In this document: one piece after another, positions 1 to 64,000 of the stretch
How positions within the stretch are numbered: the stretch's first letter is position 1
Layout: every line of letters begins with the position of its first letter
Source of the DNA: an uncultured Candidatus Saccharibacteria bacterium
Lineage (GTDB): Bacteria; Patescibacteriota; JABMPQ01; JAQVVF01
NCBI GenBank assembly: GCA_964574655.1
Contig: CAZNOH010000001.1
Coordinates: 137,852 to 201,851, forward strand
Direction: 5' to 3'
Length of the DNA: 64,000 bases
Position numbers and translations under genes: made by a program
Notes under the pieces: generated by a model
The model's database searches: none
The model's input: the letters and a program-made list of their open reading frames with translations, nothing else
What the model was told of the DNA's origin: nothing

Positions 1-792
1 AAACATCGGCAAGCTTAAGGATAAGCTCCAGATAAATTTATGCCAATAATTCTTGGTTTCTTTTTCTGATCTGATTTGGTCTTGTTTGGAATTGTTTTTA
101 GTTATAATCGAAGCATTATAGCCGGCATGTTTAATGGTTTTTATAATATCGTTTTCGCTTACTTTTGTACTATCAAAAATTACTCTACCTTTGGAAGCAG
201 TAAGATTTACATTTGCGGATTTAATTCCAGACAATTTTTTTAATTCTTTTTCAATAATATTGGCACAAGATGTACAATGCATGCCTTCGATTGCTAGATT
301 GATTTGTTGATTGGCAGAACCAGTTTTGATTACTTTTATAGGTTGATTGGTATTAATCTCATTATTCTTAATATGTTGATCAGCGGTAGCGGTATTTCTA
401 ACTAAGCAGGCTAGATATTCAGCTAATTTTTCAGCATTAGAGCCTTCGGCTTCTATTTTTGTTTCAATCTTTATTTTGAATGCCAAAGGCTTTTCGGTTT
501 TTTTGATGATAGCCTTTTCTGAATTATTATCTTTTGGTTTTTCTTGATTATTGTCATTATTATTATCTTCGTTTTTTTCATTAATAATTTCTGCTTCATA
601 GCCGGCTGTTTTTATTTTTCCTAGAATTGCTGATGAATTAGTTAGAATGTTATCGAAAGTAATTTCGCCATATCCAGAAGCATGGTTGATTTTGATATCT
701 TTAATTCCAGGCAATTCGCGTATGGTCATAGAAATTATTTTTTCGCAGGAAGCACAATGCATTCCCAAAATATCTAAAGTTATTTTGTACAT
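1..792 (-). CDS. copA: Copper-translocating P1B-type ATPase CopA, 5' part only (start codon at 792, gene runs off the window edge). It has two N-terminal HMA domains (GMHCASCE and GMHCTSCA) followed by the first transmembrane segment.
   Basis: My manual minus-strand translation from the ATG at 792 gives MYKITLDILGMHCASCEKII..., then a second HMA at about 240-300 (QQINLAIEGMHCTSCANIIEKELKK), then KFIWSLSLSLPMF. I checked the frame triplet by triplet and found no stop codon before position 1. It is not in the supplied ORF track because it is partial. Confidence 0.7.
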   Translation of the reverse strand, partial: MYKITLDILGMHCASCEKIISMTIRELPGIKDIKINHASGYGEITFDNILTNSSAILGKIKTAGYEAEIINEKNEDNNNDNNQEKPKDNNSEKAIIKKTEKPLAFKIKIETKIEAEGSNAEKLAEYLACLVRNTATADQHIKNNEINTNQPIKVIKTGSANQQINLAIEGMHCTSCANIIEKELKKLSGIKSANVNLTASKGRVIFDSTKVSENDIIKTIKHAGYNASIITKNNSKQDQIRSEKETKNYWHKFIWSLSLSLPMF

Positions 793-842
793 AAAAATTT
801 GATTAATTTATTATTTATTTATTTATTTATTTATTAATTAAT

Positions 843-2468
843 TTAATGGCAACTATAGCTAGAAGGCGGAGGATTGTAGTCGATATAGCTGTCATAATTA
901 TCGTTATTAATATCAGTATTGGTGTCAGTACTGGTGTTAGTATTTGTAACGGCATTATTTTCAGTTGCAGTGTCATTGGAACATCCGTTGCAGCCTGTAT
1001 TGCCTGAAGGTACGATGTCCAAGTCAGTATCTACTTGCGCATTAACATTATTAACAATTGAATTTTTAGCTGAGTCGTTGTTATCAACTACTTTAATAGC
1101 ACCAGAGACCATGCCCATCCAACAGCTGAATTTGTATGTTCCTGATTTTGTAGGTGTAAATTCTTTGATGCTAACTTGGCCAGGCTTCAAACTTATGGAG
1201 TCGTTGAATAACCCTTTTGAAATAACGGCATTAGTGCAGCCGCTTGTACCAGTATCGGTGATTTCCCATCTAACTGGAACATTTGTTTTGATTGTGAATT
1301 GATTAGGAGAGTAGCCTCTGGAAGAAGCATCCATTTTTAAAAGTTGTTTTCCATTAACAATTGGCGCTAGATTTTTTTCTGGATTATTATTTGTTTTTGA
1401 GGGATTGATTTTAATATTATTGAAACTAGCAAGGCCAGCGGTATTAAGTTGAGAATTGATATTAAAGATTGCAAAAAATAAAACTAAAATTCCAGCAATT
1501 CTTAGGAATTTACCTGATAGATGCGGTTTTTGGGATACTTTTACTGAAGAAAAACCAATCATTAATAATGGACCAAAAGTTCCAAGAGCAAAGAAAAGCA
1601 TTATTAAGCTTCCTTGCAAGGCGCTTCCGGAGATTAAAGCAATGCTTTGAGCTGTAATGGTAAATCCGCAAGGCAAGAAAAAAGTGAATGCGCCCATTAT
1701 AAATGGCATATAACGGCCTTTAAAATTTGACTCATCAGCAACATATTTGGTTATAAATTTTGGAGTAGTGATTTGAAATCTTTGCAAAGCCTTTACGCCT
1801 AACATTTGCAAAGCTAAAATTATCATTAATATTGAGACAATAATGACTAGCGCAAATGTAAAATTAGTTGAAATTTGAAGTTTTTGTCCGACAAATCCAA
1901 GGATTGCTCCAAAAAATGCATATGAAATGATTCGGCCGAAATTGAATAACAGATGAGGCTGTAATTTTTGCGTTAATGATTGTTTATTTGAATACAACTC
2001 TGACCATTGTTTAGACATTGATAAAATAATACCGCCAACTAAAGCAGCACAGCTTGAAACTCCAGCTAAAAGGCCGAATAAAACAAAAATCGGCAAAGAT
2101 GATTTGCTGTCAACATTAATCAGGTTAGAAAGTCCGAGCTTGTTCAGAATAAGAAAACCAGCAATTAGTAACAATGCTGTGCCTACAATGATGAAAAAGT
2201 TTTTTTGCGGAGAATGTATTTTATCCTCTTCTTCTTGTTGCTCGGAAAAATGATATTTTTCTTGAGAAAAATAATGATTAAGCGATTTTAAGCTGGGTTG
2301 TTCCTTTGTATATTCAATAGTTACCCTAGCTTTATTGTTTGAAGCATCAACTGATTTTATGTTTTCTAGTTTCAGTAATTTTTTTTCAATGATAAGTTCG
2401 CATGATGCGCAATGCATGCCTTTGACATAATAAGTTTGCTGTTTTATCTTTTGGTTATTTTTTTGCAT
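843..2468 (-). CDS. Fusion membrane protein: N-terminal HMA (CopZ-like, MHCASCE) domain, then a CcdA/DsbD-like polytopic membrane domain with Cys in transmembrane helices (SSC, LPCGF), then a C-terminal CupA-like cupredoxin domain (Cys ... CWMGM, i.e. CxMxM).
   Basis: 541-aa ORF. The HMA motif GMHCASCELIIEKKL is at the N-terminus. The hydrophobic core resembles the cytochrome c biogenesis CcdA/DsbD transmembrane region. The C-terminal soluble domain has GCTNAV and FSCWMGM, matching the CxMxM binuclear Cu(I) site of the S. pneumoniae CupA-type cupredoxin. It lies 8 nt downstream of csoR and upstream of copA on the same strand. Confidence 0.6.
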   Translation of the reverse strand: MQKNNQKIKQQTYYVKGMHCASCELIIEKKLLKLENIKSVDASNNKARVTIEYTKEQPSLKSLNHYFSQEKYHFSEQQEEEDKIHSPQKNFFIIVGTALLLIAGFLILNKLGLSNLINVDSKSSLPIFVLFGLLAGVSSCAALVGGIILSMSKQWSELYSNKQSLTQKLQPHLLFNFGRIISYAFFGAILGFVGQKLQISTNFTFALVIIVSILMIILALQMLGVKALQRFQITTPKFITKYVADESNFKGRYMPFIMGAFTFFLPCGFTITAQSIALISGSALQGSLIMLFFALGTFGPLLMIGFSSVKVSQKPHLSGKFLRIAGILVLFFAIFNINSQLNTAGLASFNNIKINPSKTNNNPEKNLAPIVNGKQLLKMDASSRGYSPNQFTIKTNVPVRWEITDTGTSGCTNAVISKGLFNDSISLKPGQVSIKEFTPTKSGTYKFSCWMGMVSGAIKVVDNNDSAKNSIVNNVNAQVDTDLDIVPSGNTGCNGCSNDTATENNAVTNTNTSTDTNTDINNDNYDSYIDYNPPPSSYSCH

Positions 2469-2476
2469 TTGTTTTT

Positions 2477-2749
2477 TTATTTGTTAAATAGTTTAGTAAC
2501 GCTTAAAATTTCTTGGCTCATAATTTTCTTTTTTTTCTCATTATTGGTTGCCATAGCGCTTTTAAAGCAAGTATTAAGATGATTTTCCATGAGCATTTGA
2601 TGAGCAGAGCGCAATAGGCCGATAGCTGCTAGATTTTGTTGCATAACATCAATACAATACTGATCAGATTCGATCATTTGAATCATCTTAGCAATTAGGC
2701 TTTGAGCCTTTTTAAAGTTAATAAGGGTTTTTTCCTTCTCATTTGTCAT
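2477..2749 (-). CDS. csoR: CsoR/RcnR-family metal-sensing transcriptional repressor (copper-sensitive operon repressor).
   Basis: 90 aa, with the DUF156 signature QYCIDVMQQ...RSAHQMLMENHLNTC (Cys-His-Cys ligand triad). It is the first gene of the minus-strand operon csoR, HMA/CcdA/CupA fusion, copA. Confidence 0.8.
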   Translation of the reverse strand: MTNEKEKTLINFKKAQSLIAKMIQMIESDQYCIDVMQQNLAAIGLLRSAHQMLMENHLNTCFKSAMATNNEKKKKIMSQEILSVTKLFNK

Positions 2750-2776
2750 GGTTGTTTAGAAAGTTAATATTTATAG

Positions 2777-2801
2777 ATACCTATACCCTAGGTACAGGTA
2801 T
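2777..2801. promoter_or_regulatory. Candidate CsoR operator: imperfect GC-core palindrome ATACCTATACCCTAGGTACAGGTAT (core TACC-TAG-GGTA), about 30 bp upstream of the csoR start.
   Basis: I read the near-palindrome directly. It resembles described CsoR boxes of the TACCC...GGGTA type. It sits in the divergent promoter region between csoR and the CopB-like ATPase. Confidence 0.4.
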
Positions 2802-2994
2802 GCAATCAATATATATGATGGGCTATTTTTTGTCAAACATTAATTATCCACAAGATAAAAAAAGGCAAAAGTAAAAAGGAAAAATTAAAAAGTTTCAAGT
2901 TAAAAAATCATTAAAGTTTTATGTATTTTTTAGTGATTGTAAGTGTTTTGTTTGTAATATATAATAGGGTTGCTATAAGATATTGGTAAAATTT

Positions 2995-5244
2995 ATGCAA
3001 AATAAAAATAAAATGATTCATCATTGTAGTTGTAATAAATGTATTTGTGGTGAAGCTGAAAAATTAAGTGTTAGTTGTGGTTGCGAATTGGAAGCAAAAC
3101 AATATGAATATGGTCTTGATAAAAAAATGAAGCATAAGGATCATAAGATGAATATGGACTCTAGTTCAACAGCTAATCAGGCAAAGCATGATATGTCTAA
3201 GATGAGCCATCCCTCCTTTGCTTCTGCTACGGAGGGCAGGCAAGATCATGAAATGGCAATGACAAATCCAATGATGGCCAAAGAGATGGAGGCAGATATG
3301 AAGCGCAGATTTTTTATCTCGCTTTTTTTGTCAATTCCGATTCTTCTTTATTCGCCTGTTGCCATTAATTTTTTTAAACTTAATTTACCGTCATTAATAC
3401 CGGTAAATTGGCTGTTATTTATTTTAACAACGCCAATTGTTTTTTGGGCCGGTTCAATTTTTATTATAGGCGCATATTATTCTCTCAAAAGTCGAAAATT
3501 AAATATGTCTGTTTTGATTGCAACTGGTGTTTTGGCGGCATATTTATTTAGCGTATTTTTAACTATTATAAATGGCGGAGAGACTTTTTATGAAGCGGCA
3601 GCGTTGTTGGTAACTTTTGTTTTGTTTGGGCATTGGATGGAGATGAAATCTCGGCGAGGTACTTCTGATTCTTTGCGGGCTCTTTTTGATTTGGTTCCGC
3701 CTCAAGCTAAAATTTTACGGAATGGAAAAGAAATTACTGTTCAAGTTAGTAAAGTAATAAAAGGAGACATTGTAGTGATTCACCCTGGCGATAAAATTCC
3801 TGTTGATGGTGAAATAATTGAGGGTGAAACAGTAATTGATGAGTCATTGGTTACTGGCGAATCTATTCCAGTTGAAAAAAAAGTAAAAGATAAAGTTATT
3901 GGCGGATCAATTAATCAAACTGGAGCAATAAAATTTAAGGCAGAAAAAGTTGGTAGTGAGACAGTTTTAGCTCAGATAATCAAATTAGTAGAGACTGCTC
4001 AAAATTCAAAAGCTCCAGGACAGAGAATTGCTGATAAGGCAGCTGGTTGGTTAGTTATCTTGGCAGTTGGTTCTGGTTTGGCAACTTTTTTGGGCTGGTA
4101 TTTTGTAGCTCAATCATCATTGTTTATTGCTTTAACTTTTGCGGTTTCAACTGTTGTGATTGCTTGTCCGGATGCATTGGGATTGGCAACGCCGACTGCG
4201 GTTGCAGTTGGCACTGGCATTGGAGCAAAACATAATATTTTGATCAAAGATGCTACAACATTGGAACAAGTTTCAAAAATTCAGGCGATTGTTCTGGATA
4301 AGACTGGTACTTTGACAGAAGGAAAGCCAAAAATGACTGATTTGAGAAGTTTTAACGGATTTACAGAAACTGATGTTTTGCTTTATGAAGCGAGCTTGGA
4401 AAGCGGATCAAATCATCCAGTTGCTAAAGCAATTGGTGATTCTGCAAAAGAAAAGAAAGTTTTGCTTATGCGTTTGAATAAGTTTGAGTCAATAGCTGGA
4501 TTTGGATTAGCTGGCATAGTTAACGGAAAAAATGCTTTGGCTGGAAAAGAACAATTATTGATAGATAAAAAAGTTGATACCTCAGTTGGAAAATTAGATC
4601 GAGATAAATTTTTTGATCAAGGCAAAACATTAAGTTTTTTAGCAATAGATGGCAAGCTTGCTGGAATAATTGCGGTTGCTGACACGATCAAGCCTACTGC
4701 AAAGCAAGCAATTAAAAATTTTAAAAAAATGAATATAGAGGTGGCGATGATTACTGGCGATCATAAAAAAGTTGCAGAAGCTGTTGGCAAAGAATTAAAT
4801 ATCGATCGTGTTTTTGCTGGAGTTGAGCCTTCAGATAAGGCGAAATATGTTAAAAAACTTCAAGATGAAAATAAATTTGTGGCAATGGTTGGAGATGGTA
4901 TAAATGATGCTCCAGCTTTAGCTCAATCTGATATTGGAATTGCAATTGGGGCAGGGACAGAAGTCGCAATTGAAACTGCCAAAGTTGTTTTGATGAAATC
5001 TGATCCATTTGATATTATTCGAGCGATAATTTTGAGCAAGGCAACAGTTACAAAAATGAAACAGAATCTTTTTTGGGCGGCAATTTATAATATTCTAGCA
5101 ATTCCTGTTGCAGCTGGAGTTTTTTATAATTCTTTCGGTATTTCTTTACGTCCAGAAATTTCAGCTTTGTTGATGTCTGCTTCTTCAATTATTGTGGCAA
5201 CTAATGCAGTATTATTGAAAAGAGTTGAGTCTAGATTAAAATAA
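2995..5244 (+). CDS. Heavy-metal (probably copper) P1B-type ATPase, CopB-like, with a Cys/His/Met-rich N-terminal metal-binding region. It has DKTGT, YN...P and MSASS motifs, but its TM6 motif is CPD instead of CPC/CPH.
   Basis: The ORF is 2983..5244 with a TTG-extended start; the ATG at 2995 is the likely real start. Motifs present are DKTGTLT, GDGINDAP, ACPDALGLATP, AAIYNILAIPVAAG and LMSASS. The N-terminus has CSCNKCICGE, SCGCE, HKDHKMNM and MTNPMMAKEMEADM. Confidence 0.85.
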   Translation: MQNKNKMIHHCSCNKCICGEAEKLSVSCGCELEAKQYEYGLDKKMKHKDHKMNMDSSSTANQAKHDMSKMSHPSFASATEGRQDHEMAMTNPMMAKEMEADMKRRFFISLFLSIPILLYSPVAINFFKLNLPSLIPVNWLLFILTTPIVFWAGSIFIIGAYYSLKSRKLNMSVLIATGVLAAYLFSVFLTIINGGETFYEAAALLVTFVLFGHWMEMKSRRGTSDSLRALFDLVPPQAKILRNGKEITVQVSKVIKGDIVVIHPGDKIPVDGEIIEGETVIDESLVTGESIPVEKKVKDKVIGGSINQTGAIKFKAEKVGSETVLAQIIKLVETAQNSKAPGQRIADKAAGWLVILAVGSGLATFLGWYFVAQSSLFIALTFAVSTVVIACPDALGLATPTAVAVGTGIGAKHNILIKDATTLEQVSKIQAIVLDKTGTLTEGKPKMTDLRSFNGFTETDVLLYEASLESGSNHPVAKAIGDSAKEKKVLLMRLNKFESIAGFGLAGIVNGKNALAGKEQLLIDKKVDTSVGKLDRDKFFDQGKTLSFLAIDGKLAGIIAVADTIKPTAKQAIKNFKKMNIEVAMITGDHKKVAEAVGKELNIDRVFAGVEPSDKAKYVKKLQDENKFVAMVGDGINDAPALAQSDIGIAIGAGTEVAIETAKVVLMKSDPFDIIRAIILSKATVTKMKQNLFWAAIYNILAIPVAAGVFYNSFGISLRPEISALLMSASSIIVATNAVLLKRVESRLK

Positions 5245-5328
5245 AATAATTTTTATCCGCCTTTGTTAAAGCTTCCACCTTCGCTAAAGCTTCGGTGGAC
5301 AAGTCGGCGGACGAGGGAGGTGATAAAT

Positions 5329-5463
5329 ATGATGGATTATAATATGATGAGTGGAGTTAATGGGGGAAATATGATGTTTTTTGCTTGGACTATATATATT
5401 TTGATTATTGTTTTAATTATTTTGGCAATTATAGCGTTGTGGAAATATATAAATAAAAAATAA
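5329..5463 (+). CDS. Small Met-rich membrane peptide (MMDYNMMSGVNGGNMMFF + one transmembrane helix) downstream of the Cu-ATPase; a possible Cu(I)-binding accessory peptide.
   Basis: The supplied ORF 5263..5463 is over-extended through a hairpin element. The real start is probably the ATG at 5329, preceded by the Shine-Dalgarno sequence GAGGGAGG (5313-5320). Confidence 0.35.
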   Translation: MMDYNMMSGVNGGNMMFFAWTIYILIIVLIILAIIALWKYINKK

Positions 5464-5467
5464 AAAT

Positions 5468-5722
5468 ATGATAAATTTAAAACATTTAAGTAAAGTTGTT
5501 GTTTTATGGATGAGCCTTGTTTATACTGTTTGTTACGCAGGAGTGGCAATTTATCCTCCGATTAGAGGATTATTTATGAAATATTCTTTGCATGCTGACA
5601 TGGTTTTTGTTTCTAATTTTTTCAGTATTGGTTATTTTATTTCTGGTTTGATTATTTGGAATGTGGTTGGATTAGCTGGAGCCGGGTTGTTTGCTGTGTT
5701 GTTTAATAAAATTAAAAGTTAG
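5468..5722 (+). CDS. Hypothetical small membrane protein (two or three transmembrane helices).
   Basis: 84-aa ORF with hydrophobic segments, 4 nt after the previous small ORF. Confidence 0.35.
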   Translation: MINLKHLSKVVVLWMSLVYTVCYAGVAIYPPIRGLFMKYSLHADMVFVSNFFSIGYFISGLIIWNVVGLAGAGLFAVLFNKIKS

Positions 5723-5789
5723 ATAAAGAGTAGAAAAAATTATTATCATTTTTTTTGACAAATTTTGTATTTCTGGTAAAATAAACTTG

Positions 5790-6052
5790 TAAATTTTAAA
5801 AACGTTTGAGTCTGGTTATCGCCAGATGATGTTGGTGAAAGAAAGCTTGGAAGTTTCTACCTTGCCTCTGCCTTCGTTACGCTTTGGCAGGCAGGCATGG
5901 CAAGGGTCGAACCTCCGCCATGGGCGGAGTAGAAGTTCTGAGTAATTAGATTCATTCGGGTAAGCCCGTTATAGCTTGAAATAAGTTACCGCCTTCACTC
6001 TTCACTTCGTTCAGAGCTTCGGCGGTTAAAAGAGGTGGTACCGCGAATTATT
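5790..6052 (+). ncRNA. Candidate structured non-coding RNA or hairpin-element cluster. It is a GC-rich stretch with three GC-rich hairpin elements (5868-5895, 5912-5929, 5988-6026) plus other stem-loops, and ends at an intrinsic terminator.
   Basis: There is no ORF. GC content is locally higher than its surroundings. Nested helices include CCTTGCC...GGCAAGG, CTCCGCC-atg-GGCGGAG and CGGG-taag-CCCG. It is preceded by a weak promoter-like TTGACA-N15-TAAAAT (5756-5782). I recognised no RNase P, SRP or tmRNA signature. Confidence 0.25.
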
Positions 6053-6081
6053 CGCCCTCTAAATTTTTTAGGGCGTTTTTT
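6053..6081 (+). terminator. Rho-independent terminator (CGCCCT-loop-AGGGCG + T6).
   Basis: Perfect 6-bp GC stem followed by TTTTTT. Confidence 0.6.
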
Positions 6082-6159
6082 AATGGTAATAAAATGATTA
6101 TTGATGTGCAGACTTTTATAATTAAATAAAAAAACCACGTTAGTGGTTAAGTAAGTGCA

Positions 6160-6393
6160 TTATTTCTTTTGAGGAATGATCTGGAATTGAGAAATGAAAA
6201 GGTTGGAAAAATAGAAACAGAACAAACCGTTGATTAAGCAAAAAATGGTTAAAACTTCCATAATAAGAATATTCGTAGAAAGGAAAATCATGACTATTGC
6301 ATATAGCACAATTGCGAAATGTATTAGAGAAGCTGTTAAAAGAAACATCGTTATTGCGACTATCCAAGGATGTTTTTTGAGTGTGTTTCTCAT
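6160..6393 (-). CDS. Hypothetical small membrane protein (77 aa, two transmembrane helices).
   Basis: Hydrophobic ORF in an otherwise empty region; coding status uncertain. Confidence 0.25.
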   Translation of the reverse strand: MRNTLKKHPWIVAITMFLLTASLIHFAIVLYAIVMIFLSTNILIMEVLTIFCLINGLFCFYFSNLFISQFQIIPQKK

Positions 6394-6549
6394 TTCTCGT
6401 CCCCTTTTTTGTTGAAAGAACTATATAAATTTTAGCATATTAATTAATAATTGTCAATAGAATCGCGAATATGCACAAATTTATCACAAATAGCACTAAT
6501 AGTCTATATGTGAAATTTGTGCAAGATTCGTGCAAATTCGAGAAATTTT

Positions 6550-9500
6550 ATGTTTAAAAAAGTAGATCCAAAACAAGATTTTATAAAATTAGAGCATGAT
6601 GTTCTTGGTTTTTGGAATGAGAACAGAATGTTTTATAAATTGCAGAATAAAAATCATGGCAAAGAGCCTTGGTCTTTTATTGATGGTCCAATTACAGCAA
6701 ATAATCCAATGGGAGTCCATCATGCGTGGGGCAGAACATTGAAAGATGTTTTTCAGCGTTATAAGGCGATGCAAGGATTTGATCAACGATGGCAAAATGG
6801 TTTTGATTGCCAAGGTCTTTGGGTTGAGGTTGAAGTTGAAAAAGATTTGGGATTTAATTCTAAAAAAGAAATTGAAAAATTCGGTTTGGATAATTTTTCT
6901 AAAGCTTGCAAAGAAAGAATTGAAAAATATTCCGAAATTCAGACTGAACAATCAAAAAGACTGGGACAGTGGATGGATTGGAGAAATTCTTATTATACAT
7001 ATACAGATGATAATATTGAGGCAATCTGGACTTTTTTAGAAAAATGCAAAAGAAATGGCTGGCTATACAAGGGATATTCAGTAATGCCTTGGTGTACAAG
7101 ATGCGGGACTGCTTTGTCTCAACATGAATTATCAGATGATGGCTGGAAAGAAGTTGTTCATCAGGCAGTTTATATTAAATTAAAAAGAAAAAGCGAAGAA
7201 GCTGAAATTAATGAATATTTCTTGGTTTGGACAACAACTCCTTGGACATTGCCAGCAAATGTTGCTTTGGCTGTAAATCCAAAAGTAAAATATGTCAGAG
7301 TAATGAAGGACGGCGAGACCTATATCTTAGCTAAGGCTTTAGTTTCGAAAGTTTTGGGTGAAGCAGAAATTGTAGAGGAAGTTGATGGAAAAAGTCTTTT
7401 GGGTCTGCATTATGAAGGACCTTTTGATGAATTGCCTGCACAAACAGGAGTAGATCACAAAGTAATTTCATGGGAAGATGTTTCTGATGCTGAAGGTACT
7501 GGCATTGTTCATATTGCGCCTGGTTGTGGTGAAGAAGATTATCAGCTTTCTAAAACTAATGATTTGAAAATTATTGCTCCAATTGATGAATTTGGCAACT
7601 ACGTTGATGGTTTCGACTGGTTGAACAAAAAAAATGTTCACGGAATTAAGAATGAGATTTTTTCTTCTTTGAAAGAAAAAGGTAATTTTTTGAAAATTGC
7701 TGATATTAAACATCGCTATCCATTTTGCTGGAGATGCAAAGAAGAATTAGTATTTAGAGCTGTTTCAGAATGGTTTATTGATGTTTCTGAAGTCAGAGAG
7801 CCAATGAGGAAGGCTGCAGAAAAAGTTGGTTGGTTGCCTGAATCAGTTGGCAAGAGAATGCAAGATTGGCTTGATAATATGGGAGATTGGGTAATTTCTC
7901 GAAAAAGATATTGGGGTTTGCCATTGCCTTTTTATGAATGTGAATGCGGTGAAGTAACTGCTGTAGAGTCACGAAAAGAGCTTTTAGAATTATCAAATCA
8001 ACAATCAACAAATTTGATATTAGCAAGGCATGGAAGAAGCGAAGGAAATGTTTTAGGAATTACTGATGGAAAAATGCCAGGAACAAATTTAGATTGGAAA
8101 GGCGAGGAAGAAGCCGATCAATTGGCGAAACAGATGAAAGAAAGAGGAGTTGATATTGTTTATACTTCACCTTTCTCTCGTTGTAAAAAAACAGCTGAAA
8201 AAGTGGCTAAATTATGCAATGCAGAATTAGTTGAAGATGAAAGGTTGAGAGAACAGGCTTTTGGTAATTGGAATGATAAGAAAGTTTTTGAAGTTGAAAA
8301 AGAACTTACTGATTTTTATGAGGAAAATGATGATAAAAAGGCTGGTGAGACAGGTGAAAGTATGAAAGAACTTTTTGCAAGATGTCAGGATTTTTATCAT
8401 GAAATTTTGAAAAAGCATAATGGCCAGACTGTTGTTGTAGTTACTCATGATGGAATTTTGGCAAATCTAGAAAAAGTAATTGTGAATAATAAAAAAGTTA
8501 GAAATGTTATGAAAGTTACAGCTCAAAATGCTAAAGCCCATGAAATTAATATTTTAGGGAATGGCCCCAGCCATGAAGGCGGGGCAAGCAAAATTATTCC
8601 TGAATTACATCGTCCTTGGATTGATGAACTAAAAATCATTTGTCCAAAATGTAAAAAGGAAGTATCGAGAATTAAGGATGTTGGTGATTGTTGGTTGGAT
8701 GCTGGAATCGTGCCTTTTTCAACATTAAAATATTTTAGCAATAAAGAATATTGGGCAAAATGGTTTCCTGCTGAATTTGTTTGTGAAATGCGTTCTCAAG
8801 TAAGATTGTGGTTCTATTCAATGCTTTTTATGGCTGTAACGTTGGAAGATGAGACGCCATATAAACAAGTGCTAGCTTATGAAGAAGTAAGAGATGAAAA
8901 AGGCAAGCCAATGCATAAGTCTTCTGGCAATGCGATCTGGTTTGATGAAGCAGCAGAAAAAATGGGAGCTGATGTGATGAGATGGATGTACTGTGTCCAA
9001 AATCCAGCTTACAACTTAAGATTTGGCTATAGATCCGCAGAAGCAATTAGACGCAAATTAATTTTGTTATGGAACGTTTATTCTTTCTTTGTGTTATATG
9101 CGAACATTGATAATTTTAAGCCTGTTGAAAATAATAAATTAGTACTGAACAATAAACTTGATCAGTGGATTATTTCAGCTTTGAATGCATTGATTGCTGA
9201 ATGCAATAAAGAAATGGATAGATTTAATGCTCAACGCGTAATGGAAAAATGCGAGAAGTTTTTGGATGATTTAGCAAATTGGTATGTAAGAAGATCAAGA
9301 AGGAGATTCTGGAAGAGTGAAAATGATCAGGATAAGAATCAAGCCTATCAAACGTTGTATACTGTTTTGACAAATTTTGTGAAATTAATTGCACCTGTTG
9401 TGCCATTTTTGTCTGAAGAAATGTATCAGAACTTGGAGCGTCAGAGCGTCGGAGCTTCGGAGATCGGAAGCGTCCACTTGTGTGATTATCCGAAGGCTGA

Positions 9501-10092
9501 TGTAAACTTGATTGATGAAAAGTTGAATATGGAGATGGATTTGGTGAGAACAATTGCGAAATTAGGTTTAGCTGCACGTGCAAAAGCACAAATGAAAGCA
9601 CGACAGCCGTTAGCTAAGTTGAAAGTTAAAAGTTTAAAGTTAAAAGTTACGGACGATTTAATTGCTATTTTAAAAGACGAATTAAATGTGAAAGTTATTG
9701 AATTTGTGGAAAAGATTGGTTTTGAGGTTGAAGAAAAGAAAAACAAGAAAAAGTATATTTCTAAAGAAAAAGGCTTTGAAGTTGAAGGTGATGGTAATGT
9801 TGTTATTGCTTTACAGACTGAATTAACTGAAGAACTAGAATTAGAAGGTATGGCTCGTGAAGTTGTCCGACAGATTCAATCAATGCGTAAAGAAGCTGAT
9901 TATCAGATTGCAGACCGTATTAAAGTTTGTTTTGAATTAGGTGAAAAAGGTAAAAAAGTTTGCCATCAGTTTGGTGATTATATTAAAAAAGAAACTTTGG
10001 CAACTGAATTAGAAGAAGGTAAAAAAGAAGTTGATTTGGGCAAAGAGGCGAAATTAGGCAAGGAAGAAGGATGGATTGGAGTGAAGAAATAG
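6550..10092 (+). CDS. ileS: Isoleucyl-tRNA synthetase (type 2, Thermus-like) with a histidine-phosphatase/phosphoglycerate-mutase-like domain of about 170 aa inserted between the two zinc-knuckle Cys pairs (CECG ... CPKC).
   Basis: Motifs seen are WTTTPWTLPAN (CP1 editing), WVISRKRYWGLPLPF, PMHKSSGN (the KMSKS equivalent), and a HIGH region GVHHAWG that aligns to T. thermophilus GLPHVGHA. The insert has LARHGRSEGN (the RHG catalytic motif) ... VVVTHDGIL (the second catalytic His). The likely start is the ATG at 6550 (MFKKVDPKQ); the supplied ORF begins at 6517. Confidence 0.9.
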   Translation: MFKKVDPKQDFIKLEHDVLGFWNENRMFYKLQNKNHGKEPWSFIDGPITANNPMGVHHAWGRTLKDVFQRYKAMQGFDQRWQNGFDCQGLWVEVEVEKDLGFNSKKEIEKFGLDNFSKACKERIEKYSEIQTEQSKRLGQWMDWRNSYYTYTDDNIEAIWTFLEKCKRNGWLYKGYSVMPWCTRCGTALSQHELSDDGWKEVVHQAVYIKLKRKSEEAEINEYFLVWTTTPWTLPANVALAVNPKVKYVRVMKDGETYILAKALVSKVLGEAEIVEEVDGKSLLGLHYEGPFDELPAQTGVDHKVISWEDVSDAEGTGIVHIAPGCGEEDYQLSKTNDLKIIAPIDEFGNYVDGFDWLNKKNVHGIKNEIFSSLKEKGNFLKIADIKHRYPFCWRCKEELVFRAVSEWFIDVSEVREPMRKAAEKVGWLPESVGKRMQDWLDNMGDWVISRKRYWGLPLPFYECECGEVTAVESRKELLELSNQQSTNLILARHGRSEGNVLGITDGKMPGTNLDWKGEEEADQLAKQMKERGVDIVYTSPFSRCKKTAEKVAKLCNAELVEDERLREQAFGNWNDKKVFEVEKELTDFYEENDDKKAGETGESMKELFARCQDFYHEILKKHNGQTVVVVTHDGILANLEKVIVNNKKVRNVMKVTAQNAKAHEINILGNGPSHEGGASKIIPELHRPWIDELKIICPKCKKEVSRIKDVGDCWLDAGIVPFSTLKYFSNKEYWAKWFPAEFVCEMRSQVRLWFYSMLFMAVTLEDETPYKQVLAYEEVRDEKGKPMHKSSGNAIWFDEAAEKMGADVMRWMYCVQNPAYNLRFGYRSAEAIRRKLILLWNVYSFFVLYANIDNFKPVENNKLVLNNKLDQWIISALNALIAECNKEMDRFNAQRVMEKCEKFLDDLANWYVRRSRRRFWKSENDQDKNQAYQTLYTVLTNFVKLIAPVVPFLSEEMYQNLERQSVGASEIGSVHLCDYPKADVNLIDEKLNMEMDLVRTIAKLGLAARAKAQMKARQPLAKLKVKSLKLKVTDDLIAILKDELNVKVIEFVEKIGFEVEEKKNKKKYISKEKGFEVEGDGNVVIALQTELTEELELEGMAREVVRQIQSMRKEADYQIADRIKVCFELGEKGKKVCHQFGDYIKKETLATELEEGKKEVDLGKEAKLGKEEGWIGVKK

Positions 10093-10120
10093 TTGAACAA
10101 ATAGTTTGAACAGAAAAAAG

Positions 10121-10145
10121 ATAGGCGAAAATGCCTATTTTTTTT
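10121..10145 (+). terminator. ileS intrinsic terminator (ATAGGC-gaaaat-GCCTAT + T7).
   Basis: Perfect 6-bp stem followed by a T-run. Confidence 0.65.
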
Positions 10146-10172
10146 GACATTTTGTGTTTAAAAAGGTAAAAT
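10144..10172 (+). promoter_or_regulatory. Canonical sigma70-type promoter: TTGACA, 17-nt spacer, TAAAAT. A strong Shine-Dalgarno sequence AGGAGGAG follows upstream of the 10259 ATG.
   Basis: I read it directly; spacer length counted as 17 nt. Confidence 0.55.
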
Positions 10173-10258
10173 ATTATTATAAAGGTATGGATTGTTCGTT
10201 AAAATTTAATTGACTATCCAATCGATTTCTTTTCATCCCCAAGAACCAGGAGGAGAAG

Positions 10259-12889
10259 ATGCGAACAGAAAGATGGTTGATGATAGGTTTAATGTCTGTT
10301 TCTTTGATTTTTTGCACTTGCGTTATTGAACAAGCTGAAGTAGAAAATGAAGAGGTTGCAAATCGAGATATTGGCGGCAACAGTCCTAGTTTTAAGATTC
10401 CTCTCCCGAAAGGATTTGAATGGAAAGTCACGCAATCTTGGGGCGAGCATGCTGAACAATGTGATATTGATTATCCTCCAGCGTCTGGAGAAGATTATTT
10501 TGTAGAATCTTCTCATAATACTAGTTCTTATTGCGAATATGGTTGGGATTTTAGTTTACCAGGTTCAACTGATAGCGGAAAACCAGTTTTAGCTTCTGGC
10601 TTGGGCACTCTTAAATATATTGGGGATGGGACAAGTTCTGGACAATGCAATGGTTGGGGATACTGTGCGATCATTGATCATCAATACAAAAAAACTATTG
10701 ATGGCTTAGAGCATAATGTTTGTTCACGTTACGCACATATGATTATTGATTCGGGATCTCAGTTAGAAATAGGTCAGGATATTTGTCAGGGATTAAAAAT
10801 AGGAGAAATCGGAGATACTGATTCACCTGGAGCGTATCATCTTCATTTTCAGTTTGAAGATTGTGATAATCGGAAGCCATTGCGGATGGGATTTACAGAT
10901 GGAAATGGAGTTCCTCGATGTGAAGAATATTTGACGCTAACCAATGATGAAGTAGAAAGCTGTGGTGATTCTCCTGACGATGTTTTTGGTGATGCTGAAT
11001 TGCCAGAAGGTGGCTGGGTGAATGCAGGTTGTGGATCTTTGCCGGATTGTCCGTTAATTCCAAATTGTAATAGAGAAAAAGGAACTCATCTATTTTCTGA
11101 TTACATGATTGTTGATGATGTATTATTAGCTGCTGGATATCTTTATGGCGAATGTGCTTTGGATGGTAAAGCTGATGGCGGGTTACATCCAAATGATGAC
11201 ATTTCACGAGCAGAAACTTTAAAAGTTGCATTGAATTTGTTTGGTTTGGCGAGTGACAATTGTGGTGATTCAGAGAGCTTTACAGATGTTAGTCCTGATG
11301 ATTGGTTTTATGATTTGGTGAATTGTGCCCAGAAGTATGGAATCATTGAAAGCGTGGGCGGATCTTTTTATCCCAGTCATGCAGCGACTTTTGCTGAAGC
11401 GGCAAAAGTTGTTGTCGAAGCAGCGAATCAGGCTGATGTTATCGAAATAAAAAATGCGCATGAGTTAGGATTTAGCGGTTCGTCAGATTCTCATTGGTCA
11501 TTGAATTATTTTGCCACTCTTTATTATTATGGAGGAATCGATTTGGGTTATTTGCCAACTGCAATTTTGGAGCTACCAGTCAAGAGGAAGGATTTTTTTA
11601 TTATGGCAGCTTCTCTTTCGCCTTGTTTTTGCGGAAATGTTAATTGTAGTTCTGGCTGTGTTTGTGATCAGAAAGTTAGCGCTTGTGTTGATCCTGATGA
11701 TGTTTCGGATGATACAGGTGGTGGAGATGATGTAGAAGAAGAACTTGAGGAAAAAGAATTTGATTTGCAAATTGATTGCTTTGTTGATGTTGAGCATACA
11801 AGATGTGAAGATTCTGGTACAATTTTGTATGTAAAATGCGATTTGGAAAATAATGGCGATGAGGTTGTGAAGCTAAATAATCTTGTAATGTTTATGTCTA
11901 GTTCCTCTGAACAATGTCAAGTAACTGATCAAGATTTACATAGCGGTGTTGGAACTCAACATGTTGAGTCAGGAGAAATTAGAGATCTCAATGGACATTT
12001 TGAAATAACTTGTACAGATCAACCAAGAGATAGTGAATTTGAAGTCTATTTTGATTTGTATGAAAGGATTGATGGGGAAGTGACACAATACGAAGATATT
12101 TTGACAGCTGAAATATTTGTTGCTGATGAACCTTTTGAATTGTGCGAGGAAGATACGTGTACTCTATTGACGTGCCGTGTTATGGGATTTAGTTGCGGGT
12201 CTTACAGTGATAATTGCGGAGGCATAATAAGTTGTGGGAATTGTGAGCAAGACTTTGACTGCGTGGATGGCAGATGTCAGCAACGAGAAGTTTGTGAACC
12301 AGTGATCTGTCAAATATTAGGATATCAATGTGGAAATTACAACAACAATTGTGGAGGTATGATTAATTGTGGAAATTGTGGAAATGGTTTTTCTTGTCAA
12401 AATGGTGCATGCGTTGGAATACAAGAAGGTGTTTTTGATCAAGACCAATGCAATTTGTGTCCTTATACAACACCATGCGATGAAAATAATCATTGTCAGG
12501 CGGAAGGGTGGTACGATGATTGGGTATGTGAAAATGGATATGTCACAACTATTGGATCTCCAGGAGGCAGAGTAGAAATTGAAACTTCAGGCGGTCAACA
12601 AAGATTTTACCAATTTGATTTAAATCCGGCGATGCTATTTACTTTTAGTTGTGATGAATTGCCAGTGGCAATTTGGATTGAAACTGGTCCAGAATCGTTA
12701 AGTGTTGAAATTATGGATCCAAGTTTGCCATATTTTTCTTTTATTTCCCCACCATGTGAATGTGGTGTTTCAATTTATCCAAGGGGGATTGAAATGACTG
12801 CAAGAGGTATTTCTCTTTTGGTCAATAATGATGCAGAACATTGGTTGATTCGAGTGCCGATGAAAGATTATCGATCTTTTTTTGAGTAA
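10259..12889 (+). CDS. Secreted cell-surface protein. It has a signal peptide, an M23 (LytM-type) metallopeptidase domain (HxxxD ... GAYHLHFQFED), SLH-like domain(s) (FTDVSPDDWFYDLVNCAQKYGIIESVGGSFYPSHAATFAEAAKVV), an acidic linker, and C-terminal Cys-rich tandem repeats (CGSYSDNCGGIISCGNCEQDFDCVDGRCQ and CGNYNNNCGGMINCGNCGNGFSCQNGAC).
   Basis: 876-aa ORF with a hydrophobic N-terminus. The M23 HLH motif and the SLH consensus (F.DV...W...GI..G.F.P...T.AEAAK) were recognised by eye. Confidence 0.7.
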   Translation: MRTERWLMIGLMSVSLIFCTCVIEQAEVENEEVANRDIGGNSPSFKIPLPKGFEWKVTQSWGEHAEQCDIDYPPASGEDYFVESSHNTSSYCEYGWDFSLPGSTDSGKPVLASGLGTLKYIGDGTSSGQCNGWGYCAIIDHQYKKTIDGLEHNVCSRYAHMIIDSGSQLEIGQDICQGLKIGEIGDTDSPGAYHLHFQFEDCDNRKPLRMGFTDGNGVPRCEEYLTLTNDEVESCGDSPDDVFGDAELPEGGWVNAGCGSLPDCPLIPNCNREKGTHLFSDYMIVDDVLLAAGYLYGECALDGKADGGLHPNDDISRAETLKVALNLFGLASDNCGDSESFTDVSPDDWFYDLVNCAQKYGIIESVGGSFYPSHAATFAEAAKVVVEAANQADVIEIKNAHELGFSGSSDSHWSLNYFATLYYYGGIDLGYLPTAILELPVKRKDFFIMAASLSPCFCGNVNCSSGCVCDQKVSACVDPDDVSDDTGGGDDVEEELEEKEFDLQIDCFVDVEHTRCEDSGTILYVKCDLENNGDEVVKLNNLVMFMSSSSEQCQVTDQDLHSGVGTQHVESGEIRDLNGHFEITCTDQPRDSEFEVYFDLYERIDGEVTQYEDILTAEIFVADEPFELCEEDTCTLLTCRVMGFSCGSYSDNCGGIISCGNCEQDFDCVDGRCQQREVCEPVICQILGYQCGNYNNNCGGMINCGNCGNGFSCQNGACVGIQEGVFDQDQCNLCPYTTPCDENNHCQAEGWYDDWVCENGYVTTIGSPGGRVEIETSGGQQRFYQFDLNPAMLFTFSCDELPVAIWIETGPESLSVEIMDPSLPYFSFISPPCECGVSIYPRGIEMTARGISLLVNNDAEHWLIRVPMKDYRSFFE

Positions 12890-12912
12890 GCGATTTTATA
12901 TCGCTTTTTTTA
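12889..12912 (+). terminator. Intrinsic terminator (AGCGAT-tttat-ATCGCT + T7).
   Basis: Perfect 6-bp stem followed by a T-run, immediately after the stop codon. Confidence 0.6.
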
Positions 12913-13071
12913 TTTGTAAAATAATGATAAATCAATGCGAACAAATAATTTGAACAGAAAAAGATAGGCAAATATTCGTCTATCTTTTGTTTTGTATTGA
13001 CTTTTTATAGAAATAAGGTAGAGTAATTAGTCTTGGATTTTCAGGATGCCTAGAAGGAGGAGGAGAAGACA

Positions 13072-13503
13072 ATGAAAAGATCTCCATGCAGTTGGTGTTG
13101 TGGTGAAAGTTCTTTAAACATTGGAGCGGGATCATTTCGTGATTTTGACTTTGATTATTCTTATGGTCTTCCGATTTGTGGTGGCTGTGGTGGTTTAGGA
13201 ATTCAAGTTGATGATGAGGAGTTCAGGCGACTTACGAAAGAGATTATTAGATTGCGATTTGAGTATTGCCCTACTGGTGATATGCACTTGTGTCCAGACT
13301 TGCCTTTTATTGTTAGATTGCAAAAATATAAGGCTTTGCAAGCTGTTGTAGTTGAAATTTTTGGGAAATTTGCTGAATCTGGTAATGAATGTTATGCAAA
13401 AGATCTTATTGGTAGTGGCTTTGCTTGGGGGATTGAGCAATTAGAGAAGGCGTCTCAAGTCTATTGTGAGGTCTTTGAACGTGAACCGGAGAATGAATCA
13501 TGA
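13072..13503 (+). CDS. Hypothetical Cys-rich protein (143 aa; CSWCCGE, CGGCGG at the N-terminus), preceded by the strong Shine-Dalgarno sequence AAGGAGGAGGAGAAG.
   Basis: The ORF has an extended Shine-Dalgarno site. Its upstream about 140 bp is a near-duplicate of the cassette upstream of 10259. Confidence 0.5.
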   Translation: MKRSPCSWCCGESSLNIGAGSFRDFDFDYSYGLPICGGCGGLGIQVDDEEFRRLTKEIIRLRFEYCPTGDMHLCPDLPFIVRLQKYKALQAVVVEIFGKFAESGNECYAKDLIGSGFAWGIEQLEKASQVYCEVFEREPENES

Positions 13504-13521
13504 GAAGTTAAAGCAGTTCGG

Positions 13522-13884
13522 TTGGCTTGGTTGGAGTTTTGGAAAGGAAATTTTGAAGATGGTAAGAGATTGTTTTTGGCTGTTTTAAGAGATTTTCCTG
13601 AATCGAGTATTGTTAGCTGTGATTATGCTAACTATCTGTTGCTTTTCGAACGAAATCATGTCGAGGCTCTGAAATATTTTGAACAAGCAGTGAGTCAAAA
13701 ACCGAGAAAAGCTGCTCATTATTATAATTTGGCAAAATTGTTGTTCAAAAAAGAACAGTTTTCAAGAATTGATGAATTGCTTGGTGAAGCTTTAGTATGT
13801 GAAGATTCTTCTTCTTTGAATGATTGCTTTGAGGAAATTACATTGATGAGGGAAAAAGCAAGGTCGCGAGCACATTTGTCTTAG
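13522..13884 (+). CDS. Hypothetical protein (120 aa, helical/TPR-like). It is in the same frame as the 13072 ORF, separated from it only by a TGA at 13501-13503, and has no ATG start (TTG).
   Basis: 13072 and 13522 are both in frame 1. Translating across the TGA gives ...ENES*EVKAVRLAWLEFW... Confidence 0.35.
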   Translation: MAWLEFWKGNFEDGKRLFLAVLRDFPESSIVSCDYANYLLLFERNHVEALKYFEQAVSQKPRKAAHYYNLAKLLFKKEQFSRIDELLGEALVCEDSSSLNDCFEEITLMREKARSRAHLS

Positions 13885-13885
13885 T

Positions 13886-13912
13886 AACTATCCATATGGA
13901 TAGTTTTTTTAT
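13886..13912 (+). terminator. Intrinsic terminator (20-nt perfect palindrome AACTATCCATATGGATAGTT + T7).
   Basis: I read it directly. Confidence 0.65.
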
Positions 13913-13924
13913 ACCTATGCTATA

Positions 13925-14707
13925 ATGTTTTTGTCTATGGCAACATATAAAACAAAAGGTATTATTATTAAAAGAGTGAATTATAAAGAAGCAGATAAAA
14001 TCCTGACTATTTTTACGGCGAATATGGGCAAGATTACAGCTTTGGCAAAAGGAGTTAGAAAGACAACTTCGAAATTAGGCGGACATTTGGAATTGTTTTG
14101 TAGCGTGGATTTGATTTTGGCTGAAGGAAAAGCTTTTGATATTGTGACGTCTGTAGAAAAAAATTGTCATTTTAAAAACTTATGTTTTGATTTAGATAGA
14201 ACTTCTCATGCTTATTATGTTTGTGAATTGGTTGATAAATTTACTCATGAAGATTACAAAGATACAAGGTTATATAATTTATTGTTTTTAGCTTTGGATT
14301 CGATAAATCAAGAAATATCTTTGGATAAAAAACTAGATTTGATTTTGAGCGGTTTTAAAATCAAGCTTTTAAAAATTCTTGGTTTTTTGCCTGATTTAAA
14401 AAAATGTGTTCATTGTGGCAAGAGGGATCAAGAAAATTATTTCAGCTCTTTTTTGGGTGGTTTGATTTGTAAGAGTTGCTTTGATATGGATCGTGAGAGT
14501 TTGAAAATTTCTTTGGAATGTTTAAAGATCTTAAATTTTTTGGAAGATAATAATTTTGAAAATATAAAGAGACTGAAAATTGATGATAAGTTTAGTAAAG
14601 AAGTGGAAAGAGTGTTGGATCAATTTATTAGATTCAATCTAGATAGGGAATGTAAAGCTAAGAGTTTGTTATGCGATGTAAAAAGGCTATGTTTGACAAC
14701 AAATTAA
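13925..14707 (+). CDS. recO: DNA repair protein RecO (N-terminal OB fold plus C-terminal Cys4 zinc finger CVHCGK...CKSC).
   Basis: MATYKTKGIIIKRVNYKEADKILTIF...GGHLELF is RecO-like. The start may be the ATG at 13940. Confidence 0.75.
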   Translation: MFLSMATYKTKGIIIKRVNYKEADKILTIFTANMGKITALAKGVRKTTSKLGGHLELFCSVDLILAEGKAFDIVTSVEKNCHFKNLCFDLDRTSHAYYVCELVDKFTHEDYKDTRLYNLLFLALDSINQEISLDKKLDLILSGFKIKLLKILGFLPDLKKCVHCGKRDQENYFSSFLGGLICKSCFDMDRESLKISLECLKILNFLEDNNFENIKRLKIDDKFSKEVERVLDQFIRFNLDRECKAKSLLCDVKRLCLTTN

Positions 14708-14721
14708 ATTAAACAAAATTA

Positions 14722-15321
14722 ATGAAAATAATAAAATTTTTTATAATTGCATTATTAATATTGTGTCCGAAGTTTTCTTTCGCCGAAGATTTTCCGGAAA
14801 AGAGCGATAAGTTAGTTAATGATTATTCTAAAATGTTAAATAGTATTGATAGTATAGAACAAAAGCTTGTTGATTTTGAGAGAGATAATCAAGCTCGGAT
14901 GGTGATAGTTGTTTTGCCTGTTGCAGGTGATTTAAACGAATATGCGGATCAATTATTCACGCAATGGAATGTTGGTGGCAGAGAAGATAAAGGAATTTTG
15001 TTTCTGATTAGTTCAGAAAAAAAAGAAGCAGCAATGAAATTGAGTTATGGTTTGAGTGAAAATATAAAACAAGAGCAAATTGATGAATTAATTTCTAAAG
15101 GAATAAATCCAGCATTATTAGAGGGTAATTATTCTAATGCTGTTGATTTAGGAGTGAAAAGTCTGGAAAAGATTTTAAAAGGAGAGTATAATGGCGTACA
15201 GTCAAAAGCTAGCAATAATTGGGTGTTTGGCGTAATATTTTTATTTGTTGTGTTGTTTATGATTATTGCTTCAGCTTATGGAAGACAGGAGAGACGGAGA
15301 ATAATTTATAATAAAGAATAA
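14722..15321 (+). CDS. TPM-domain protein (DUF477/YgcG-like phosphatase fold), with a signal peptide and a C-terminal transmembrane helix.
   Basis: N-terminal hydrophobic signal, TPM-like core (YSKMLNSIDS...RMVIVVL...GILFLIS), and a C-terminal transmembrane helix plus RRR tail. Confidence 0.65.
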   Translation: MKIIKFFIIALLILCPKFSFAEDFPEKSDKLVNDYSKMLNSIDSIEQKLVDFERDNQARMVIVVLPVAGDLNEYADQLFTQWNVGGREDKGILFLISSEKKEAAMKLSYGLSENIKQEQIDELISKGINPALLEGNYSNAVDLGVKSLEKILKGEYNGVQSKASNNWVFGVIFLFVVLFMIIASAYGRQERRRIIYNKE

Positions 15322-16451
15322 TGAGTATTTTTAAGTTAGTTGGTAAAAAAAACAAGGCCAGATTAGGAAAGTTAAAAACATTACATGGAGAAATCGAAAC
15401 TCCTTTTTTTATGTCGATTGCAACTTCTGGATTTATTAAAGGTCTGACAACTGATGAAATGAGGGAAATCAACGCTCCAGTTATTTTAAGTAATACATAT
15501 CATCTGATGCTTAGGCCTGGAGAAAAATTGATTAAAAGAGCTGGTGGATTGCATGAATTTATGAATTGGGAAAAGCCTATTTTGACTGATTCTGGCGGTT
15601 ATCAAGTTTTTAGTTTGGCTAAGTTTAGAAAAATTTTAGATTCTGGAGTGAAATTTAAATCTGGCATTGATGGAAAAGAGTATTTTTTAACGCCTAGAAA
15701 AGCAATTCAAATTCAGCAAGATTTAGGTTCGGATATTATGATGGTATTAGATGAATGCGTGGAAAATCCAGCTAGTTATAATGTTGCATTAGAAGCTGTT
15801 GAGAGAACGACAAGATGGGCGAAATTATGCCGAAAAATTTTCAATGACCAATTTTCAATTTCCAATAAATTTTCAATGACCAATTTTCAAATAAATCGAC
15901 CTCTGTTGTTTGGAATTGTACAAGGTTCGTTGTATAAAGATTTGCGAAAGAAAAGTGCTGATGACTTAATAAAGATTGGTTTTGATGGATATGCGATTGG
16001 AGGATTGGCAGTTGGTGAAGGAAAGTCTGAAATGTATAAAATGGTTGAATATTCAGCTAATCTATTACCAGAAGATAAACCTAGATATTTGATGGGTGTT
16101 GGATATCCAGAAGATATTGTTAAGGCAGTATCTTTGGGTATTGATATGTTTGATTGTGTTATTCCAACAAGAAATGCAAGGCATGGGATGTTATTTACTG
16201 GTTTGAAAAACATTGATTTGAAAAAAGGAACTGTAAAATATAAAGCATTAAATATTACTAATAAGGAATTTAGAGAAGATTTTAAGCCAGTTGATAAAAA
16301 TTGCGATTGCGAATTATGTAAAAATTATTCAAGAAGTTATTTGAGACATTTGTTTATGTCGAAAAGTTTTCTGGGACAAAGACTGGCAACCTTGCATAAT
16401 TTGAGATTTTATGTAAGATTGATGGAGGCGTTGAGAGAGGAAGTACTTTAA
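15321..16451 (+). CDS. tgt: Queuine tRNA-ribosyltransferase (tRNA-guanine transglycosylase).
   Basis: ETPFFM, LTDSGGYQVFSL and the Zn site CDCELC...H. It contains an internal 21-nt direct repeat (15837-15857 and 15869-15889) that stays in frame. Confidence 0.9.
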   Translation: MSIFKLVGKKNKARLGKLKTLHGEIETPFFMSIATSGFIKGLTTDEMREINAPVILSNTYHLMLRPGEKLIKRAGGLHEFMNWEKPILTDSGGYQVFSLAKFRKILDSGVKFKSGIDGKEYFLTPRKAIQIQQDLGSDIMMVLDECVENPASYNVALEAVERTTRWAKLCRKIFNDQFSISNKFSMTNFQINRPLLFGIVQGSLYKDLRKKSADDLIKIGFDGYAIGGLAVGEGKSEMYKMVEYSANLLPEDKPRYLMGVGYPEDIVKAVSLGIDMFDCVIPTRNARHGMLFTGLKNIDLKKGTVKYKALNITNKEFREDFKPVDKNCDCELCKNYSRSYLRHLFMSKSFLGQRLATLHNLRFYVRLMEALREEVL

Positions 16452-16507
16452 ACAAAGATCTGCCTTTGTTTCTCTGCGAGAGACTTTGGCGGACAAGGGA
16501 GGAGAGG

Positions 16508-17875
16508 ATGTCGGACAAATTTGATGTTGTGATCGTTGGTGCTGGACCTGCGGGTTTGTTTGCAGCTTATGAGTTGGTTACGGTAAACTCTGGCTTGAAT
16601 GTTTGTTTGATTGATCGTGGTCCTTCAATTAAGAATCGTACCAGCAGGGATGTTATGTGCGGTGTAGGAGGAACGGGTTTGTTTTCTGACGTAAAACTTC
16701 ATGTTTCAGCTGTATTGTCGCACGAAATGATGTTGAGACTGGTGCCTGTACAAGAATATCAAGAAGTTGTTGATTATGTAGATTCTATTTTTACTGAATA
16801 TGGTGCTCCGGATAGTTATTTTCCTAGAGAAGAAGATGAAGAAAAAGTAAGACAATTGGTAGATGAAGCTGGGCTTTGTGGAATTAAATTGGTTTCGCGG
16901 AAAGTGAGACATGTTGGATCTGACAATTCACCAAGAATTATTGCAAGGTTTGAAGATTTCTTAGTTGCTTCTGGTGTGACATTGAGAACAAATTGTCATG
17001 TTGAGAGAATATTGGTTGAGAATGGTAGTTGTGTTGGTGTTCTAACGAAAGATAATGAAGAGATATTTGCTTCCTATGTTTTAATTGCTCCTGGAAGATT
17101 GGGATCAGCTTGGTTGCAAAAATTAGCAGTACATTTCAATCTAGGCCACAATTATGAAAAGGTTTTGATTGGGGCTAGAGTCGAATTTCCAGCGGCAGTT
17201 ATGCAACGTCATTCCGATGTAATGTATGAACCTATCTTCTTGATTCGGACGCCAACTTATGATGATCAAGTTAGAACATTTTGTCCATGTCCGAGAGGTA
17301 AGGTAAGTATGGAGAGTTACGATGGTTATATCGGAGTGAATGGTTTTTCAGAATCAAGCTATGCATCAGGTAATTCTAACTTTGCTTTTTTAACAGAAGT
17401 GCAATTGGTTAAACCAGTCGAGAATACAACTGATTATGCTGAAATGATGGCAAGAATGGCGACAACTTTAGGTGGCGGGAAACCAATTTTGCAAAGGCTA
17501 GCTGATCTGAGATGCAGTAGAAGGAGTACTTGGGAGCGGATAAGTCATAGTTTTGTTGAACCAACTTTGAGAGAGGTAACACCAGGAGATATAGCTATGG
17601 CGTTGTCAGGAAGAATAGTTGTAAATTTGTTGGAAGGATTAGAAATCTTGGATCGGATTTTACCTGGAATAAATAATGGATCAACATTACTTTATGTGCC
17701 TGAATTAAAGAATCGTTCTTCAGTGATACAAACTGATTCATTTTTAGCTACAGCCATGCCAGGACTTTTTATGGCTGGCGAAGGGGCTGGTGTTTCTGGC
17801 AACATTGTTGGAGCAGCGGCAACAGGAGTGATTGCAGCTAGAGGAATTTTGAAGCAAGGAGGAAAGAATGAATGA
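16508..17875 (+). CDS. FAD-dependent oxidoreductase (COG2509-like NAD(FAD)-utilising dehydrogenase).
   Basis: N-terminal Rossmann motif VVIVGAGPAGLFAA and C-terminal MAGEGAGVSGNIVGAAATGVIAA. The supplied ORF 16466 is over-extended through the 5' UTR hairpin; the ATG at 16508 is preceded by the Shine-Dalgarno sequence GGGAGGAG. Confidence 0.7.
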   Translation: MSDKFDVVIVGAGPAGLFAAYELVTVNSGLNVCLIDRGPSIKNRTSRDVMCGVGGTGLFSDVKLHVSAVLSHEMMLRLVPVQEYQEVVDYVDSIFTEYGAPDSYFPREEDEEKVRQLVDEAGLCGIKLVSRKVRHVGSDNSPRIIARFEDFLVASGVTLRTNCHVERILVENGSCVGVLTKDNEEIFASYVLIAPGRLGSAWLQKLAVHFNLGHNYEKVLIGARVEFPAAVMQRHSDVMYEPIFLIRTPTYDDQVRTFCPCPRGKVSMESYDGYIGVNGFSESSYASGNSNFAFLTEVQLVKPVENTTDYAEMMARMATTLGGGKPILQRLADLRCSRRSTWERISHSFVEPTLREVTPGDIAMALSGRIVVNLLEGLEILDRILPGINNGSTLLYVPELKNRSSVIQTDSFLATAMPGLFMAGEGAGVSGNIVGAAATGVIAARGILKQGGKNE

Positions 17876-18035
17876 TTACTTGACTTGGCATGAATATTCA
17901 AGGGGATGTTTGTCTGTATTGGTTTATATTGGATTGATCATTATATTTACACATATGCCTTATATACGAGCATATCTTGATGAGCGAGAGGACAGGAAGA
18001 TTCGAAGAATGATTGAAAAGATTAATGGAAAATAA
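17868..18035 (+). CDS. Possible small single-transmembrane protein (55 aa) whose start overlaps the stop of the FAD oxidoreductase (ATGAATGA).
   Basis: My manual translation gives MNDYLTWHEYSRGCLSVLVYIGLIIIFTHMPYIRAYLDEREDRKIRRMIEKINGK. It is below the length cutoff of the ORF track. Confidence 0.25.
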   Translation: MNDYLTWHEYSRGCLSVLVYIGLIIIFTHMPYIRAYLDEREDRKIRRMIEKINGK

Positions 18036-18111
18036 ATTGCACATTTAAGATCTTATTGAAGGTCTTATTTTTTTATGGTAAAATTTAAAAGCAAAAATAA
18101 TTTTAAATTAT

Positions 18112-19458
18112 ATGGAAAATTTAATGGATAAAATTGTATCGTTGGCAAAAAGAAGAGGATTTATTTTTCCGTCTTCAGAAATTTATGGCGGTTTTTCTTC
18201 TTGTTATGATTACGGTCCGATTGGAGTTGAATTAAAAAATAATATTAAGATGCAGTGGTGGAAAACTATGGTACATGATCGAGAGGATATAGTAGGTTTG
18301 GATGCCTCAATACTAATGTCACCAAAAGTTTGGTATGCATCTGGTCATTTGTCGGCTGGCTTTGCTGATCCAATGGCAGAATGCAAAAAATGCAACAAGA
18401 GATTTAGAGCTGATCATTTGAAAGAAGAAGCAATAACAAAATGTCCGGAGTGTGGTGGTGAATTGGGCGAGGTGAGAAAATTTAATCTAATGATGAAGAC
18501 TTTTGTTGGGCCATTGGAAAATGAATCAAGCATTGCTTACCTAAGAGCAGAAACTTGCCAAGGGATTTATGTTAATTTTAAAAATGTTTTGGATACCATG
18601 AGACCAAAAATTCCATTTGGTATCGCCCAGATTGGTAAGGCTTTTCGTAATGAAATTACGCCTGGAAATTTTACTTTTAGAATGCGTGAGTTTGAACAAA
18701 TGGAACAGCAGTTTTTTATTAAACCGGGAGAGAACGTAAAATATTTTGAAGAATGGAAAAAAATAAGAATGCAGTGGTATATTGATTTAGGTATAAGTCC
18801 GGAAAAGCTAAAATTTCATGAACATGCAAAAGAAGATTTAGCTCATTATGCTAAAGCTGCTTTTGATATTGAATATGATTTTCCTTTTGATAACAAAGAA
18901 TTAGAAGGCATTCATGATCGAGGGGATTGGGATCTTTCTAACCATGCAAAATCTTCTAAACAAGATCTATCTTATTTTGATACAAAAGAGAACAAAAAAT
19001 TTGTTCCAAATATAATAGAGACTTCAGCCGGTGCAGATCGAGCGGTATTGGCTTTTTTGGTTGATGCTTATTATGAAGAATCCGTTTTCGCTTCTAAAGG
19101 AGCTTCAACGGACAAAGAAAGTAAAGATAATATGAGAGTAGTGTTGAAATTTCATCCAAAAATTGCTCCAATTAAAATTGCTGTTTTGCCTTTGGCTAAA
19201 AATAAAACAGATATTACTGATTTGGCTAAGAAGATATTCAATGGTCTTAAGGCTAGATTTGTTTCAATGTATGATGAATCTGGAAGCATTGGAAAATTAT
19301 ATAGAAGGCAAGATGAAATCGGTACGCCATTTTGTGTGACAATTGATTTTGATAGCTTGGAAGATAAAAAAGTGACAATTAGAGATCGAGATACAATGGA
19401 ACAAGAAAGAGTGGAAATTGATGGATTGAAAGATTATTTTGAAAAGAAATTAGACTGA
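18112..19458 (+). CDS. glyQS: Glycyl-tRNA synthetase (class II, dimeric GlyQS type).
   Basis: 448 aa; N-terminal KRRGFIFPSSEIYGGFSSCYDYGPIGVELKNN plus the class II core and C-terminal anticodon-binding region. Confidence 0.9.
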   Translation: MENLMDKIVSLAKRRGFIFPSSEIYGGFSSCYDYGPIGVELKNNIKMQWWKTMVHDREDIVGLDASILMSPKVWYASGHLSAGFADPMAECKKCNKRFRADHLKEEAITKCPECGGELGEVRKFNLMMKTFVGPLENESSIAYLRAETCQGIYVNFKNVLDTMRPKIPFGIAQIGKAFRNEITPGNFTFRMREFEQMEQQFFIKPGENVKYFEEWKKIRMQWYIDLGISPEKLKFHEHAKEDLAHYAKAAFDIEYDFPFDNKELEGIHDRGDWDLSNHAKSSKQDLSYFDTKENKKFVPNIIETSAGADRAVLAFLVDAYYEESVFASKGASTDKESKDNMRVVLKFHPKIAPIKIAVLPLAKNKTDITDLAKKIFNGLKARFVSMYDESGSIGKLYRRQDEIGTPFCVTIDFDSLEDKKVTIRDRDTMEQERVEIDGLKDYFEKKLD

Positions 19459-19533
19459 GTTAGAAAGTTTAAAGTTATCCGCCTTCGTCCTGCTGGACTT
19501 TGGCGGACAGGTAAAGTTTATAAAGTATCTAAG

Positions 19534-19557
19534 ACCGCTCTTGCTAGCGGTTTTTTG
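19534..19557 (+). terminator. glyQS intrinsic terminator (ACCGCT-cttgct-AGCGGT + T6).
   Basis: I read it directly. The hairpin element at 19478-19512 lies just upstream. Confidence 0.65.
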
Positions 19558-19645
19558 TTAGACATTAATTATTATTTTTAGTATAATTTGTGTATATTCG
19601 CCTACGTCCTGTGGGACTTTGGCGGACAAAGTAATTTTAAAATAT

Positions 19646-20575
19646 ATGCCAATAGGTGAAGAACCTCCTTTTGATCCAGAAGAAGGAGAACAAAGAACAT
19701 ATACTCAGCCTGGAATTGAAAAAGAAGAAGGCAGTGAAGCAAGAAGAGCACGAGAAATTTATGAAAATTTGGTAAATCGGAGGTTGGGTAAAGCAGTTGA
19801 TATTGCAGCTGTTCCAGAGGAAGCCAGGGAAAGGCTGATGACAGCTTTAAAGGAACAAGCAAGAGAGATAGCTTTTGAACAGATAAGAGGAGAAAAAGAT
19901 GAATTGACTGGACTTTGGAGAAAAGAAGGATTAGCTAGACAATTTGAAATTGAATTGGACTACATGGAAACTTATAAATCTGACGAGGTGATGGTTTTGA
20001 TTGCCGTAGACTTAGATCGTTTTAAAAGAATAAATGATACATTGGGACATGAGGGTGCAGATAAGGTATTAAAGAGTTTTGGATTGGTTATTCGTGAGGC
20101 AATTAGAAAAACTGATTTAGGAGGAAGGCCTGGTGGCGATGAATTTGTTATAGTGCTGACAAGAGTGAAAAAGACTGATATTGATAAAACTGTTAATAAT
20201 TTATTAGAGAATATTAGAAAGATTGATGTTCCTGAACTTGGAAATTTAACAGCTAGTTTGGGAGTAGCATTGATTGAAAAAGGTGAAAAGCCATACTTTG
20301 AGGATAAAAGAGAGGAAGCTGATTTTGCAACTTATGTTGCGAAAAGAAATGGACGTGATCGTTCTGTAAGATCTGATAGTAACGAAATGCAGGATGTGGA
20401 AAAAGGAGAAGACTGGTTTTTTACGATGCAAAAGGAAAAGAATGGGCGAGAAATAGAAAGATATTCCATATTTTCTGATTTGTTAGAAAAATTTATTAAT
20501 TTGCTTGCACAGCAGGCTAAATTAGATTATGAATTATATTTAGAAGAGAAAAAAATAAAAGAAAAACAAAGTTGA
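19646..20575 (+). CDS. GGDEF-domain diguanylate cyclase with an intact GGDEF motif and RxxD I-site (IRKTDLGGRPGGDEF), plus an acidic/coiled N-terminus.
   Basis: DLDRFKRINDTLGHEGAD...RPGGDEFVIVL. The supplied ORF 19619 starts at a TTG inside the 5' UTR hairpin; the likely start is the ATG at 19646 (MPIGEEPP). A promoter-like TTAGAC-N18-TATAAT is at 19555-19587. Confidence 0.75.
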   Translation: MPIGEEPPFDPEEGEQRTYTQPGIEKEEGSEARRAREIYENLVNRRLGKAVDIAAVPEEARERLMTALKEQAREIAFEQIRGEKDELTGLWRKEGLARQFEIELDYMETYKSDEVMVLIAVDLDRFKRINDTLGHEGADKVLKSFGLVIREAIRKTDLGGRPGGDEFVIVLTRVKKTDIDKTVNNLLENIRKIDVPELGNLTASLGVALIEKGEKPYFEDKREEADFATYVAKRNGRDRSVRSDSNEMQDVEKGEDWFFTMQKEKNGREIERYSIFSDLLEKFINLLAQQAKLDYELYLEEKKIKEKQS

Positions 20576-20596
20576 TTTTTATTAAATTATTAAATC

Positions 20597-21862
20597 ATGT
20601 ATAAAAAAACTAGTTTGAAATCAGGTTTGCGATTTATTCATGTACCTGTAAAAGATATTGATACAGCAACCTTTTTAATTCTTTTTGGCGTAGGTTCAAA
20701 ATATGAAACTGGCAAAATAGCTGGGCTTTCTCATTTTTTAGAGCATATGTTTTTTAAGGGGACGACAAAAAGACCAGATTCGATGGCAATTTCTGAATAT
20801 CTAGACGAGGTTGGCGGAGAGTATAATGCTTTTACTTCTAAAGAATATACTGGATATTATGCCAAGGTTGCTTCAAAACATGTTGAACGAGGCGTTGATT
20901 TTGTGTCTGATATATTACTACATTCTAAATTTGATAGTACAGAGATAGAAAAAGAACGTGGCGTAATTATTGAAGAAATGAATATGTATCGTGATATGCC
21001 GACAAGTTATGCTCCAGAATTATTTGAGAAATTGTTGTATGGAAAAACACCAGCAGGAGAATTAGTTGTTGGACATCGAGAATCTATTTTAGGCGTCAAG
21101 CGCGATGATTTTGTTAATTATTTTAAAAATCATTATTTAATAAAGAATGCGGTTGTGTGCATGTCTGGAAATATTGATGAAGAAAAAAGTTTAGATTTGG
21201 CTGAAAAATATTTAGGCGAATTTGTTGATGGAGAAAGAAAAGAAAAAGAAAAAGTTGTAGAAAAGCAGAACAAGCCAGAGATTTTAGTTTTTAACAAAAA
21301 AACTGATCAGACCCATTTATGTTTAGGAGCTAGAGCTTTTGACATGTTTTCAGAAAAGCGTTATCCATTATTATTGCTATCAGTTATTTTAGGCGGTGGA
21401 ATGAGCTCTAGATTGTTCTCAGAAATTAGAGAAAAAAGAGGATTAGCTTATTATGTTCGTGCAAATTCTGAAGAATATACTGATTCTGGATATTTAGCTG
21501 TGCAAGCTGGTGTTAAAAATGAAAATGCAGATGATGCAATAAAGGTATGCATAAACGAATTCAAAAAAATCAGAGATATAAAAGTTTCTGAAAAAGAATT
21601 AAATAAAGCTAAAGAATTTATAAAAGGCAAGACTTTGATTGGCTTGGAATCTTCTGATGAAAAGGCAATGTTTTTTTCAATGCAAGAAGTTTTGAAAAAT
21701 AAGATAGAGACTGTCGAAGAAAAATTTAAAAAGATTGATGCAGTGATAGCGGATGATGTGCAGAAAATTGCACAAGAAATTTTTACAAATGAAAAATTGA
21801 ATTTATCGATTATTGGATCTATTGAAGATAAAGAAAAATATTTGAAATTGTTAAATTTATAA
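20597..21862 (+). CDS. M16-family zinc peptidase (pitrilysin/insulinase-like).
   Basis: Inverted zinc motif HFLEHMFFKGT (HxxEH). Confidence 0.8.
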   Translation: MYKKTSLKSGLRFIHVPVKDIDTATFLILFGVGSKYETGKIAGLSHFLEHMFFKGTTKRPDSMAISEYLDEVGGEYNAFTSKEYTGYYAKVASKHVERGVDFVSDILLHSKFDSTEIEKERGVIIEEMNMYRDMPTSYAPELFEKLLYGKTPAGELVVGHRESILGVKRDDFVNYFKNHYLIKNAVVCMSGNIDEEKSLDLAEKYLGEFVDGERKEKEKVVEKQNKPEILVFNKKTDQTHLCLGARAFDMFSEKRYPLLLLSVILGGGMSSRLFSEIREKRGLAYYVRANSEEYTDSGYLAVQAGVKNENADDAIKVCINEFKKIRDIKVSEKELNKAKEFIKGKTLIGLESSDEKAMFFSMQEVLKNKIETVEEKFKKIDAVIADDVQKIAQEIFTNEKLNLSIIGSIEDKEKYLKLLNL

Positions 21863-21878
21863 TTTTTAATATAAATCT

Positions 21879-23048
21879 ATGCAAAAATTGTTAGATCGCA
21901 AAGTAGTTTTTGATGTTTCTTATGCTACTTTTTTAAGAGCAGTTTTAATTGTGTTGTTGTTAATGTTTTTGTTCGCAGTTAAAGATATCTTGTTAATAAT
22001 TTTTGTGGCTTTGATTATCGCTTCAGGCTTGGATCCTGTAATCGATTGGCTTCAGAAAAAAAGAATTCCTCGTGGCATTAGTTCTCTTTTCCTTTTTTTG
22101 ATTTTGTTTGGTTTGATTGCGTTAATTGTCTATTTATTGGTACCGCCATTGGTTGAACAAACACAGCAATTAGTTGAAGTTTTGCCAGGTTATTTTCAAA
22201 CTGTTTTTGAAAAAGTTTCTGAATTTACAGGCTATTCTCAAGAACAGAGTTTAGATAAGGCAAAGGAGATATTGACTTCATTAGAAGACAAAGTAGGAGG
22301 TGCAGCATCAAGTGTTTATGGCTGGATTTCTGGTTTGTTTGGCGGAATTTTATCAGTAGTTATGATTTTTGTCTTATCCTTTTATTTTATTGTTGAAGAA
22401 GGAAGTTTTAAAAAATTTATTAGATCAATTGTTCCTTTTCGTCATCGTCCTTATGTTGAAGATTTAGTTGGTAGAATGCAACTTCAAGTTGGTAAATGGC
22501 TAAGAGGGCAGTTGTTATTAGGTGTGATTGTTGGAGTTGTGATCTATATTGGTTTGTCATTGATGGGAGTGAAATATGCTTTAGTGTTGGCGCTTGTGGC
22601 AGGCCTTTTAGAAGTTATACCATATATCGGACCAGTGATTTCCGCTATTCCGGCAATTTTAATTGCATCTGCGCAGTCTCCTTTATTGGCTTTGTTTGTG
22701 ATAATTTTGTACTTCTTAGTTCAACAGTTAGAAAACCATATATTGGTTCCGAAAATAATGCAAAAGGTTGTTGGACTTAATCCATTAGTAATTATCTTGG
22801 TTATATTAGTTGCTGTGAAACTAGCAGGAATTTTAGGAGCAATAGTCGCTGTTCCAGCTGCTACTTTGCTTTCTGTTTTCTTACGTGATTTATTTGATGA
22901 AAGAGACAAAAAAGATGAAGAAAAATTGAAAACACAAATCTGCAAGCCAGGAGAAGTGGAATTGGCTGGAGTAAAATCAGAGCATGTTGAGGATTTACAA
23001 AAGCGTGTATGTAAAATACCGCCAGAGAAAAAAGAGATAGAAACTTAA
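21879..23048 (+). CDS. AI-2E family transporter (UPF0118/PerM-like permease).
   Basis: Polytopic membrane protein with the conserved ...LLEVIPYIGPVISAIPAILIA... block. Confidence 0.75.
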   Translation: MQKLLDRKVVFDVSYATFLRAVLIVLLLMFLFAVKDILLIIFVALIIASGLDPVIDWLQKKRIPRGISSLFLFLILFGLIALIVYLLVPPLVEQTQQLVEVLPGYFQTVFEKVSEFTGYSQEQSLDKAKEILTSLEDKVGGAASSVYGWISGLFGGILSVVMIFVLSFYFIVEEGSFKKFIRSIVPFRHRPYVEDLVGRMQLQVGKWLRGQLLLGVIVGVVIYIGLSLMGVKYALVLALVAGLLEVIPYIGPVISAIPAILIASAQSPLLALFVIILYFLVQQLENHILVPKIMQKVVGLNPLVIILVILVAVKLAGILGAIVAVPAATLLSVFLRDLFDERDKKDEEKLKTQICKPGEVELAGVKSEHVEDLQKRVCKIPPEKKEIET

Positions 23049-23052
23049 TTAT

Positions 23053-23130
23053 TGTCATTCCGAGCGAAGCGAGGAATCCCGTGGTTTTTTGTTAAATTCA
23101 TGGGATCCCTCACTGCTGTTCGGGATGACA
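23053..23130. repeat. Long imperfect inverted repeat (about 28-nt arms) TGTCATTCCGAGCGAAGCGAGGAATCCC ... GGGATCCCTCACTGCTGTTCGGGATGACA, with a 21-nt spacer containing a T-run, between the AI-2E gene and rsmI.
   Basis: I read it directly; the arms are reverse complements with a few mismatches. Confidence 0.5.
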
Positions 23131-23136
23131 GATGAA

Positions 23137-23793
23137 ATTATGGGCATACTATATGTGGTTGGAACGCCAGTTGGAAATTTAAAAGATATAACTTTACGCG
23201 CTTTGGAGATTTTAAAGAGCGTTGATTTGATTGCTTGCGAAGATACGAGAGTGACGGCAAAATTATTAGCAAGATATGAAATCAGCAAATCTTTAATTTC
23301 TTATCATCAGTACAGTAAATTGCAAAAGATTGATTTGTTAATTAACGAATTAAAAAATGGAAAAAATGTGGCTTTAGTTTCTGATGCTGGTACGCCAACT
23401 ATTTCTGATCCTGGAGATGTTTTGGTCAATGAGGCGTATAAAAACAATATTAAAATAATTTCGATTCCTGGAGTTTCAGCTTGTATTTCGGCTATCTCAA
23501 TTTCTGGTTTTAATACTAATGAATTTGTTTTCTTGGGTTTTTTGCCAAAGAAAAAAGGACGAGAGACGATGTTAAAATCTTTACAGGAAGAGAAAAGATT
23601 GATAATATTTTATGAGTCGCCTTTTAGGATCAAGAAAACATTAAATGACATTTTAGAAAAACTTGGCGATAAAGAAGTATTTGTGGCTCGTGAATTGACA
23701 AAAATGTTTGAAGAAGTGTATCGAGGAAAAGTTTCGGAAATTATGGATAAGATTAAAGAAAAGGGTGAATTTGTAGTGATAATAAAAAATTAA
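23137..23793 (+). CDS. rsmI: 16S rRNA (cytidine1402-2'-O)-methyltransferase RsmI.
   Basis: GILYVVGTPVGNLKDITLRALEILKSVDLIACEDTR. The supplied ORF 23089 runs through the inverted repeat; the ATG at 23137 is the likely start. Confidence 0.85.
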   Translation: MMGILYVVGTPVGNLKDITLRALEILKSVDLIACEDTRVTAKLLARYEISKSLISYHQYSKLQKIDLLINELKNGKNVALVSDAGTPTISDPGDVLVNEAYKNNIKIISIPGVSACISAISISGFNTNEFVFLGFLPKKKGRETMLKSLQEEKRLIIFYESPFRIKKTLNDILEKLGDKEVFVARELTKMFEEVYRGKVSEIMDKIKEKGEFVVIIKN

Positions 23794-23798
23794 TATTT

Positions 23799-25313
23799 AT
23801 GACAAAGAAATTTTATATAACAACTCCGATCTATTACGTAAATGATAAGCCGCATCTTGGTCATGCTTATACAACGATTGCAGCTGACATCTTGGCTAGA
23901 TATCATAGACTAAAAGGTGATGATGTTTTCTTTTTGACTGGAACCGATGAGCATGGTGCAAAAGTAGCAAAGTCTGCTGAAAAAGTAGGTAAAACGCCAA
24001 AACAATTTTGTGATGAAATTTCTGCTTTATATACTTCTCTTTGGGATGCGTTGAATATTTCCAATAATGATTTTATTAGGACAACTGATGAACGTCATAA
24101 AAATGGTGCGATTAAATTCATTGAAAAATTAAAAGAAGCCGATGCTATTTATGAGGGATCATATGATGGATTGTATTGCACTGGTTGCGAAAAATTTTTG
24201 ACAGAAAAGGAACTAATAGATGGCAAATGTCCTGATCATAAAATTGCTCCAGAAATAATTTCCGAAAAAAATTATTTTTTTAAGTTGGATAAATATGCTA
24301 AGAAAGTTCAAGAATTAATTGAAAAAGATAAAATTAAAATTGAGCCAGAAAATATCAAGACAGAGGTTTTGGGATTATTTAAACAAGAATTAGAAAATTT
24401 TTCTGTGTCTCGAGAAAAAGTATTATGGGGAATAAAAGTGCCGTGGGATGAAAGCCAAGTAATCTATGTGTGGGTAGATGCATTATCAAATTATATTACA
24501 GCTTTGGGATATGGAAATACTGATGACTCAAAATTTAAAAAATATTGGCCAGCTGATCTGCATCTAATGGGAAAAGATATTATAAAATTTCATGCAATTT
24601 ATTGGCCGGCAATGCTGTTAGCAGCAAAGCTTGCAGTTCCTAAGCATATTTTTGCAAATGGTTATTTTACAGTTAATAATCAGAAAATGAGTAAAACAAT
24701 TGGCAATGTGATTGATCCGAATGATTTAGTTAAAAAATATGGATCTGATGCTGCAAGGTACTTAATTATTTCTCAATTTCCTTTTGGACAAGATGGTGAT
24801 GTAAAAGCAGAAAAATTTGATGAACAATTTAATGCTAATTTAGCAAATGGTTTAGGAAATTTGGTGAGCAGGGTGACAGCAATGTATTTAAAGTTGAATT
24901 TGAAAAAATGTAAAGGTAAGATATTAGAAAGTAAAGAAGCAGTCAGATTGGTCAATAATGCTTGGAAGAATTATGAAAAGTTTATGGAAGAAAACAAAGT
25001 TGACCAAAGTTTGAAAACAACTTTTAGTTTAGTAAAATTTGCTAATGAATATATATCAGTTGAAAAACCATGGGAATTGTTTGGAAAAGATGATGAAAAA
25101 TGCGCTTTGGTATTGTGCAACTTAATTGAAATAATCAGGCATATTGCTTGGATGATTTATCCTTTTTTGCCAGAGACAGCAGAAAATATTTTGACGCAAT
25201 TTTCTCTTTGGGAAGAAGAAAGCAAGTTAGAATATATTAAATTAAAAAAATGGAAGCGTTTTGATTTAGATTTGCAGGTTAAAAAGGGTCAGGCTTTGTT
25301 TCCACGCATTTAA
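23799..25313 (+). CDS. metG: Methionyl-tRNA synthetase (short form).
   Basis: PIYYVNDKPHLGHAYT (canonical HLGH) and KMSKTIGN. Confidence 0.9.
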   Translation: MTKKFYITTPIYYVNDKPHLGHAYTTIAADILARYHRLKGDDVFFLTGTDEHGAKVAKSAEKVGKTPKQFCDEISALYTSLWDALNISNNDFIRTTDERHKNGAIKFIEKLKEADAIYEGSYDGLYCTGCEKFLTEKELIDGKCPDHKIAPEIISEKNYFFKLDKYAKKVQELIEKDKIKIEPENIKTEVLGLFKQELENFSVSREKVLWGIKVPWDESQVIYVWVDALSNYITALGYGNTDDSKFKKYWPADLHLMGKDIIKFHAIYWPAMLLAAKLAVPKHIFANGYFTVNNQKMSKTIGNVIDPNDLVKKYGSDAARYLIISQFPFGQDGDVKAEKFDEQFNANLANGLGNLVSRVTAMYLKLNLKKCKGKILESKEAVRLVNNAWKNYEKFMEENKVDQSLKTTFSLVKFANEYISVEKPWELFGKDDEKCALVLCNLIEIIRHIAWMIYPFLPETAENILTQFSLWEEESKLEYIKLKKWKRFDLDLQVKKGQALFPRI

Positions 25314-25413
25314 TTTCTCTAATGCTATTTCGAATACGACTAATAAAATCTCTAATACAGTATTAGAGACAGAATTAGAGAAAAGTTTATTAGAATTTAA
25401 TTAAAAAAATAAT

Positions 25414-25758
25414 ATGATAGAAAGATATGAATTTGGTCTAATGTTAATTGATGGAAAAGAATACAAATCAGATATTGTTATTAAGCCTGGTGAGATTTTG
25501 GCAAAAGAATGGTTTCGGGAAGAAGGCCATGAATTGAGAGTTATTGATGTAAAAGATTATATTAACGAAGAAGATAAATTTGTTGTTGTTGGAACTGGCG
25601 ATGGTGGAGAGATGCAAGTCCCAGATGCAACAAAAGAATTTTTCAAAGACAATAATTTAGAAGTCTTTATTGGCGATACAACAAAAGCAGTTGAGGAATA
25701 TAATCGTCTTGAAAAAGAAGGAAGAGGTGTTGTTGGATTTTTTCATATAACTTGCTAA
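25414..25758 (+). CDS. Mth938-like domain protein (DUF498 family); hypothetical.
   Basis: 114 aa ending ...GVVGFFHITC with a VVVGTGDGG core; the family assignment is from memory of the fold's motif pattern. Confidence 0.4.
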   Translation: MIERYEFGLMLIDGKEYKSDIVIKPGEILAKEWFREEGHELRVIDVKDYINEEDKFVVVGTGDGGEMQVPDATKEFFKDNNLEVFIGDTTKAVEEYNRLEKEGRGVVGFFHITC

Positions 25759-25773
25759 ATAAAATAAAATTTT

Positions 25774-26091
25774 ATGAATATAGAAAATAAAGAAAGGCGT
25801 CCTATTTTTGAAGTTGATGGTTATCCGGTATTTGACTCTCAGATTATTGAAAGTGAAAATTCAGTAACTTGTTCATTTCTTTTACAAATGAGTGAGCTAC
25901 CTACTCCTGAAAAAATTTCCTTTCGTAAATTAATGGAAAATAGTGGTGGTTCGGAAATATTGAAAAAGAAAAAATGGATGAATGAACAAAATAAACTTTT
26001 GATAAAGATAAAATTGAGACGAGAATGCTTGAAAGAAGGTCCAGATTTATATAGATTAAAATTCACATATTTGCATGAGGTTACTAATTAG
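25774..26091 (+). CDS. Hypothetical protein (105 aa).
   Basis: ORF only. Confidence 0.3.
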   Translation: MNIENKERRPIFEVDGYPVFDSQIIESENSVTCSFLLQMSELPTPEKISFRKLMENSGGSEILKKKKWMNEQNKLLIKIKLRRECLKEGPDLYRLKFTYLHEVTN

Positions 26092-26098
26092 GCAAATT

Positions 26099-26413
26099 AT
26101 GAAGAAAAAAATTATTGTTGTTGGTTGTTTGTTGTTTTGTGCCATGATTTTGAGTGGTTGTGCAGTGAAGAATATGACTTGTGGGTTGAAAGACGCAAAT
26201 ACAAATTTGTCTTATGCTGATGCTTTGAAAATTGCTAAGGCTAGCGATTGTTTAAAAGAAGGATTGACGACAAAAATTTCTTGCAATGAAAATACAGGAA
26301 CTTGGTGGATTGATTTGAAGACAAAAAAAGAAGGATGCAGTCCAGCTTGCGTGATTGATGTAAAAAATAAAACAGCCGAAGTTAATTGGCGATGTACTGG
26401 TTTAAAGAATTAA
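26099..26413 (+). CDS. Cys-rich lipoprotein (signal peptide with lipobox LSGC).
   Basis: MKKKIIVVGCLLFCAMILSGCAVKN. The start was taken at the ATG at 26099 inside the supplied ORF 26075. Confidence 0.5.
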   Translation: MKKKIIVVGCLLFCAMILSGCAVKNMTCGLKDANTNLSYADALKIAKASDCLKEGLTTKISCNENTGTWWIDLKTKKEGCSPACVIDVKNKTAEVNWRCTGLKN

Positions 26414-26437
26414 TAAGGTAGAGACGTAGCAATGCTA
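26409..26437. repeat. Perfect 13-bp-stem hairpin GTAGAGACGTAGC-aat-GCTACGTCTCTAC overlapping the lipoprotein stop codon; no obvious T-run.
   Basis: I read it directly. Confidence 0.5.
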
Positions 26438-26460
26438 CGTCTCTACAGAAATTAAAAAAT

Positions 26461-27228
26461 ATGATCGATACTCATGCGCATTTGGAATCTAGAGATTACG
26501 ATATAGATAGAGAGGCTGTTATAAAGAGATCATTTGATAACGGAGTTGAAAAAATTATTAATATTGGAACAAGTTTGCGAGGATCGTATGAATCGATTGA
26601 TTTAGCTGATTCTTATAAAAACATTTTTGCAAGTGTTGGAATTTTTCCAGAAGAACAAAATAAAATTGATAATGATTTTAAGAAAAAATTTGAAGAATTG
26701 GCTAAAATGAAGAAAGTTGTGGCAATCGGCGAATGTGGATTGGATTATGTAATTTTCAAAAAAGAAGAAACTTTTGAACACCAGAAAGAATTGTTTAAAT
26801 TCCAGCTAGGAATTGCGCAAAAATTAAATTTGCCAGTTATTATCCATGGTCGTGATTCTTATGCTGACATTTTTGAAATTGTGAAATTTGTGAAGTTTGG
26901 AGAAAGACCAGGAGTTGTTCATTGCTATCTTGAAAATTGGGAGATAGCGCAAAATTTTTTGGATTTAGGATTTAATATCTCATTTACTGGCGCGATTACG
27001 TATAAACATAAAGACGAAGTTTTAGAAGTGATCAAAAAAATGCCATTAGATAAAATGATGGTTGAGACTGATTGTCCTTATCTTACACCTCAAGTTTTTC
27101 GAGGACAGAGAAATGAGCCGATGTATGTGAAGTATGTTTTAGAAAAGATAGCCGAGATAAGAAACTTGAGTTTTGAAGAAGTAGAAAAAGCAACCAACAA
27201 GAATGCAACTAAATTATTTAAAATTTAA
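26461..27228 (+). CDS. tatD: TatD-family metal-dependent hydrolase (DNase).
   Basis: MIDTHAHLES...ECGLDY...HGRD...HCY. Confidence 0.85.
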   Translation: MIDTHAHLESRDYDIDREAVIKRSFDNGVEKIINIGTSLRGSYESIDLADSYKNIFASVGIFPEEQNKIDNDFKKKFEELAKMKKVVAIGECGLDYVIFKKEETFEHQKELFKFQLGIAQKLNLPVIIHGRDSYADIFEIVKFVKFGERPGVVHCYLENWEIAQNFLDLGFNISFTGAITYKHKDEVLEVIKKMPLDKMMVETDCPYLTPQVFRGQRNEPMYVKYVLEKIAEIRNLSFEEVEKATNKNATKLFKI

Positions 27229-27242
27229 TTTGTTATAAAAAT

Positions 27243-27455
27243 ATGTCAGTAGAAAAAATTAATATTTTTGGCGATGATGAGGAAAGAGAGACCAATGTTT
27301 CTGATCAAAATGAAGATCAACAAGAAGGACCTCAAAATGGTCCAGAACCGGAATTGGAAATAGTTCCAAGTAAAAAGAAAGAGCCGAAATTGCCGCCATC
27401 AATGAGAATTATTCCAGAGAAGCCTAAAGAGAAAAAGCCAGAAAAACCGAACTAA
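27243..27455 (+). CDS. Hypothetical small acidic N-terminus / Lys-Pro-rich protein (70 aa).
   Basis: ORF only; low complexity. Confidence 0.3.
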   Translation: MSVEKINIFGDDEERETNVSDQNEDQQEGPQNGPEPELEIVPSKKKEPKLPPSMRIIPEKPKEKKPEKPN

Positions 27456-27509
27456 GCTAATTATAAATAACTAAATAACAAAATAACTAAATTTCGTTGA
27501 CTTTATATT

Positions 27510-27614
27510 ATGAAATACGATTTTAAGAAAATTGAACGTAAGTGGCCCCAAACAAATTTTATTATAGTTGCTGTTTGTGGCATTGGATTTAGTCTTGAAT
27601 AAATTTTGTTTTAT
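27510..27614 (+). CDS. 34-codon upstream ORF whose first 12 codons duplicate the leuS start (MKYDFKKIERKW); a possible leader peptide or remnant of a duplication.
   Basis: 27510-27546 matches 27664-27702 except for three synonymous third-position changes (TAC/TAT, GAT/GAC, CGT/CGC). After that it diverges into an insert of about 100 bp flanked by an inverted repeat. Confidence 0.3.
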
Positions 27615-27663
27615 TTTTCTGATTACAGAGAATTTGTTCGGGGCAGGCAATTAGTTTTATTAT

Positions 27664-30600
27664 ATGAAATATGACTTTAAGAAAATTGAACGCAAGTGGC
27701 AGTTAAAATGGGATAAGGAAAAGCTTTATCAAGTTGATGTAAAAAATTCTGCAAAGCCTTTTTATAATTTGATGATGTTTCCATACCCATCAGCAGAAGG
27801 TTTGCATGTTGGAAATATGTATGCTTTTACTGGTTCTGATATTTATGGAAGGTATCAAAGATTAAAAGGTAATGATGTTTTTGAGCCAATTGGTTTGGAT
27901 GGTTTTGGTATTCATTCAGAAAATTTTGCAATTAAAAATAAGATTCATCCAGCAAAAATGGCTTTAAAAACGCAAAAAAGATTTTATGAACAATTGCACA
28001 TGATTGGAAATGCGTATGACTGGCCAAAAACTTTAGAAACTTATGATCCAGAATATTATAAATGGACGCAATGGCTATTTTTGCAAATGTACAAAAAAGG
28101 ATTGGCTTATAAAAAGAAGGCAGCGGTGAATTGGTGTCCTTCATGTATGACTGTTTTGTCTGATGAACAAGTTATAAAAAAGTCAAAAGTCAAAAGTCAA
28201 AAGTCAAAAGTTCAAGTAAAAAATCAAAAGGAATCGAACGAACAAATCGATGTTTGCGAACGTTGTGGGACAGAAGTTATCAAGAAAGAAATGAGCCAAT
28301 GGTTTTTTAAGATTACTGATTATGCTGAAAAATTATTAAAGAATATTGATAAAATAGATTGGACAGAAAAGACAAAATTAGCGCAAAAAAATTGGATTGG
28401 AAGAAGCGAAGGCATAGAAATTAATTATCTAATAAACAGTAAATGCAATTTTGTTTTGCTACATGGCTATACTGGTAGTTCGAAGGATGATTTTTTTCCT
28501 TGGCTAAAAGAAAAATTAGAAAAGCAAGGATGTGACGTTTTTGCGCCAGATTTGCCGAATACAAAAGATCCAAATGAAGATGAGCAGGTTGATTTTGTTT
28601 TAAAAAATGCAAAGTTTGATGAAAATACTATTTTGCTAGGTCATTCATTAGGTGCTGTTGTTGCAATGAAAGTTATGGAAAAATTAGATAATAAAATTGC
28701 GGGTTTGGTTTTGGTTGGTGGTTTTGTCGAGCCAGAATTTAAAGATCATTCAAGATCTTTTACTGATAAATTCAATTGGAAATTTGATTTCGTGAAGATA
28801 AAAAATAGTGCAGATATCATAAATGTTATTAGTGATATAAATGATCATATCATTCCTTTAGAACAAGGTAAGTTATTGAGAGATAAATTGAGTGCAAATT
28901 TGACTGAAACTGTTGCTGAAAAAAATCATTTCAACAATGTCGAAGCCAAAAGTGTTTGGGAAAGTATCTTTCCTGAAATTAAAGTTTTTACAACTAGACC
29001 TGATACAAATTTTGGAGCAACATTTGTTGTTTTGACGCCCGAAAATAAAATCTTAAGCTCTATAACAACTAGTGATCATAAAAGAGAAGTTGATGATTAT
29101 GTTAAAAAATCATTAGAAAAAGGTGAACAAAACAGAATTGAAGAGGGACGAGAAAAAACAGGAGTTTCTACTGGAGCTTATTGTATTAATAGTTTGACAG
29201 GAAAGAAAATGCCGATTTGGGTGTCTGATTTTGTTTTGGGAAATGTAGGTACCGGTGCAGTGGTTGGAGTGCCAGGTCATGATATCAGAGATTTTGAGTT
29301 TGCTAAGAAATTTGAATTGCCAATTATTCGAGTTGTTGTTGGCAAAGATAATGATGTTTCTGAAATTATAGAAGCAAAACAAGTGCAAGAAGAAGAGGGA
29401 AAAATGATTAATTCTGATTTTTTGAATGGTTTAGATATTCATGACGCGACTAAAAAAATTATGGATTATTTGGAAGAGAAAGGCTGGGGTAAAAAAGTTG
29501 TGAATTACAAATTACGTGATTGGTGTATTTCTAGACAAAGATTTTGGGGACCGCCAATTCCAATTGTTTATTGTGATAATTGCAAAAAAAACATTGAAGA
29601 AAAATCTTTTGAATTAAGATTTCGTGATAAAAATAGTTTTGCTGATTTAAAAAGTGGTTTAAAGACAGTTGAATCAAGAGCTTTAAATCCAGAAGAAAAA
29701 GACAGATATTTTGGAAATTTGAAAATTGGTGATTATATTAAGGCTTTGTCAAAGATAACCGGAGAAAAATTATATTTTGAAATTACGAAGATTTATAATT
29801 TTAAAAATCTTAATGAATTATTTGAAGAAAAAGAATTATTGACAAAGATATTGCCGAACAAAACAATTAATTCAGTAAATGATTTAGAAAAATTATATGT
29901 TTTTAATGATGAATATTTGGCAAAAATAAATGAGAATGGTTTAATTGCTTGGGAAATTAAAAATGTTGAGCCTGGAGTTTTAGCTGTTCCTGAAAAAGAT
30001 TTGCCAGTGATGTTGCCAAAGACTGATGATTACTTGCCTGACGGAACTGATCGATCTCCTCTTGCTCGAAATTCCGAATTTGTTAATACAAAATGTCCAA
30101 AGTGTGGAGGAGATGCAAAAAGAGAAACTGATGTGTCAGATACATTTTTGGATTCATCTTGGTATTTTTTGAGATATCCAAGTGTTGATATAAAAGATCA
30201 GCCTTTTGATAAAGATATTACAAAAAAATGGTTGCCAGTTGATATGTATATTGGCGGACATGAACATGCTGTACTTCATTTGCTTTATACAAGATTTGTA
30301 ACAATGGTTTTGCATGATTTAGGGATGATAGATTTTGAAGAGCCTTTTAAAAAATTCAGAGCGCATGGTTTGATTATTAAAGATGGTGCAAAGATGTCAA
30401 AATCAAAAGGCAATGTTGTAAATCCAGATATATATATTGAGAGATATGGTGCTGATGTATTGAGAACATATTTAATGTTTATTGGGCCGTTGAAGCAAGG
30501 TGGTGATTTTCGAGATGAGGGAGTGGTTGGTATAGAAAGGTTTTTTGGTCGCTTATATTATTTAGTTAACGAATTTATAAAGAGTCCCAGCCTAAAGGCT

Positions 30601-31116
30601 GGGCTACAAGATGGATTTGTAATTGAGAGAAATAAACTGATTAAAAAGGCAACTCATGATATTGAGGAATTGGATTATAATACGATCATTGCTTCTTTGA
30701 TGGAATTTTTGAATTTGTTAGATAAAAATAAAGAGAAAGTTGCAAAAATTGATTTGGAAACGTTAATTATTATTTTGTCTTCTTTTGCGCCTCATTTTTG
30801 TGAAGAAATGTGGTCCACCTTCGCCTCAGTTCCTTCGGCTACGGCGGATAAAAGAGATTTGGATAAATATAAGCAATCAGTTTTTAGGCAGAAATGGCCG
30901 GAATTTGATGAAAGTAAAATGAAAGAAGAAAAAGTAAAATTAATTATTCAGGTAAATGGCAAAGTGAGAGATTTCGTGGAAGTCGAGATCGATATCTCTG
31001 AAAGTAAGGCGAGTGAATTAGTACAAAAACGAGAAAAAATTATGAAATTTATTGTTGGAAAAAAGATCAAGAAAATGATATTTGTAAAAGGCAGATTGAT
31101 AAATATCGTGTTATAA
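27664..31116 (+). CDS. leuS: Leucyl-tRNA synthetase with two inserted domains. An RBBP9/YdeN-type serine hydrolase (about 190 aa; LLHGYTGSS...GHSLG...DHI) sits at the CP1 entry between NWIGRSEG and TTRPDT. An ASCH-like domain (about 130 aa; GLKTVESR, i.e. GxKxxExR) sits at the leucyl-specific-domain position. The HIGH motif reads HVGN.
   Basis: PYPSAEGLHVGN, NWIGRSEGIEINY...VFTTRPDTNFGATFVVL, KMSKSKGN. It is 1150 aa against about 860 for E. coli LeuRS. There is a heptanucleotide repeat (AAAAGTC)x4 at 28186-28220. GC-rich hairpin elements lie in frame at 30586-30603 and 30814-30854. Confidence 0.9.
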   Translation: MKYDFKKIERKWQLKWDKEKLYQVDVKNSAKPFYNLMMFPYPSAEGLHVGNMYAFTGSDIYGRYQRLKGNDVFEPIGLDGFGIHSENFAIKNKIHPAKMALKTQKRFYEQLHMIGNAYDWPKTLETYDPEYYKWTQWLFLQMYKKGLAYKKKAAVNWCPSCMTVLSDEQVIKKSKVKSQKSKVQVKNQKESNEQIDVCERCGTEVIKKEMSQWFFKITDYAEKLLKNIDKIDWTEKTKLAQKNWIGRSEGIEINYLINSKCNFVLLHGYTGSSKDDFFPWLKEKLEKQGCDVFAPDLPNTKDPNEDEQVDFVLKNAKFDENTILLGHSLGAVVAMKVMEKLDNKIAGLVLVGGFVEPEFKDHSRSFTDKFNWKFDFVKIKNSADIINVISDINDHIIPLEQGKLLRDKLSANLTETVAEKNHFNNVEAKSVWESIFPEIKVFTTRPDTNFGATFVVLTPENKILSSITTSDHKREVDDYVKKSLEKGEQNRIEEGREKTGVSTGAYCINSLTGKKMPIWVSDFVLGNVGTGAVVGVPGHDIRDFEFAKKFELPIIRVVVGKDNDVSEIIEAKQVQEEEGKMINSDFLNGLDIHDATKKIMDYLEEKGWGKKVVNYKLRDWCISRQRFWGPPIPIVYCDNCKKNIEEKSFELRFRDKNSFADLKSGLKTVESRALNPEEKDRYFGNLKIGDYIKALSKITGEKLYFEITKIYNFKNLNELFEEKELLTKILPNKTINSVNDLEKLYVFNDEYLAKINENGLIAWEIKNVEPGVLAVPEKDLPVMLPKTDDYLPDGTDRSPLARNSEFVNTKCPKCGGDAKRETDVSDTFLDSSWYFLRYPSVDIKDQPFDKDITKKWLPVDMYIGGHEHAVLHLLYTRFVTMVLHDLGMIDFEEPFKKFRAHGLIIKDGAKMSKSKGNVVNPDIYIERYGADVLRTYLMFIGPLKQGGDFRDEGVVGIERFFGRLYYLVNEFIKSPSLKAGLQDGFVIERNKLIKKATHDIEELDYNTIIASLMEFLNLLDKNKEKVAKIDLETLIIILSSFAPHFCEEMWSTFASVPSATADKRDLDKYKQSVFRQKWPEFDESKMKEEKVKLIIQVNGKVRDFVEVEIDISESKASELVQKREKIMKFIVGKKIKKMIFVKGRLINIVL

Positions 31117-31196
31117 CACACTAATGTGACGCTAATAACACTAATTAACACTAATAAAAAATCCGCCTTCGTTCTGCTGAACTTCGGCGGACAAAG

Positions 31197-31226
31197 AAAA
31201 AAGTCCAATGTGAGTTGGACTTTTGT
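31197..31226. terminator. Intrinsic terminator (AAAAAGTCCAA-tgtgag-TTGGACTTTT) after leuS; it probably works in both directions, also serving udk.
   Basis: 10-bp stem with A-run/T-run flanks. The hairpin element at 31162-31196 lies just upstream. Confidence 0.65.
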
Positions 31227-31235
31227 ATGAATGAG

Positions 31236-31916
31236 CTATTTTCTTTTGTGCGATCTTTTTGCTTTTTGCTGTGATTTAGTGAGCAATAGATATTTTAACC
31301 AGCCGATAATGATTGAGATTCCTATTTCGTTAAAGATGCCCTTGTTTGGAATAGTTATGTCGGCATGGAGTTCTGTTGGTTTGAAATGAATGATGTAGGC
31401 TTCTCGAACTTGATGCCATTGAGTACGAACTGATCCATCGGTTCTGCCACGGCCGCCTTCTTCGATTGACCTTACATCTCTTTCTTGTCGGCGGATAAGA
31501 CAGGTGTCCAGATCAGCGTCAACGAAGAATTTGTAATCAGCAAGTTTTCTTAGCACTTCATGCCATAGTGCCATATGGCTGTTTAGAATAACAATTGGTT
31601 TTGGTTTGGCTGTTCTTTCTCGACCAGGAATTCTGGTATGTGTGGCAAAGTCATATTTGGGGATGGTTGCTTCCTTGCCTTCTTTGAGACACATTACTGC
31701 GTGTAAAATTGCGAACCAGTCTAAAGAATTAGGATTGTCAAAATCTACCTTATGACGTTCTTCTATTGGAATATCACCCAAATCTTTGTAAAACATATCA
31801 AGTTCTATATGTTCAACATTCTCTTTACCAATTTCCCCGACGATTCTATTGGCAACTTCATTTTTTCCAGAGCCACTTGCACCAGCTAGTAAAATAATTA
31901 TTGGTTTGATTGCCAC
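31236..31916 (-). CDS. udk: Uridine kinase / PRK-family nucleoside kinase.
   Basis: P-loop LLAGASGSGK, plus LIRRQERDV...RGR resembling the uridine kinase RRxxRD..ERGR block. Confidence 0.7.
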   Translation of the reverse strand: MAIKPIIILLAGASGSGKNEVANRIVGEIGKENVEHIELDMFYKDLGDIPIEERHKVDFDNPNSLDWFAILHAVMCLKEGKEATIPKYDFATHTRIPGRERTAKPKPIVILNSHMALWHEVLRKLADYKFFVDADLDTCLIRRQERDVRSIEEGGRGRTDGSVRTQWHQVREAYIIHFKPTELHADITIPNKGIFNEIGISIIIGWLKYLLLTKSQQKAKRSHKRK

Positions 31917-31992
31917 TTTTTCCTCCTTTGTGAGAGTGCGAGAAAAGTCTTGTTTAAATCATATTAAGATATTAGAATAGTTCGTCAAGAGG

Positions 31993-32037
31993 AATCGCTG
32001 ATTTTACGCTGATTCTGACGCTGAAAAACGCTGATAA
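31993..32037. promoter_or_regulatory. Four direct repeats of CGCTGA at 10-12-bp spacing (31996, 32007, 32019, 32029), helically phased, just upstream of the 32048 gene and divergent from udk; a candidate regulator binding array.
   Basis: I read it directly. Confidence 0.4.
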
Positions 32038-32047
32038 CTTTTTTTAT

Positions 32048-32848
32048 ATGCGAAAAGCGTTAAAAATTGTATTTGTTATTTTAATTTTGGCTATATTATT
32101 AGCCTTGGATTTGTTGTTGGTTAGAATGTTTCAGCCTCGTGAATTATTGATAACAAAAGAATCACTAGTTTTGGAAAATAATAATCAAGCTGTTTTAGAA
32201 AATGTTGAGAAAGTTGTGAAACAAAAGCCAGTTAAGAAAGAAGTTGTTATTCCAGCAAGTTGTGATTTAGAAGTGCCATTTACTTGTCAGTCTCCTTATC
32301 AAAACTGGAATATGCCATGGCAGGAGGCTTGTGAAGAGGCATCTTTGATAATGCTTGATCATTATTTGAAAGACGAATATTTGAATTTAGAAATTCCTAA
32401 AGATGTTGCGAATCAAGAAATATTAGATATGGTTGATTGGCAATTAGCTAATTGGGGTGGACATTTTGATTTGAAAGCAGAAGATATTGCCAGATTAGCA
32501 AAAGAGTATTATGGTTATAAGAATGTTGAAGTTAAGTATGATATTACAATTGATGATATTAAAAAAGAATTGGCACAAGGAAATGCGGTGCTAGTGCCAA
32601 CTGCTGGGCAAATGTTAGCTAATCCTCATTTTACTGCGCCTGGACCTGTTTATCATAATTTGGTTATTGTTGGTTTTGATGAGAATGGATTTATTACAAA
32701 TGATCCTGGAGTGTGGCAAGGATTTAAATTCAGATATACTTTTGATAATTTGTATAATGCAATTCATGATTTTGTTGAAGGAACAACTAAATCAAATCCA
32801 GATCCGATTTTGAATGGCAGGAAAGCGATGATAGTTATAAAGTTGTAA
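32048..32848 (+). CDS. Membrane-anchored C39-like cysteine peptidase domain protein (Peptidase_C39_2-like; Cys in QEACEEASLIML, His in HNLVIVGFDENG).
   Basis: N-terminal transmembrane anchor plus a papain-like Cys/His pattern; family call is moderate. Confidence 0.45.
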   Translation: MRKALKIVFVILILAILLALDLLLVRMFQPRELLITKESLVLENNNQAVLENVEKVVKQKPVKKEVVIPASCDLEVPFTCQSPYQNWNMPWQEACEEASLIMLDHYLKDEYLNLEIPKDVANQEILDMVDWQLANWGGHFDLKAEDIARLAKEYYGYKNVEVKYDITIDDIKKELAQGNAVLVPTAGQMLANPHFTAPGPVYHNLVIVGFDENGFITNDPGVWQGFKFRYTFDNLYNAIHDFVEGTTKSNPDPILNGRKAMIVIKL

Positions 32849-32966
32849 AGTTCTTAAAGCCTGCCTGCCGGTAGGCAGGTTATAAAGTAAAAAAGATATT
32901 AAGATATTGTACTTTGAAAATTGAACCTGTCTGAGTTTGGACAGGCAAGAAAAGGAGGAGACGGGA

Positions 32967-33491
32967 ATGGCTGAAAAAAGGGAAGGAATGATTTTTGTAT
33001 GCAAGGCAATGCCTTTGTATTTCATAATTGTTGCCGACTATATTAGTCGTATTTTCACGTATGAAAGGCAAAGGTATACTGGATTTTTACAAGAATCAAA
33101 AGATTTGTTGTGGCATTTTAATCTGAAGAGTGGTTTGATGTACGTGTCGGATGAAAAGATGTATGAATTTTATCTTCCTGATACTGAAGTTGGAAAAGCG
33201 GCAAGAAGATTGTTTGAAATGATTCTTCTAGAATTACAAGTACAACTAGGCTTGATGATCAGTCAGGTTCAGAGTGTCCAGACAGAAAGAAAAACGGGAA
33301 TGGCTGAAAAAGATCATCAGCGTAAAAGTGAATGTCGAAGTGCTAAACCGAGAATTGGGAAGTGCAAATGGGTAAAAGATGGGAATGCTTGTGATTCTTG
33401 TCCTTATGATAGTACTTGTCTTAGGCTTTCATACTGTAGAGATGTGGGAAATAGTGATGATTGCAAGTCTTGTCCTTTGGAAAGTTTATAA
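32967..33491 (+). CDS. Hypothetical protein with a Cys-rich C-terminus (CKWVKDGNACDSCPYDSTCLRLSYCRDVGNSDDCKSCP), preceded by the Shine-Dalgarno sequence AAAAGGAGGAGACGGGAATG.
   Basis: The supplied ORF 32937 was trimmed to the ATG that follows the strong Shine-Dalgarno site. Confidence 0.45.
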   Translation: MAEKREGMIFVCKAMPLYFIIVADYISRIFTYERQRYTGFLQESKDLLWHFNLKSGLMYVSDEKMYEFYLPDTEVGKAARRLFEMILLELQVQLGLMISQVQSVQTERKTGMAEKDHQRKSECRSAKPRIGKCKWVKDGNACDSCPYDSTCLRLSYCRDVGNSDDCKSCPLESL

Positions 33492-33540
33492 GGTTTATGT
33501 TTGAGTTTTGACCTGAACAGGGAAAAGGAGGAGACGAGAA

Positions 33541-33806
33541 TGGTTAAAAGAGATCCGATTGTAATTGAATTCCATTATACTTTAGCACATTCTTTGTTGG
33601 AAATTGTTAAGGAAACTTTGAGCAACGATAGTCCATTAATTGGCAGGCTTGTTGTAGCGATTGGGAATAATGCAAGAGGAAAGGGTGAGATAGCTTGTGT
33701 TAAGTTTTCCAATGACAGGGAAGGTAGAAAAGAATTGGAAGATTTTAAAAAAGTTTCTCAGCTTTTGGAGGAAAGAGTTAAGGAGTTCTTTGGATATTTG
33801 GCCTAG
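33541..33806 (+). CDS. Hypothetical protein (88 aa), preceded by the near-identical Shine-Dalgarno context AAAAGGAGGAGACGAGAATG.
   Basis: The supplied ORF 33501 was trimmed. A terminator CCAGTT-tttata-AACTGG + T7 follows at 33807-33832. Confidence 0.4.
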
Positions 33807-33959
33807 CCAGTTTTTATAACTGGTTTTTTTATGTCTTGAAGTTGTCTTTAAAATATATTAAAATAATATAACTAGTAGTTTAATTTTATTACTTTTCCAC
33901 CCTACGTCTGCCTGCCGGTAGGCAGGGGTGGTCACCCGAAGGGTGATAACTTTTAACTT

Positions 33960-35777
33960 ATGTGTGGAATTATAGCTTATATAGGAGATAAAAAAGTAGC
34001 GCCGATTTTGGTTGATGGTTTGAAAAAATTAGAATATCGTGGATATGATTCTTGGGGTTTGGCAACTATCAGTGATGGTAAAATTAATTTTGTAAAAAGT
34101 GTCGGTAGAATTGGCGATAATTTAGAAATGACAAATCTTTCAGGAACAATTGGCATGGGCCATACAAGATGGGCAACTCATGGAGGAGTAACAGATCAAA
34201 ATGCTCATCCACATCTTGATTGTGAAGGAAAAATTGCGGTAATTCATAATGGCATTATTGAAAATTTTGCCAAGCTAAAAGAGCAATTAATTAGTGAAGG
34301 CCATAAATTTAGGTCAGAAACTGATACTGAAGTTTTGGCTCATTTGATTGAAAAATATTATGAAGGAAATTTAAAAGAAGCAGTAAGACGTGCATTGCTA
34401 TGCGTTGATGGAACATATGGAATTGTGGTTATTTCGTCGCTAGAGCCTGATAGAATTGTGGCTGCTCGTCATGGCAGTCCATTAGTTGTTGGAGTTGGCG
34501 AGGGCGAAAATTATTTTGCATCTGATGCAACAGCTTTGATTCCTTACACAAAGAAAGTAGTATATATAGAAGAAAACGAAATCGTGGAAATTACAAAAGA
34601 AGGTTTCTACACTATAACAATTGATGATAAAAAAGTTGATTCGAAAATACATGAAATTGATTGGCAAGCTGATTTGGCGGAAAAAAAAGGATTTAATCAT
34701 TTCATGTTGAAAGAAATCTTTGAACAGCCAAAAATAATGGAGAATGCGCTTGCTGGCAGAGTAGTGTCTTCAGAGGGTGTTGCGCATTTGGGAGGCTTAA
34801 ATTTAACCACAGCCGAATTATTGAAAGTTAAAAGAATTGTTTTTATTGCTTGTGGTACTGCTTTGCATGCTGGATTGGTTGGAAAATATATGATAGAGGA
34901 ATGTGCTTCTATTCCTTGTGAAGTAGAATGCGCTTCAGAATTGCGTTACAAAAGAATTTTGTTAGATAAAGATACTTTGGTTTTTGTTATCTCGCAATCT
35001 GGTGAAACAGCTGACACAATTGCAGCAATGAGAGAAATTCAGCGAAAGGGAATCAAAGTTTTGGGAATTTCTAATGTTGTTGGATCAACAATTGCTCGCG
35101 AAACTGATGGCGGAGTTTTTGTTCATGCTGGACCAGAAATTGGAGTTGCTTCAACTAAAGCTTTTTTGGCACAAATTACAGTATTATCAATTTTGGCATT
35201 GGAATTTGGTAGAGTGAGAAATTTGTCTTTCATGGAAGGAAAAAATATTGCTGAAGAGATTAAAAAGATTCCGGAAAAAATTAAGAAGATTCTTGAACAA
35301 AATGACAAGATAAAAAATTTGGCAGAAAAATATCGAGATTATAAAAATTTCTTATATCTTGGCAGAAGATTTAATTATCCTCTAGCCTTAGAAGGCGCTT
35401 TGAAGATGAAAGAAATTTCTTATGTTCATGCCGAAGGTTATTCAGCTGGCGAGATGAAACATGGCGCAATTGCAATGATTGATGAAAATTTTCCATGTGT
35501 TTTTATTGCTCCGAAAGATAGTGTTTATGATAAAACAGTTAGTAATATGCAGGAAATTAAGGCAAGAAATGGTAAAATTATTGCAGTGACAACAGAAGAA
35601 AATTATGAAATTGAAAAATATACTGATGATGTAATTTATATTCCAGAAACTTTGGAAATGCTAGAGCCGTTGTTGACTATTATTCCAATGCAACTATTGG
35701 CATATCATATGGCAGAAATCAAAGGTTTGGATGTGGATAAACCGAGGAATTTGGCGAAGTCTGTAACTGTTGAATAA
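33960..35777 (+). CDS. glmS: Glutamine--fructose-6-phosphate aminotransferase.
   Basis: MCGIIAYIG N-terminal nucleophile and two SIS domains. The 5' UTR carries the hairpins CTGCCTGCC-ggta-GGCAGG (33908-33926) and TCACCC-gaa-GGGTGA (33927-33950). Confidence 0.9.
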   Translation: MCGIIAYIGDKKVAPILVDGLKKLEYRGYDSWGLATISDGKINFVKSVGRIGDNLEMTNLSGTIGMGHTRWATHGGVTDQNAHPHLDCEGKIAVIHNGIIENFAKLKEQLISEGHKFRSETDTEVLAHLIEKYYEGNLKEAVRRALLCVDGTYGIVVISSLEPDRIVAARHGSPLVVGVGEGENYFASDATALIPYTKKVVYIEENEIVEITKEGFYTITIDDKKVDSKIHEIDWQADLAEKKGFNHFMLKEIFEQPKIMENALAGRVVSSEGVAHLGGLNLTTAELLKVKRIVFIACGTALHAGLVGKYMIEECASIPCEVECASELRYKRILLDKDTLVFVISQSGETADTIAAMREIQRKGIKVLGISNVVGSTIARETDGGVFVHAGPEIGVASTKAFLAQITVLSILALEFGRVRNLSFMEGKNIAEEIKKIPEKIKKILEQNDKIKNLAEKYRDYKNFLYLGRRFNYPLALEGALKMKEISYVHAEGYSAGEMKHGAIAMIDENFPCVFIAPKDSVYDKTVSNMQEIKARNGKIIAVTTEENYEIEKYTDDVIYIPETLEMLEPLLTIIPMQLLAYHMAEIKGLDVDKPRNLAKSVTVE

Positions 35778-35824
35778 TTTCTCTAATATAATCTCTAATA
35801 CGTCGAATACGATCTCTAATAATA

Positions 35825-35850
35825 AAAAAACCTCGGATGAGGTTGTTAGA
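35825..35850. terminator. Bidirectional intrinsic terminator (AAAAAAACCTC-ggat-GAGGTT) between glmS and the minus-strand gene at 35846.
   Basis: 5-6-bp GC stem with an A-run upstream, so it reads as a T-run on the minus strand. Confidence 0.5.
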
Positions 35851-36343
35851 AGGAACGTTTTAATATTTCTCTTCTGAGAATGTTTGCTAGTCTGTCATAA
35901 TGTCGAAATTTGGCTAGCACTTCTGCATGTTGTTTTACTTTTTGAAAAAGATGCGTGTATGTTCTTGTTTCTATTGTATATGTTACATCGAGAACATTTT
36001 GCAAACTTCTTGGAATTATCATCTGGAATTCTTCGGGTCTATCTTTAGAGAGCATTTCAAGGAGTTTATTTTTGTCATGATCATAGTCTGTTTGACGAAT
36101 TAAAGCCTGGCATTGTTCGAGAATTTCAAGGCTTTGTTGGTTGATTGCTCGGCCTTTTAAGAAAAGTTCGTTTAGTAATGCTTTGATTATTTCGTTAGTA
36201 ACAGGATTAATTTTAGGTAATTGGTATTTAAGGTATTTAGCAATTCTTTTGACAACGAATTCCGGAATTCTTTCTATGAAAATGAGCAAGAATGCGAGAC
36301 CAACAAGACATCCAATTAGAAATCCGATGATGATGTCTTTCAT
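35846..36343 (-). CDS. Hypothetical membrane-anchored protein (N-terminal transmembrane helix, 165 aa).
   Basis: ORF with a hydrophobic N-terminus. Confidence 0.4.
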   Translation of the reverse strand: MKDIIIGFLIGCLVGLAFLLIFIERIPEFVVKRIAKYLKYQLPKINPVTNEIIKALLNELFLKGRAINQQSLEILEQCQALIRQTDYDHDKNKLLEMLSKDRPEEFQMIIPRSLQNVLDVTYTIETRTYTHLFQKVKQHAEVLAKFRHYDRLANILRREILKRSF

Positions 36344-36391
36344 CTTTACTTTCCCTCCGTTTTTGACATATCATACTAATATATATTATTT

Positions 36392-37372
36392 ATGCAAAAG
36401 GTCAAGAAAATTGTTTATATTGGTGGTGGTACTGGAGCAAGTGTTGTTTTGGGTGGTTTAAATAAATCTAATAATGTTCAGTTGACTGGTATTTATCCAA
36501 TTACCGATAATGGCGGGTCAACTGGCAGATTGTTGAGAGAAAACAAAGATTTATTGCCAATGGGTGATTTGAGAAAAATGTTGTTAGCTTTAATGCCTGA
36601 AAACAAAACGTGGCAGGACATATTGGATTTTCGTTTTGAAGAAAGAGAATTTAAAGGTCATAATTTGGGAAATATTATCATTGCGAATTTGCAGGAGAAA
36701 CATAACGATATCGAAATAGCAATTGAGGAGCTGAAGAAAGAGTTAAAAATTAAAGCTGATATATTTCCAGTTGCTTTGAAAAAAGCTGATTTGTGTGTTG
36801 AATTTGAAAATGGTCAAGTTATAAAGTCAGAAACTTTAATTGATGAAGCTGTTGGATTTGACGGCAAGTCAAAGATTAAAAAAGCTTGGATTGAGCCAAA
36901 AATCAAGGTTAATCCAAAGGTTGTTACTGCTATTAAAGAGGCTGATTTAATTGTAATTGGACCTGGAGATTTGTATACTTCTATTGTAGCATGTTTATGT
37001 GTACCTGGAGTTGCCAATGCTTTGAAGTCAAGCAAGGCTAAAAAAGTATATGTTTGTAATTTGATGACGAAGTTTGGACAGACGAACAATTTTAGTGTTC
37101 AGGAACATGTTGACATTGTTCAAAAATATTCTGGTTCAAAAATTGATTTTGTGTTATATAATAATGTGAGACCTGATGAAAAAGTTCTGGCTGAATATCA
37201 AAAAAGAAAGGAAAGTTATGTTGAATACTTATCTAGTGAATCAAAGCTTGGATTTATTAGTGCAGATTTATTAGGCAAGCTTAAAAAAAAGAAGAAAGGC
37301 GATGTGTTGAAGCGAAGTTTGATTCATCATGATCCAGAAAAATTGGCTAAGATATTGTTAAAATTATGTTAA
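36392..37372 (+). CDS. yvcK: YvcK/CofD-family protein (UPF0052 gluconeogenesis-factor-like).
   Basis: IVYIGGGTGASVVLGGL...ITDNGGSTGRL...PMGDLRKMLLAL. Confidence 0.8.
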   Translation: MQKVKKIVYIGGGTGASVVLGGLNKSNNVQLTGIYPITDNGGSTGRLLRENKDLLPMGDLRKMLLALMPENKTWQDILDFRFEEREFKGHNLGNIIIANLQEKHNDIEIAIEELKKELKIKADIFPVALKKADLCVEFENGQVIKSETLIDEAVGFDGKSKIKKAWIEPKIKVNPKVVTAIKEADLIVIGPGDLYTSIVACLCVPGVANALKSSKAKKVYVCNLMTKFGQTNNFSVQEHVDIVQKYSGSKIDFVLYNNVRPDEKVLAEYQKRKESYVEYLSSESKLGFISADLLGKLKKKKKGDVLKRSLIHHDPEKLAKILLKLC

Positions 37373-38019
37373 AAAAAGATAAATTAGTAATATTAGACTT
37401 TGATCATACAATATTCAATACTGAGCTCTTCAAGAGGTATTTGAAGACTATTTTTATGCGTTATAATGTTTCTTCTGAAAGATATGAACAAACTTATAAT
37501 TATATTAAAAAAAAATTAAAGAGGCCTTATGATCCGGCTCTGCATTTGAGACTTTTGGAAGGCGAAATAACGGATATACAGAGCCTAATGACCGAAGTGA
37601 ATGGTCTTGTTTCTAATTCAAAAACTTATTTATATGATGATGTTATTTCTTTTTTGGAAAGTATCAAAGACGAAAGTGAATTATTTTTAGTTTCTTTAGG
37701 AACAAAAAGATTTCAGGAGGCAAAGATTAATAGTTGCCAGATAAATGGTTTTTTTTCAAAAATTATTGTAACTGAAGGAGATGGCAGTTTTATGAAAGAT
37801 GTTTTGAAAGATGTAATTAATGAGCATCGAGATAAAAAAATTGCAATCATAGAAGATGTGCCTGACAATATCGATTACATAAAACGAGGTTTTCCGTATA
37901 TTGTAGCTATCAAGATTGAGAGGCCAGGAGGCAAGTATTCGGAAGAAAAAGCAGAATTAAATAATTTTACGGTAAAAGGTCTTTATCAAGCAACGAATAT
38001 TGTAAAATGTATATTATAA
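37366..38019 (+). CDS. HAD-superfamily hydrolase (DxDxT motif ILDFDHT).
   Basis: Motif I is present; 7-nt overlap with yvcK. Confidence 0.65.
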   Translation: MLKKDKLVILDFDHTIFNTELFKRYLKTIFMRYNVSSERYEQTYNYIKKKLKRPYDPALHLRLLEGEITDIQSLMTEVNGLVSNSKTYLYDDVISFLESIKDESELFLVSLGTKRFQEAKINSCQINGFFSKIIVTEGDGSFMKDVLKDVINEHRDKKIAIIEDVPDNIDYIKRGFPYIVAIKIERPGGKYSEEKAELNNFTVKGLYQATNIVKCIL

Positions 38020-38044
38020 ATAACCACCAAAGGAGGAAGAAAAG

Positions 38045-38608
38045 ATGGCAGTATTAAAAGTTATTATTGAGGGATGCAACCAATCTGGAAAATCGAGCGT
38101 TGTCCAGGAATTAGAAAAAATGTATACGGAATCTATTGTTACAGTTATTCATGGTTATTATCATCCTGCTGTTGTCGAACATTTTGGATCAGATCTTAAA
38201 GCTATGGCAGAATATGGACGAAAGAGGCTTTTTTCTTTTTTGCCAGTATTCAGAGATGTAAAGTTTGAAGAAGTGCTGTTTTTGCGCCTTCATCTGACTG
38301 ATATGGTTTACTTAAAACTATTTCATGAAGTTGAGGCTGATTATCCTGATTTGGAAAAAGACCTTGATGAACAAGGAGTTGCTTTAGTGCTATTGGATTT
38401 GAATGATGAAGAGCTAGAAAAGAGAATGTCAAAGAGATTAGCAGAAGGAAAAACCGGAAGCTGGGACAAAGATATGGAAAGCGTAAAGAGCAAGAGGGAT
38501 GCTTATCGCTGGGCTTTTGAAAAAAGCAGAATGAAAAGGAAATTGTTACTTGATACATCTGGCAAATCTGCAGAACAGAATGCACAAGCCATCCTTGAAT
38601 GGTTTTGA
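38045..38608 (+). CDS. P-loop nucleoside/nucleotide-kinase-like protein (Walker A IIEGCNQSGKSS, dNK-like), preceded by the Shine-Dalgarno sequence AAAGGAGGAAG.
   Basis: Walker A only; the family call is tentative. Confidence 0.4.
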   Translation: MAVLKVIIEGCNQSGKSSVVQELEKMYTESIVTVIHGYYHPAVVEHFGSDLKAMAEYGRKRLFSFLPVFRDVKFEEVLFLRLHLTDMVYLKLFHEVEADYPDLEKDLDEQGVALVLLDLNDEELEKRMSKRLAEGKTGSWDKDMESVKSKRDAYRWAFEKSRMKRKLLLDTSGKSAEQNAQAILEWF

Positions 38609-38662
38609 ACTTTGAGTTAGAATTAAAGTGAACTAGTTTCACTTTTTATTTTATCTAAATTT

Positions 38663-39394
38663 ATGAAAAATACTATTTCTGTAATTTTGGCAGCAGGAAA
38701 AGGGACGAGATTAAATTGCATTGATATGCCAAAAGTAATGTTAAAAATTGGCGATAAGCCAATGATTGAATATTCTGTTAAAACAATGGAAGATTTTGGC
38801 GTGAAAAAAATTATTGTGGTGACAGGTTTTAAAGGAGAATTGATCAAAAATTATTTAAAAAATAGAGTAGAATATGTTGATCAAAAACAGCAATTGGGAA
38901 CTGGCCATGCTGTAAAAGTGGCTAAAGATTTGATTAAAGAATTTGATGGTTATGTTTTGATTACTTATGGTGATATGCCTTTTTTAATAAAAGAAATGTT
39001 TTCTTCTTTGATTAATAAATGCGAACAAAATAATTTAGACGGTTGTATCTTGACGGTTGACATTAAAAAAAATCCGCCTGAATGGGGACGGATAATTAGA
39101 GATGAAAATATGAACGTTTTAAAGATTGTTGAACAGAAGGATGCAACAGAAGAACAATTGAAGATTACTGAAATGAATACAGGAGTTTATTGTTTTAAAG
39201 CAAAAGCTTTGTTAGATAATTTAGATTTAATTACGAATAAAAATGTTCAGCATGAATATTATCTGACTGATCTAGTTGAAATTATGAATAAAAAAGGATT
39301 AAAATTAGATACTGTTATCACAACTGATTTGGAAAATGTTCTTGGAATAAATAGGCCAGAAGAATTGGAAAAAGCAAAACAAATGATTAAATAA
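38663..39394 (+). CDS. Sugar-1-phosphate nucleotidyltransferase corresponding to the GlmU N-terminal (UDP-GlcNAc pyrophosphorylase) domain only; no acetyltransferase LbH domain.
   Basis: LAAGKGTRL ... QLGTGHAV ... YGDMPF; 243 aa. Confidence 0.75.
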   Translation: MKNTISVILAAGKGTRLNCIDMPKVMLKIGDKPMIEYSVKTMEDFGVKKIIVVTGFKGELIKNYLKNRVEYVDQKQQLGTGHAVKVAKDLIKEFDGYVLITYGDMPFLIKEMFSSLINKCEQNNLDGCILTVDIKKNPPEWGRIIRDENMNVLKIVEQKDATEEQLKITEMNTGVYCFKAKALLDNLDLITNKNVQHEYYLTDLVEIMNKKGLKLDTVITTDLENVLGINRPEELEKAKQMIK

Positions 39395-39410
39395 ATTTTG
39401 AATTTTAAAA

Positions 39411-39438
39411 ACAGCCCTCCGAAACGCTGTTTTTTTAT
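39411..39438. terminator. Bidirectional intrinsic terminator (AACAGC-cctccgaaac-GCTGTT + T7, with an A-run on the other side).
   Basis: I read it directly. Confidence 0.55.
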
Positions 39439-39444
39439 AAGCGA

Positions 39445-39609
39445 TTATTTTTTACCACAAAGCTTACAGCATTTGTAGCCTTTTTTTTGTGCAATCTTGC
39501 AGGATGAAAAATTCTCGCGGTTGCTTTTCTTGATGTTCTTCAAGGAACCGCATCCTGATACGTGGCACATTTTTGTTTCTTTGTTGCCAACAAATTTTGC
39601 TTTTGCCAT
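39445..39609 (-). CDS. Unannotated small Cys-rich (zinc-ribbon-like) basic protein, 54 aa: MAKAKFVGNKETKMCHVSGCGSLKNIKKSNRENFSSCKIAQKKGYKCCKLCGKK.
   Basis: I translated the minus strand by hand; it is below the ORF-track cutoff. It sits between bidirectional terminators and could be a ribosomal-protein-like Zn-ribbon protein, but I could not identify it. Confidence 0.35.
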   Translation of the reverse strand: MAKAKFVGNKETKMCHVSGCGSLKNIKKSNRENFSSCKIAQKKGYKCCKLCGKK

Positions 39610-39730
39610 TTATTTTGGATTATTTATTAATCTTAATTATATTCTAGCAAGATAATAAAACTTTGCAATAAATTTTGGCTATGATAAGATAAATTAACGA
39701 ATTGCTTCATTGTTCAATTGCTAAATTGTT

Positions 39731-40315
39731 ATGAAAATAATAAAGCTAGAAGAAATAAAAATTGAAGAAATTATAAAATATTTGAAAGATGATAAGGTTA
39801 TTGTTGCGCCAACAGAAACTGCATATGGAATGCTGGCTAATGCTTTGAGTTTCGATGCTGTTAAAAAAGTTTTTGAGATCAAACAGCGTGATGTCAGTAA
39901 AGAGTTATCTGTTTTTATGAAAGATTTGGAAATGGCAAAAGAATATGTTGAAATTAATAGTAGTGTAATAGAATTAGCAAAAAAATATTTGCCTGGACCA
40001 TTAACTTTAGTTCTAAAAATTAATAAAAGCATTCCTTATGTAAAAAATACATTAGGAATTAGAATCTCAAGCTATGATCTAATAAAAAAGATAATGGAAA
40101 AAGCAGATTTTCTAGTAACTTCAACGAGTGCAAATTTGGCAGGCGAGAAAACTTGTTATTCTGTTGAAGACATTAAGAAACAGTTTGAAAATAGAGAAAA
40201 TCAGCCTGATTTAGTTATTGATGGCGGAAATCTTGCTAAGGGACATATTTCGACGGTTGTCGATTTAACTGAGAATAAAATTAAAGTGTTGAGACAAGGT
40301 GATATTAAAATTTAA
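39731..40315 (+). CDS. tsaC: L-threonylcarbamoyladenylate synthase (YrdC/TsaC family).
   Basis: VIVAPTETAYGMLANALSFDAVKKVFEIKQR YrdC fold motifs. Confidence 0.8.
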   Translation: MKIIKLEEIKIEEIIKYLKDDKVIVAPTETAYGMLANALSFDAVKKVFEIKQRDVSKELSVFMKDLEMAKEYVEINSSVIELAKKYLPGPLTLVLKINKSIPYVKNTLGIRISSYDLIKKIMEKADFLVTSTSANLAGEKTCYSVEDIKKQFENRENQPDLVIDGGNLAKGHISTVVDLTENKIKVLRQGDIKI

Positions 40316-40324
40316 GAATTTTTT

Positions 40325-41560
40325 ATGCTAGAAAAAAGTGATTCAAAGATTTATAAATTAATACAACAAGAAGAAAAAAGACAAGCTGAAAGTATTAGAC
40401 TAATCCCTTCTGAAAATTATGTTTCTAAGGCAGTTTTAGAAGCAACTGGCTCTATTTTGACGAATAAGTATTCTGAAGGCTATTCTAGAAAAAGATATTA
40501 TGAAGGACAAGAGTTTATTGATCAAATTGAAGAGGAAGCAATTGACCGAGCAAAAAAGTTGTTCAGGGCAGATCATGTTAATGTTCAGCCATATTCTGGA
40601 TCTCCAGCAAATTTAGCAGTCTATTTTGCATTATTAAAACCAGGTGAAAAGATTATGGGAATGAGTTTACCGCATGGCGGACATTTGACTCATGGCTGGA
40701 AAGTTTCAGCAACGGCTAAGTTTTTCAATGCAGTTCAGTATACTGTTGATGAGAAAACAAAGCTTTTAGATTATGATGCAATTTTGGCACAAGCCAAAAA
40801 GGAAAAACCGCAAATCATTGTTGCTGGTGCAACTGCTTATCCTCGTAAAATTGATTTTAGAAAGTTCAAAGAGATTGCTGATTCAGTCAATGCTTTATTT
40901 TTGGCTGATATTGCCCATATTTCAGGATTAGTTGTTGCTGGTTTACATCAAAGTCCAATTTTATATGCTGATGTTGTAACAACTACTACTCATAAATCTT
41001 TACGAGGACCAAGAGGGGCAATGATTATGTGCAAAGAGAAATATGCAAAATTAATTGATAAGGCTGTGTTTCCTGGTCTTCAAGGCGGACCGCATGATAA
41101 TACAACAGCGGCAATTGCGGTTGCGTTGAAAGAAGCTGATACTTCAAAATTCAAAAATTATGCTAAACAGATCATCAAGAATGCCCAAGTTTTGGCAAAA
41201 GAATTATCAAGTTATAATTTTGATTTAGTAACTGGCGGAACAGATAATCATTTAATTTTGATTGATATGACTAATAAAAAAATATCTGGTAAGCAAATGT
41301 CAGCTGCTTTAATTAAGGCTGGAATTGAGTGTAATGCTAATACAGTGCCTTATGACAAGCGCTCGCCTTTTGATCCATCTGGAATTAGAATCGGAACTCC
41401 GGCTGTAACTTCATTAGGAATGAAAGAAAAAGAAATGAAACAAATTGCTGCTTGGATGAATAAGGTTAGCGAAAATATTGATAATGAAACAGTTTTGAAG
41501 AAAATTAAGTATGAAGTTAAAAAGTTGTGTGGTAAATTTGAGATGCCAGGATTGAAATAG
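40325..41560 (+). CDS. glyA: Serine hydroxymethyltransferase.
   Basis: LIPSENYVS ... TTTTHKSLRGPRGAMI (PLP lysine). Confidence 0.9.
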   Translation: MLEKSDSKIYKLIQQEEKRQAESIRLIPSENYVSKAVLEATGSILTNKYSEGYSRKRYYEGQEFIDQIEEEAIDRAKKLFRADHVNVQPYSGSPANLAVYFALLKPGEKIMGMSLPHGGHLTHGWKVSATAKFFNAVQYTVDEKTKLLDYDAILAQAKKEKPQIIVAGATAYPRKIDFRKFKEIADSVNALFLADIAHISGLVVAGLHQSPILYADVVTTTTHKSLRGPRGAMIMCKEKYAKLIDKAVFPGLQGGPHDNTTAAIAVALKEADTSKFKNYAKQIIKNAQVLAKELSSYNFDLVTGGTDNHLILIDMTNKKISGKQMSAALIKAGIECNANTVPYDKRSPFDPSGIRIGTPAVTSLGMKEKEMKQIAAWMNKVSENIDNETVLKKIKYEVKKLCGKFEMPGLK

Positions 41561-41620
41561 ATATTCGGAAATTAAGATATTAAATATTATCCACCTTCGC
41601 TAAAGCTTCGGTGGACAAAG

Positions 41621-41650
41621 AAAAACGGCTCGATGAGTCGTTTTGTTATT
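41621..41650 (+). terminator. glyA intrinsic terminator (AAAAACGGCTC-gat-GAGTCGTTTTGTT), preceded by the hairpin element at 41591-41620.
   Basis: 7-bp stem with one G-U pair, followed by a T-run. Confidence 0.6.
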
Positions 41651-41747
41651 TTAGATTTAAGTTAGAATATAATGCCGAAGGAGGGAGTCGCCCTGCCATG
41701 AAGGCAGGGTTGCTCATTTCGTTCGCAAAACCTAATTTTTTTGATCA

Positions 41748-41830
41748 TGCCGCGGGAGGGAGTTGAACCCTCATGAGCCGAAGCTCACACGATTTTGAGT
41801 CGTGATTGTATGCCATTCCAACACCGCGGC
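41748..41830 (-). tRNA. tRNA-Leu (anticodon CAA), class II with a long variable arm (TGAGC-TTCG-GCTCA); no encoded CCA.
   Basis: I folded it by hand. The acceptor is GCCGCGG/CCGCGGC + A, the D-arm is TTG...CAA, the anticodon stem is CACGA/TCGTG with loop CTCAAAA, and the T-arm is GAGGG-TTCAACT-CCCTC. Confidence 0.8.
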
Positions 41831-41905
41831 TTACTTTAAGTCAATTTTAGCTTGATTTTACGTTGTTGTCAATTTGAATTAAATATAGTATGATAAAATA
41901 AAAGT

Positions 41906-42718
41906 ATGCCAAATATAATATCAATTGTAAATCAAAAAGGCGGAACAGGAAAAACAACCACAACAATAAATTTTGCGGCGGCTTTGGCTGAATTAGGAAA
42001 AAAAGTACTAATTGTTGACTTTGATCCACAAGGGAATGCAAGTTCAGGAGTTGGAGTTTTGGTAAATGAGGAAACAAAGGGAATCTATGAAGTGTTGACT
42101 GATAAAGCAGAAATTCAGGATGTGATTATGGAATCAGTAGTAAAAAATCTTTTTGTTTTGCCAACTAACCAATCTTTAGCTGGAGCAACAATTGAATTAG
42201 TTAATATGGAAGATAGAGAATACAGATTAAAAAAAGCTTTAGAAAAACTAGATGATTTTGATTTTGTATTGATTGATTGTCCGCCTTCTTTAGGTTTGTT
42301 AACTATTAACAGCTTGGTTGCTTCTAATTATGTTTTAATTCCAGTACAATGTGAATATTATGCTTTGGAGGGTTTAGGGCAATTGCTAAAGACAATCCAA
42401 TTAATAAAAGACAATTTACAGCCTAATTTGGAAATATTAGGAGTATTATTAACAATGCATGATCGGAGAATTAACTTGTCTGAAGAGGTTGTATCTGAAG
42501 TTAGAACAAAATTTCCATTCAGAGTATTTGAATCAATTATACCTCGCAATGTTAGATTGGCTGAAGCTCCAAGTTTTGGAAAATCAATTTTACAATACGC
42601 TTCTTGGTCAAAAGGTGCTCGAGCTTATCGAAGTTTAGGCAAAGAAGCATTGGACGTTATTAATAAAATAAATTTAGAAAATTCACAACAAAAAGTAAAA
42701 ACTATTTATGCTAAATAA
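41906..42718 (+). CDS. parA: Chromosome partitioning ATPase ParA/Soj.
   Basis: IVNQKGGTGKTTTTINFAAALAELGKKVLIVDFDPQGN. Confidence 0.85.
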   Translation: MPNIISIVNQKGGTGKTTTTINFAAALAELGKKVLIVDFDPQGNASSGVGVLVNEETKGIYEVLTDKAEIQDVIMESVVKNLFVLPTNQSLAGATIELVNMEDREYRLKKALEKLDDFDFVLIDCPPSLGLLTINSLVASNYVLIPVQCEYYALEGLGQLLKTIQLIKDNLQPNLEILGVLLTMHDRRINLSEEVVSEVRTKFPFRVFESIIPRNVRLAEAPSFGKSILQYASWSKGARAYRSLGKEALDVINKINLENSQQKVKTIYAK

Positions 42719-43628
42719 GAGTTTGGGTAGAGGATTGGAATCATTAATTCCATTAAAAAAAAATCAATTTATAAAGAGCAATCAAAAAAAAGATGCTAGC
42801 GAGAAAACAAGCGAACGCTTGAAAAAGTTTTCTCCAGCAATGAGCGAGTCTGTTTTATTGGTTGATACAAAATTTATTGAGCCAAATCCGCATCAGCCGA
42901 GAAAAGATTTTGACCAACATCAATTAAAAGATTTGGCGGATTCTATAAAAATTCATGGAATTTTACAGCCTTTGATTGCAACAAAAGTTTTTGATAATCA
43001 ATATCAGCTTTTAGCAGGAGAGCGAAGGTTGCAAGCCTCAAAAATAGCTGGTTTGAAAAAAGTTCCGGTGATTGTTAGAGAAGTTACTGAGCAACAAAAA
43101 TTAGAGTTGGCTTTAGTTGAAAATGTTCAAAGGCAGGACTTGAATCCGATGGAAGAGGCTTTAGCATATAGCAGCTTGATTGATGAATTTAATTTGAAAC
43201 AAGAAGAAGTAGCAAAAAAAGTTGCCAAAAGCCGTGTTTTTGTGACTAATACTTTGAGATTGTTGACTTTGCCAGAAGAAATTCAAAAAGCAATTTTTGA
43301 TAAAAGAATTAGTTTTGGTCACGCAAAAGCGATTTTGGGTTTAAAAAGCGAAGAAGAACAATTGAAATTGTTTAAGAGTATTTTGTTAAATAATCTATCA
43401 GTTCGAGCTTCGGAAAGTGGAGCAAAGAATGTAAAGGTAAAAAAGCATTTGAGATCTTTTAATCAAAAAACTCCTCTAATACAAGATTATGAGGAGCGTT
43501 TAGCTCAATCTTTAGGTACAAAAGTAGAAATAAAGAAGACTGGAAAGTCTGGAAAAGTAATTGTTGATTTTTTTTCTGATGAAGAGTTGGGAAACATTAT
43601 GGAAGTAATTTCTGGCAAGAATTATTAG
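42708..43628 (+). CDS. parB: Chromosome partitioning protein ParB/Spo0J.
   Basis: ParB box GERRLQAS, HTH and C-terminal dimerisation domain; overlaps parA by 11 nt. Confidence 0.85.
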   Translation: MLNKSLGRGLESLIPLKKNQFIKSNQKKDASEKTSERLKKFSPAMSESVLLVDTKFIEPNPHQPRKDFDQHQLKDLADSIKIHGILQPLIATKVFDNQYQLLAGERRLQASKIAGLKKVPVIVREVTEQQKLELALVENVQRQDLNPMEEALAYSSLIDEFNLKQEEVAKKVAKSRVFVTNTLRLLTLPEEIQKAIFDKRISFGHAKAILGLKSEEEQLKLFKSILLNNLSVRASESGAKNVKVKKHLRSFNQKTPLIQDYEERLAQSLGTKVEIKKTGKSGKVIVDFFSDEELGNIMEVISGKNY

Positions 43629-45775
43629 ACTCTGCGGACATCGATTATGCCTTCAATTTTTTGGATTTCATGCAAAACTTCGACAAATTGGTCGAGGTTT
43701 TTTATTTCTAAATGAAGACAAATAATAAAGGTATCTTTTTTGGGATTTTGCTTGGAATGAAAATGTTCAATGTTGATATTGTAATTAGACAAAAGCGTGG
43801 CAATGTCTTTGACCATGCCGATGCGATTCAAGCTTTCTACCTCAATTTTGGCATGGAAATTTTCTTTTATTTTTTGATCCCATTTGGCATCAACTATTCT
43901 TCCTTGTTCAGCCTTTATTAATTCTGGGCAATTATATTTATGAATACTAGCACCTTCAGATCTGGTAATGTGAGCTTTAATTTTGTCATTTATGTTTGGG
44001 CTGCAGCATTTGGCAATTTTGGTTAGAAATCCTCCGGTATTGGAAATTATTGCTCTTGGTTGCGGTTCTTTTTTGAAAAATATAAATTTTTTGTCATCTT
44101 TTTCTAGAATTTCTTTTTCTTCATAGACAGCTTTGATAATTTGATTTAAATTAATTTCTCCTTCACCCAGTGCTGTTAGTATACCATTTAAATCATGGTA
44201 GTTTAATTTTTGAAGTGCTTTTTCAATTTTGTTTTTTGGTATTGTTTCGATTGGTTTGTGTCCGAGTTGAGCAAGCTCATTGTTTAGAATTCTTTTCCCG
44301 TAGGCAATGTTTTTTTCTTTGTTGACTTGCTTAAACCATGTTTTTATTTTACTTTGGGCGATGCTTGTTTTTGCAAAAGTAAGCCAATCTCTTTTTGGTT
44401 TTGCAATTGAAGAAGCAATAATGTTTACTACGTCTCCGTTTTTAATTTTGTAATCTAACGGTGCGATATGGCCATTGATCCAAACTTCTTTGCAACGATG
44501 GCCGACTTCTGTATGAACTTGATATGCAAAATCAATTGGAGTTGCCCCTTCTGGCAGATCCAAAACATCACCTTTCGGGGTGAAAGCAAAAATTCTATCT
44601 TTAAAGATATCTATTTTTAGAGACTCGGCGAATTTTTCGGAACGATTTTTAATAGGTAATTCTTTTTGCCAATCAGTCAATTTTTTGATCCAAGCAATTT
44701 TTTCGGCTGGTAATTTTGCTGGATTTTTGGGTTTTCCAGATTCATCATATTGCCAATGGGCTGCAATTCCGCATTCAGCTTCTTCGTGCATCGTGGCGGT
44801 CCTGATTTGGATTTCAATGATTTCGCCATCAGGTCTGATAATTGTGGTGTGGATTGATTGATAGCCATTTGTTTTGGGAACGGCAATAAAATCTTTGATT
44901 CTGCCGAGTAAAGGTTTCCAATTTTGATGAATCATGCCTAGAACAGTGTAGCAAGTTGAAACATCTTTGACGAGGATGCGGAGTGCAACTAGATCATAAA
45001 TTTTGTTAATATTTTTGTCGTAGCGCAATAATTTCTTGTAGAGGCTGTAATAATGTTTTGCACGGCCATGGATGTTAACATAGTTAATATTTGAAGATTT
45101 AAGTTTTCTTTTTATATCAATAATAACTTTATCAATATATTTCTTTCTTTCTTCAATTCTCTTTTGAGTTAAACTTTTGACCCAATTATATTCGTTAGGC
45201 ATTAAAATTGGAAAGGCATAATCTTCTAGCTGGCCTTTTAGCTCTCCCATGCAAAGGCGGTTGGCTAAGGGGGCATATATGTCTAGTGTTTCGCGAGCTT
45301 TTTCCTGTCTTTTTTTTGGTTCTTTGTAATCAAGAGTAGCCATATTGTGATGGCGGTCGGCTAATTTAATTAAAACAACTCTGATATCTTGTGCCATGGC
45401 TAAAAACATCCTTCTGATATTTTCTGCAGAATAGCTTTTAATATTTTCTTGGTAGACAACTGCTTGTTTTAATTTTGTGACTCCGGAAACAAGCTTGGCA
45501 ACTTCATTGCCGAATTCTTTTTTAACATCTTCTAGTTTTATGCACGTATCTTCAACGGTGTCGTGAAGTAAAGCAGCGACAATAGTTGTTGCATCTAGGT
45601 TCATATCCATCAAAAAAAGAGCCACCTTAACAGGGTGGGTAATAAAAGGCTCTTTACTTTCTCGATATTGTCCAACATGACATTTATTGGCAAAAACATA
45701 AGCTCTCTTGATTAATTCAAGTTCTTTTTCTTGATATAGTTGTTTTGCTTTGTCGAAAAAAAGTTGAGTGTCCAT
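43625..45775 (-). CDS. relA: Bifunctional (p)ppGpp synthetase/hydrolase (RelA/SpoT homologue).
   Basis: HD domain HPVKVALFL...HDTVEDT, synthetase domain YQSIHTTIIRPDGEIIEIQIRT, and TGS/ACT domains. Confidence 0.85.
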   Translation of the reverse strand: MDTQLFFDKAKQLYQEKELELIKRAYVFANKCHVGQYRESKEPFITHPVKVALFLMDMNLDATTIVAALLHDTVEDTCIKLEDVKKEFGNEVAKLVSGVTKLKQAVVYQENIKSYSAENIRRMFLAMAQDIRVVLIKLADRHHNMATLDYKEPKKRQEKARETLDIYAPLANRLCMGELKGQLEDYAFPILMPNEYNWVKSLTQKRIEERKKYIDKVIIDIKRKLKSSNINYVNIHGRAKHYYSLYKKLLRYDKNINKIYDLVALRILVKDVSTCYTVLGMIHQNWKPLLGRIKDFIAVPKTNGYQSIHTTIIRPDGEIIEIQIRTATMHEEAECGIAAHWQYDESGKPKNPAKLPAEKIAWIKKLTDWQKELPIKNRSEKFAESLKIDIFKDRIFAFTPKGDVLDLPEGATPIDFAYQVHTEVGHRCKEVWINGHIAPLDYKIKNGDVVNIIASSIAKPKRDWLTFAKTSIAQSKIKTWFKQVNKEKNIAYGKRILNNELAQLGHKPIETIPKNKIEKALQKLNYHDLNGILTALGEGEINLNQIIKAVYEEKEILEKDDKKFIFFKKEPQPRAIISNTGGFLTKIAKCCSPNINDKIKAHITRSEGASIHKYNCPELIKAEQGRIVDAKWDQKIKENFHAKIEVESLNRIGMVKDIATLLSNYNINIEHFHSKQNPKKDTFIICLHLEIKNLDQFVEVLHEIQKIEGIIDVRRV

Positions 45776-45840
45776 AAGCTATTATTTATAGCATAAAATT
45801 TAATAATCATCAAGTCAAATAGTATTTAGTGAGGTAAAAG

Positions 45841-45868
45841 TAAAACCCCGCAAATGCGGGGTTAAAAA
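45841..45868 (-). terminator. topA intrinsic terminator (CCCCGCA-aat-TGCGGGG, with a T-run on the minus strand).
   Basis: Perfect 7-bp GC stem. Confidence 0.6.
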
Positions 45869-45871
45869 TTA

Positions 45872-48112
45872 TTATTCTTCTTTTTTTTCTGGCTGGTCTT
45901 TTGTGAAATCACATTCTTTGCTCGAGCATTTTATTTTTTTATCAGTAGCATAGATTAATAATGACTGACATTTTGGACATTTTTCACCAGTTGGCTTGCT
46001 CCAGTAGGCATTTTTGCATTCAGGATATTTATTACAAGCAAAGAAGGTTTTGCCTCGTTTCGATCTTTTCTCAATAATATCGCCTTTACCGCACTTCGGA
46101 CATTTGACTCCAGTTGCTTTTTCAATTGGCTTGGTAGTTTTACATTCTGGATATTTAGAGCAAGCTAGAAATTGGCCAAAACGGCCTTGTTTAACAATCA
46201 TAGAAGATCCACATTTTTCACATTTTTCTCCAGCATATTTTTTTTCAAGCTCTTCTTTTTCTTTTTTTTCTGATTCAATTGGTTCAGCGAATTTGCATTC
46301 TGGAAAGCCAGAGCAAGCTTGGAATTTGCCGAAGCGTCCATATTTGATAACAACTGGTTTTCCGCATTTCGGACATTTTTTTCCAGTTTCTTCTTCGAAT
46401 TTTTTAACTTCTTTTTCTTTTGCTTTTAAATTTTTAGCAAAAGGATCGTAGAATTCTTTAATAGTTGGTTGCCATTTTTTTTCTCCTTCGGCAATTTTAT
46501 CTAAGCTTTCTTCCATTAAAGCTGTAAATTTAATATCAACTATTTGTGGAAAATGTTCTACTAGAAGATCATTAACTAAAATGCCGACTTCTGTTGGATA
46601 AAATTTGCGGTTTTCATCTTTGGCAATATAATTTCGAAGTTGAATCGTTGAAATTGTCGGTGCATAGGTTGATGGACGGCCAATACCTTGTTCTTCAAGC
46701 GCTTTGATTAATGTTGCTTCAGAATAACGAGCAGGTGGTTCGGTCATATGTTTGCCTGGAAGTAATTTTATGAAATCTAAAATTTCTTCTTTTGTTAATT
46801 CTGGTAGAATTACTTCTTTAAGTGGCAATTTTCCATCTTGACTGTAGACTTTTAAGAAGCCTGCAAATTTAATAGTTGAACCGTTTGATCTGAAAGTATA
46901 ATTTTTTGCTTTTATGTCAACAGAAATTGAATCTAGAGTTGCTTGTTGCATTTGGCAAGCTAAAGCTCTTTGCCAGATCAAGCGGTAAAGTCTATATTGT
47001 TTTGGATCTAAATTATTTTGAATTTCTTCTGGAACTCTGGCGAAAGATGTTGGTCTGATTGCTTCGTGTGCTTCTTGAGCTCCTTTTGATTTTGTTTTAA
47101 AACGTCTTGGTTCAGGTAGACAATGCTCTGAACTAAATTTTTGTTCAATAACTTTTTTTGCTTCTGTGAGTGCATCCTCAGCTAAATTAACAGAATCTGT
47201 TCTCATGTAAGTGATTAATCCAGTTGATTTGCCATCAAGATTGATGCCTTCGTAAAGTTGTTGAGCGAGCATCATTGTTTGCTTAGCAGAATAGCCTAAT
47301 TTTTTAGAAGCTTCTTGTTGCAAAGTACTTGTAGTAAAAGGAGGTGCTGGTGATTTTTTGATTTCTTTTTTTACGATATCTGAAACTTTATATTCGGCAT
47401 CATTAAGATCGGCAACAATTTTATCAGCTTCTTCTTTGTTTTTGATGTCTAGTTTTTTAAAAGTTGTTTCATCTTTTTTTATTAGTCTTGCTAAGAATAT
47501 TTCTTTAGCATTTTTTTTCTTCAGCTCTGCTTCTATTTGCCAGTATTCTTGTTCTTTAAATTTTTCTCTTTCTCTTTCTTTATCAACAATTAATCGAACA
47601 GCAACAGATTGTACGCGTCCGGCTGATAATCCACGTCTTATTTTTTTCCATAAAAAAGGCGATAGTTTGTAACCAACTAATCTATCTAAAACACGTCTTG
47701 CTTGTTGAGCATCAACTAAATTTAAATTAATTTTTCTTGGCTTTTTTAAAGCATTCAAGATTGCCTTTTCTGTGATTTCATGAAAAACAATACGATCAGC
47801 TTTGTTTTGATCAAGATCCAATGCTTTTACTAAATGCCAAGCAATTGCTTCTCCTTCACGGTCTTCATCAGTTGCAAGTATAACAGCATCTGCTTTTTTT
47901 GCTTCTTTTTTTAAAATACTAACTTGTTTTTTAGCTTTTGTTGGAATTATGTATTTTGGTTCAAAGTTATTTTCAACGTCAACCCCTAATTCAGCTTTGG
48001 GCAAATCTCTGATATGACCGTATGAAGATTCAATAATATAATCTTTTTTAGGCAAAAAGCGAGTTATTGTTCTGGCTTTTGTGGGAGATTCCACTATAAC
48101 TAACTTGGACAT
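45872..48112 (-). CDS. topA: DNA topoisomerase I with C-terminal zinc-ribbon repeats.
   Basis: TOPRIM motif LVIVESPTKARTI...TDEDREGEAIAWH, plus multiple C-terminal CPKCG ... C..C motifs. Confidence 0.9.
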   Translation of the reverse strand: MSKLVIVESPTKARTITRFLPKKDYIIESSYGHIRDLPKAELGVDVENNFEPKYIIPTKAKKQVSILKKEAKKADAVILATDEDREGEAIAWHLVKALDLDQNKADRIVFHEITEKAILNALKKPRKINLNLVDAQQARRVLDRLVGYKLSPFLWKKIRRGLSAGRVQSVAVRLIVDKEREREKFKEQEYWQIEAELKKKNAKEIFLARLIKKDETTFKKLDIKNKEEADKIVADLNDAEYKVSDIVKKEIKKSPAPPFTTSTLQQEASKKLGYSAKQTMMLAQQLYEGINLDGKSTGLITYMRTDSVNLAEDALTEAKKVIEQKFSSEHCLPEPRRFKTKSKGAQEAHEAIRPTSFARVPEEIQNNLDPKQYRLYRLIWQRALACQMQQATLDSISVDIKAKNYTFRSNGSTIKFAGFLKVYSQDGKLPLKEVILPELTKEEILDFIKLLPGKHMTEPPARYSEATLIKALEEQGIGRPSTYAPTISTIQLRNYIAKDENRKFYPTEVGILVNDLLVEHFPQIVDIKFTALMEESLDKIAEGEKKWQPTIKEFYDPFAKNLKAKEKEVKKFEEETGKKCPKCGKPVVIKYGRFGKFQACSGFPECKFAEPIESEKKEKEELEKKYAGEKCEKCGSSMIVKQGRFGQFLACSKYPECKTTKPIEKATGVKCPKCGKGDIIEKRSKRGKTFFACNKYPECKNAYWSKPTGEKCPKCQSLLIYATDKKIKCSSKECDFTKDQPEKKEE

Positions 48113-48205
48113 AAGTTTAAAAAGTAAAAAGTTAAAATTAAAAAGTAAAAAATATTTTTAATTGCATAATTTAAACAATAACGTTTTTTAAATTATTGTC
48201 AAATT

Positions 48206-49297
48206 TTATCTTGCCAGTACATAATTCATCGCGCCTAAATTGCGAACTTTGCCTTTCATTTCCATTATTGTTAAAGTTGCGCTAACTTGGGGAGCAGACA
48301 TTTTTGATTGTTGAACTATTCTATCAACATGAAGTGGTTCTTTAGTAATTATTTTTAGTAATATTTCCTCTTCTTTGGTTTCTGGAACTATTTCTTTGGT
48401 TTGTTGATATGAAGTAGCCATTGATAAGTTTAGCTCGTCTAAAATATCTTGCGCGCAAGTTATTAATTTGGCACCTTGCTTGATCAGGCTATTCGGTCCT
48501 TGAGAATTTTGTGAGTAAATGTTGCCGGGAATAGCAAAGACATCTCGATTTTGTTCTACTGCAAATCTGGCAGTTATCAGTGCGCCAGAATCAGATGGAG
48601 CTTCCGTTACTAATGTTCCGATTGAAAGGCCGGAAATTATTCTGTTTCTAGCTGGAAAATGTTGTTTAAGAGGCAATGTGCCAAGTGAATATTCAGAAAT
48701 AACTGCTCCGTGATTAGCGATAATTTCTGATAATGATTTATTGGAATATGGATAAATGCTTTGGCGGTCGATTCCTGATCCAAGGACTGCTATAGTTCTT
48801 CCCTTGACTGCAACTGCTGCTTGATGAGCTAAGGTGTCAGATCCTAAGGCGAGACCGGAAACTATGGTTATTTTGTTGCTTGCTAGCTCTTGAACAATGT
48901 CGGGAATAATTTGTTTTCCGTATTGAGATATTTTTCTGGTGCCAACAACGCCAATCGCAAATTCGTCTTGTTCTTTTATTTCTCCGCGAATATAGAGAAG
49001 CGCTGGTGGATCATAAATCTCTTTTAATAATTTCGGATAGTTTTTGTCTTTAAGAGTAACTATTTTGATATTCTCTCTTGTTAATTTTTCTATTTCTTGA
49101 TCAGGAGAAATCGTTGGTCGTTTGACTAAAACATAATCAACAATTTTGTCTTCTAGGCCAGCTTTTTTTAATTCAAGTGAATCGGCATGCCAAGCTTGTT
49201 CCATGTTTGGAAAGTAGGTATAAAGTTTCTTAAATCTTCTGGAGCCAATTTTTAGATTTTGATTTAAGGCATTCCAATATTTAAGATCATTGTCCAT
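48206..49297 (-). CDS. dprA: DNA processing protein DprA (Smf).
   Basis: GVVGTRKISQYGKQI...IVSGLALGSDTLAHQAAV Rossmann-like DprA core. Confidence 0.85.
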   Translation of the reverse strand: MDNDLKYWNALNQNLKIGSRRFKKLYTYFPNMEQAWHADSLELKKAGLEDKIVDYVLVKRPTISPDQEIEKLTRENIKIVTLKDKNYPKLLKEIYDPPALLYIRGEIKEQDEFAIGVVGTRKISQYGKQIIPDIVQELASNKITIVSGLALGSDTLAHQAAVAVKGRTIAVLGSGIDRQSIYPYSNKSLSEIIANHGAVISEYSLGTLPLKQHFPARNRIISGLSIGTLVTEAPSDSGALITARFAVEQNRDVFAIPGNIYSQNSQGPNSLIKQGAKLITCAQDILDELNLSMATSYQQTKEIVPETKEEEILLKIITKEPLHVDRIVQQSKMSAPQVSATLTIMEMKGKVRNLGAMNYVLAR

Positions 49298-49416
49298 ATA
49301 GTTTACAAAATCGATAATTTACTTTACAGTAACAAAAAAGATGATTATAGACAAACTGTTGACAAAAATTAGAAAATAAATTATACTGCTGAGTAATTAA
49401 ATTTAATTTTATTTTT

Positions 49417-50148
49417 ATGATTAGTGAACAAAATCAAGAAGAAAAGAAACAAAAAGGAGAAAAGATGTTGAAGATTGTTTTTGGAATTATCTTTGGTATT
49501 TTAGTTTTAGGTTTAGGTGGATATTTGGTTGCTTTCTTAGTTTCAGATAATCTTGGATTCAAGAACTATATTAGTTTAAAGAAAGATAGAAAAGCTGATG
49601 AAGTTAAGACAAATGAGCAAAAAGAAAATACTAACGAAAATACAAACATAGTTAATGAAAATGTAAATAGAGATGAAAATCAAGATATTATTGCTGATTG
49701 GTTGGAATTTGATGTCCAAGGAATTTCATTCTTGTATCCTGAAGTATTGGAAAAGAGTAGAAAAGTAAGGCAGATAGATATTCCTGGTGAAAGAAAATAT
49801 GATTTTTATGATTTTGGAGTATTTGGAATTGGTATTATCAATAACGATGCAAATGAATCTTTGAAAGATGTAATAACTTATAATTTTGATCAAGAAAATT
49901 TATTAAAATTAGAAGATGTGAAGATTGGCAAAGATCGAAAAATAAATGCTTTGAAAGTTACAGTTACGGATGAATTTGATGAAAAGTATGGTATTTTAGG
50001 GATTAAATATTTCTTTGCTGTTAACAATAGAGTATTTTCGATTGTTCCTGGTCAAGCTTTTCCAACTAAAGAGGCAGAAGATTATTATACAAAAAATAAC
50101 ATCAAGAATATTGATGCTTTAATTGAGACTATCCAAGTTAAAAACTAA
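49417..50148 (+). CDS. Hypothetical membrane-anchored protein (N-terminal transmembrane helix, Asn/Glu-rich linker, C-terminal globular domain).
   Basis: ORF only. Confidence 0.4.
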   Translation: MISEQNQEEKKQKGEKMLKIVFGIIFGILVLGLGGYLVAFLVSDNLGFKNYISLKKDRKADEVKTNEQKENTNENTNIVNENVNRDENQDIIADWLEFDVQGISFLYPEVLEKSRKVRQIDIPGERKYDFYDFGVFGIGIINNDANESLKDVITYNFDQENLLKLEDVKIGKDRKINALKVTVTDEFDEKYGILGIKYFFAVNNRVFSIVPGQAFPTKEAEDYYTKNNIKNIDALIETIQVKN

Positions 50149-53100
50149 GCAAAAAATTGTAAACTTTGTTTTAAAGAATTTTTCCAGTCTGGTCCTAGAT
50201 CAGACTGGTTTATTTTTATTTCAGTATCTTCAATATCCCATTGAGGATTTTTTTTGATTAATTCGTAAGCTTTTTGATAATTTGTTTGTCTTTGAAAATT
50301 AATAACAAAACGGTTATAGTTTTTGCCATCTGGCTGATTGATTTGTTTTGTTTTAATAAATTTTATTTTTGCTTTTTGGGCGATGATTTTAAGTTCCAAA
50401 ATATAAAACAGGTTATCAATGTATGATTTTTCTCTAATACCATCTCTAATAATACTAATGTGATCTCGAATATTGTTAATGAGGTTTTGTTCGTATTCTT
50501 GAAGTTCATTAATGTTTTCAATGTTGGCAATTTGTTGATATAATTTTAAACGTTTTTCAAAGTTTGGGAATATTTTTTCAGGAAGATATGCAGATAATGG
50601 TAAATCAAGAGTTGGCGATATTTTTTCTTCTATTGTTTTTTCTTGTCCTGATTTTAGATTTTGGATTGCTTGATTTAAAAGTCGGCAATATAAATTTAAG
50701 CCAATTGTTGTGACAGCGCCTGATTGTTCTTTTCCTAAAATATTTCCAGCACCTCTAATTTCGAGATCTCTAAGCGCTAATTGAAATCCTGAGCCAAGTT
50801 CTTTTGCTTCAAGTAATGCTTCTAGTCTTCTTCTGGCTTTTTCTTTTAATTCAGTGCTTTTGTATAAGAAATAAGCATAGGCTTGTTTAGTGCTTCTGCC
50901 AACTCTGCCTTTTAGTTGATATAAATCAGCGAGGCCGAAGTTCACAGCATTATCAATTATAATAGTATTAACATTTGGAACATCAAGGCCATTTTCAATG
51001 ATTGAAGAAGCGACCAAGATATCAATTTTTTTGTCGTAAAATTCGGACATTATCTTTTCAAGATTGTTTTCTGGCATTTGTCCATGAGCAAAAGCAACTG
51101 AAACTGGCTTATTGTATTTTTTTAATAAGTTTTTAATTTTTTGAGTTGTAGCTTGGATAGTTTGAACTTTGTTATGAAGAAAATATATTTGGCCATTGCG
51201 ATCTAATTCTTTTTTAAAAGCATTCATAATAATTTCTTCTGAATATGGTTTGATAAAATTGGCTACTGATTGGCGGCCTGGAGGAGGAGTGTTGATGATA
51301 CTAATATCTCTTAATCCTGACAATGACAAGTTCAATGTTCTTGGGATAGGAGTTGCTGATAATGCTAAAATGTCGATATTGGCTTTTAATTTCTTTATTG
51401 TTTCTTTATGTTTGACGCCAAATCTTTGTTCTTCGTCTAAAATGAGGAGGCCTAAATCTTTAAATTTGATATCATCAGATAATAGTCGATGAGTGCCGAT
51501 TACAATATTTATTTGGCCTAAGGATAATTTTTTTAAAATGTCTTGTTGCTGTATTTTTGATTGAAAACGAGAAATAACAGCAATCTTTAAATCGAAATTT
51601 TCTAGTCGGTTTTTAAAATTATCAAAATGTTGTTTAGCAAGAATTGTTGTTGGACAAAGAATGGCAACTTGTTTTTTGTCTTGAGTGGCTTTGAAGGCAG
51701 CTCTCAATGCAATTTCTGTTTTGCCAAAACCAACATCGCCACAGATCAGGCGATCCATTGGTTTCTTCAATTTTTTCTTTTCCATATCAATTTTTACTTC
51801 TGCTATAACTTTCAATTGATCAGGAGTTTCTTGATAGGGAAAGCTATCTTCTAATTCTTTTTGTTTTTCTGTGTCAGTTGAAAAAGCAAAGCCAAGTGAT
51901 TTTTCGCGGTTGGCGTAAATTTTTAGAAGATCTTTTGCAATAATTTCAGTTTTCTTTTTAATTTTACTTTTTAATTCTAGCCATGAGGCTGTATGAAGAT
52001 GGTTGATTTTTGGGTGTGATTGACCGATATATTTTGTTATTTTTTCAGAATATTCAACTGGCAAGAAAAGCTTATCATTGTTAGCATATTCTAAAATCAG
52101 ATATTCTTTTTTATTATTATCAATAATCTTTTTTGTTGTTCCTTTAAATAAACAGATACCATGATCCTCATGGACTAAAAAGTCATTGATTTTTAATTCC
52201 GAAATAAAAGCCTCATTAATGCTTTTTTTGTTTTCTGTTCTTTCTTGAATTATTTCATTGTCAGTTAAAAGCAATAATTTATGTTGATTGCTCTTGAAGC
52301 CAGAAATATTTTTTGAATATTCTTTTTTTTCAAAAATGATTTTTGAGAAATTAATATCTAGATTGGCAAATATTTTTTTAATTGCTTTTTCATCTTGGGT
52401 AAAAATAATTATTTTAAAATCTTGGTATTTTTGTAACTCTTTTTTTAATGCCAATAAATTGTTGGCGTAATTTGATATTGATAAAAAGTCTAGGTCAATT
52501 GTTTTTTCTTCTGGAAAAGATTGAATAATAATCTGTGTAAACTCGCTAATTGATTTTTCGAAGTGTTGATATGGTTTGTAAGAAAAAGGATCAATTGATT
52601 CTTTTAAGCTTTCTGGATCATTGATGATCATTAATGCTTGCTTTGGCAACACTAAATAATCAGATAATTTTCCATTGCTGTCATTGGTTTTAATCGGAGG
52701 AATGAGAATGTTATTAATACTTTTTAATGCTTTTTTATTTTTGGGATCAAAGATCTGAATATTCTCAATTTTGTTGCCAATGAATTCCAAGCGAACAGGA
52801 TATTTTTTGTTGATTGGAAAAATTTCAATTAAACCGCCTTTTTTTGAGAAGAGTCCTTTTGCTACTGCATTAGTTTCTCGTTCGTATCCTTGAGAAGCAA
52901 ATTGTTGAGACAAGTCATTTGGGTCAATATTTTCATTTTTCGAAGCTGTAGAAAAATTTTTTTCAAAATTACTTATTTTCGGACATGAACTATTAATGTG
53001 TTCAATGGGAATAATATAAAATCCAGGTTTGTTTTCAGAAATATCAGATAAGAAATTTTGCTTTTTTATAAAGCTCTGCCTTATTTTTTCATTTTCTAAA

Positions 53101-53354
53101 TTCAATGATTTTTCTTCAATTGGCTTAAATATTTTGATTATGATATTTTTATTTTGCCAATTTCTGAGATTTGAATATGTTGATAGGGCAGTATCATGGT
53201 TTTTTACGAAATAAAAAATCGGCTGATCCAATTTTTCTGGGGGTATCAGCTTGGTAATAATGAATGGCTTTGCTTGTTCACAAATGCCGGTAAGAATCGT
53301 CTTTTTGCTTCGCAGGGGTTCAAGATTTTGAACCCCTGCCTGTTGTTCTAGCAT
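50145..53354 (-). CDS. mfd: Transcription-repair coupling factor Mfd.
   Basis: UvrB-homology N-terminus plus the superfamily 2 helicase core GDVGFGKTEIALRAA, DEEQRFGV and the TRG motif. Confidence 0.9.
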   Translation of the reverse strand: MLEQQAGVQNLEPLRSKKTILTGICEQAKPFIITKLIPPEKLDQPIFYFVKNHDTALSTYSNLRNWQNKNIIIKIFKPIEEKSLNLENEKIRQSFIKKQNFLSDISENKPGFYIIPIEHINSSCPKISNFEKNFSTASKNENIDPNDLSQQFASQGYERETNAVAKGLFSKKGGLIEIFPINKKYPVRLEFIGNKIENIQIFDPKNKKALKSINNILIPPIKTNDSNGKLSDYLVLPKQALMIINDPESLKESIDPFSYKPYQHFEKSISEFTQIIIQSFPEEKTIDLDFLSISNYANNLLALKKELQKYQDFKIIIFTQDEKAIKKIFANLDINFSKIIFEKKEYSKNISGFKSNQHKLLLLTDNEIIQERTENKKSINEAFISELKINDFLVHEDHGICLFKGTTKKIIDNNKKEYLILEYANNDKLFLPVEYSEKITKYIGQSHPKINHLHTASWLELKSKIKKKTEIIAKDLLKIYANREKSLGFAFSTDTEKQKELEDSFPYQETPDQLKVIAEVKIDMEKKKLKKPMDRLICGDVGFGKTEIALRAAFKATQDKKQVAILCPTTILAKQHFDNFKNRLENFDLKIAVISRFQSKIQQQDILKKLSLGQINIVIGTHRLLSDDIKFKDLGLLILDEEQRFGVKHKETIKKLKANIDILALSATPIPRTLNLSLSGLRDISIINTPPPGRQSVANFIKPYSEEIIMNAFKKELDRNGQIYFLHNKVQTIQATTQKIKNLLKKYNKPVSVAFAHGQMPENNLEKIMSEFYDKKIDILVASSIIENGLDVPNVNTIIIDNAVNFGLADLYQLKGRVGRSTKQAYAYFLYKSTELKEKARRRLEALLEAKELGSGFQLALRDLEIRGAGNILGKEQSGAVTTIGLNLYCRLLNQAIQNLKSGQEKTIEEKISPTLDLPLSAYLPEKIFPNFEKRLKLYQQIANIENINELQEYEQNLINNIRDHISIIRDGIREKSYIDNLFYILELKIIAQKAKIKFIKTKQINQPDGKNYNRFVINFQRQTNYQKAYELIKKNPQWDIEDTEIKINQSDLGPDWKNSLKQSLQFFA

Positions 53355-53484
53355 GGGCAGATGATAACATTTTTTTTGATGTAAGGCAAGGTTTCAAGCA
53401 AACAAAAAAATGTTTTTTGTTTCAATTTTGTTATTAGTAAATCTTGACAATATTTTTTGCTTTGATAAGATGTTATGAAAATGT

Positions 53485-53600
53485 TTTTTTCATTTTTCTG
53501 TCTGCGAGTAGCCAAAGCAAAACTATCCCTCCTTAAGTTTTGTGAGTAGCTATAAATTAAGCTTTTGCTTAGGCTCGCAGACAGGAAAATGGGAAGAATA
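53485..53600 (+). ncRNA. Candidate small structured RNA: a long imperfect hairpin of about 100 nt (outer stem TTTTCTGTCTGCGAG / CTCGCAGACAGGAAAA with nested CCAAAGCAAAA / TTTTGCTTAGG and CAAAACT / AGTTTTG), with CCCTCC in an internal loop. It is downstream of a promoter-like TTGACA-N17-TAAGAT (53446-53474) and upstream of a second promoter (TTGACT-N17-TATGTT, 53636-53664) for the 53704 gene.
   Basis: I found the inverted-repeat structure by hand; there is no ORF. Confidence 0.3.
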
Positions 53601-53703
53601 TGAAAAAAATCACCTAATGTGGTTTTTTATTTAGGCTTGACTTTTTTTAATTATCTGTTATGTTGGTGTTAGTACTTTCCACGAGGAGAAAAGGAGGAGA
53701 GAG

Positions 53704-54246
53704 ATGAGTCTAGCTTTGGACATGGGAACAACTCCAATTGGTTTGGAAGCAAAAACTCGTTTTTTATCTTTTGGATTTTTACAACTTGGTGATTATACGA
53801 TTAATTTGGAAGATTGTATGATTTTGATTCAGTTTGTACTTCGGCAAGCTTTTTTGCTAGAGACAAAATTGACATGGAGGTTTTGGAAGTATTTCCGAAA
53901 TCTTAGGATTTGGAAAGGATATTCTGAGACAATGCGTTGTAAAAAAATTTGTACTCATAGAATTCATTCAGAGGGTAGTTCTTTATGTCAGCTTGTAGGT
54001 GCTGTTGAAGATTGGTCCGTATCTGTCGAAAGCGGTGTTTTGCAGAGAGAGCTTGTTCCTAGGAAGATTTCAGTAGCAATTTCTTTTGGAGGAATAAGAA
54101 TTGGTGATTATAATCTTTCTAATGCTGATTTTTTGTGCTTAATGGATTATGTTTTGACAAATGAGAATTTGGCTAAGAGTGATCTTAGAAGAAGATTCAT
54201 GAAGAATGTAAGGCGTTGGAAGTGTTTTGAAAGATATGTTCGTTGA
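53704..54246 (+). CDS. Hypothetical protein built from an internal tandem duplication of an about 50-aa unit (SFGxxxxGDYxxxxxDxxxLxxxVL...RRF...R.WK.F), preceded by the Shine-Dalgarno sequence AAAAGGAGGAGAGAG.
   Basis: The two repeat units are visible in the translation. A terminator follows at 54245-54275 (GAGACTGA-ttgctt-GTCAGTCT + T7). Confidence 0.45.
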   Translation: MSLALDMGTTPIGLEAKTRFLSFGFLQLGDYTINLEDCMILIQFVLRQAFLLETKLTWRFWKYFRNLRIWKGYSETMRCKKICTHRIHSEGSSLCQLVGAVEDWSVSVESGVLQRELVPRKISVAISFGGIRIGDYNLSNADFLCLMDYVLTNENLAKSDLRRRFMKNVRRWKCFERYVR

Positions 54247-54291
54247 GACTGATTGCTTGTCAGTCTTTTTTTTATTTTGTTTTAAATTTAC

Positions 54292-54837
54292 CTACGTCCT
54301 GCGGGATTCTGGCGGACAAACAATTTCTTTTATGACTTGATCAATGCTTTTGTTGATAATGTCTTGTTCTTCTTTTGAGAAATTTCCAAGAACATAATTG
54401 GCAGTATCTGCAATTTGTTCTTTTGGCAAATTCAAAATGCCAATTCGGAAGCGATTAATTTCATTTGTATTTAAGCTTTGAATAATTGATTGCATGCCAT
54501 TGTGTCCACCAGCGGATTGGCCAGAAGTTCTAATTTCGCCAAGTTGCAAATCAATGTCGTCGTAAATTATTGTTAAATCTTTTTTAGGATCAATTTTGTA
54601 AAACGAAATAAGGGCTTGAACTGCAAGGCCTGACTTATTCATGAAAGTTTGCGGTTTGGCAAATATCGTTTTTTCGTTGTTAATATTTGTTTGGCTAATT
54701 TCAGCGTTAAATTTTTTTTCCAAACTAAAATTTAAATTTAGCTTTTTTGTTAAAGCATCGAGTGTCATAAAGCCGACATTGTGGCGAGTGTTTCGATATT
54801 TCTCGCCAGGATTGCCTAGTCCGATTATAATTTTCAT
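54292..54837 (-). CDS. pth: Peptidyl-tRNA hydrolase.
   Basis: MKIIIGLGNPGEKYRNTRHNVGF. The last about 9 codons are encoded by a GC-rich hairpin element (54290-54321). Confidence 0.85.
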   Translation of the reverse strand: MKIIIGLGNPGEKYRNTRHNVGFMTLDALTKKLNLNFSLEKKFNAEISQTNINNEKTIFAKPQTFMNKSGLAVQALISFYKIDPKKDLTIIYDDIDLQLGEIRTSGQSAGGHNGMQSIIQSLNTNEINRFRIGILNLPKEQIADTANYVLGNFSKEEQDIINKSIDQVIKEIVCPPESRRT

Positions 54838-54846
54838 ATTATTATT

Positions 54847-56187
54847 TTATTTGTTTTCGCGAGCTACTGAGATATGAAGTGGAGCGCTTTCAAATCCATA
54901 TTTTTCATGTATTTTTCTTCCAAGAAATCTTAAATATTGAGGAGCAATTGTTTCTGGTCCTTCTAAATAGAGATTGAATTTTGGCGGATTGGTTCTAAAT
55001 TGAATAAGTTTAATCAATGTAGGTCTTTTTTGTGATTTTTTATTTCGATGAGGAGGATATTCTTTTAACAATTCGTGTAAAAATTCTGTTAGCTCTTCTT
55101 TGTCAATGACTTTTTTTCTTTCTTTGTCAGCTACAAGCACTAAATCCAAAATTTCTTTAATGTTTTGATCGGTTTTTGCAGAAGTAAAAACAATTGGAGC
55201 GAAATACAGAAAGTTGAAATTAGAGCGAAGAGATTCAGCAAATTTATCAATATCGCTTTGTTTTTGATCAATTAAATCAAGCTTATTAACTATAATAATA
55301 ACACTTGCATTGCTTTCGAGGATTCTTTCAGAAATTCTCTGGTCTTGTCTAGATAAAAAATCATCGCAGCTTAAAATGAATAAGATAATATTGCAGTCTT
55401 GAATTGTTTCTAAGCTTTTCCTGATAGAAAATTTTTCAATGCCATATCTTGCTTCTCTTTTTCTTTTAATTCCAGCTGAGTCGATCAAAGTTATATGCTT
55501 GTCTTTGTATTCGATTACATTTTCAATTGCATCTCGTGTTGTTCCTGGAATAGCAGAAACAATAACTTTTTTTTCACCAATTAAAGCATTAATTATAGAA
55601 GATTTTCCGACATTAGGTTTGCCAAAAAGGCCAACCTTGATTGGTTCCGAGTCAATTTCAATACTGTCTGATTTTTTTTCTTCTGTTTTTTTTATTAATG
55701 AAGAAATTTTATCAAGTAAGTCACCTGTGCCAACGCTTGTTAAGGCTGAAATTATTAGTGGTTTGCCAAGTCCTAGACCCTGCATTTCTTCGCCTTTTTG
55801 TCTTAAGTCGTCGTTATCGGCTTTGTTTGCAACAAGAATTATCGGTTTTTTTATTTTTTTAAGCTCTCTGGCAAAGCTAATATCTGGAGCAGTAATTCCA
55901 GTTCTAACATTTGTGATAAATAAAATAATATCTGCTTTCTCTAAAGCGAATTGTATTTGATCTTGGACACTTTTATTAATAACATCTTGTTTTTTGACTT
56001 TGTATTCAAAGCCACCAGTGTCAAATACGGTAAATATTTTTCCTCTCCAGCTTGTGTTGCCGTTGACAACATCTCTTGTTGTACCAGCAATTGGCGACGT
56101 AACAGCTCTGCCACGTCCAATGAGCTTGTTAAAAAGTGTTGATTTGCCACAGTTTGGTTGGCCAATGATGACGACGTTAGTATTCAT
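54847..56187 (-). CDS. der: Ribosome-biogenesis GTPase Der (EngA), with two GTPase domains and a KH-like C-terminus.
   Basis: Two P-loops, GQPNCGKSTLFN and GKPNVGKSSIIN. The start was taken at the ATG at 56187 (MNTNVVIIG); the supplied ORF extends to 56217. Confidence 0.85.
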   Translation of the reverse strand: MNTNVVIIGQPNCGKSTLFNKLIGRGRAVTSPIAGTTRDVVNGNTSWRGKIFTVFDTGGFEYKVKKQDVINKSVQDQIQFALEKADIILFITNVRTGITAPDISFARELKKIKKPIILVANKADNDDLRQKGEEMQGLGLGKPLIISALTSVGTGDLLDKISSLIKKTEEKKSDSIEIDSEPIKVGLFGKPNVGKSSIINALIGEKKVIVSAIPGTTRDAIENVIEYKDKHITLIDSAGIKRKREARYGIEKFSIRKSLETIQDCNIILFILSCDDFLSRQDQRISERILESNASVIIIVNKLDLIDQKQSDIDKFAESLRSNFNFLYFAPIVFTSAKTDQNIKEILDLVLVADKERKKVIDKEELTEFLHELLKEYPPHRNKKSQKRPTLIKLIQFRTNPPKFNLYLEGPETIAPQYLRFLGRKIHEKYGFESAPLHISVARENK

Positions 56188-57556
56188 AGCGAGGTAATTG
56201 CGAAAAATTTTTGCCAATAATCATGATAATATCTATTTGATTATTGTTAGCATTATATTCTTTCGGAATTGTTGTTGATTTAACGACTTTAGCATTAAAT
56301 CTGTTTTTTAAAAATTCAATGGTGTTTGGTTTTTTACCATTTGAGTAGTCATAGACTATTGTCTTGTTATAATCTATTTTAGATGCATTGTCAAGAGCTA
56401 ATATCTTGATATTGTCGTAAGCAATCATTGTGGCTGCTTCTTGTGCTTGATTTGGTGTTTCTGTTCCGTTTAATACTTTTATGTTTGCTGTCTCAATATC
56501 TTCTTGCTTTGGTTCAAAAACATTTTTGCAGTAATGATTAATTTCTGTAAAGTTATTTGATTTTGGCAAGAAAATGAATGAACCGTCTGAGCTTTCTGAA
56601 GCATAAAGCAGGCCGTTCGGAGAGTCATCTATAACGTGATTTTTCAGATCGTTAGAATCAATATTTTTAGCTAATTCTCCAAGTTTTATTATTTCCCATA
56701 ATTCTAGATTTGTTCTGATGTGATCGCCGATGATGTTAAAGAGGTCGTTGATTTTTTTGGGATTACTGATTGTCCAAAGCGACAAGGCTTCTTCTTTAGA
56801 TGCATAGAGGATTTGTTGTTGTCTTTTTGCTCTAGCGCTATCATTTGCTTCATAAGCTTCTGATCCGTCTATAACAACGCCATGACGAGAACGCGAGTAT
56901 TTTAGAGCTGTTTCTCCATCCATGTGGCTTAATCCTTTTTTAAAAGAAATAGTCTCAACACCAAAATCTTCAGTTGGATATTTTTCATCAATAAAGCTGT
57001 GTTCAATATCAACATCAATACCACCTACGGCATCGACTGCTTTTTTAAACCCTTCAAAATCTGCTTGAACATAATAATGTATAGGTAGGCCAGTGATATC
57101 CTCGATCGATTTAACAATGCGACTTGAATTTGGACTGCTATCTTTATCTAAAGCATAAACGCTGTTGATTTTCGTATTACCAAAATTTTTTAAATTAACA
57201 TATAGATCTCGCGGAATAGAAATTAATGCAACCCGTGGTTTGTCTTCTTCGTATTTGATGCTGAAAATAATTATTGTGTCAGTAAGCATTGCACCATCAT
57301 GTCCTTCGCCTCCAACGCCAAGAAGCAAAATATTGGTTCTTTTTTCATTTTCGCCTTTTAGTTTTTTGTTTGGAATAATAAATTTATGGAGTTGTCCTAA
57401 TAAGGAAGTGTTAGAAGCCGTGACTTTAAAAATAGTCTTTCCAATTGAAAAAACTTTATAAGAGATTAATGACGAAATTAATAAAAAAACAATCAGAAAT
57501 AGTGGTATGATATTTTTCTTGTAATTCTTTAATTTTTCGTTGAGCTTTGTTATCAT
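56177..57556 (-). CDS. LytR-CpsA-Psr (LCP) family cell-envelope phosphotransferase.
   Basis: N-terminal transmembrane helix, then ILLLGVGGEGHDGAMLTDTIIIFSI...ISIPRDLYV, the LCP core. Confidence 0.75.
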   Translation of the reverse strand: MITKLNEKLKNYKKNIIPLFLIVFLLISSLISYKVFSIGKTIFKVTASNTSLLGQLHKFIIPNKKLKGENEKRTNILLLGVGGEGHDGAMLTDTIIIFSIKYEEDKPRVALISIPRDLYVNLKNFGNTKINSVYALDKDSSPNSSRIVKSIEDITGLPIHYYVQADFEGFKKAVDAVGGIDVDIEHSFIDEKYPTEDFGVETISFKKGLSHMDGETALKYSRSRHGVVIDGSEAYEANDSARAKRQQQILYASKEEALSLWTISNPKKINDLFNIIGDHIRTNLELWEIIKLGELAKNIDSNDLKNHVIDDSPNGLLYASESSDGSFIFLPKSNNFTEINHYCKNVFEPKQEDIETANIKVLNGTETPNQAQEAATMIAYDNIKILALDNASKIDYNKTIVYDYSNGKKPNTIEFLKNRFNAKVVKSTTIPKEYNANNNQIDIIMIIGKNFSQLPRYEY

Positions 57557-57697
57557 GTATATGTATTATATAAGTTGTTGTTTGTTGATGTCAATTGGTC
57601 TTGCTAATATTTCTTTGGTTGTGGTATAATTATGTAAATATAAAGTGTTTATTTTATTGATTTCGCTTTTTTTTTAAAAAAGCCTTGGAGGTTTTTA

Positions 57698-58282
57698 ATG
57701 GAAACAAAAACAGTACAAAAGACTTCAACAAAAGAATTCGTTGTTGAATTGGTAAAGATAATTTTAATTTCTTTGGCAATCATTGTTCCTGTCAGATATT
57801 TTTTATTTCAGCCTTTTTTTGTGAGAGGTGAAAGCATGGAGCCAAATTTTTCAGATGGTCAGTATTTAATTGTTGATGAAATTAGCTATCGTTTTGATAA
57901 ACCAAAAAGAGGAGATGTGGTTATTTTTAAATATCCTAAAGATCCATCCCAATATTTTATTAAGAGAATTATTGGTTTACCAGGAGAAAGACTTGAAATT
58001 TTTGATGGAAGTGTTAAAGTGTATAACCAAGATCATTCAGAAGGAGTTTTGGTTGATGAAAGTTATTTGCCGTCTGATTTGAAGACTCCAGGCAGAATTG
58101 ACTATAAGGTTAATGAGAATGAATATTTTGTTATGGGAGACAATAGGAAAGCAAGCAGTGATTCGAGGATATGGGGGTCATTGCCAAGGGCAAATCTAAT
58201 TGGACGTGTTTGGCTTCGAGGTTGGCCATTGGCAAAGGTCGGTATTTTTAAGACTCCCTTTTACTTCAGTGTTAAAAATTAA
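57698..58282 (+). CDS. lepB: Signal peptidase I.
   Basis: RGESMEPNF (Ser nucleophile box), the Lys box, and GDNRKASSDSR. Shine-Dalgarno sequence GGAGG upstream. Confidence 0.8.
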   Translation: METKTVQKTSTKEFVVELVKIILISLAIIVPVRYFLFQPFFVRGESMEPNFSDGQYLIVDEISYRFDKPKRGDVVIFKYPKDPSQYFIKRIIGLPGERLEIFDGSVKVYNQDHSEGVLVDESYLPSDLKTPGRIDYKVNENEYFVMGDNRKASSDSRIWGSLPRANLIGRVWLRGWPLAKVGIFKTPFYFSVKN

Positions 58283-58296
58283 ATTTAATTAACCAT

Positions 58297-59631
58297 ATGG
58301 GCAGACCAAAGAAAACATTAAAGAAACCTAAGCTAAGAGTAAGAAAAAAATTCGTTGAGAAAGTTAAGGGGATGCACGATATATTACCTTCAGAAACGCC
58401 TTATTGGGATTTGTTTTTAAAAGTCGTTGAAAAAACAACAGCTGTTTTTGGTTTTAATAAATTTGAAACCCCGATTTTAGAAAATACTGAGTTGTTCCAA
58501 AGATCAACGGGAGAGAACACAGATATTGTTCAGAAGGAAATGTTTTCTTTTGTGGATAAGGGAGGAGATGATTTGACGTTGAGACCTGAGGGTACGCCAG
58601 GTGTTGTTAGGTCATATATAGAAAATGGAATGCATACTTATCCGCAGCCAGTAAAAGTGTATTATATTGCTCCAATGTTCCGAAGAGAAAAGCCTCAAGC
58701 CGGAAGACAGCGAGAATTTCATCAATTTAATGTTGAAGCATTAGGAAGTTCAAAGCCAGTGATTGATGCTCAAGTAATTTTTATTGCTTGGAAAGTTTTG
58801 AAAGGGATAGGCTTGAACAATTTTGAGGTTCAGATCAACAGCGTTGGTTGTAGAGTTTGTCGTGAACAGTATCGTGAAATGTTGGTTGATTTTATGTCGA
58901 GTAAAAAGCAAAGATTGTGTATTGATTGCAAGAAAAGATTAAAAAAGAATCCCTTGAGAATCTTAGATTGTAAAAATTCAAGATGCCAGGAAGTGGTTAG
59001 CGAGGCTCCGCAAATTATTGATTATCTTTGTGAAGAATGTCACAATCATTTTAAGGAAGTATTGGAATATTTAGATGAAGCGAAGATTTCTTATAATCTG
59101 AATTCGAAATTAGTTCGAGGATTGGATTATTATACAAAGACTGTTTTTGAAATTTGGCCGACTGGTGAAAAGGCTAATGCTTCTCAGGGAAGTTTTGGCG
59201 GAGGCGGTAGATATGATGATTTAGTGGAAATAATGGGCGGTAGAGAAACTTCGGCAATTGGCATGGCTTTAGGCGTAGAGAGAATAATTAATTGTTTAAA
59301 AGAAAGCAAAGATCGAAATGATATTTTTATAAAAAAACCGGATGTTATGTTTGTGCAACTAGGCGATATGGCTAGAAAGAAAGCTTTAGGAATTATTAAT
59401 ACATTAATGGATAATGGTATTTCTATTGTTGAGAATTTGCATAAAGATAGCATAAGATCTCAATTAAGATTTGCTAGCAATTCAGGTGTTCGATATGCAT
59501 TGATTTTGGGTCAAAAGGAAGTTTTGGATAAGAGTATATTAATTAGAGATATGCAAAGTGGCATTCAGGAAGTTTTGAATCAGGATAACCTGGCAGCTGA
59601 GATCAAGAAGAAGTTAAGTCAAAGGAATTAG
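58297..59631 (+). CDS. hisS: Histidyl-tRNA synthetase with an N-terminal Lys/Arg-rich extension (GRPKKTLKKPKLRVRKK) and a Cys8 (4x CxxC) zinc-ribbon cluster in the insertion domain.
   Basis: Motif 2 FRREKPQAGRQREFHQFNVE, an HisRS-type anticodon-binding C-terminus, and CRVCREQ...CIDCKKR...CKNSRC...CEECHNH. Confidence 0.85.
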   Translation: MGRPKKTLKKPKLRVRKKFVEKVKGMHDILPSETPYWDLFLKVVEKTTAVFGFNKFETPILENTELFQRSTGENTDIVQKEMFSFVDKGGDDLTLRPEGTPGVVRSYIENGMHTYPQPVKVYYIAPMFRREKPQAGRQREFHQFNVEALGSSKPVIDAQVIFIAWKVLKGIGLNNFEVQINSVGCRVCREQYREMLVDFMSSKKQRLCIDCKKRLKKNPLRILDCKNSRCQEVVSEAPQIIDYLCEECHNHFKEVLEYLDEAKISYNLNSKLVRGLDYYTKTVFEIWPTGEKANASQGSFGGGGRYDDLVEIMGGRETSAIGMALGVERIINCLKESKDRNDIFIKKPDVMFVQLGDMARKKALGIINTLMDNGISIVENLHKDSIRSQLRFASNSGVRYALILGQKEVLDKSILIRDMQSGIQEVLNQDNLAAEIKKKLSQRN

Positions 59632-59670
59632 TTTAATAACTATATTATATAAGAAAGGTGGGTGAATCTA

Positions 59671-59904
59671 ATGGTTGATGTAACTAAAAGAGGCGATGAA
59701 AAAATTGAGAGCATGTTAAGAAGATTTAAGAAACAGCTTTTAAGAAGCGGAGTTTTGGTTTTGGCAAGAAGTAAAAAGCGCTTTGAAAGAAAGAAGAGCA
59801 AGAATTTAACAAGAAGAAGCGCGATTAAGCGAAGTGAGTTTAGAAAAGAAAGAGACTATCTTCGCAAGATTGGTAAATTAGATAGTCAAGCATTCAAACA
59901 ATGA
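59671..59904 (+). CDS. rpsU: 30S ribosomal protein S21.
   Basis: MVDVTKRGDEKIESMLRRFKKQLLRSGVLVLARSKKRFERKKSK, with the Shine-Dalgarno sequence AAGGTGG upstream. The supplied ORF 59662 begins at a GTG; the ATG is at 59671. Confidence 0.8.
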   Translation: MVDVTKRGDEKIESMLRRFKKQLLRSGVLVLARSKKRFERKKSKNLTRRSAIKRSEFRKERDYLRKIGKLDSQAFKQ

Positions 59905-60314
59905 TTTTTATCAATCGCACAAAGAATAAAGCAAGTAAAAACTTTTTTGAAAAGATAGCTAGAGATACCTTTAGCTATCTGAATGAAAAAAGTAATTATG
60001 ATTTTGATCTTTTTTTAGTCGGAGATGATGAAATAAGAAATTTGAATAACAAATATCGCAAAATAGATAAGGTGACTGATGTCTTGTCGTTCAATATAAA
60101 AGAAGATAATTTTTTAGGGCAGATTTTCATCTGTTTTGATCAAGTAACCAGACAAGCAAAAAAGGTTAGAAGAGATGAGAATGAAGAATTGGCAGAAATT
60201 TTGATTCATGGAATTTTACATCTTTTGGATTATTCTGATGAGGATGAGAAGGGCTACAAAAAAATGGTTTTTTTGCAAAAGGCAATATTAAAAAAACAAA
60301 ATGAAAATAATTGA
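59901..60314 (+). CDS. ybeY: rRNA maturation endoribonuclease YbeY.
   Basis: Zinc site HGILHLLDYSDEDE (H..H.....D/H). Confidence 0.85.
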   Translation: MIFINRTKNKASKNFFEKIARDTFSYLNEKSNYDFDLFLVGDDEIRNLNNKYRKIDKVTDVLSFNIKEDNFLGQIFICFDQVTRQAKKVRRDENEELAEILIHGILHLLDYSDEDEKGYKKMVFLQKAILKKQNENN

Positions 60315-60678
60315 TTTAAAAAGGTTAGTCAAAAGTTTTGGTTATTCTTTTAGGGGTTTGATTTATACATTCAAAGAAGAGCAAAATTTCAGAATTCATC
60401 TTTTTGTGGCAATGATTGTGATTATTTTGATGATATTTTTTAGAGTATCAAGATTGGAGGCCTTGGTTTTAATAATAGCAATGACGTTAGTTATTTTTGC
60501 TGAATTAATTAATTCTATTTTCGAAAGAATCGTTGATATCTTGAAGCCAAGAATACATTCTTACGCGATGGTTATTAAAGATATGATGGCTGCAACAGTT
60601 CTGGTAGCAGCTCTTGCCGCGGTTGCAATCGGTATAATTATTTTCTTGCCAAGAGTTTTAGATTTGTTTAATATTTAA
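60301..60678 (+). CDS. dgkA: Diacylglycerol kinase / undecaprenol kinase family (DgkA).
   Basis: 3-transmembrane protein with the AELINSIFERIVD motif (E..NSAIE..VD), in the ybeY-dgkA arrangement common in Gram-positives. Confidence 0.7.
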   Translation: MKIIDLKRLVKSFGYSFRGLIYTFKEEQNFRIHLFVAMIVIILMIFFRVSRLEALVLIIAMTLVIFAELINSIFERIVDILKPRIHSYAMVIKDMMAATVLVAALAAVAIGIIIFLPRVLDLFNI

Positions 60679-60773
60679 TTATCAACAAATCTATCTTACA
60701 ATTTATCTATTTTTTTGTTAAAATAAATTTGTTATTGCAAAGAATTATATTTACAAAACAAAATAAAAATTAA

Positions 60774-62009
60774 ATGCCTAAAGAAGAAATTATTGTTGGA
60801 CTGGATATAGGGTCTCACAAAATTAGAACAATCGTTTCAAGAGTTAATTTTGAAACAGAAAAGCCTCAGATTATTGGTTTGGGGGAGTCTTTTTCTAATG
60901 GAATAAGGCGCGGAGTAGTTGTTGACGTTGAAGAAGCAACTAGTAGCATATCTTCTTCTATAGAAAAAGCTGAAAGGACAAGTGGTGTTCCAATTGAGCA
61001 TGCTTTTGTTTCGGTCGGTGGCAGCCATGTTATTTCTGAAAGTAGTAAAGGTGTTATTGCTGTTGGACGTGCTGATAATGAAATTACTGATGACGATGTT
61101 TCAAGATCTATTGATGCTGCGTCAGCTATTTCTTTGCCGCCAAATCATGAGATTTTGCATGTTATACCTAGATATTTTATCGTTGACAATCAAGAAGGTA
61201 TAAAAGATCCAGTTGGAATGAATGGAGTGAGATTAGAAGTGGAAGCAGTAATAGTCGAAGGTGCAACATCATACATAAAAAATTTAACTAAATGTATTGC
61301 CAGAGCTGGCATTGAAATTGACGATTTAATTGTTTCACCTCTATCAGCTAGCTATTCTGTGCTATCAAAAAAACAGAAAGAGTTGGGCGTTGTTTTAGTA
61401 GATATCGGTGGAGGAACAACAGGATTGGTTGTTTATGAAGAAGGCGATCTAATGACTGTATCTGTTTTGCCAATTGGTTCAGAACACATAACTAATGATT
61501 TGGCTATTGGTCTCAGAACGTCAATCGAAGATGCAGAAAGGATAAAATTAGAATATGGAGTAGCAATGACTTCTGATGTTGATAAAAGAGATGAGGTTGA
61601 TTTGTCTAAAATTGTTGGTGGCGAGCCGCAACTAGTTTCTAGAAAAAAGATTGTTGAAATAATTGAAGCAAGATTATCAGAGATGTTTTCAATGATTGAT
61701 AAAGAGCTAAGGAAAATTGATAGGTCTGGTAAATTGCCTGCTGGAATAGTGTTGTGCGGGGGTGGTGCGAAATTACCAAATATTGTAGATTTAGCAAAAA
61801 AGGAATTAAGATTGCCTGCACAAATCGGTTTTCCAGAAAGTATTCCTGGAGTAGTTGATAAAATGGACGATCCATCATATGCAACTTCCGAAGGTCTAAT
61901 TATGTGGGGCTTAAGTCATGTTGAGGAAAGAAAAGATATTCCTGGTATTTCTTCAATGGGTAATACAGTAGATAAAATAAAAGGTTGGTTTAAAACATTT
62001 CTTCCTTAA
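60774..62009 (+). CDS. ftsA: Cell division protein FtsA.
   Basis: Actin-fold motifs VGLDIGSHKIRTIV and DIGGGTTGLVVY. Confidence 0.85.
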   Translation: MPKEEIIVGLDIGSHKIRTIVSRVNFETEKPQIIGLGESFSNGIRRGVVVDVEEATSSISSSIEKAERTSGVPIEHAFVSVGGSHVISESSKGVIAVGRADNEITDDDVSRSIDAASAISLPPNHEILHVIPRYFIVDNQEGIKDPVGMNGVRLEVEAVIVEGATSYIKNLTKCIARAGIEIDDLIVSPLSASYSVLSKKQKELGVVLVDIGGGTTGLVVYEEGDLMTVSVLPIGSEHITNDLAIGLRTSIEDAERIKLEYGVAMTSDVDKRDEVDLSKIVGGEPQLVSRKKIVEIIEARLSEMFSMIDKELRKIDRSGKLPAGIVLCGGGAKLPNIVDLAKKELRLPAQIGFPESIPGVVDKMDDPSYATSEGLIMWGLSHVEERKDIPGISSMGNTVDKIKGWFKTFLP

Positions 62010-62162
62010 TTTGGTGTAAACAAAATTTGAACAGTTTGAACAATAGTCTTGTTCAACTTATCCACATTGATTCTTGATGAATAAATTTTTTTAAACTATA
62101 ATGAGCTATTAGATAAGCTCATTTTTTGTTTAGAAATATTTTTTAGCATTTAAGATAAATTT

Positions 62163-63308
62163 ATGGAGATAAAACCAGAAATTGATACATATGCGAAAAT
62201 TAAAGTAATTGGTGTCGGAGGCGGTGGTTGTTCAGCGGTAAGCAGAATGCATTCTTCAAGCATGAAGGGTGTTGATTTTATTATTGTTAATACAGATGCA
62301 CAAGCATTGCAGGTGTCTAACATTAAAACAAGAATTAATATTGGCAAGACCTTGACTAGAGGATTAGGCGCTGGCATGAATCCTGAGATAGGCAGACAAG
62401 CTGCTGAAGAAGAACAGGAAGAAATTCAAGAAGCAGTAAAAGGCAGTGATATGGTTTTTATAACATGTGGACTTGGCGGTGGAACTGGTACTGGTGCAGC
62501 TCCTGTTATAGCAAGTATTGCTAAAGAAGCTGGTGCTTTAACTGTTGGCGTAGTAACGAAACCTTTTTCTTTTGAAGGGGCGCAAAGAAATGAAATTGCT
62601 GAGAAAGGACATGAAGAGTTGGAGAGCAAGGTTGACACATTAATTACGGTTCCAAACGATAAATTATTACAAATAATTGATAAGAAAACTTCTTTAACCG
62701 ATGCTTTTAAAGTGGTTGATGAAGTTTTAAGGCAAGGCGTTCAAGGTATTTCTGACTTGATTACAGTTCCTGGAGTTGTTAATGTTGACTTTGCTGATGT
62801 TCGAGCGATTATGGAAGGTACTGGTTCAGCATTAATGGGTATTGGCGTTGCTTCAGGTGAAAACAGAGCTGCCGAGGCTGCAAAGAAAGCAATTGATAGT
62901 CCTCTGCTTGAGCAATCAGTTGATGGAGCTACTGGCGTATTATTTAATGTTTGTGGCGGTGATGATTTAGGAATGTTAGAGATTGATGAAGCTGCTAAAG
63001 TTATAACAGAATCGGTTGATCCAAAAGCTAAGATTATTTTTGGTGCTGTCAGAGATGAGAGCCTAAACAATGAAATAAAAATTACTGTGATTGCAACTGG
63101 TTTTTCATCAAAGAAAAAGAAAAAAAACTTGGATGGCACAATGCCATTGTCAGCAACAGCTTCTGCTCAAAATGATGTTTTTAAAGGTTTTAGCTATCAA
63201 TCAGTTGATAATAATAGGCCAAAAATTCAAGAGCCTCGCAGACCGATCGAAGCTGATGATGATGAATTAGATGTTCCGGCTTTCATAAGAAGAAAGCTGA
63301 ATAAGTAA
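62163..63308 (+). CDS. ftsZ: Cell division GTPase FtsZ.
   Basis: Tubulin signature [13 protein letters not shown]. Confidence 0.9.
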
Positions 63309-63336
63309 TTATAAAATATTAAATATTAGATATTAG

Positions 63337-63363
63337 TCCGTGAAATCTCACGGACTTTTTGTT
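63337..63363 (+). terminator. ftsZ intrinsic terminator (GTCCGTGA-aatc-TCACGGAC + T5).
   Basis: Perfect 8-bp stem followed by a T-run. Confidence 0.65.
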
Positions 63364-63436
63364 ATAATTAGATTTGTCTGATTGAACAAAGATTTTGATC
63401 TTTAATTTATTTTATTATTTTAATTGAACAGATATA

Positions 63437-64000
63437 GTGTTCAAATTAACTAAAGCAAAAATATTTTTTTGGCTTGGTGTGTTATTTCTGGGAGGGATTT
63501 TTTTATCTCAATTTTTTGTTTTTAATTTGATCATTAAATTAGCGCTTTTGAATTGCGCTTTTATTTTGATTTTTATTTGGCATAAATTCAAGGTGTGTTT
63601 AGCAATTGGATTTGGAATTATTGTTTTTCTACTTGGAATGTTTCGATATGATATGGCATTGCCAAAAGTGAATGATAATTGGATTCAAAGTCATAATGAA
63701 AAAGACGAGATTGTATTGATTGGAACTGTTGTTGTTGAGCCCGACTTACGAATAGAAAACACAAAACTAGTGCTTGGAAATTTGGAATTAAGAGAGCTCA
63801 ATAAAAATCTTTTTGGCAGGATTTTAGTTACAGTGCCTAAATATCCAGAATTTAATTATGGCGATAAATTGGAAGTAAAAGCAAAATTAAAAGATCCAGG
63901 AGAGTTTAATGAATTTAATTATCGTGATTATTTGGCAAAATCAGGTATCTATTCTGTAGCTTATAATCCAGAGGTTGTACTGATTGATAAGAATAAAGGA
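63437..64000 (+). CDS. comEC: Competence protein ComEC/Rec2, N-terminal part (DUF4131 region). The gene is partial, continues beyond the window, and has an uncertain GTG/TTG start.
   Basis: Transmembrane helices, then VLIGTVVVEPDLRIENTKLVLGNLELRE...FNEFNYRDYLAKSGIYSV, typical of the ComEC N-terminus. An in-frame stop at 63425-63427 bounds the start. Confidence 0.55.
   Translation, partial: MFKLTKAKIFFWLGVLFLGGIFLSQFFVFNLIIKLALLNCAFILIFIWHKFKVCLAIGFGIIVFLLGMFRYDMALPKVNDNWIQSHNEKDEIVLIGTVVVEPDLRIENTKLVLGNLELRELNKNLFGRILVTVPKYPEFNYGDKLEVKAKLKDPGEFNEFNYRDYLAKSGIYSVAYNPEVVLIDKNKG

Follow-up and report, generated by a model that had tools for sequence, protein, structure and literature searches.

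The window, the whole stretch of DNA analyzed here, covers 64 kb out of a 654-kb Patescibacteria (CPR) genome with 32% GC. It contains about 13 copies of a single GC-rich hairpin family, every one on the + strand. Most of the window genes are also on this strand, which is the leading strand as judged by GC skew, and the uniform orientation of the copies is therefore confounded. The copies, the related hairpins, and the ileS repeat described below are all given on the + strand.

Motif scanning and folding revealed a two-stem fold common to every copy. The elements are 25-45 nt long (about 30 bases) and have the layout TCCGCC-TTC-G[variable hairpin]C-TTY-GGCGGA-CAAG, with the consensus ends (N)TCCGCC... 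and ...GGCGGACA(A/G)G. Specifically, a GC-rich outer stem of 6 bp, usually TCCGCC/GGCGGA, is joined through a 3x3 pyrimidine internal loop (TTC/TTY) to an inner hairpin that is free in both sequence and length, and the element ends in a CA(A/G)G tail (CTTG on the opposite strand). CCTACGTC occurs internally in just three variant copies, 19597, 54291, and 33897. A covariance model, R1, scoring the outer stem, the TTC/TTY 3x3 loop, the inner hairpin, and the CA(A/G)G tail, gave 11 matches in the window at E < 0.4, exclusively on the + strand. In the stems 98% of cells were paired, double changes occurred in 6 of the 8 pairs, and double-change cells numbered 29 as against 3.1 in shuffles, all counted in an alignment that was fitted to the model and drawn from a collection search with a fixed 3' arm. 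Such compensatory changes fit RNA function and maintenance of a palindrome at the DNA level alike and do not separate the two. No Rfam family matched the elements of the window at gathering score, and there was no relevant match at E ≤ 10 or E ≤ 1 for the copies in the window and in sequences L042 and L023. A description of the family was not found in the literature.

Hairpins within genes

At least five genes, three tRNA synthetase genes among them, hold what sequence comparison identifies as recent in-frame hairpin insertions. A first-pass annotation had listed five GC-rich segments in leuS, ileS, and pth as hairpins inserted in frame, and all five were found, with their encoded peptides, where it placed them. 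The insertions in glyS and in a P-type ATPase gene were missing from that list. The difference in base composition that the annotation had named as a check is present, the in-gene segments having 56-75% GC as compared with 31-35% for the host genes; 36-nt windows with 55% GC or more make up only 1% of the total.

The leuS copy (30814..30852; TCCACCTTCGCCTCAGTTCCTTCGGCTACGGCGGATAAA), with the layout TCCACC-TTC-GCC..GGC-TAC-GGCGGA-TAAAAG, encodes STFASVPSATADK in frame. Its membership of the family, as first proposed, is upheld by the shared architecture, by a model R1 match at 30812-30855 (13.9 bits, E 0.12 over the window), and by a clean indel of 39-42 nt, net +42 nt (14 codons), relative to the closest relatives. 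DNA alignment of the three closest genomes (L001, L003, and L004) showed an empty site in each, and the segment is missing from 59 of 59 aligned homologues, including the five closest LeuRS proteins. The insert has 56% GC in a gene of 31% GC. In the AF2 model it falls in a lower-confidence loop that follows helix 184-195, with a pLDDT of 66-77 as against >90 in the flanks. The loop, which follows EEMW, is hypervariable across 60 homologues and carries insertions in many CPR lineages, those of other lineages being different palindromes. A second leuS hairpin that had been assigned to the family, CCCAGCC-TAAA-GGCTGGG (30586..30603), is real, with a perfect 7-bp stem (-15.2 kcal/mol, z -2.6), but we rejected it as a family member: it has no second occurrence in the window and no model R1 match at E ≤ 10. 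It is located in a hypervariable linker to which L004 is partly homologous with similar length, two others being 15-21 nt shorter. Elsewhere in leuS, a local tandem repeat at 28178-28230 is another lineage-specific in-frame addition.

The hairpin insert of ileS (8564..8587; GCCCCAGCCATGAAGGCGGGGCAA) encodes PSHEGGAS and is of a different type. As an insertion it proved firmer than the annotation, which rated it weak, had supposed; it is a clean 24-nt in-frame indel, missing in relatives of 88%, 86%, and 70% identity, with empty sites in L005 (88%) and L007 (70%). As a member of the main family it failed, giving no model R1 match at E ≤ 10, and it belongs to a different small family. The hairpin folds at -15.8 kcal/mol and sits at the C-terminal boundary (linker) of an inserted His_Phos_1 domain. 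Within the window it shares GCCATGAAGGC only with its relative CCCTGCC-ATGAA-GGCAGGG (41691..41709), which adjoins a tRNA 3' remnant, and a collection scan with the motif of the insert found no enrichment of complementary stems (11/120 versus 7.5 expected). The second ileS segment (9435..9474) consists of five 8-nt tandem units of GGAGCGTC. Its loop is of ancestral length in all IleRS, its sequence is common to the 88% relative, and model R1 did not match it at E ≤ 10. It was rejected as an inserted hairpin element.

The glycyl-tRNA synthetase gene glyS (18112-19458) carries a family copy (19081..19117), TCCGTT-TTC-GCTTCTAAAGGAGC-TTC-AACGGA-CAAAG, inserted in frame (net +36 nt) and encoding SVFASKGASTDK between the catalytic and anticodon-binding domains. 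Model R1 matched it at 19079-19119 (26 bits, E 7e-5), its outer stem showing two compensatory changes (CC/GG to TT/AA). The site is empty in L001, L003, L004, and L007; L001 carries TCCGTT there, which could be a loss footprint instead of an empty site. In the N-terminal region of the P-type ATPase gene (2995-5244), a copy at 3211..3240 (CCCTCCTTTGCTTCTGCTACGGAGGGCAGG; model R1 at 3209-3243, 12.1 bits, E 0.37) encodes PSFASATEGR in frame. This is a clean 30-nt indel immediately 5' of a pre-existing CAAG, and 19 relatives with 64-71% identity lack the 10-residue insertion.

The pth gene is on the minus strand (54292-54837). At its 3' end a + orientation copy (54284..54317), downstream of the convergent gene 53704-54246, is a 34-nt insertion that replaces the ancestral stop, so that pth gains 8 codons (CPPESRRT) and ends at a TAG within the element arm, the element supplying the gene end as first read. 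Relatives end directly after ..EEIV, and the segment is missing from ten Pth proteins. The copy is close in sequence to the intergenic copy 19597. Model R1, which recognizes the leuS, glyS, and ATPase copies, matched it only weakly (54295-54323, 7.5 bits, E 6.4). Taken alone, the model E-values of the leuS and ATPase copies are weak as well.

Among the segments first listed, orthologue alignments thus indicate lineage-specific insertions at leuS 30814, pth, and ileS 8564, and ancestral sequence at ileS 9436. Empty sites at leuS, pth, and ileS, and also at the unlisted glyS and ATPase copies, sustain the proposed RPE-like in-frame insertion of dispersed palindromes into coding genes. The term "domestication" was not borne out; there was no sign that the encoded peptides have gained function.

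Copies between genes and in other organisms

Three intergenic copies are located between a stop codon and a terminator hairpin, downstream of leuS (31162..31196; 39.6 bits with model R1), glyS (19478..19512; 32 bits), and glyA (SHMT) (41590..41620; 51.7 bits). The leuS-associated copy is present in the window and, with a different inner stem, in L001 and is absent from L003 and L004. The glyS-associated copy is absent from L001, L003, and L004. The glyA-associated copy is absent from L001 and L003, where the empty site already has ACAAAAAA at the junction. Like an intrinsic (Rho-independent) terminator, the element is a GC-rich hairpin downstream of stop codons, but it has no T-run, its tail being CAAAG plus an A-run, and this assignment was rejected. 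At all three sites the true terminator, a second hairpin that is conserved and has a T-run, is found just downstream.

A further copy (16459..16498; model R1 17.2 bits) lies 8 nt past the stop of a tgt-like gene, abutting the ribosome-binding site of the next gene, and is absent from L006 and L007. The copy at 19597..19631 (model R1 16 bits) lies in the 5' untranslated region of a GGDEF gene, with a TATAAT-like box before it and the start codon after it, and has the exact boundaries TATA^[TCCGCC..GGCGGACAAG]^TAATTTT; it has an orthologue in L004 and is absent from L001 and L003. A nested pair (5256..5312) follows the ATPase stop and precedes the next ribosome-binding site. The outer copy, TCCGCCTTTGTTAAAGCT..TCGGCGGAC, holds within its 3' internal loop (CT^TCGG) an inner copy (5274-5303), TCCACC..GGTGGACAAG, that scored 52.9 bits with model R1. 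The nesting point is identical in L076, L077, and L087, which come from other phyla. Two family-like hairpins of uncertain membership fall in a T-box leader (RF00230 match at 5839-6062), one in Stem I (5867..5894; model R1 13.1 bits) and the other, ACCGCC..GGCGGT, at the Stem III position (5988..6026; 13.3 bits).

Intergenic copies thus vary by presence and absence among relatives. An initial motif scan counted 7 clean copies in the part of the window that corresponds to the fetched loci of three related genomes, which themselves had 1, 0, and 0. The covariance model adds two copies in L004 (1764-1802 and 14568-14608). Each related genome has only 0-2 copies over the ~23-43 kb of syntenic sequence fetched.

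Copies of this element whose stems carry compensatory changes were detected in Bradyrhizobium, Acidobacteriota, Bacteroidota, Verrucomicrobiota, Planctomycetota, other CPR, and viral contigs. A collection search with the model gave 107 matches in 100 sources, and the positions left free by the search pattern are T/C/C at 71-82%. From phylum to phylum the stems co-vary, whereas the sequence of the internal loop and the CAAG tail stay conserved. In other organisms in-frame copies occur in LeuRS, ArgRS, ATPase, ABC ATPase, and glycosyltransferase genes, and both orientations relative to genes are seen, with antisense copies inside ArgRS and a glycosyltransferase. Judged by sequence, the window copies are part of a much wider family in many bacterial phyla and viral contigs. 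The shared motif indicates that the element is not confined to its host lineage.

Origin of the copies

The copies probably represent a small non-autonomous hairpin repeat, REP/RPE-like, whose numbers have risen recently in this lineage of Patescibacteria; we infer mobility from presence and absence alone. Copying and insertion, both at the DNA level, would be the work of an enzyme acting in trans and encoded outside the window, most plausibly one that uses single-stranded hairpin DNA, like the HUH/Y1 transposases (RAYT, IS200/IS605). The tested ORFs of the 64-kb window gave no Pfam match to a transposase, HUH enzyme, RAYT, or nuclease. Insertion would occur anywhere, with selection sparing only copies at harmless sites, namely stop-to-terminator gaps, untranslated leaders, and genes in which the net gain in length is divisible by three. 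Tolerated sites within genes would be surface loops or domain linkers, where a GC-rich sequence lacking stop codons in the frames used would aid survival. The encoded peptides (S-x-F-A-S...A-D-K and similar) would be by-products.

It is unlikely, though compatible with mobility since the two are not mutually exclusive, that the hairpin is primarily a functional RNA module, serving as a 3' stabilizer that keeps exonucleases off, as a processing site, or as the target of a conserved binding protein. Selection would then keep it in untranslated regions, and the in-gene copies would be rare spill-over or would slow ribosomes at domain boundaries. Most intergenic copies are indeed sense and lie between stop and terminator or shortly ahead of a ribosome-binding site, every in-gene window copy is at a domain boundary or linker, the loop and tail are conserved across phyla over co-varying stems, and REPs stabilize upstream mRNA (PMC3733652). 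However, orthologous sites in close relatives manage without the element, copies nest in one another, both orientations occur in other genomes, including the antisense copies in ArgRS and a glycosyltransferase, and there is no Rfam family.

The in-gene segments could also be of local origin, from replication slippage or template switching that made or perfected palindromes, and resemble the family only through convergence on GC-rich hairpins. In favor of this are the tandem repeats at ileS 9435-9474 and leuS 28178-28230, the uniqueness of the leuS 30586 hairpin, and the fact that the ileS 8564 hairpin has a single relative. Against it, the leuS, glyS, and ATPase inserts share the full architecture, including both TTC/TAC loops and the tail, and read the element in the same frame (S/P-x-F-A-S), and the same element stands in frame within unrelated genes of other phyla; we regard this explanation as very improbable. 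Scarcely credible is an ancestral or functionally selected peptide to which the nucleotide hairpin is incidental. The ileS 9436 loop does have its ancestral length, and many CPR lineages do carry insertions in the LeuRS loop after EEMW. Yet the segments are missing in the five closest LeuRS, three IleRS, ten Pth, four GlyRS genomes, and 19 ATPases, and the insertions of other lineages in the LeuRS loop are different palindromes.

Comparison with known hairpin repeats

MITEs are 70-300 bp long, with terminal inverted repeats of 15-30 bp and a target-site duplication. This class was rejected for elements of 25-45 nt in which no consistent target-site duplication was found at seven resolved junctions. 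The GC clusters of yeast mitochondrial DNA are short, mobile, strain-polymorphic GC-rich palindromes in a very AT-rich genome, with in-frame copies in the protein gene var1. They resemble the window family in spreading as short GC-rich palindromes through AT-rich DNA and in their in-frame gene copies, but they belong to a eukaryotic organelle and follow other sequence and target rules, and no relation is implied.

The Rickettsia palindromic elements RPE-1 to RPE-10, reportedly described by Ogata and co-workers in 2000, are to our knowledge confined to Rickettsia; RPE-1 measures ~100-150 bp. The window family resembles them in being palindromic repeats of a reduced AT-rich genome, placed between genes and in frame within intact genes, including those of translation and repair, with the encoded peptides in permissive regions. 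Indeed, in-frame palindromes with clean indels were found in five genes that remain open. The motif of the window family, however, occurs in many phyla, and at 24-45 nt the family is much shorter than RPE-1; comparison by description allows analogy, at best, with the short RPE-4/6 class. RPEs are also summarized in PMC3733652, where RPE-4 and RPE-6 are CGTC-tagged; the window family is not.

The REP/BIME/REPIN elements are GTAG- and CGTC-tagged palindromes with RAYT transposases (Di Nocera et al. 2013, PMC3733652). The window family agrees with REPs in size and position, being a multi-copy GC-rich imperfect palindrome of 20-40 nt, mostly extragenic, downstream of genes, and transcribed, with a conserved tetranucleotide beside the stem and copy numbers that differ among relatives. 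REPs within genes, and REP termini that provide stop codons, are on record (PMC3733652); here too some copies lie within genes, and pth takes its stop from one. The tag, however, is CA(A/G)G, not GTAG or CGTC, and the conserved 3x3 TTC/TTY loop and free inner hairpin set the family apart. There is no RAYT among the tested window ORFs, whereas REP genomes typically have a RAYT flanked by repeats, and REP families are usually lineage-specific, in contrast to the one sequence type found here over many phyla. The Bradyrhizobium "GTAG-14 loops with CCGC/GCGG termini" (PMC3733652) may be the present element nested in a REP.

Architecture of the hairpin family

Homologues place the source organism in the Patescibacteria (CPR). 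Scanning of the window, which has a GC content of 32%, for GC-rich hairpins and GC-rich islands identified a family of about 13 short hairpins. The outer stem is 6 bp long, mostly TCCGCC/GGCGGA, and encloses a 3 × 3 internal loop with TTC on the 5′ side and TTY (at times TAC) on the 3′ side. The inner hairpin begins with G and ends with C, with no further constraint on its sequence or length, and the element finishes in a CAAAG, CAAG, or CAGG tail. Every window copy had the same two-stem architecture as judged by RNA folding. The stems vary by compensatory changes, with outer stems including TCCACC/GGTGGA, ACCGCC/GGCGGT, CCCTCC/GGAGGG, and TCCGTT/AACGGA and inner stems including GTCC/GGAC and GTTC/GAAC. 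A search of the window with the family covariance model R1, run with filters off, gave 11 matches at E < 0.4, every one on the + strand; the copy in pth had an E-value of 6.4. Rfam, searched at gathering and at E-value thresholds with the window and with copies from other phyla, contained no family for the hairpin.

Further hairpins were observed in the window. The sequence CCTGCCTGCCGGTAGGCAGG is present at 32860-32879 and at 33897-33931, where a surrounding CCACCC..GGGTGG stem and TAC loop resemble the main family. A Verrucomicrobia contig (L042, 5436-5481) carries a family copy in which the inner hairpin CCTGCCTGCCGGTAGGCAGG is nested. Between two genes at 23053-23130 there is a long imperfect inverted repeat, GTCATTCCGAGCGAAGCGAGGAATCCC ... 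GGGATCCCTCACTGCTGTTCGGGATGAC, with a DNA folding energy of -17.4 kcal/mol (z -5.4), which looks like another hairpin-repeat family. A T-box leader (RF00230) was detected at 5839-6062 (+) with 45.5 bits (gathering score 93) and an E-value of 5e-9, its 3′ end lying about 470 nt before ileS, which starts at 6550. Family-like GC-rich hairpins take up the position of Stem III (5988-6026) and, in part, that of Stem I (5867-5894) in this leader. Hairpins of this kind lower the scores of real RNA families, here the T-box.

Hairpins within coding sequence

The first-pass annotation had proposed five in-frame hairpins within long ORFs, namely two in leuS (LeuRS, 27664-31116), two in ileS (IleRS, 6517-10092), and one in pth (Pth, 54292-54837, - strand). 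All five sequences and their encoded peptides are as it described, and comparison with relatives separated the cases. At leuS 30814 the five closest LeuRS proteins (80-83% identity) read W-ETLGNKE-SVF where the window protein reads W-STFASVPSATADKRDLDKYKQ-SVF. The DNA site is unbroken in three syntenic genomes and is 42 bases longer in the window; this is an in-frame inserted family copy. The proposal that an element supplies the 3′ end of pth was likewise borne out. The proteins of the closest relatives finish at ..EEIV, and in the window a 34-nt insertion over the ancestral stop extends the ORF by 8 codons, to a TAG within the arm of the element.

The hairpin at ileS 8563 is an insertion but not a member of the main family. 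Exactly eight residues, PSHEGGAS, are missing in relatives of 88, 86, and 70% identity, and the DNA has a 24-nt gap in the two of these three relatives that were read as DNA. The hairpin has no TTC loops and no R1 match, and the window contains just one relative of it, CCCTGCC-ATGAA-GGCAGGG at 41691. When viral contigs were scanned for the ileS-type hairpin CCNNGCCATGAAGGCNNGG, complementary stems were seen in 11 of 120 cases against 7.5 expected, which gives no sign of a wider family. The hairpin at 41691 has a setting of its own: a tRNA gene found here in the related genome L003 has a 3′ end that is matched by ATGCCGAAGGAGGGAGTCG at 41665-41720, and in the window the hairpin follows this sequence in place of the remainder of the tRNA. 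An intact tRNA-Leu(CAA) at 41748-41830 adjoins this remnant.

The hairpin at leuS 30586 folds well but is not a member of the family. It is unique in the window and lies in a linker whose length differs in every homologue; in one relative the sequence is homologous in part, and two others are shorter there by 15-21 nt. The segment at ileS 9436, which the annotation itself had rated weak, does not represent an inserted element. Loop length is constant across all IleRS proteins, the sequence is shared with the 88% relative, and the segment consists of five copies of an 8-nt unit in tandem.

Two cases were absent from the earlier list. An R1 match in glyS at 19079-19119 (26 bits, E 7e-5) coincides with 36 nt that are missing in four related genomes; its stem, TCCGTT/AACGGA, carries two compensatory GC-to-AT changes. 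In L001, the closest relative, the site contains TCCGTT, which may be the footprint of a loss. The second, an R1 match at 3209-3243, lies within a P-type ATPase, where 19 metagenome relatives (64-71% identity) read HDMSKMSH-QDHE and the window protein reads HDMSKMSH-PSFASATEGR-QDHE. The insert is a clean 30-nt indel immediately before a pre-existing CAAG. Relative to the element, translation uses one frame in the leuS, glyS, and ATPase copies, giving (S/P)-x-F-A-S..., and the insert-encoded peptides in the window genes are STFASVPSATADK, SVFASKGASTDK, PSFASATEGR, PSHEGGAS, and the Pth tail. In-frame insertion of hairpins in genes is real and was under-counted, with five events in the window instead of three to five of which two were doubtful. 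In L326, an ATPase relative, a separate in-frame insert resembling the element, CCCTCCGTCGCTAAAGCTATGGAGGGCAGACC, encodes PSVAKAMEGRP elsewhere in the N-terminal region.

The positions of the segments in the proteins were examined with an AlphaFold2 model of LeuRS residues 860-1150 (mean pLDDT 82) and by domain architecture. The 30814 insert covers the end of helix 184-195 and the following loop, with a pLDDT of 66-77 against >90 around it, and the 30586 segment forms the loop between helices 92-114 and 127-142. The IleRS insert is the linker after an inserted histidine-phosphatase domain (His_Phos_1, residues 500-683), the GlyRS insert falls between the catalytic and anticodon-binding parts, and the ATPase insert is within a His/Met-rich N-terminal region. 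Every insert is an outlier in composition. The LeuRS loop at 30814 is a recurrent landing site.

The synthetases contain other insertions as well. The His_Phos_1 insert is shared by the closest relatives and one Peregrinibacteria protein and is missing from most IleRS proteins. In the window LeuRS an alpha/beta-hydrolase is inserted at residues 258-435 or, by another delimitation, 264-435, and a second insert of ~115 residues without domain assignment is at 641-767. LeuRS proteins with 80-85% core identity (the window protein and its homologues P0002, P0004, and P0005) have differing whole-domain inserts at differing sites; P0002 has a hydrolase at the second insert site of the window protein, P0005 has a NUDIX domain within the editing domain, and P0004 is without any. 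In the zinc-binding region, a 7-nt tandem repeat (AAAAGTC × 7.7, 28178-28230) encodes a 23-residue Lys/Ser/Gln-rich lineage-specific insert missing in three close relatives. P0031, a CPR LeuRS (L293, 3001-6510), has a different, longer in-frame palindrome at the exact 30814 loop, encoding TQINADKKTADKRGYIRANPRSNSRTSALR, and a TCCGCC-AGCC-GGCGGA hairpin near its N-terminus; peptides resembling TQINADKKTADKRGYIRANPRSNSRTSALR are present in P0017, P0020, and P0050.

Occurrence in other phyla

One-genome-per-species contigs were scanned with the pattern GCCTTCG-N4-30-CTTYGGCGGACA, which gave at least 120 loci, including some clearly random matches, as expected by chance in GC-rich genomes. Among the matches listed, the pattern-free positions just upstream are T in 71%, C in 82%, and C in 80%, completing the outer stem; the second base after the match is G in 71%; and the free inner segment is self-complementary in many different sequences. 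R1 gave at least 107 matches in 100 sources. Most collection matches are non-random on account of these family-like free positions, the self-complementary inner segment, and the R1 matches. In the model alignment 98% of cells are paired, and double changes occur at six of eight pairs. Such cells number 29, compared with 3.1 in shuffles and a far lower count in slid controls, for an alignment that was fitted to the model and a search pattern with a fixed 3′ arm.

The taxonomic spread of the family is unexpectedly broad. Carriers among isolates are several Bradyrhizobium species and Niastella populi. Metagenome-assembled carriers belong to the Acidobacteriota, Verrucomicrobiota, Planctomycetota, Elusimicrobia, Armatimonadetes, Nitrospirae, Bdellovibrionales, Bacteroidota, and Gammaproteobacteria. 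Other CPR carriers are Saccharibacteria and Andersenbacteria. About 20 of 43 matches in viral contigs count as carriers. Self-nesting at CT^TCGG recurs in contigs of Acidobacteriota (L077), Planctomycetota (L076), and Methylomirabilota (L087). In low-GC carriers the copies are mostly intergenic, and five lie in frame inside long ORFs; the in-frame hosts are LeuRS (two copies), a P-type ATPase, and an ABC ATPase, with ArgRS and a glycosyltransferase in antisense. The genic or intergenic call by open frames was dropped for GC-rich genomes, where long spurious frames leave it without meaning. A consensus BLAST against plasmids gave four partial matches, none with useful annotation. Seven Bradyrhizobium loci (L047, L065, L082, L101, L103, L105, and L113) have a constant longer context, TGGATTGCTTCC..element..AAGTCGCTnCGCTCG, as if a Bradyrhizobium REP carried the element nested within its loop; this arrangement may be the "CCGC/GCGG-type loops" described for GTAG-14 repeats (PMC3733652).

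A tentative reading, which we hold to be possible and somewhat short of probable, is that the window copies belong to one undescribed pan-bacterial, ~30-nt "CAAG-tailed" family that nests in itself at CT^TCGG and places the same peptide in essential proteins. The family would have the form tCCGCC-UUC-G..C-UUC-GGCGGA-CAAG and might range from Patescibacteria to phage-like contigs through Bradyrhizobium, Acidobacteriota, Bacteroidota, Verrucomicrobiota, and Planctomycetota. Its peptide would be ~10 residues long (SAFAKASADK and variants) and would occur in LeuRS, ArgRS, GlyRS, and P-type ATPases. If this were true, a very widespread mobilizing or recognizing machinery would be implied.

Probable mobility and relation to known repeats

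The intergenic copies differ in presence among relatives: that after leuS is shared with L001 alone, that at 19597 with L004 alone, and the remaining copies compared are private to the window. A first motif scan yielded 7 copies in the matching part of the window and 1, 0, and 0 clean ones in the fetched loci of three related genomes; the covariance model added two copies in L004. At 5256-5312 one copy is nested in the 3′ internal loop of another, at CT^TCGG. In 4-5 of the 7 resolved junctions, a small sample, (A)CAA(A/G) is already present in the empty site at the point where the element tail ends. This hints at target preference or microhomology, and we rate the signal as weak given the abundance of A-runs in the genome.

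Downstream of leuS, glyS, and glyA, the copy follows the stop codon and precedes a distinct terminator hairpin, which relatives conserve. These copies are therefore not terminators; the missing T-run also rules out an intrinsic terminator identity. A MITE identity is ruled out by the wrong size and the lack of target duplication. A possible role of the hairpin as RNA in untranslated regions is compatible with mobility. The data are consistent with a mobile palindrome of the REP/RPE type on which selection acts as a filter, and we infer its putative mobility from presence and absence, nesting, and lineage-specific expansion in the compared sequences. No transposase-like ORF was found among the ORFs of the 64-kb window. 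The mobile palindrome would move as a single-stranded hairpin, by a mechanism of the HUH/Y1 type. This type is favored because the hairpin has a conserved flanking tetranucleotide, because all window copies share one leading-strand orientation (+, as GC skew is positive along the whole window), an orientation confounded with gene direction, and because REPs are thought to move in this way (PMC3733652). The conservation of one 30-nt hairpin across phyla, together with its self-nesting at a fixed point, would point to a very widespread enzyme or binding factor, for which the element could be used as bait.

Five events in 64 kb suggest that such hairpins are a major source of lineage-specific protein insertions in tiny CPR genomes, and their precise filled and empty sites make this a concrete, testable repeat family. 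The hairpins also produce spurious small ORFs and move gene ends, as in pth, and annotation pipelines would benefit from recognizing them.

No description of the motif was found in Rfam or in the searchable literature, which comprised the text of papers open without subscription. It is not present in the text or supplements of the REP paper PMC3733652. Full-text queries with the element sequence and with its peptides turned up no relevant match, and those for Patescibacteria/CPR palindromes and aminoacyl-tRNA synthetase insertions returned general REP and RPE papers only. Palindromes in frame within genes are known from the Rickettsia RPEs and from GTAG/CGTC REPs of several species (PMC3733652). 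The stop codon of pth inside the element is akin to REP termini that provide stop codons (PMC3733652). Unlike the GTAG/CGTC REPs, the window family was negative in the tag test, and it is far smaller than RPE-1 and MITEs. The analogy to Rickettsia RPEs drawn in the first-pass annotation is apt, and the finding extends the RPE phenomenon of selfish palindromes surviving in essential genes to the Candidate Phyla Radiation.

Follow-up and report, generated by a model that had tools for sequence, protein, structure and literature searches.

The window, which is the whole 64-kb stretch of DNA analyzed here, belongs to a clade that is a small, Peregrinibacteria-like group of CPR bacteria (candidate phyla radiation). 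All features of the locus described below lie on the plus strand. The ileS gene (6517..10092, with its TAG stop codon at 10090-10092) encodes an IleRS with an inserted His_Phos_1 domain, as assigned by Pfam and by orthologues of 85-88% identity. It is followed by a gene for a secreted 876-aa protein carrying an M23 peptidase, SLH and Cys-rich repeats (10259..12889; Pfam), for which we found 81 homologues in Peregrinibacteria/Gracilibacteria-type genomes. The next gene encodes a near-orphan 143-aa protein (13072..13503) whose CxxC...CxxC motifs are kept in its only homologue, and the third a 120-aa TPR protein (13522..13884; Pfam), probably co-transcribed with the 143-aa gene. A search for a signal peptide in the 143-aa protein found none, and comparison with the M23/SLH protein indicated that the two are unrelated. 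The neighbours within ~9 kb upstream and ~6 kb downstream are DsbD/HMA, a P-type ATPase, ileS, recO, TPM, TGT, a FAD enzyme and a class II aaRS. Among the neighbours checked we detected neither an integrase nor a transposase or recombinase, the small ORFs in the gap at 5245-6516 lying outside the protein-family search.

The spacers upstream of the M23 gene and the 143-aa gene share the repeat GAACAAATA[G/A]TTTGAACAG-A5/6-GATAGGC, with copies at 10095-10126 and 12939-12969, 2,844 bp apart. The earlier note on this DNA had described it as a nearly identical box of 27 nt; the repeat is real, but it spans 31 nt, and its copies differ by one mismatch and one single-base indel (30/31 identical). Local alignment of the two spacers scored 61, compared with 20.3±2.9 and a maximum of 37 for 1,000 dinucleotide shuffles (14 sd above), and they were the top-scoring pair among all intergenic pairs of the window, which bears out the similarity that the note had seen. 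Significant homology covers only ~65 nt (10095-10158 versus 12939-13005), with weaker similarity continuing beyond the 31-nt string through an intrinsic terminator up to the -35 region. The proposed paralogy of about 150 bp of upstream sequence is therefore upheld for the box, terminator and -35 region and not for the remainder. Farther 3′ of the terminators, the Shine-Dalgarno (SD) patch alone aligned, with a score equalled in 7 of 500 shuffles, and paralogy between the 5′UTRs of the two genes is not detectable. The genome has a GC content of 33%, and the similarity of the SD and promoter stretches could be explained by function alone, as if two AT-rich spacers had each come by a terminator, a promoter and an SD by coincidence. 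We rejected such a chance likeness, whose probability is practically negligible in view of the 14-sd score, a chance expectation of 0.00 for the 31-mer and the same box at the orthologous position in two further genomes. The box, terminator and -35 region upstream of both genes instead go back to a common origin.

Box copy 1 (TTGAACAAATAGTTTGAAC, 10093..10111) starts directly after the ileS stop codon, and box copy 2 is GAACAAATAATTTGAAC (12939..12955). As the earlier note had it, a predicted hairpin terminator follows in each case. Terminator 1 (type 1, 10114..10145) has the 5′ arm AAAAAGATAGGC in common with copy 2 and folds at -15.9 kcal/mol (z -5.2), whereas terminator 2 (type 2, 12959..12988) folds at -14.6 kcal/mol (z -3.4). 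Both have the sequence features predicted for intrinsic terminators, namely a stable stem-loop and then a T-run after the gene end. The M23 gene has its own terminator-like hairpin upstream of copy 2 (12888..12906), which is weak (-7.8 kcal/mol, z -1.75). A separate family of GC-rich hairpins lies 3′ of four genes in the window; one looser pattern match was seen at 30814.

Behind each terminator we found a -35/-10-like pair, in agreement with the TTGACA and TTGACT elements named before: P1, TTGACA-17-TAAAAT (10144..10172), and P2, TTGACT-16-TAGAGT (12997..13024). P1 falls within sequence that is orthologous to the spacer between ileS and recO in the relative L035. P1 and P2 match the sigma-70 hexamers at 11/12 and 9/12 positions, respectively, in a region with 14 promoter-like sites versus 11.9 expected from shuffles. 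SD stretches precede the M23 gene (AGGAGGAGAAGA, 10248..10259) and the 143-aa gene (AGGAGGAGGAGAAGA, 13055..13069), so that the layout of terminator, promoter-like site and SD recurs in both upstream regions. The strong SD had been counted as part of the duplicated unit. The identity itself stands, since AGGAGGAGAAGA is present at 10248 and again at 13058; its place in the module does not. A minority of the genes in the window (~7/48) start behind an SD, distant M23 orthologues are SD-led too, and other SD-led genes of the clade show the same GGAGG-plus-purine run. The identical 12-nt stretch looks convergent rather than part of the module.

Close relatives were located through their IleRS (85-88% identity) and comprise L035/36/37 and L039/40, with L067 being the same as L040. 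The gene order is ileS-recO in the nearest relative, L035, ileS-110-aa ORF-recO in L039, and ileS-M23-143-aa-TPR-recO in the window; gene content of the gap thus differed in every relative examined. Breakpoint alignments delimit an accessory block of 3,739 bp (10179..13917) that is missing from L035. The breakpoints are clean: L035 9971-10094 corresponds to window positions 10060-10178 and L035 10096-10150 to 13918-13972, homology resuming at the extended -10 (TGCTATAAT) and start codon of recO (13918..13939). The block, located between ileS and recO, contains the M23/SLH gene, copy 2, the 143-aa gene and the TPR gene, and is closed by a terminator-like hairpin, CTATCC-ATAT-GGATAG followed by a T-run (13888..13910, read directly from the sequence). 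Reading the sequence near the block ends turned up nothing beyond a 6-nt AGGTAT/ATACCT match, no better than chance, and no remnants of the block genes were found in the relatives. With three genomes compared, the difference may reflect an insertion in the window genome or deletions in the relatives.

In L035/36/37 and L039/40, too, YTGAACAAATAATTTGAAC begins 2 nt past the ileS stop codon, and it always directly precedes a terminator, whichever gene comes next, be it recO or the unrelated 110-aa ORF. Copy 1 is orthologous to L035 10004-10022 and L039 2626-2644, and copy 2 has exactly the same box as the two relatives. Across the three genomes, 16 of the 17 box positions are invariant, whereas pairwise third-codon identity of ileS is only 0.64-0.71 and the sequence right after the box is unalignable. 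This pattern indicates that the box is under purifying selection. Because the relatives keep YTGAACAAATAATTTGAAC at the same distance from ileS and ahead of a terminator whatever follows, we interpret the box as an ancestral, selected element of the ileS 3′ flank. In all four copies 2-6 nt separate the box from the terminator, whatever the sequence of the hairpin, and each of the four hairpins folds as a strong terminator (-15.4 and -16.2 kcal/mol in the relatives). The loop and 3′ arm of terminator 1 are like those of L035. Terminator 2 is homologous to the ileS terminator of L039, and the arm changes between them keep the stem paired (GATAG/CTATC against GACAG/CTGTC). The gap between box and -35, on the other hand, varies (32, 41, 43 and, in L035, >55 nt). 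Since the box keeps its place beside the terminator and not beside any promoter or downstream gene, the comparison argues for a function connected with the ileS 3′ end or with termination, rather than for a shared operator for Cys-rich genes.

Pattern and profile searches for the further copies that the earlier note had anticipated found none beyond the two in the 64-kb window on either strand (the contig measures at least 654 kb), and each relative's contig carries a single copy. Searches of three public collections (genome, viral and metagenome) returned chance matches only, except for the orthologous ileS-linked copy of L067. No box was found at M23 orthologues elsewhere or on the recO side of the accessory block, and no inverted arms bound the repeat unit. 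A mobile, dispersed cassette does not fit these results, and we rejected a MITE-like or other dispersed repeat, given just two adjacent copies in 64 kb with neither terminal inverted repeats nor target-site duplication.

In copy 2 the box has remained intact although it is no longer behind ileS, which would be consistent with an operator, an RNA element or another function that does not depend on ileS. As an operator, the GAAC-N9-GAAC box would bind a transcription factor that co-regulates the M23 and 143-aa genes from promoters 30-40 nt downstream. In addition to the selection on the box, its architecture is suggestive: the common core GAAC-AAATAATTT-GAAC has direct GAAC repeats around an inner palindrome, CAAAT-A-ATTTG, and the box-to-(-35) gaps, 32 versus 41-43 nt, are roughly one helical turn apart. 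The tandem TTGAACA half-sites reported before are present in copy 1 but not in copy 2 (CGAACA...TTGAACA), and the relatives have CTGAACA...TTGAAC(A/G). However, the same box precedes recO in L035 and an unrelated membrane ORF in L039, contrary to the idea that it is dedicated to secreted or Cys-rich genes. Moreover, a terminator intervenes between box and promoter, the L035 promoter is >55 nt from the box, and M23 orthologues elsewhere do without such a box. We thus consider a shared operator quite unlikely, and we rejected a wider regulon motif on account of the missing additional copies, the scattered -35 distances and the different downstream genes between genomes.

At the RNA level, the box would be a single-stranded segment 5′ of the terminator, acting as a protein or RNase site in the 3′UTR or as the seed of a 3′UTR-derived small RNA. 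Small-RNA seeds usually consist of a conserved sequence followed by a variable hairpin, and the constant 2-6 nt spacing ahead of variable hairpins fits this layout. Copy 2 would in that case be a free-standing paralogue, possibly driven by the promoter-like site TTTATA-16-TAAAAT at 12895-12922, from which transcription is predicted to start ~8-10 nt before box 2. Nevertheless, a search of the region against Rfam 15 returned no match, whether at the gathering threshold or with E up to 1, no significant complementary targets were found within the window, and the inner palindrome is unable to form a stable RNA hairpin. We regard such an element as unlikely.

The relationships among the modules are informative about their history. 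The module of copy 1 resembles that of L035 (z 4.4-4.6), and that of copy 2 resembles L039's (z 6.8, 79.7% over 69 nt, E 3.6e-10). Similarity was weaker in the crossed comparisons: copy 1 versus L039 was not significant (z 0.8), and copy 2 versus L035 was borderline (z 2.3, 18/500 shuffles). L039 also has the box, a type-2 terminator, a promoter and the same AAGGAGGAGGAG ahead of a different ORF. Yet its 5′ arm differs at 2-3 positions, while box and 5′ arm of the window copies are 30/31 identical, a pattern that may stem from gene conversion or some recent event, or mark an att-like core, instead of reflecting simple old paralogy of the window copies.

The 31-nt repeat could be conceived as such an att-like core, a crossover site that lets accessory cassettes into and out of the ileS-recO gap and turns the module into a recombining expression platform. 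The near-identical direct repeat, whose flanks diverge sharply, encloses precisely a single gene unit, copy 2 shows no relation to ileS at its left edge, each genome carries other cargo in the gap, and L039 presents its module before a different ORF. Against this stand the lack of a recombinase gene among the checked neighbours, a recO side devoid of the box, the absence of copies from viral or other collections and of a deletion variant among contigs from the same samples. Furthermore, the sequences to the right of both cores are homologous to the chromosomal spacers of L035 or L039, indicating duplicated resident DNA and not element arms; on these grounds we rejected the att core of an integrated element, and a landing pad of this kind seems improbable. 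It is a long shot that the box-terminator-promoter(-SD) unit by ileS is a lineage-specific expression platform whose accessory ORFs are swapped by recombination between 31-nt boxes without an element-encoded recombinase. Its cargo could then include the M23 hydrolase, the 143-aa CxxC protein and the 110-aa membrane protein of L039, and it would give a reduced CPR genome an integron-like function reached by a different route. Regardless of mechanism, "recombining", the earlier note's term, is a fair word because the repeats bracket a gene where strains gain and lose genes.

Comparison with known systems shows both shared and differing features. Like an intrinsic (Rho-independent) terminator with a sigma-70-type promoter in a compact spacer, each copy has a stem-loop and T-run straight after a gene end, the T-run merging into a -35-like TTGAC(A/T) hexamer and then a -10-like hexamer. 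The locus differs in the 17-19-nt box under selection before the hairpin and in the duplication of the whole unit 2.8 kb apart. REP/BOX/Correia-type repeats are also short conserved sequences beside hairpins in 3′ flanks; here, however, there are two adjacent copies only, no terminal inverted repeats, and a locus-specific copy after ileS in the relatives. Integron cassette arrays share serial single-gene units by a fixed chromosomal point with a short repeated element between them. We rejected this identity because the neighbours within ~9 kb upstream and ~6 kb downstream lack intI and the direct box with its terminator and promoter-like site lies 5′ of each gene, unlike promoterless cassettes with a 3′ attC, and no attC-like imperfect inverted repeat is present. 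Segments bounded by direct repeats, as in homologous or homology-facilitated illegitimate recombination or in Campbell-type integration and its reversal, resemble the 31-nt repeat around one gene unit, and a relative shows the arrangement expected after repeat-by-repeat deletion, although neither a circular intermediate, a donor nor a deletion variant was observed and the cargo behind the surviving module of L039 is not the same. Insertion hot spots for accessory genes between conserved core genes have reportedly been described for E. coli pangenomes. They have in common with this locus the conserved flanks (ileS and recO), different cargo in each related genome and clean breakpoints, but the scale here is tiny (0 to 3.7 kb, 0-3 genes), mobile-element genes are missing and a duplicate of the flank's terminator module sits inside the block.

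We favor as the probable explanation a local paralogous terminator/promoter module around an accessory M23 gene at an insertion hot spot, ancestral to the ileS 3′ flank of the clade. This module would consist of three parts: the 17-19-nt box at 2 nt from the ileS stop codon, then, after a further 2-6 nt, an intrinsic terminator, and finally the T-run/-35 of the next promoter. The intergenic "punctuation" would have been duplicated to give two direct repeats, at a distance of 2,844 bp, on either side of the M23/SLH gene, both copies lying in or at the edge of the 3.74-kb block. Judging from the sequence, each copy would end the upstream transcript (ileS or M23), and the following promoter and strong SD would restart expression of the M23 or the 143-aa gene. 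Through the near-identical boxes the M23 unit may also be gained or lost. Recombination between the two boxes of the window would yield the order of L039 (ileS, box, type-2 terminator, promoter and SD), apart from the cargo ORF.

The locus reveals neither a new regulatory system nor a new mobile element. It illustrates by example how terminator/promoter punctuation is copied along with accessory genes, and it brings to light YTGAACAAATAATTTGAAC, a short intergenic element right after ileS that is conserved at the level of coding sequence and lends itself to transcript mapping or binding assays. It is also a clear small-scale case of how accessory genes are gained or lost between a pair of core genes in a very reduced CPR genome. 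Among them is the gene for a secreted peptidoglycan hydrolase, which may matter for the episymbiotic lifestyle.

The genes of the region are, in order, ileS (6517-10092), an M23/SLH gene encoding 876 aa (10259-12889) after a 166-nt spacer, a gene for a 143-aa protein (13072-13503) after a 182-nt spacer, a gene for a 120-aa TPR protein, and recO. Common to both spacers is the sequence GAACAAATA[G/A]TTTGAACAG-A5/6-GATAGGC (10095-10126 and 12939-12969), a 31-nt repeat whose copies lie 2,844 bp apart and differ by one mismatch and a single-base indel. The local alignment of the two spacers scored 61, as opposed to 20.3±2.9 (maximum 37) in 1,000 dinucleotide shuffles, and they were the highest-scoring pair among the window's 31 intergenic regions. 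The repeat overlaps a conserved 17-19-nt box (copy 1, 10093-10111; copy 2, 12939-12955), and each box is directly followed by a terminator hairpin, at 10114-10145 (-15.9 kcal/mol, z -5.2) and 12959-12988 (-14.6 kcal/mol, z -3.4). The hairpins were assessed by single-sequence folds in place of RNAalifold, which gave no consensus for the four copies, as indels shift the hairpins out of register. Both hairpins precede a -35/-10-like pair and, further downstream, AGGAGGAGAAGA. The homology of the two copies was significant over about 65 nt, ending near the -35 element; 3' of the terminators, the Shine-Dalgarno (SD) patch was the sole aligning part, with a score reached by 7 of 500 shuffles. The paralogous upstream cassettes described in an earlier note were thus recovered in all their parts (repeat, hairpins, -35/-10-like pairs and SD), albeit over about 65 nt rather than the proposed 150 bp, and the near-identical box, put there at 27 nt, belongs to the slightly imperfect 31-nt repeat.

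In this genome of 33% GC, SD sequences are absent from most genes of the window (about 41 of 48); GGAGG occurs in about 7 of 48, typically with a purine run after it. Since distant M23 orthologues have an SD as well (AAGGAGAAGG, AAGGAGG) and the GGAGG-plus-purine pattern recurs in SD-led genes of the relatives, convergence within the minority SD-led class accounts better than cassette homology for the 12-nt SD identity between the two copies. The SD-led minority is enriched in hypothetical and accessory proteins (genes at 10259, 13072, 35846-36343 on the minus strand, and 53704). The database entry of the M23 protein (P0009, 865 aa) starts at M12, 11 codons downstream of 10259, and the strong SD located 6 nt ahead of the ATG at 10259 supports the longer 876-aa form as the probable product. 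The M23 leader also contains an 8-codon upstream ORF at 10188-10214 (ATG GAT TGT TCG TTA AAA TTT AAT TGA, MDCSLKFN). At the recO start (13918-13939), an extended -10 element (TGCTATAAT) lies only about 11 nt upstream of the ATG, suggesting a leaderless or near-leaderless recO mRNA.

We identified the corresponding loci of relatives through IleRS, with identities of 88% (L035, L036 and L037), 85% (L039 and L040) and 70% (L038). In L035 and L039, CTGAACAAATAATTTGAAC directly follows the ileS stop codon, the position that copy 1 has in the window, with the common GAAC core 2 nt past the stop codon, and a terminator begins 2-6 nt past the box; the box is absent from L038. The box is thus ancestral to the ileS 3' flank. 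It is invariant at 16 of 17 positions across the three genomes, whereas pairwise third-codon identity of ileS is 0.64-0.71 and the sequence directly past the box is unalignable, which places the box under purifying selection. The hairpin sequences vary among copies and all fold well; the two arms of the copy 2 hairpin differ jointly from those of L039 (GATAG/CTATC versus GACAG/CTGTC). Unlike the distance from box to terminator, which is kept, that from box to promoter varies (32, 41, 43 or >55 nt), as does the downstream gene. Because its position is fixed between stop codon and terminator, a role of the box at the ileS 3' end, in termination, or at the RNA level appears favored. That it is specifically an RNA-level element, for which the same fixed position speaks, is nevertheless unlikely in our estimate. 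Rfam returned nothing for the region, including at E values up to 1. Two other candidates were discarded: a conserved antisense small ORF across the box, since the frames are unlike in the two copies, and a promoter within the box (TTGAAC-17-AATAAT), which by eye was present in L039 only. To our knowledge, none of the LexA GAAC repeats, Cheo box, CodY, PurR, Fur and IHF sites fits the box.

Between ileS and recO, L035 has a 111-nt spacer (10004-10114), L038 a 175-nt spacer (13562-13736), and L039 an unrelated 110-aa membrane ORF. The M23, 143-aa and TPR genes, remnants included, are absent from these three relatives. This variation in gene content indicates that the ileS-recO gap is a small hot spot whose cargo differs from genome to genome. 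Alignment placed L035 9971-10094 on window 10060-10178 and L035 10096-10150 on window 13918-13972. Since the alignments stop at 10178 and restart at 13918, the window equals the L035 arrangement with one cleanly bounded block of 3,739 bp (10179-13917) added. The block comprises the M23 gene with its leader, copy 2, the genes for the 143-aa and TPR proteins, and a terminator at its end. Within it, only copy 2 has a homologous counterpart in any relative, matching the region downstream of ileS in L039 (79.7% over 69 nt, E 3.6e-10). The GC content of the block (0.37-0.40, neighbors 0.30-0.36) was not informative about a foreign origin, as core genes elsewhere reach up to 0.40.

Past the box, the loop, 3' arm and ATTTTGTGTTTA spacer of copy 1 are similar to L035 (z 4.4-4.6), and copy 2 is similar to L039 (z 6.8). 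Similarity was lower in the cross pairs: it fell short of significance for copy 1 with L039 (z 0.8) and was borderline for copy 2 with L035 (z 2.3; reached by 18 of 500 shuffles). There are thus two paralogous module types, each common to a different relative. Two histories would fit. The duplication may have preceded the split of the genomes, one copy then being lost in each relative, through a box-by-box deletion that removed the M23 unit in L039 and through loss of the whole block in L035; or modules may have been swapped between lineages along with their cargo. The polarity rests on three genomes, too few to choose between these histories.

The mobile module proposed in the earlier note, like a dispersed element, found no support. 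No further copy in the window or the relatives' loci was detected by pattern searches that allowed up to three mismatches, by a search for GAAC-N7-11-GAAC, or by an nhmmer profile of the four copies; the copy count refers to the 64-kb window. A 20-mer scan of 185,579 species genomes gave 17 single chance matches in unrelated taxa with unrelated flanks. All 22 matches of a 17-mer scan of IMG/VR likewise had unrelated flanks, and a viral origin of the box was rejected on this ground. One of 19 matches of a 19-mer scan of JGI metagenomes was real, namely the L040 contig itself, and the rest were chance. The sequences retrieved by exact-protein look-up were all short Logan contigs that matched the window exactly; among the same-sample contigs, all had the M23-box 2 junction and none was a deletion variant. 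No recombinase was present among the neighbors checked. The perfect conservation of the box in copy 2 keeps roles as an operator or a recombination site alive. We nevertheless consider both an operator and a recombination landing pad improbable. The module differs from integrons, att cores, MITEs and regulons in at least one tested defining feature of each.

The M23/SLH protein has 81 homologues, of which the taxon-named ones are from Peregrinibacteria, Gracilibacteria or Patescibacteria, and the closest orthologue is 42% identical. The orthologue loci are near leuS and a CHASE2 cyclase instead of ileS and are without the box. In L013, L014 and L016, from more distant relatives, the neighborhood is kept: leuS precedes the M23/SLH gene by a few genes, a convergent gene for a CHASE2-guanylate cyclase follows it, and its upstream spacer of 260-340 nt is partly conserved; the window gene is no longer in this neighborhood. 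The 143-aa protein is a near-orphan with one homologue family (40% identity) in a different context (pth/methyltransferase), lacking box and SD. Comparative routes via either protein hence led to boxless loci in other contexts. No relatedness was detected between the M23 and 143-aa proteins, nor between the latter and the L039 110-aa ORF. Defense, phage and NCBIfam labelling gave weak endolysin-like matches for the M23 protein, sub-threshold TPR-type NCBIfam matches only for the TPR protein, and none for the 143-aa protein or the L039 ORF.

Elsewhere in the window, two class I synthetases have an additional complete enzyme domain inserted into their catalytic core. In IleRS it is a histidine phosphatase (His_Phos_1, aa 500-683), also present in relatives P0090-92 and the Peregrinibacteria protein P0119, and in LeuRS (27664-31116) it is an alpha/beta-hydrolase (Ser_hydrolase, aa 263-435). 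Upstream of ileS, the 1.27-kb gap 5245-6516 contains a sub-threshold T-box leader match (5711-6062, plus strand; 49 bits, gathering score 93; E 1e-8) ending about 450 nt before the ORF; in L035, the GGTGGTACCGCG T-box motif is much nearer ileS, and the upstream P-type ATPase gene has the reverse orientation there. A REP-like family in this otherwise 33% GC genome consists of GC-rich palindromic hairpins, (A)TCCRCCTTCG...CTTYGGYGGACA(AAG) (5274-5302, 19477-19509, 31161-31193, 41590-41618; a looser match at 30814). Each of the four named copies is just 3' of a plus-strand gene, and at least three precede a separate terminator-like hairpin. Two 44-nt intergenic stretches directly after stop codons (25314-25357, 35778-35821) have TTTCTCTAAT...ATCTCTAATA in common and CTCTAATA-like repeats inside.

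The direct repeat comprises the selected box and the 5' arm of the terminator, hairpin and T-run are present in every copy, and the repeat lies at a hot spot with clean breakpoints. We regard local paralogy at this hot spot as the rather probable reading. Its nearest known counterparts are ordinary ones: compact spacers that combine terminator and promoter, hot spots for insertion between core genes, and indels bounded by direct repeats. Each module would terminate the upstream transcript, and the promoter and strong SD after it would restart expression. The M23 unit could be gained or lost through the box repeats. The finding is real and largely explained in these terms, the exception being the lineage-specific conserved box of 17-19 nt.

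Follow-up and report, generated by a model that had tools for sequence, protein, structure and literature searches.

The gene and its transcription unit

The locus examined here encodes a large secreted protein in which an M23-type peptidase domain is joined to SLH repeats and a Cys-rich distal part, and it raises the question of whether such a protein remodels the wall of the cell that makes it or acts on a partner cell. A preliminary description of the window (the whole stretch of DNA analysed, 64,000 nucleotides) had read it as an envelope-anchored lytic or attachment factor. The ORF proposed there, 10259–12889, was recovered with an ATG start and 876 aa, and forms its own transcription unit with a promoter, AGGAGG and a terminator:

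10114–10145, + strand: intrinsic-terminator-like hairpin and T-run at the end of the upstream IleRS gene (14-pair stem, T8 tail)
10144–10172, + strand: putative sigma-70-like promoter TTGACA-N17-TAAAAT (11/12 consensus match)
10248–10253, + strand: Shine-Dalgarno sequence AGGAGG, 5 nt 5' of the ATG at 10259
10259–12889, + strand: gene for the M23 and SLH protein (ATG start, 876 aa, intact frame)
12888–12906, + strand: terminator-like hairpin and T-run, beginning inside the TAA stop codon (12887–12889)

The putative promoter was the top match within the 3.2 kb scanned, and the Shine-Dalgarno sequence noted earlier was confirmed. In database entry P0001 the start is annotated differently, giving 865 aa, but the 876-aa start is favoured because AGGAGG lies 5 nt before its ATG.

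The gene had also been described as GC-richer than its neighbours, which holds only weakly. With a GC content of 0.383, where the ORFs average 0.334 (sd 0.031), it ranks fifth among 46 ORFs, and four other ORFs in the window are equally or more GC-rich, while its GC3 of 0.234 is ordinary for the window. The excess comes from the amino-acid composition, and a foreign origin based on the raised GC was rejected, given the typical GC3. The protein has 53 Cys (6.05% of residues), which are distributed along its entire length and not confined to the tail. A duplicated intergenic block of approximately 35 nt brackets the gene.

Domain organization and export signal

The following modules were distinguished in the protein, all encoded on the + strand:

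10259–10321, + strand: signal peptide, aa 1–21, lipoprotein-type in the family (family alignment)
10376–10903, + strand: M23 (LytM-type) metallopeptidase domain, disulfide-rich and extended at its N-terminus, aa 40–215 (Pfam, family profile)
11006–11068, + strand: conserved Cys knot GGWxxAxCGSLPxCPLIPNC, aa 250–270, with C258, C264 and C270 (alignment)
11090–11614, + strand: three SLH repeats, aa 278–452 (Pfam, phmmer, family profile against Sap)
11618–11701, + strand: conserved six-Cys cluster SPCFCGNVxCxxGCxCDQxxxACxDPxD, aa 454–481 (alignment)
11702–11761, + strand: acidic low-complexity linker, aa 482–501 (sequence composition)
11762–12142, + strand: first Ig-like or E-set-type beta-sandwich, aa 502–628 (AlphaFold, pLDDT 82–97)
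12158–12292, + strand: Cys-rich repeat unit 1, aa 634–678, 8 Cys (repeat HMM E = 1.2e-14)
12293–12427, + strand: Cys-rich repeat unit 2, aa 679–723, 8 Cys (repeat HMM E = 1.1e-15)
12428–12526, + strand: Cys-containing connector, aa 724–756 (low confidence, pLDDT 47–66)
12527–12886, + strand: family-specific C-terminal beta-sandwich, aa 757–876 (AlphaFold, alignment)

The expected signal peptide was found, MRTER being followed by a hydrophobic run and C19/C21, and across the family it is of the lipoprotein type. Lipoboxes were sought with the pattern [LVI][ASTVI][GAS]-C at the signal-peptide end. The aligned Cys21 is conserved in at least 90% of the family sequences, 71/77 of which have A, S or G at position -1. 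The lipobox of the query is atypical (F-C-T-C21), with a Thr at -1 that occurs in only 2/77 sequences, and because of this the query protein may undergo signal peptidase I cleavage and release from the membrane. No lgt or lspA gene was found within the window.

The M23 domain and its active site

In Pfam, Peptidase_M23 (PF01551) matched aa 104–201 with 32.0 bits, above the cut-off of 28.7, in agreement with the preliminary assignment. When the family profile was compared with the PDB, the matches were ShyA (4.5e-15), DipM (6.4e-15), LytM (5e-8) and lysostaphin (3e-6), as well as zoocin A, while the top NCBIfam match, the amidase activator ActS, was far sub-threshold. About 10 Cys are conserved in the domain, as are H64 and H141, and a 9-aa insert at aa 143–151 was found in the query only. 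FKIPLP (aa 45), the first motif conserved in the domain, follows the signal-peptide Cys after approximately 20–25 residues, and a long N-terminal propeptide is not present.

An HxxxD and HLHFQ active site had been proposed, and the second part of it was recovered. Across the 60–79 family sequences compared, D97, H160, H194 and H196 hardly vary, if at all: D97 is kept in 78/79, and H160 (YAHM) and H194-L-H196 (HLHFQ) are invariant in 79 sequences and align with the Y-x-HL and HLH of ShyA and DipM. The HxxxD part had to be abandoned, as the motif is absent from the query, where the canonical His position is occupied by E93 (EYGWD). In the family this position is unconstrained, with K in 52, R in 8 and E in 6 of 79 sequences and otherwise T, V, L, I, D or H. 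Further upstream, H86 is effectively universal, the seeming exceptions being alignment shifts, and the spacing to the Asp is H86-x10-D97 in the query and x10–13 across the family. The predicted active-site layout is unusual in that the first zinc ligand of HxxxD is replaced and the rest of the site is invariant; H86 would stand in for the missing His in an M23A-like arrangement.

The best sequence relationship of the family is to the M23B DD-endopeptidases (V. cholerae ShyA, E. coli MepM, S. aureus LytM, lysostaphin), with which it shares the Asp, the Y-x-H-[LM] catalytic His, HLHF (HxH) and a wall-binding module joined to the catalytic domain. It differs from them in the loss of the HxxxD His, in its conserved Cys (about 10), in two additional conserved His within an extended N-terminus, in the lipoprotein-type signal and in the use of SLH as the wall-binding module, which in M23B enzymes such as ShyA, LytM and lysostaphin is LysM or SH3b. 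Other features recall M23A (P. aeruginosa LasA, Lysobacter beta-lytic protease, pseudoalterin). There the first zinc-ligand His precedes the Asp by 12–13 residues, and the candidate H86 is likewise well ahead of D97 here; LasA has four Cys, and the M23 domain here is likewise Cys-rich and presumably disulfide-bonded; and a P-x-x-x-G-Y-x-W N-terminal strand motif is common to both. The corresponding residues of beta-lytic protease are His22, Asp36, His82, His121 and His123, and M23A enzymes need a long N-terminal propeptide for folding (PMC8715609). The family lacks such a propeptide and matches LasA (E = 0.51) more weakly than it matches M23B, and while M23A enzymes are free secreted proteases, members of the family are predicted to be wall-anchored. 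Alignment with LasA using hhalign gave a probability of 92.9% over the catalytic core only, with the N-terminus unaligned; the N-terminal similarity was weak (3.8 bits) and was equalled by 3/200 shuffles. With an N-terminal alignment of that strength, the equivalent of LasA His23 could be either H86 or H64.

An M23 family in which the HxxxD ligand is replaced throughout provides a natural test case for the rewiring of LAS-type zinc sites. It also serves as a warning that the motif alone is insufficient to call M23 domains active or inactive.

The SLH module and flanking Cys clusters

The SLH model (PF00395) scored 35.6 bits with the whole protein and 44.1 bits with the segment, against a cut-off of 20.8, and the presence of SLH was correctly predicted. 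The number of repeats had been underestimated, as at least one clear SLH and a partial one were described and three are present. The family profile over positions 266–443 spans the full three-repeat SLH domain of Bacillus anthracis Sap (20–193, E = 2.7e-12), and phmmer also matches Sap with the SLH region. The TRAE-type motif is the ligand-binding motif of SLH domains, and it is represented here by SRAE (316–319) in SLH1, which is TRAE in 56/79 family sequences, TFAE (377–380) in SLH2 and KRKD (442–445) in SLH3, where R443 is invariant. No csaB-like gene, which would point to a pyruvylated secondary cell-wall polymer, was found among the approximately 40 window ORFs scanned.

The SLH module is flanked by two conserved Cys clusters, the knot at aa 250–270, which sits between the M23 and SLH domains, and the six-Cys cluster at aa 454–481; neither has a Pfam match. 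Three SLH repeats with TRAE-type motifs are also found in the S-layer proteins of Firmicutes (B. anthracis Sap, P. alvei SpaA). B. anthracis BslO is reportedly an SLH-bearing murein hydrolase, and with such proteins the family has in common a wall hydrolase parked on a wall polymer. In contrast to the Firmicutes proteins, the SLH module here is internal, between the two Cys clusters, and belongs to a Patescibacteria-type organism, and its partner enzyme is an M23 peptidase rather than a glucosaminidase or amidase.

The putative distal stalk

Beyond the second Cys cluster, the poly-acidic linker was found as described (DDTGGGDDVEEELEEKEF at aa 484–501); in family members it can be missing altogether (0 aa) or reach about 60 aa. 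The C-terminal half was modelled by AlphaFold as a sandwich, two Cys units and a second sandwich, with mean pLDDT of 87 and 90. The first sandwich occurs in about 55–70% of homologues and returned generic sandwich matches only in Foldseek. The C-terminal sandwich occurs in about 85% of homologues and has the motifs WxC(D/E)xxGY, SPGG, FxCxDLP and, near the C-terminus, LxR(I/V)P. An HMM of this domain matched only P0129 among 148 unrelated Cys-repeat proteins, and a word-index protein search with a 27-sequence profile of the domain gave no matches. Archaeal Fusexin1, the top PDB match of the C-terminal model (E = 1e-4), was rejected at a TM of 0.20 and an rmsd of 10 Å; the remaining PDB matches were generic Ig-like sandwiches, and those in BFVD likewise. 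The connector at aa 724–756 gave weak repeat-HMM matches only and is possibly a degenerate third Cys unit. Overall, the distal stalk is modular, shuffled and variable between homologues.

A widespread Cys-rich repeat

The tail had been described as at least two Cys-rich repeats of about 30 aa. Two tandem units are indeed present, but each is approximately 45 aa long with 8 Cys in the arrangement C-x4-C-x6-CG-x5-CGG-x3-CG-x-C-x5-C-x4-C. The consensus is CTPKTCASLGAECGTVSDGCGGTLDCGTCPAGETCGNGKCV, and AlphaFold modelled the unit as a short helix and two beta-hairpins. For the repeat HMM, 1,132 units from 149 proteins were used, and it matched the query at aa 634–675 and 679–723. An exhaustive phmmer search for the repeat recovered 1,256 cluster representatives (clusters at 50% identity) at E <= 1e-3. 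The named carriers belong to the Myxococcota, where the repeat is most abundant, the Bradymonadales and a Diapherotrites (DPANN) archaeon. Up to 22 copies occur per protein, adjoining proteases, glycosidases and lectins. A word-index protein search with the 94-aa Cys segment came back empty, while the exhaustive HMMER search did find matches.

The Cys segment had no match in Pfam at E <= 10, EGF families included, and the whole protein had none to the curated Cys repeats of NCBIfam. A link to TIGR04201 was rejected, as the single sub-threshold match (in P0086) lay outside the units. Nor do the models for Myxococcus Cys-rich repeats (TIGR02232/PF13948, TIGR04201) match the units, the consensus of which differs. 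A Foldseek search of the Cys module against the PDB gave nothing significant (best E = 1.3, TM <= 0.29). The only kind of PDB entry returned was the eukaryotic EGF-like, furin-like or TNFR-type repeat, which is also approximately 40–45 aa long and consists of disulfide-pinned beta-hairpins forming tandem rod-like spacers; the unit found here differs from these in having 8 Cys and an extra short helix. In literature searches, neither the M23/SLH family nor the Cys repeat was found described.

The repeat is widespread and uncatalogued, and not peculiar to the query protein or to Patescibacteria. All that stands of the claim that the module is novel is that neither Pfam nor NCBIfam has a model for it and that no structure of it has been solved. 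A repeat present in over 1,200 clusters (50% identity) merits a Pfam entry and a structure determination. Large secreted Cys-rich proteins with weak myxobacterial similarity have been reported from Peribacteria, and a role in attachment was proposed for them (PMC4736985). They share a general theme with the query, and the repeat of the query is itself most abundant in Myxococcota.

Family range and genomic neighbourhood

All 78 homologues come from bins of the Peregrinibacteria, Peribacteria or Gracilibacteria, and there is usually a single M23/SLH gene per related genome. It is through these homologues that the query organism is placed as a Peregrinibacteria/Gracilibacteria-type bacterium. 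In 19/33 related loci, a LeuRS gene lies 1–2 kb upstream on the same strand, and because of this linkage we regard the M23/SLH gene as a core gene. In the query locus the upstream neighbour is IleRS, where relatives have LeuRS, and the gene stands alone within a housekeeping region. No secretion-system, toxin or immunity gene adjoins it, and neither does an amidase or FtsEX gene. A 504-aa ORF at 23799–25313 was considered as a second syntenic gene and rejected as a MetRS/LeuRS cross-hit. The preliminary description would have been refuted by missing M23 or SLH HMM matches, or by absence or disruption in sister genomes as a sign of contamination or a pseudogene; both HMMs match, and the gene is intact in the 78 homologues and LeuRS-linked as above.

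This defines a lineage-specific core envelope protein for the Peregrinibacteria, Peribacteria and Gracilibacteria. The envelope of these bacteria is poorly understood, and their dependence on other cells has been deduced mainly from such surface proteins.

Proposed function

On balance, we lean towards a wall-tethered peptidoglycan endopeptidase (autolysin), probably held at two points and acting on the cell's own murein. After Sec export the protein would, in the family, be lipidated at the conserved Cys21, as the lipobox suggests, which would anchor it by the N-terminus on the outside of the cytoplasmic membrane. The disulfide-stabilised M23 domain, approximately 20 residues after the Cys, would then be placed at the inner face of the murein, where it would cut peptide cross-links. 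Conservation and alignment point to a zinc site with D97 and H196 and to H160 and H194 as the catalytic residues, and H86 may take the place of the missing HxxxD His, as in the long His-to-Asp spacing of M23A. From homology and the TRAE-type motifs, the three-repeat SLH module is predicted to bind wall polysaccharide non-covalently and so fix the protein in the wall. The acidic linker, Ig-like sandwich, two rigid Cys units and C-terminal sandwich would form an outward stalk of species-dependent length and composition, with a terminal domain that may contact a surface partner.

The part of the preliminary description that stands is a secreted, anchored protein with M23 and SLH domains; its host-directed aspect is weakened. 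A factor directed at a host or prey, with the C-terminal sandwich and Cys repeats binding a partner cell and the M23 domain breaching the partner's wall, seems unlikely, though it can draw on several observations. The Cys repeat is plentiful in secreted proteins of predatory Myxococcota and Bradymonadales, and found also in a DPANN archaeon, with proteases, glycosidases and lectins as its neighbours, and a variable, Cys-rich distal region shuffled between homologues is what would be expected of a host-contact protein. An attachment role has been proposed for the large Cys-rich extracellular proteins of Peribacteria (PMC4736985), secreted murein hydrolases are thought to be used against hosts by predatory relatives (PMC8080830), and the atypical lipobox of the query could permit its release from the membrane. 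This reading loses weight because the catalytic domain is placed between the membrane and the SLH anchor, and so points away from a partner on an anchored protein. It is also weakened by the conserved synteny of the gene, a core gene among housekeeping genes that usually occurs once per related genome, with no gene for a secretion system, a toxin or immunity adjoining it. A LytM-type scaffold or activator that has lost its catalytic activity (EnvC, NlpD or DipM-like), and would bind peptidoglycan or activate another hydrolase, was judged very unlikely. The canonical HxxxD His is absent family-wide, one of the top PDB matches (6.4e-15) is the inactive LytM factor DipM, and the best NCBIfam match, far below threshold, is an amidase activator, ActS. 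However, degenerate LytM factors typically lack several catalytic or metal residues, whereas only one of five positions is lost here and there is an extra universal upstream His; because D97, H160, H194 and H196 are invariant, the autolysin we favour is unlike those factors. An adjacent amidase or FtsEX gene is also missing.

That the gene is an artefact, whether through contamination, recent horizontal transfer or ongoing decay, is highly implausible, and the idea is already largely refuted. The raised GC (0.383 against 0.334), the duplicated block of approximately 35 nt on both sides of the gene and the replacement of LeuRS by IleRS at the query locus could be read this way. Against them, GC3 is typical of the window, where four further ORFs have the same or a higher GC content; the frame is intact, with promoter, Shine-Dalgarno sequence and terminator present; the catalytic and structural residues are all conserved; and the homologues all come from one lineage.

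A more speculative and quite improbable reading is that the 45-aa, 8-Cys unit represents a new disulfide-rich fold, used as a rigid stalk or adhesion module of extracellular enzymes in predatory or host-dependent microbes from more than one domain of life. Here it would belong to a wall-spanning protein with a surface end that senses or binds a partner cell, and the membrane-proximal M23 domain, its zinc site halfway between the M23A and M23B types, would remodel the wall locally. The microbes concerned would be the Myxococcota, Bradymonadales, Peregrinibacteria/Gracilibacteria and DPANN archaea.

Gene and transcription unit

The open reading frame at 10259..12889 on the plus strand encodes a real, intact and conserved envelope protein of 876 aa. 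It runs from ATG to TAA exactly where the preliminary description had placed it, with the strong ribosome-binding site reported there. The gene is a self-contained transcription unit with the following signals:

10114-10145, hairpin and T-run closing the upstream IleRS gene
10144-10172, sigma-70-like promoter match TTGACA-N17-TAAAAT (11/12), the top match in the 3.2 kb scanned
10248-10253, Shine-Dalgarno sequence AGGAGG, 5 nt ahead of the ATG
12888-12906, hairpin and T-run overlapping the final bases of the stop codon

A public protein identical to the query (P0001) is 865 aa long and starts at Met12, 11 codons downstream of the query ATG (omitting 10259..10291, aa 1-11), which would cost the charged n-region MRTER. 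Judging by the 5-nt spacing of AGGAGG from the first ATG and by the requirement for a charged n-region, the correct start is the 876-aa one and not that in the database. The gene had also been singled out as GC-rich, and its GC content (0.383 vs an ORF mean of 0.334, sd 0.031) ranks fifth among 46 ORFs. The excess is compositional and stems from Gly, Cys, Asp and Ala codons; GC3 (0.234) falls within the 0.20-0.32 of the other GC-rich ORFs.

The spacers on either side of the gene share a near-identical block of about 35 nt (10094..10127 and 12937..12969), GAACAAATA[G/A]TTTGAACAG(A)AAAAAGATAGGC, which continues into a terminator-like hairpin, as well as the ribosome-binding block AGGAGGAGAAGA (10248..10258 and about 13056..13067). 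This duplication could be a copy of a regulatory or terminator cassette, or the footprint of a rearrangement that parted the gene from LeuRS. The 143-aa ORF directly downstream (13072..13503, +) has the upstream cassette in common with the M23-SLH gene and the highest Cys content in the window (6.3%), with the motifs CSWCCG and CGGCGG. No signal peptide is evident in it, and a Pfam search gave no match.

Module architecture

The order of the modules was determined from conservation in the family (the query and its 78 homologues) and an AlphaFold model of aa 497-876 (mean pLDDT 87.3):

aa 1-21, signal peptide and lipobox, lipoprotein-type across the family
aa 40-215, M23 domain with ~10 conserved Cys
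aa 250-270, conserved Cys knot GGWxxAxCGSLPxCPLIPNC
aa ~278-452, three conserved SLH repeats
aa 454-481, conserved six-Cys cluster SPCFCGNVxCxxGCxCDQxxxACxDPxD
aa 482-501, acidic linker of varying length across the family
aa 502-628, Ig-like beta-sandwich, in about 55-70% of homologues
aa 634-723, two Cys units, each a short helix and two beta-hairpins (pLDDT about 88-94)
aa 724-756, connector, poorly predicted
aa 757-876, C-terminal beta-sandwich, in about 85% of homologues, with motifs SPGG, FxCxDLP and LxR(I/V)P

The M23 and SLH annotation is already assigned automatically in databases. What is new is an apparently non-canonical, family-wide zinc-ligand arrangement, a modular architecture, proposed to be anchored at two points, in a lineage of Patescibacteria, and the assignment of the Cys-rich tail to a large cross-domain family of repeats that is missing from the catalogues and has no solved structure.

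Signal peptide and M23 domain

The aligned Cys21 is kept in at least 90% of the family, and in 71 of 77 sequences the residue just before it is A, S or G; the query's own lipobox, F-C-T-C21, is atypical. Peptidase_M23 matched aa 104-201 of the query above the Pfam curated cut-off (32.0 vs 28.7 bits), in line with the preliminary description, but the HxxxD motif claimed there is absent, as the H-x-G-x-D of M23 aligns with E93-Y-G-W-D97. Aligning the query with its 78 homologues in MAFFT puts K at position 93 in 52 of the 79 sequences, R in 8 and E in 6, the remainder having T, V, L, I, D or H. D97 is present in 78/79 and H160, H194 and H196 in 79/79. H86 is His in every sequence covering the region, the few apparent exceptions being a His shifted by one or two columns; H64 (75/79) and H141 are likewise conserved.

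The best sequence matches of the family were M23 endopeptidases of the ShyA/MepM type. Subfamily M23A has its His 13 residues ahead of the Asp; in beta-lytic protease, the residues are His22, Asp36, His82, His121 and His123 (PMC8715609). We propose H86 as a replacement zinc ligand, which would supply in M23A-like fashion the ligand normally provided by the HxxxD His. The N-termini of LasA and pseudoalterin have a P-x-x-x-G-Y-x-W strand in common with the M23-SLH family. When aligned by hhalign, LasA (sequence identical to PDB 3it5) covered the core only, at 92.9% probability, and the N-terminal match was weak (3.8 bits, reached by 3/200 shuffles).

The query lacks the family-conserved pair C65/C81, with A65 (10451..10453) and F81 (10499..10501) in their place, probably a joint loss of one disulfide. 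It also carries a 9-residue insert in this domain, YKKTIDGLE (aa 143-151; 10685..10711), that is unique within the family.

SLH region and beta-sandwiches

The SLH domain seen earlier was recovered above the Pfam curated cut-off (35.6 vs 20.8 bits), but where at least one clear and one partial repeat had been described, alignment to the full Sap SLH domain gives three. The family profile (266-443) aligns with residues 20-193 of the Bacillus anthracis Sap SLH region (E = 2.7e-12), and the motifs are SRAE at 316-319 (TRAE in 56/79), TFAE at 377-380 and K-R443-K-D at 442-445, with R443 invariant. Beyond the SLH region, no query module matched Pfam or NCBIfam. The poly-acidic linker is present as described (DDTGGGDDVEEELEEKEF, aa 484-501).

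A Foldseek search with the three-module model returned only generic Ig-like/E-set sandwiches, namely ApaG 1xvs (TM 0.58 on target), FixG-related 2r39 and PCuAC, and a viral structure library gave only the same kind of match. A weak and partial likeness to archaeal Fusexin1 (E = 1e-4, but TM 0.20 and rmsd 10 A) is not meaningful. So far, the C-terminal domain is specific to the M23-SLH family; of the modules, this conserved sandwich is the likeliest to make a specific contact.

The 8-Cys repeat

The Cys-rich tail does consist of two tandem units, as first read, but each is about 45 aa with 8 Cys rather than about 30 aa, with the pattern C-x4-C-x6-CG-x5-CGG-x3-CG-x-C-x5-C-x4-C. Modelled alone, the units reached a pLDDT of 90.3. 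When aa 629-722 were searched exhaustively with phmmer against 1.84 billion cluster representatives, 1,256 proteins matched at E <= 1e-3, of which 347 reached <= 1e-10 and 18 reached <= 1e-30. An HMM iterated on the best 148 matches found 1,132 units in 149 proteins (these and the query), with a median of 7 per protein, a maximum of 22, a period of 41-50 aa and the consensus CTPKTCASLGAECGTVSDGCGGTLDCGTCPAGETCGNGKCV. The module is thus uncatalogued, with no Pfam or NCBIfam model covering it, which bears out the first impression of novelty, but it is neither rare nor confined to Patescibacteria. The few proteins with a named source come from Myxococcota, Myxococcales, Bradymonadaceae/Lujinxingiaceae and one Candidatus Diapherotrites archaeon. 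Many begin with lipoprotein-like signals, and the accompanying domains include S8 subtilase, GH123, PKD, ConA-like lectin and CBM9. The archaeal example, P0096, is a PKD-domain protein from a DPANN archaeon; as the repeat occurs in both an archaeon and bacteria, the module has either crossed the domain boundary or is very old. A possible link to TIGR04201 came from a single sub-threshold match in another repeat protein (P0086) and falls outside the units.

Not all members of the M23-SLH family carry the module: the repeat HMM matched 21 of 79, with 1-6 units each. By regular expression, the long form was found in 9/78 homologues and a shorter variant (C.P.C.GkeCGpDyCGGfCG.C) in 36/78. In Foldseek, the isolated two-unit model gave a best E of 1.3 against the PDB, where eukaryotic EGF-like, furin-like and TNFR-type arrays were the sole returns, at noise level. 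Since up to 22 copies stand between enzyme and binding domains in other proteins, the units most plausibly serve as rigid, disulfide-pinned spacers.

Distribution and genomic context

The 78 homologues share 32-49% identity with the query (E <= 1e-78), and nearly all combine M23 and SLH. Species-representative genomes yielded 33 loci, with the labels Peregrinibacteria, Peribacteria, Gracilibacteria or Patescibacteria. In 19 of these 33, LeuRS is encoded 1-2 kb upstream in the same orientation, an arrangement also seen in L001, another related locus. The window differs, with IleRS upstream of the query and LeuRS 15 kb downstream. It is a housekeeping region with long ORFs under the standard genetic code, encoding four aminoacyl-tRNA synthetases, RecO, TGT, GlmS, SHMT, ParAB, RelA/SpoT, TopA, DprA, Mfd, Pth and Der. 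No paralogue, second SLH protein, csaB, lgt or lspA was found in the 64 kb.

Five contigs carrying homologous loci were in bins of unrelated phyla (L004, L021 and L034, Nitrospirota; L015, Dehalococcoidaceae; L022, Flavobacteriales), probably through binning errors in public MAGs. The three labelled Nitrospirota have the linked LeuRS as well as the M23-SLH gene.

Proposed function

Sequence comparison places the protein in the M23 fold family, with four of five catalytic or ligand residues invariant. It also shows that the SLH module is complete and bears TRAE-type motifs, that a lipobox occurs throughout the family and that the distal region is modular. The protein would be exported and, in most family members, lipid-anchored. 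Because the M23 domain starts about 20 residues past the anchor, it is predicted to lie against the inner side of the murein of its own cell. Beyond it in the sequence, the SLH module would bind a wall polymer, and the acidic linker with the sandwich, Cys units and second sandwich would project outward. This module polarity and the core-gene synteny favour an autolysin that may remodel the cell's own wall, for growth or daughter-cell separation; the SLH-anchored murein hydrolases of Bacillus and M23 endopeptidases of the ShyA/MepM type are analogues.

A lytic or attachment role directed at a host would fit the repeat's association with predatory lineages, a distal region that is shuffled among homologues and published ideas on CPR surface proteins, but is disfavoured by an enzyme domain close to the membrane and by synteny with housekeeping genes. 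Loss of the HxxxD His and a match to DipM could instead point to an inactive LytM-type scaffold, a reading that sits poorly with the invariance of the other four catalytic or ligand residues. Both HMMs match and the gene is intact and present in related genomes, the opposite of what the preliminary description had named as refuting it; contamination, horizontal transfer or a pseudogene is essentially excluded.

Other features of the window

Two synthetases in the window contain an inserted hydrolase. In IleRS (6517..10092, +; 1,191 aa), a complete histidine-phosphatase domain (His_Phos_1, aa 500-683, E = 3.8e-37; about 8014..8565) with RHG motif LILARHGRSEGN lies within the catalytic core. In LeuRS (27664..31116, +; 1,150 aa), an alpha/beta-hydrolase (Ser_hydrolase PF06821, aa 263-435, E = 1.3e-11; about 28450..28968) precedes the editing domain and may be lineage-specific, as LeuRS homologues at related loci are about 800 aa.

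At 843..2468 (-) and 2983..5244 (+), a fusion of a heavy-metal-associated domain, a DsbD/CcdA-type thiol-disulfide membrane transporter and a cupredoxin-like domain is divergent from the adjoining P-type ATPase. The pair could be relevant to redox or copper handling outside the cytoplasm, the organism having many Cys-rich proteins that are exported. Over most of the window GC skew is strongly positive (0.2-0.4); it falls to about 0-0.1 at 44-57 kb, where genes lie on the minus strand after a switch near 43.6 kb, directly after parA/parB (41906..43628).
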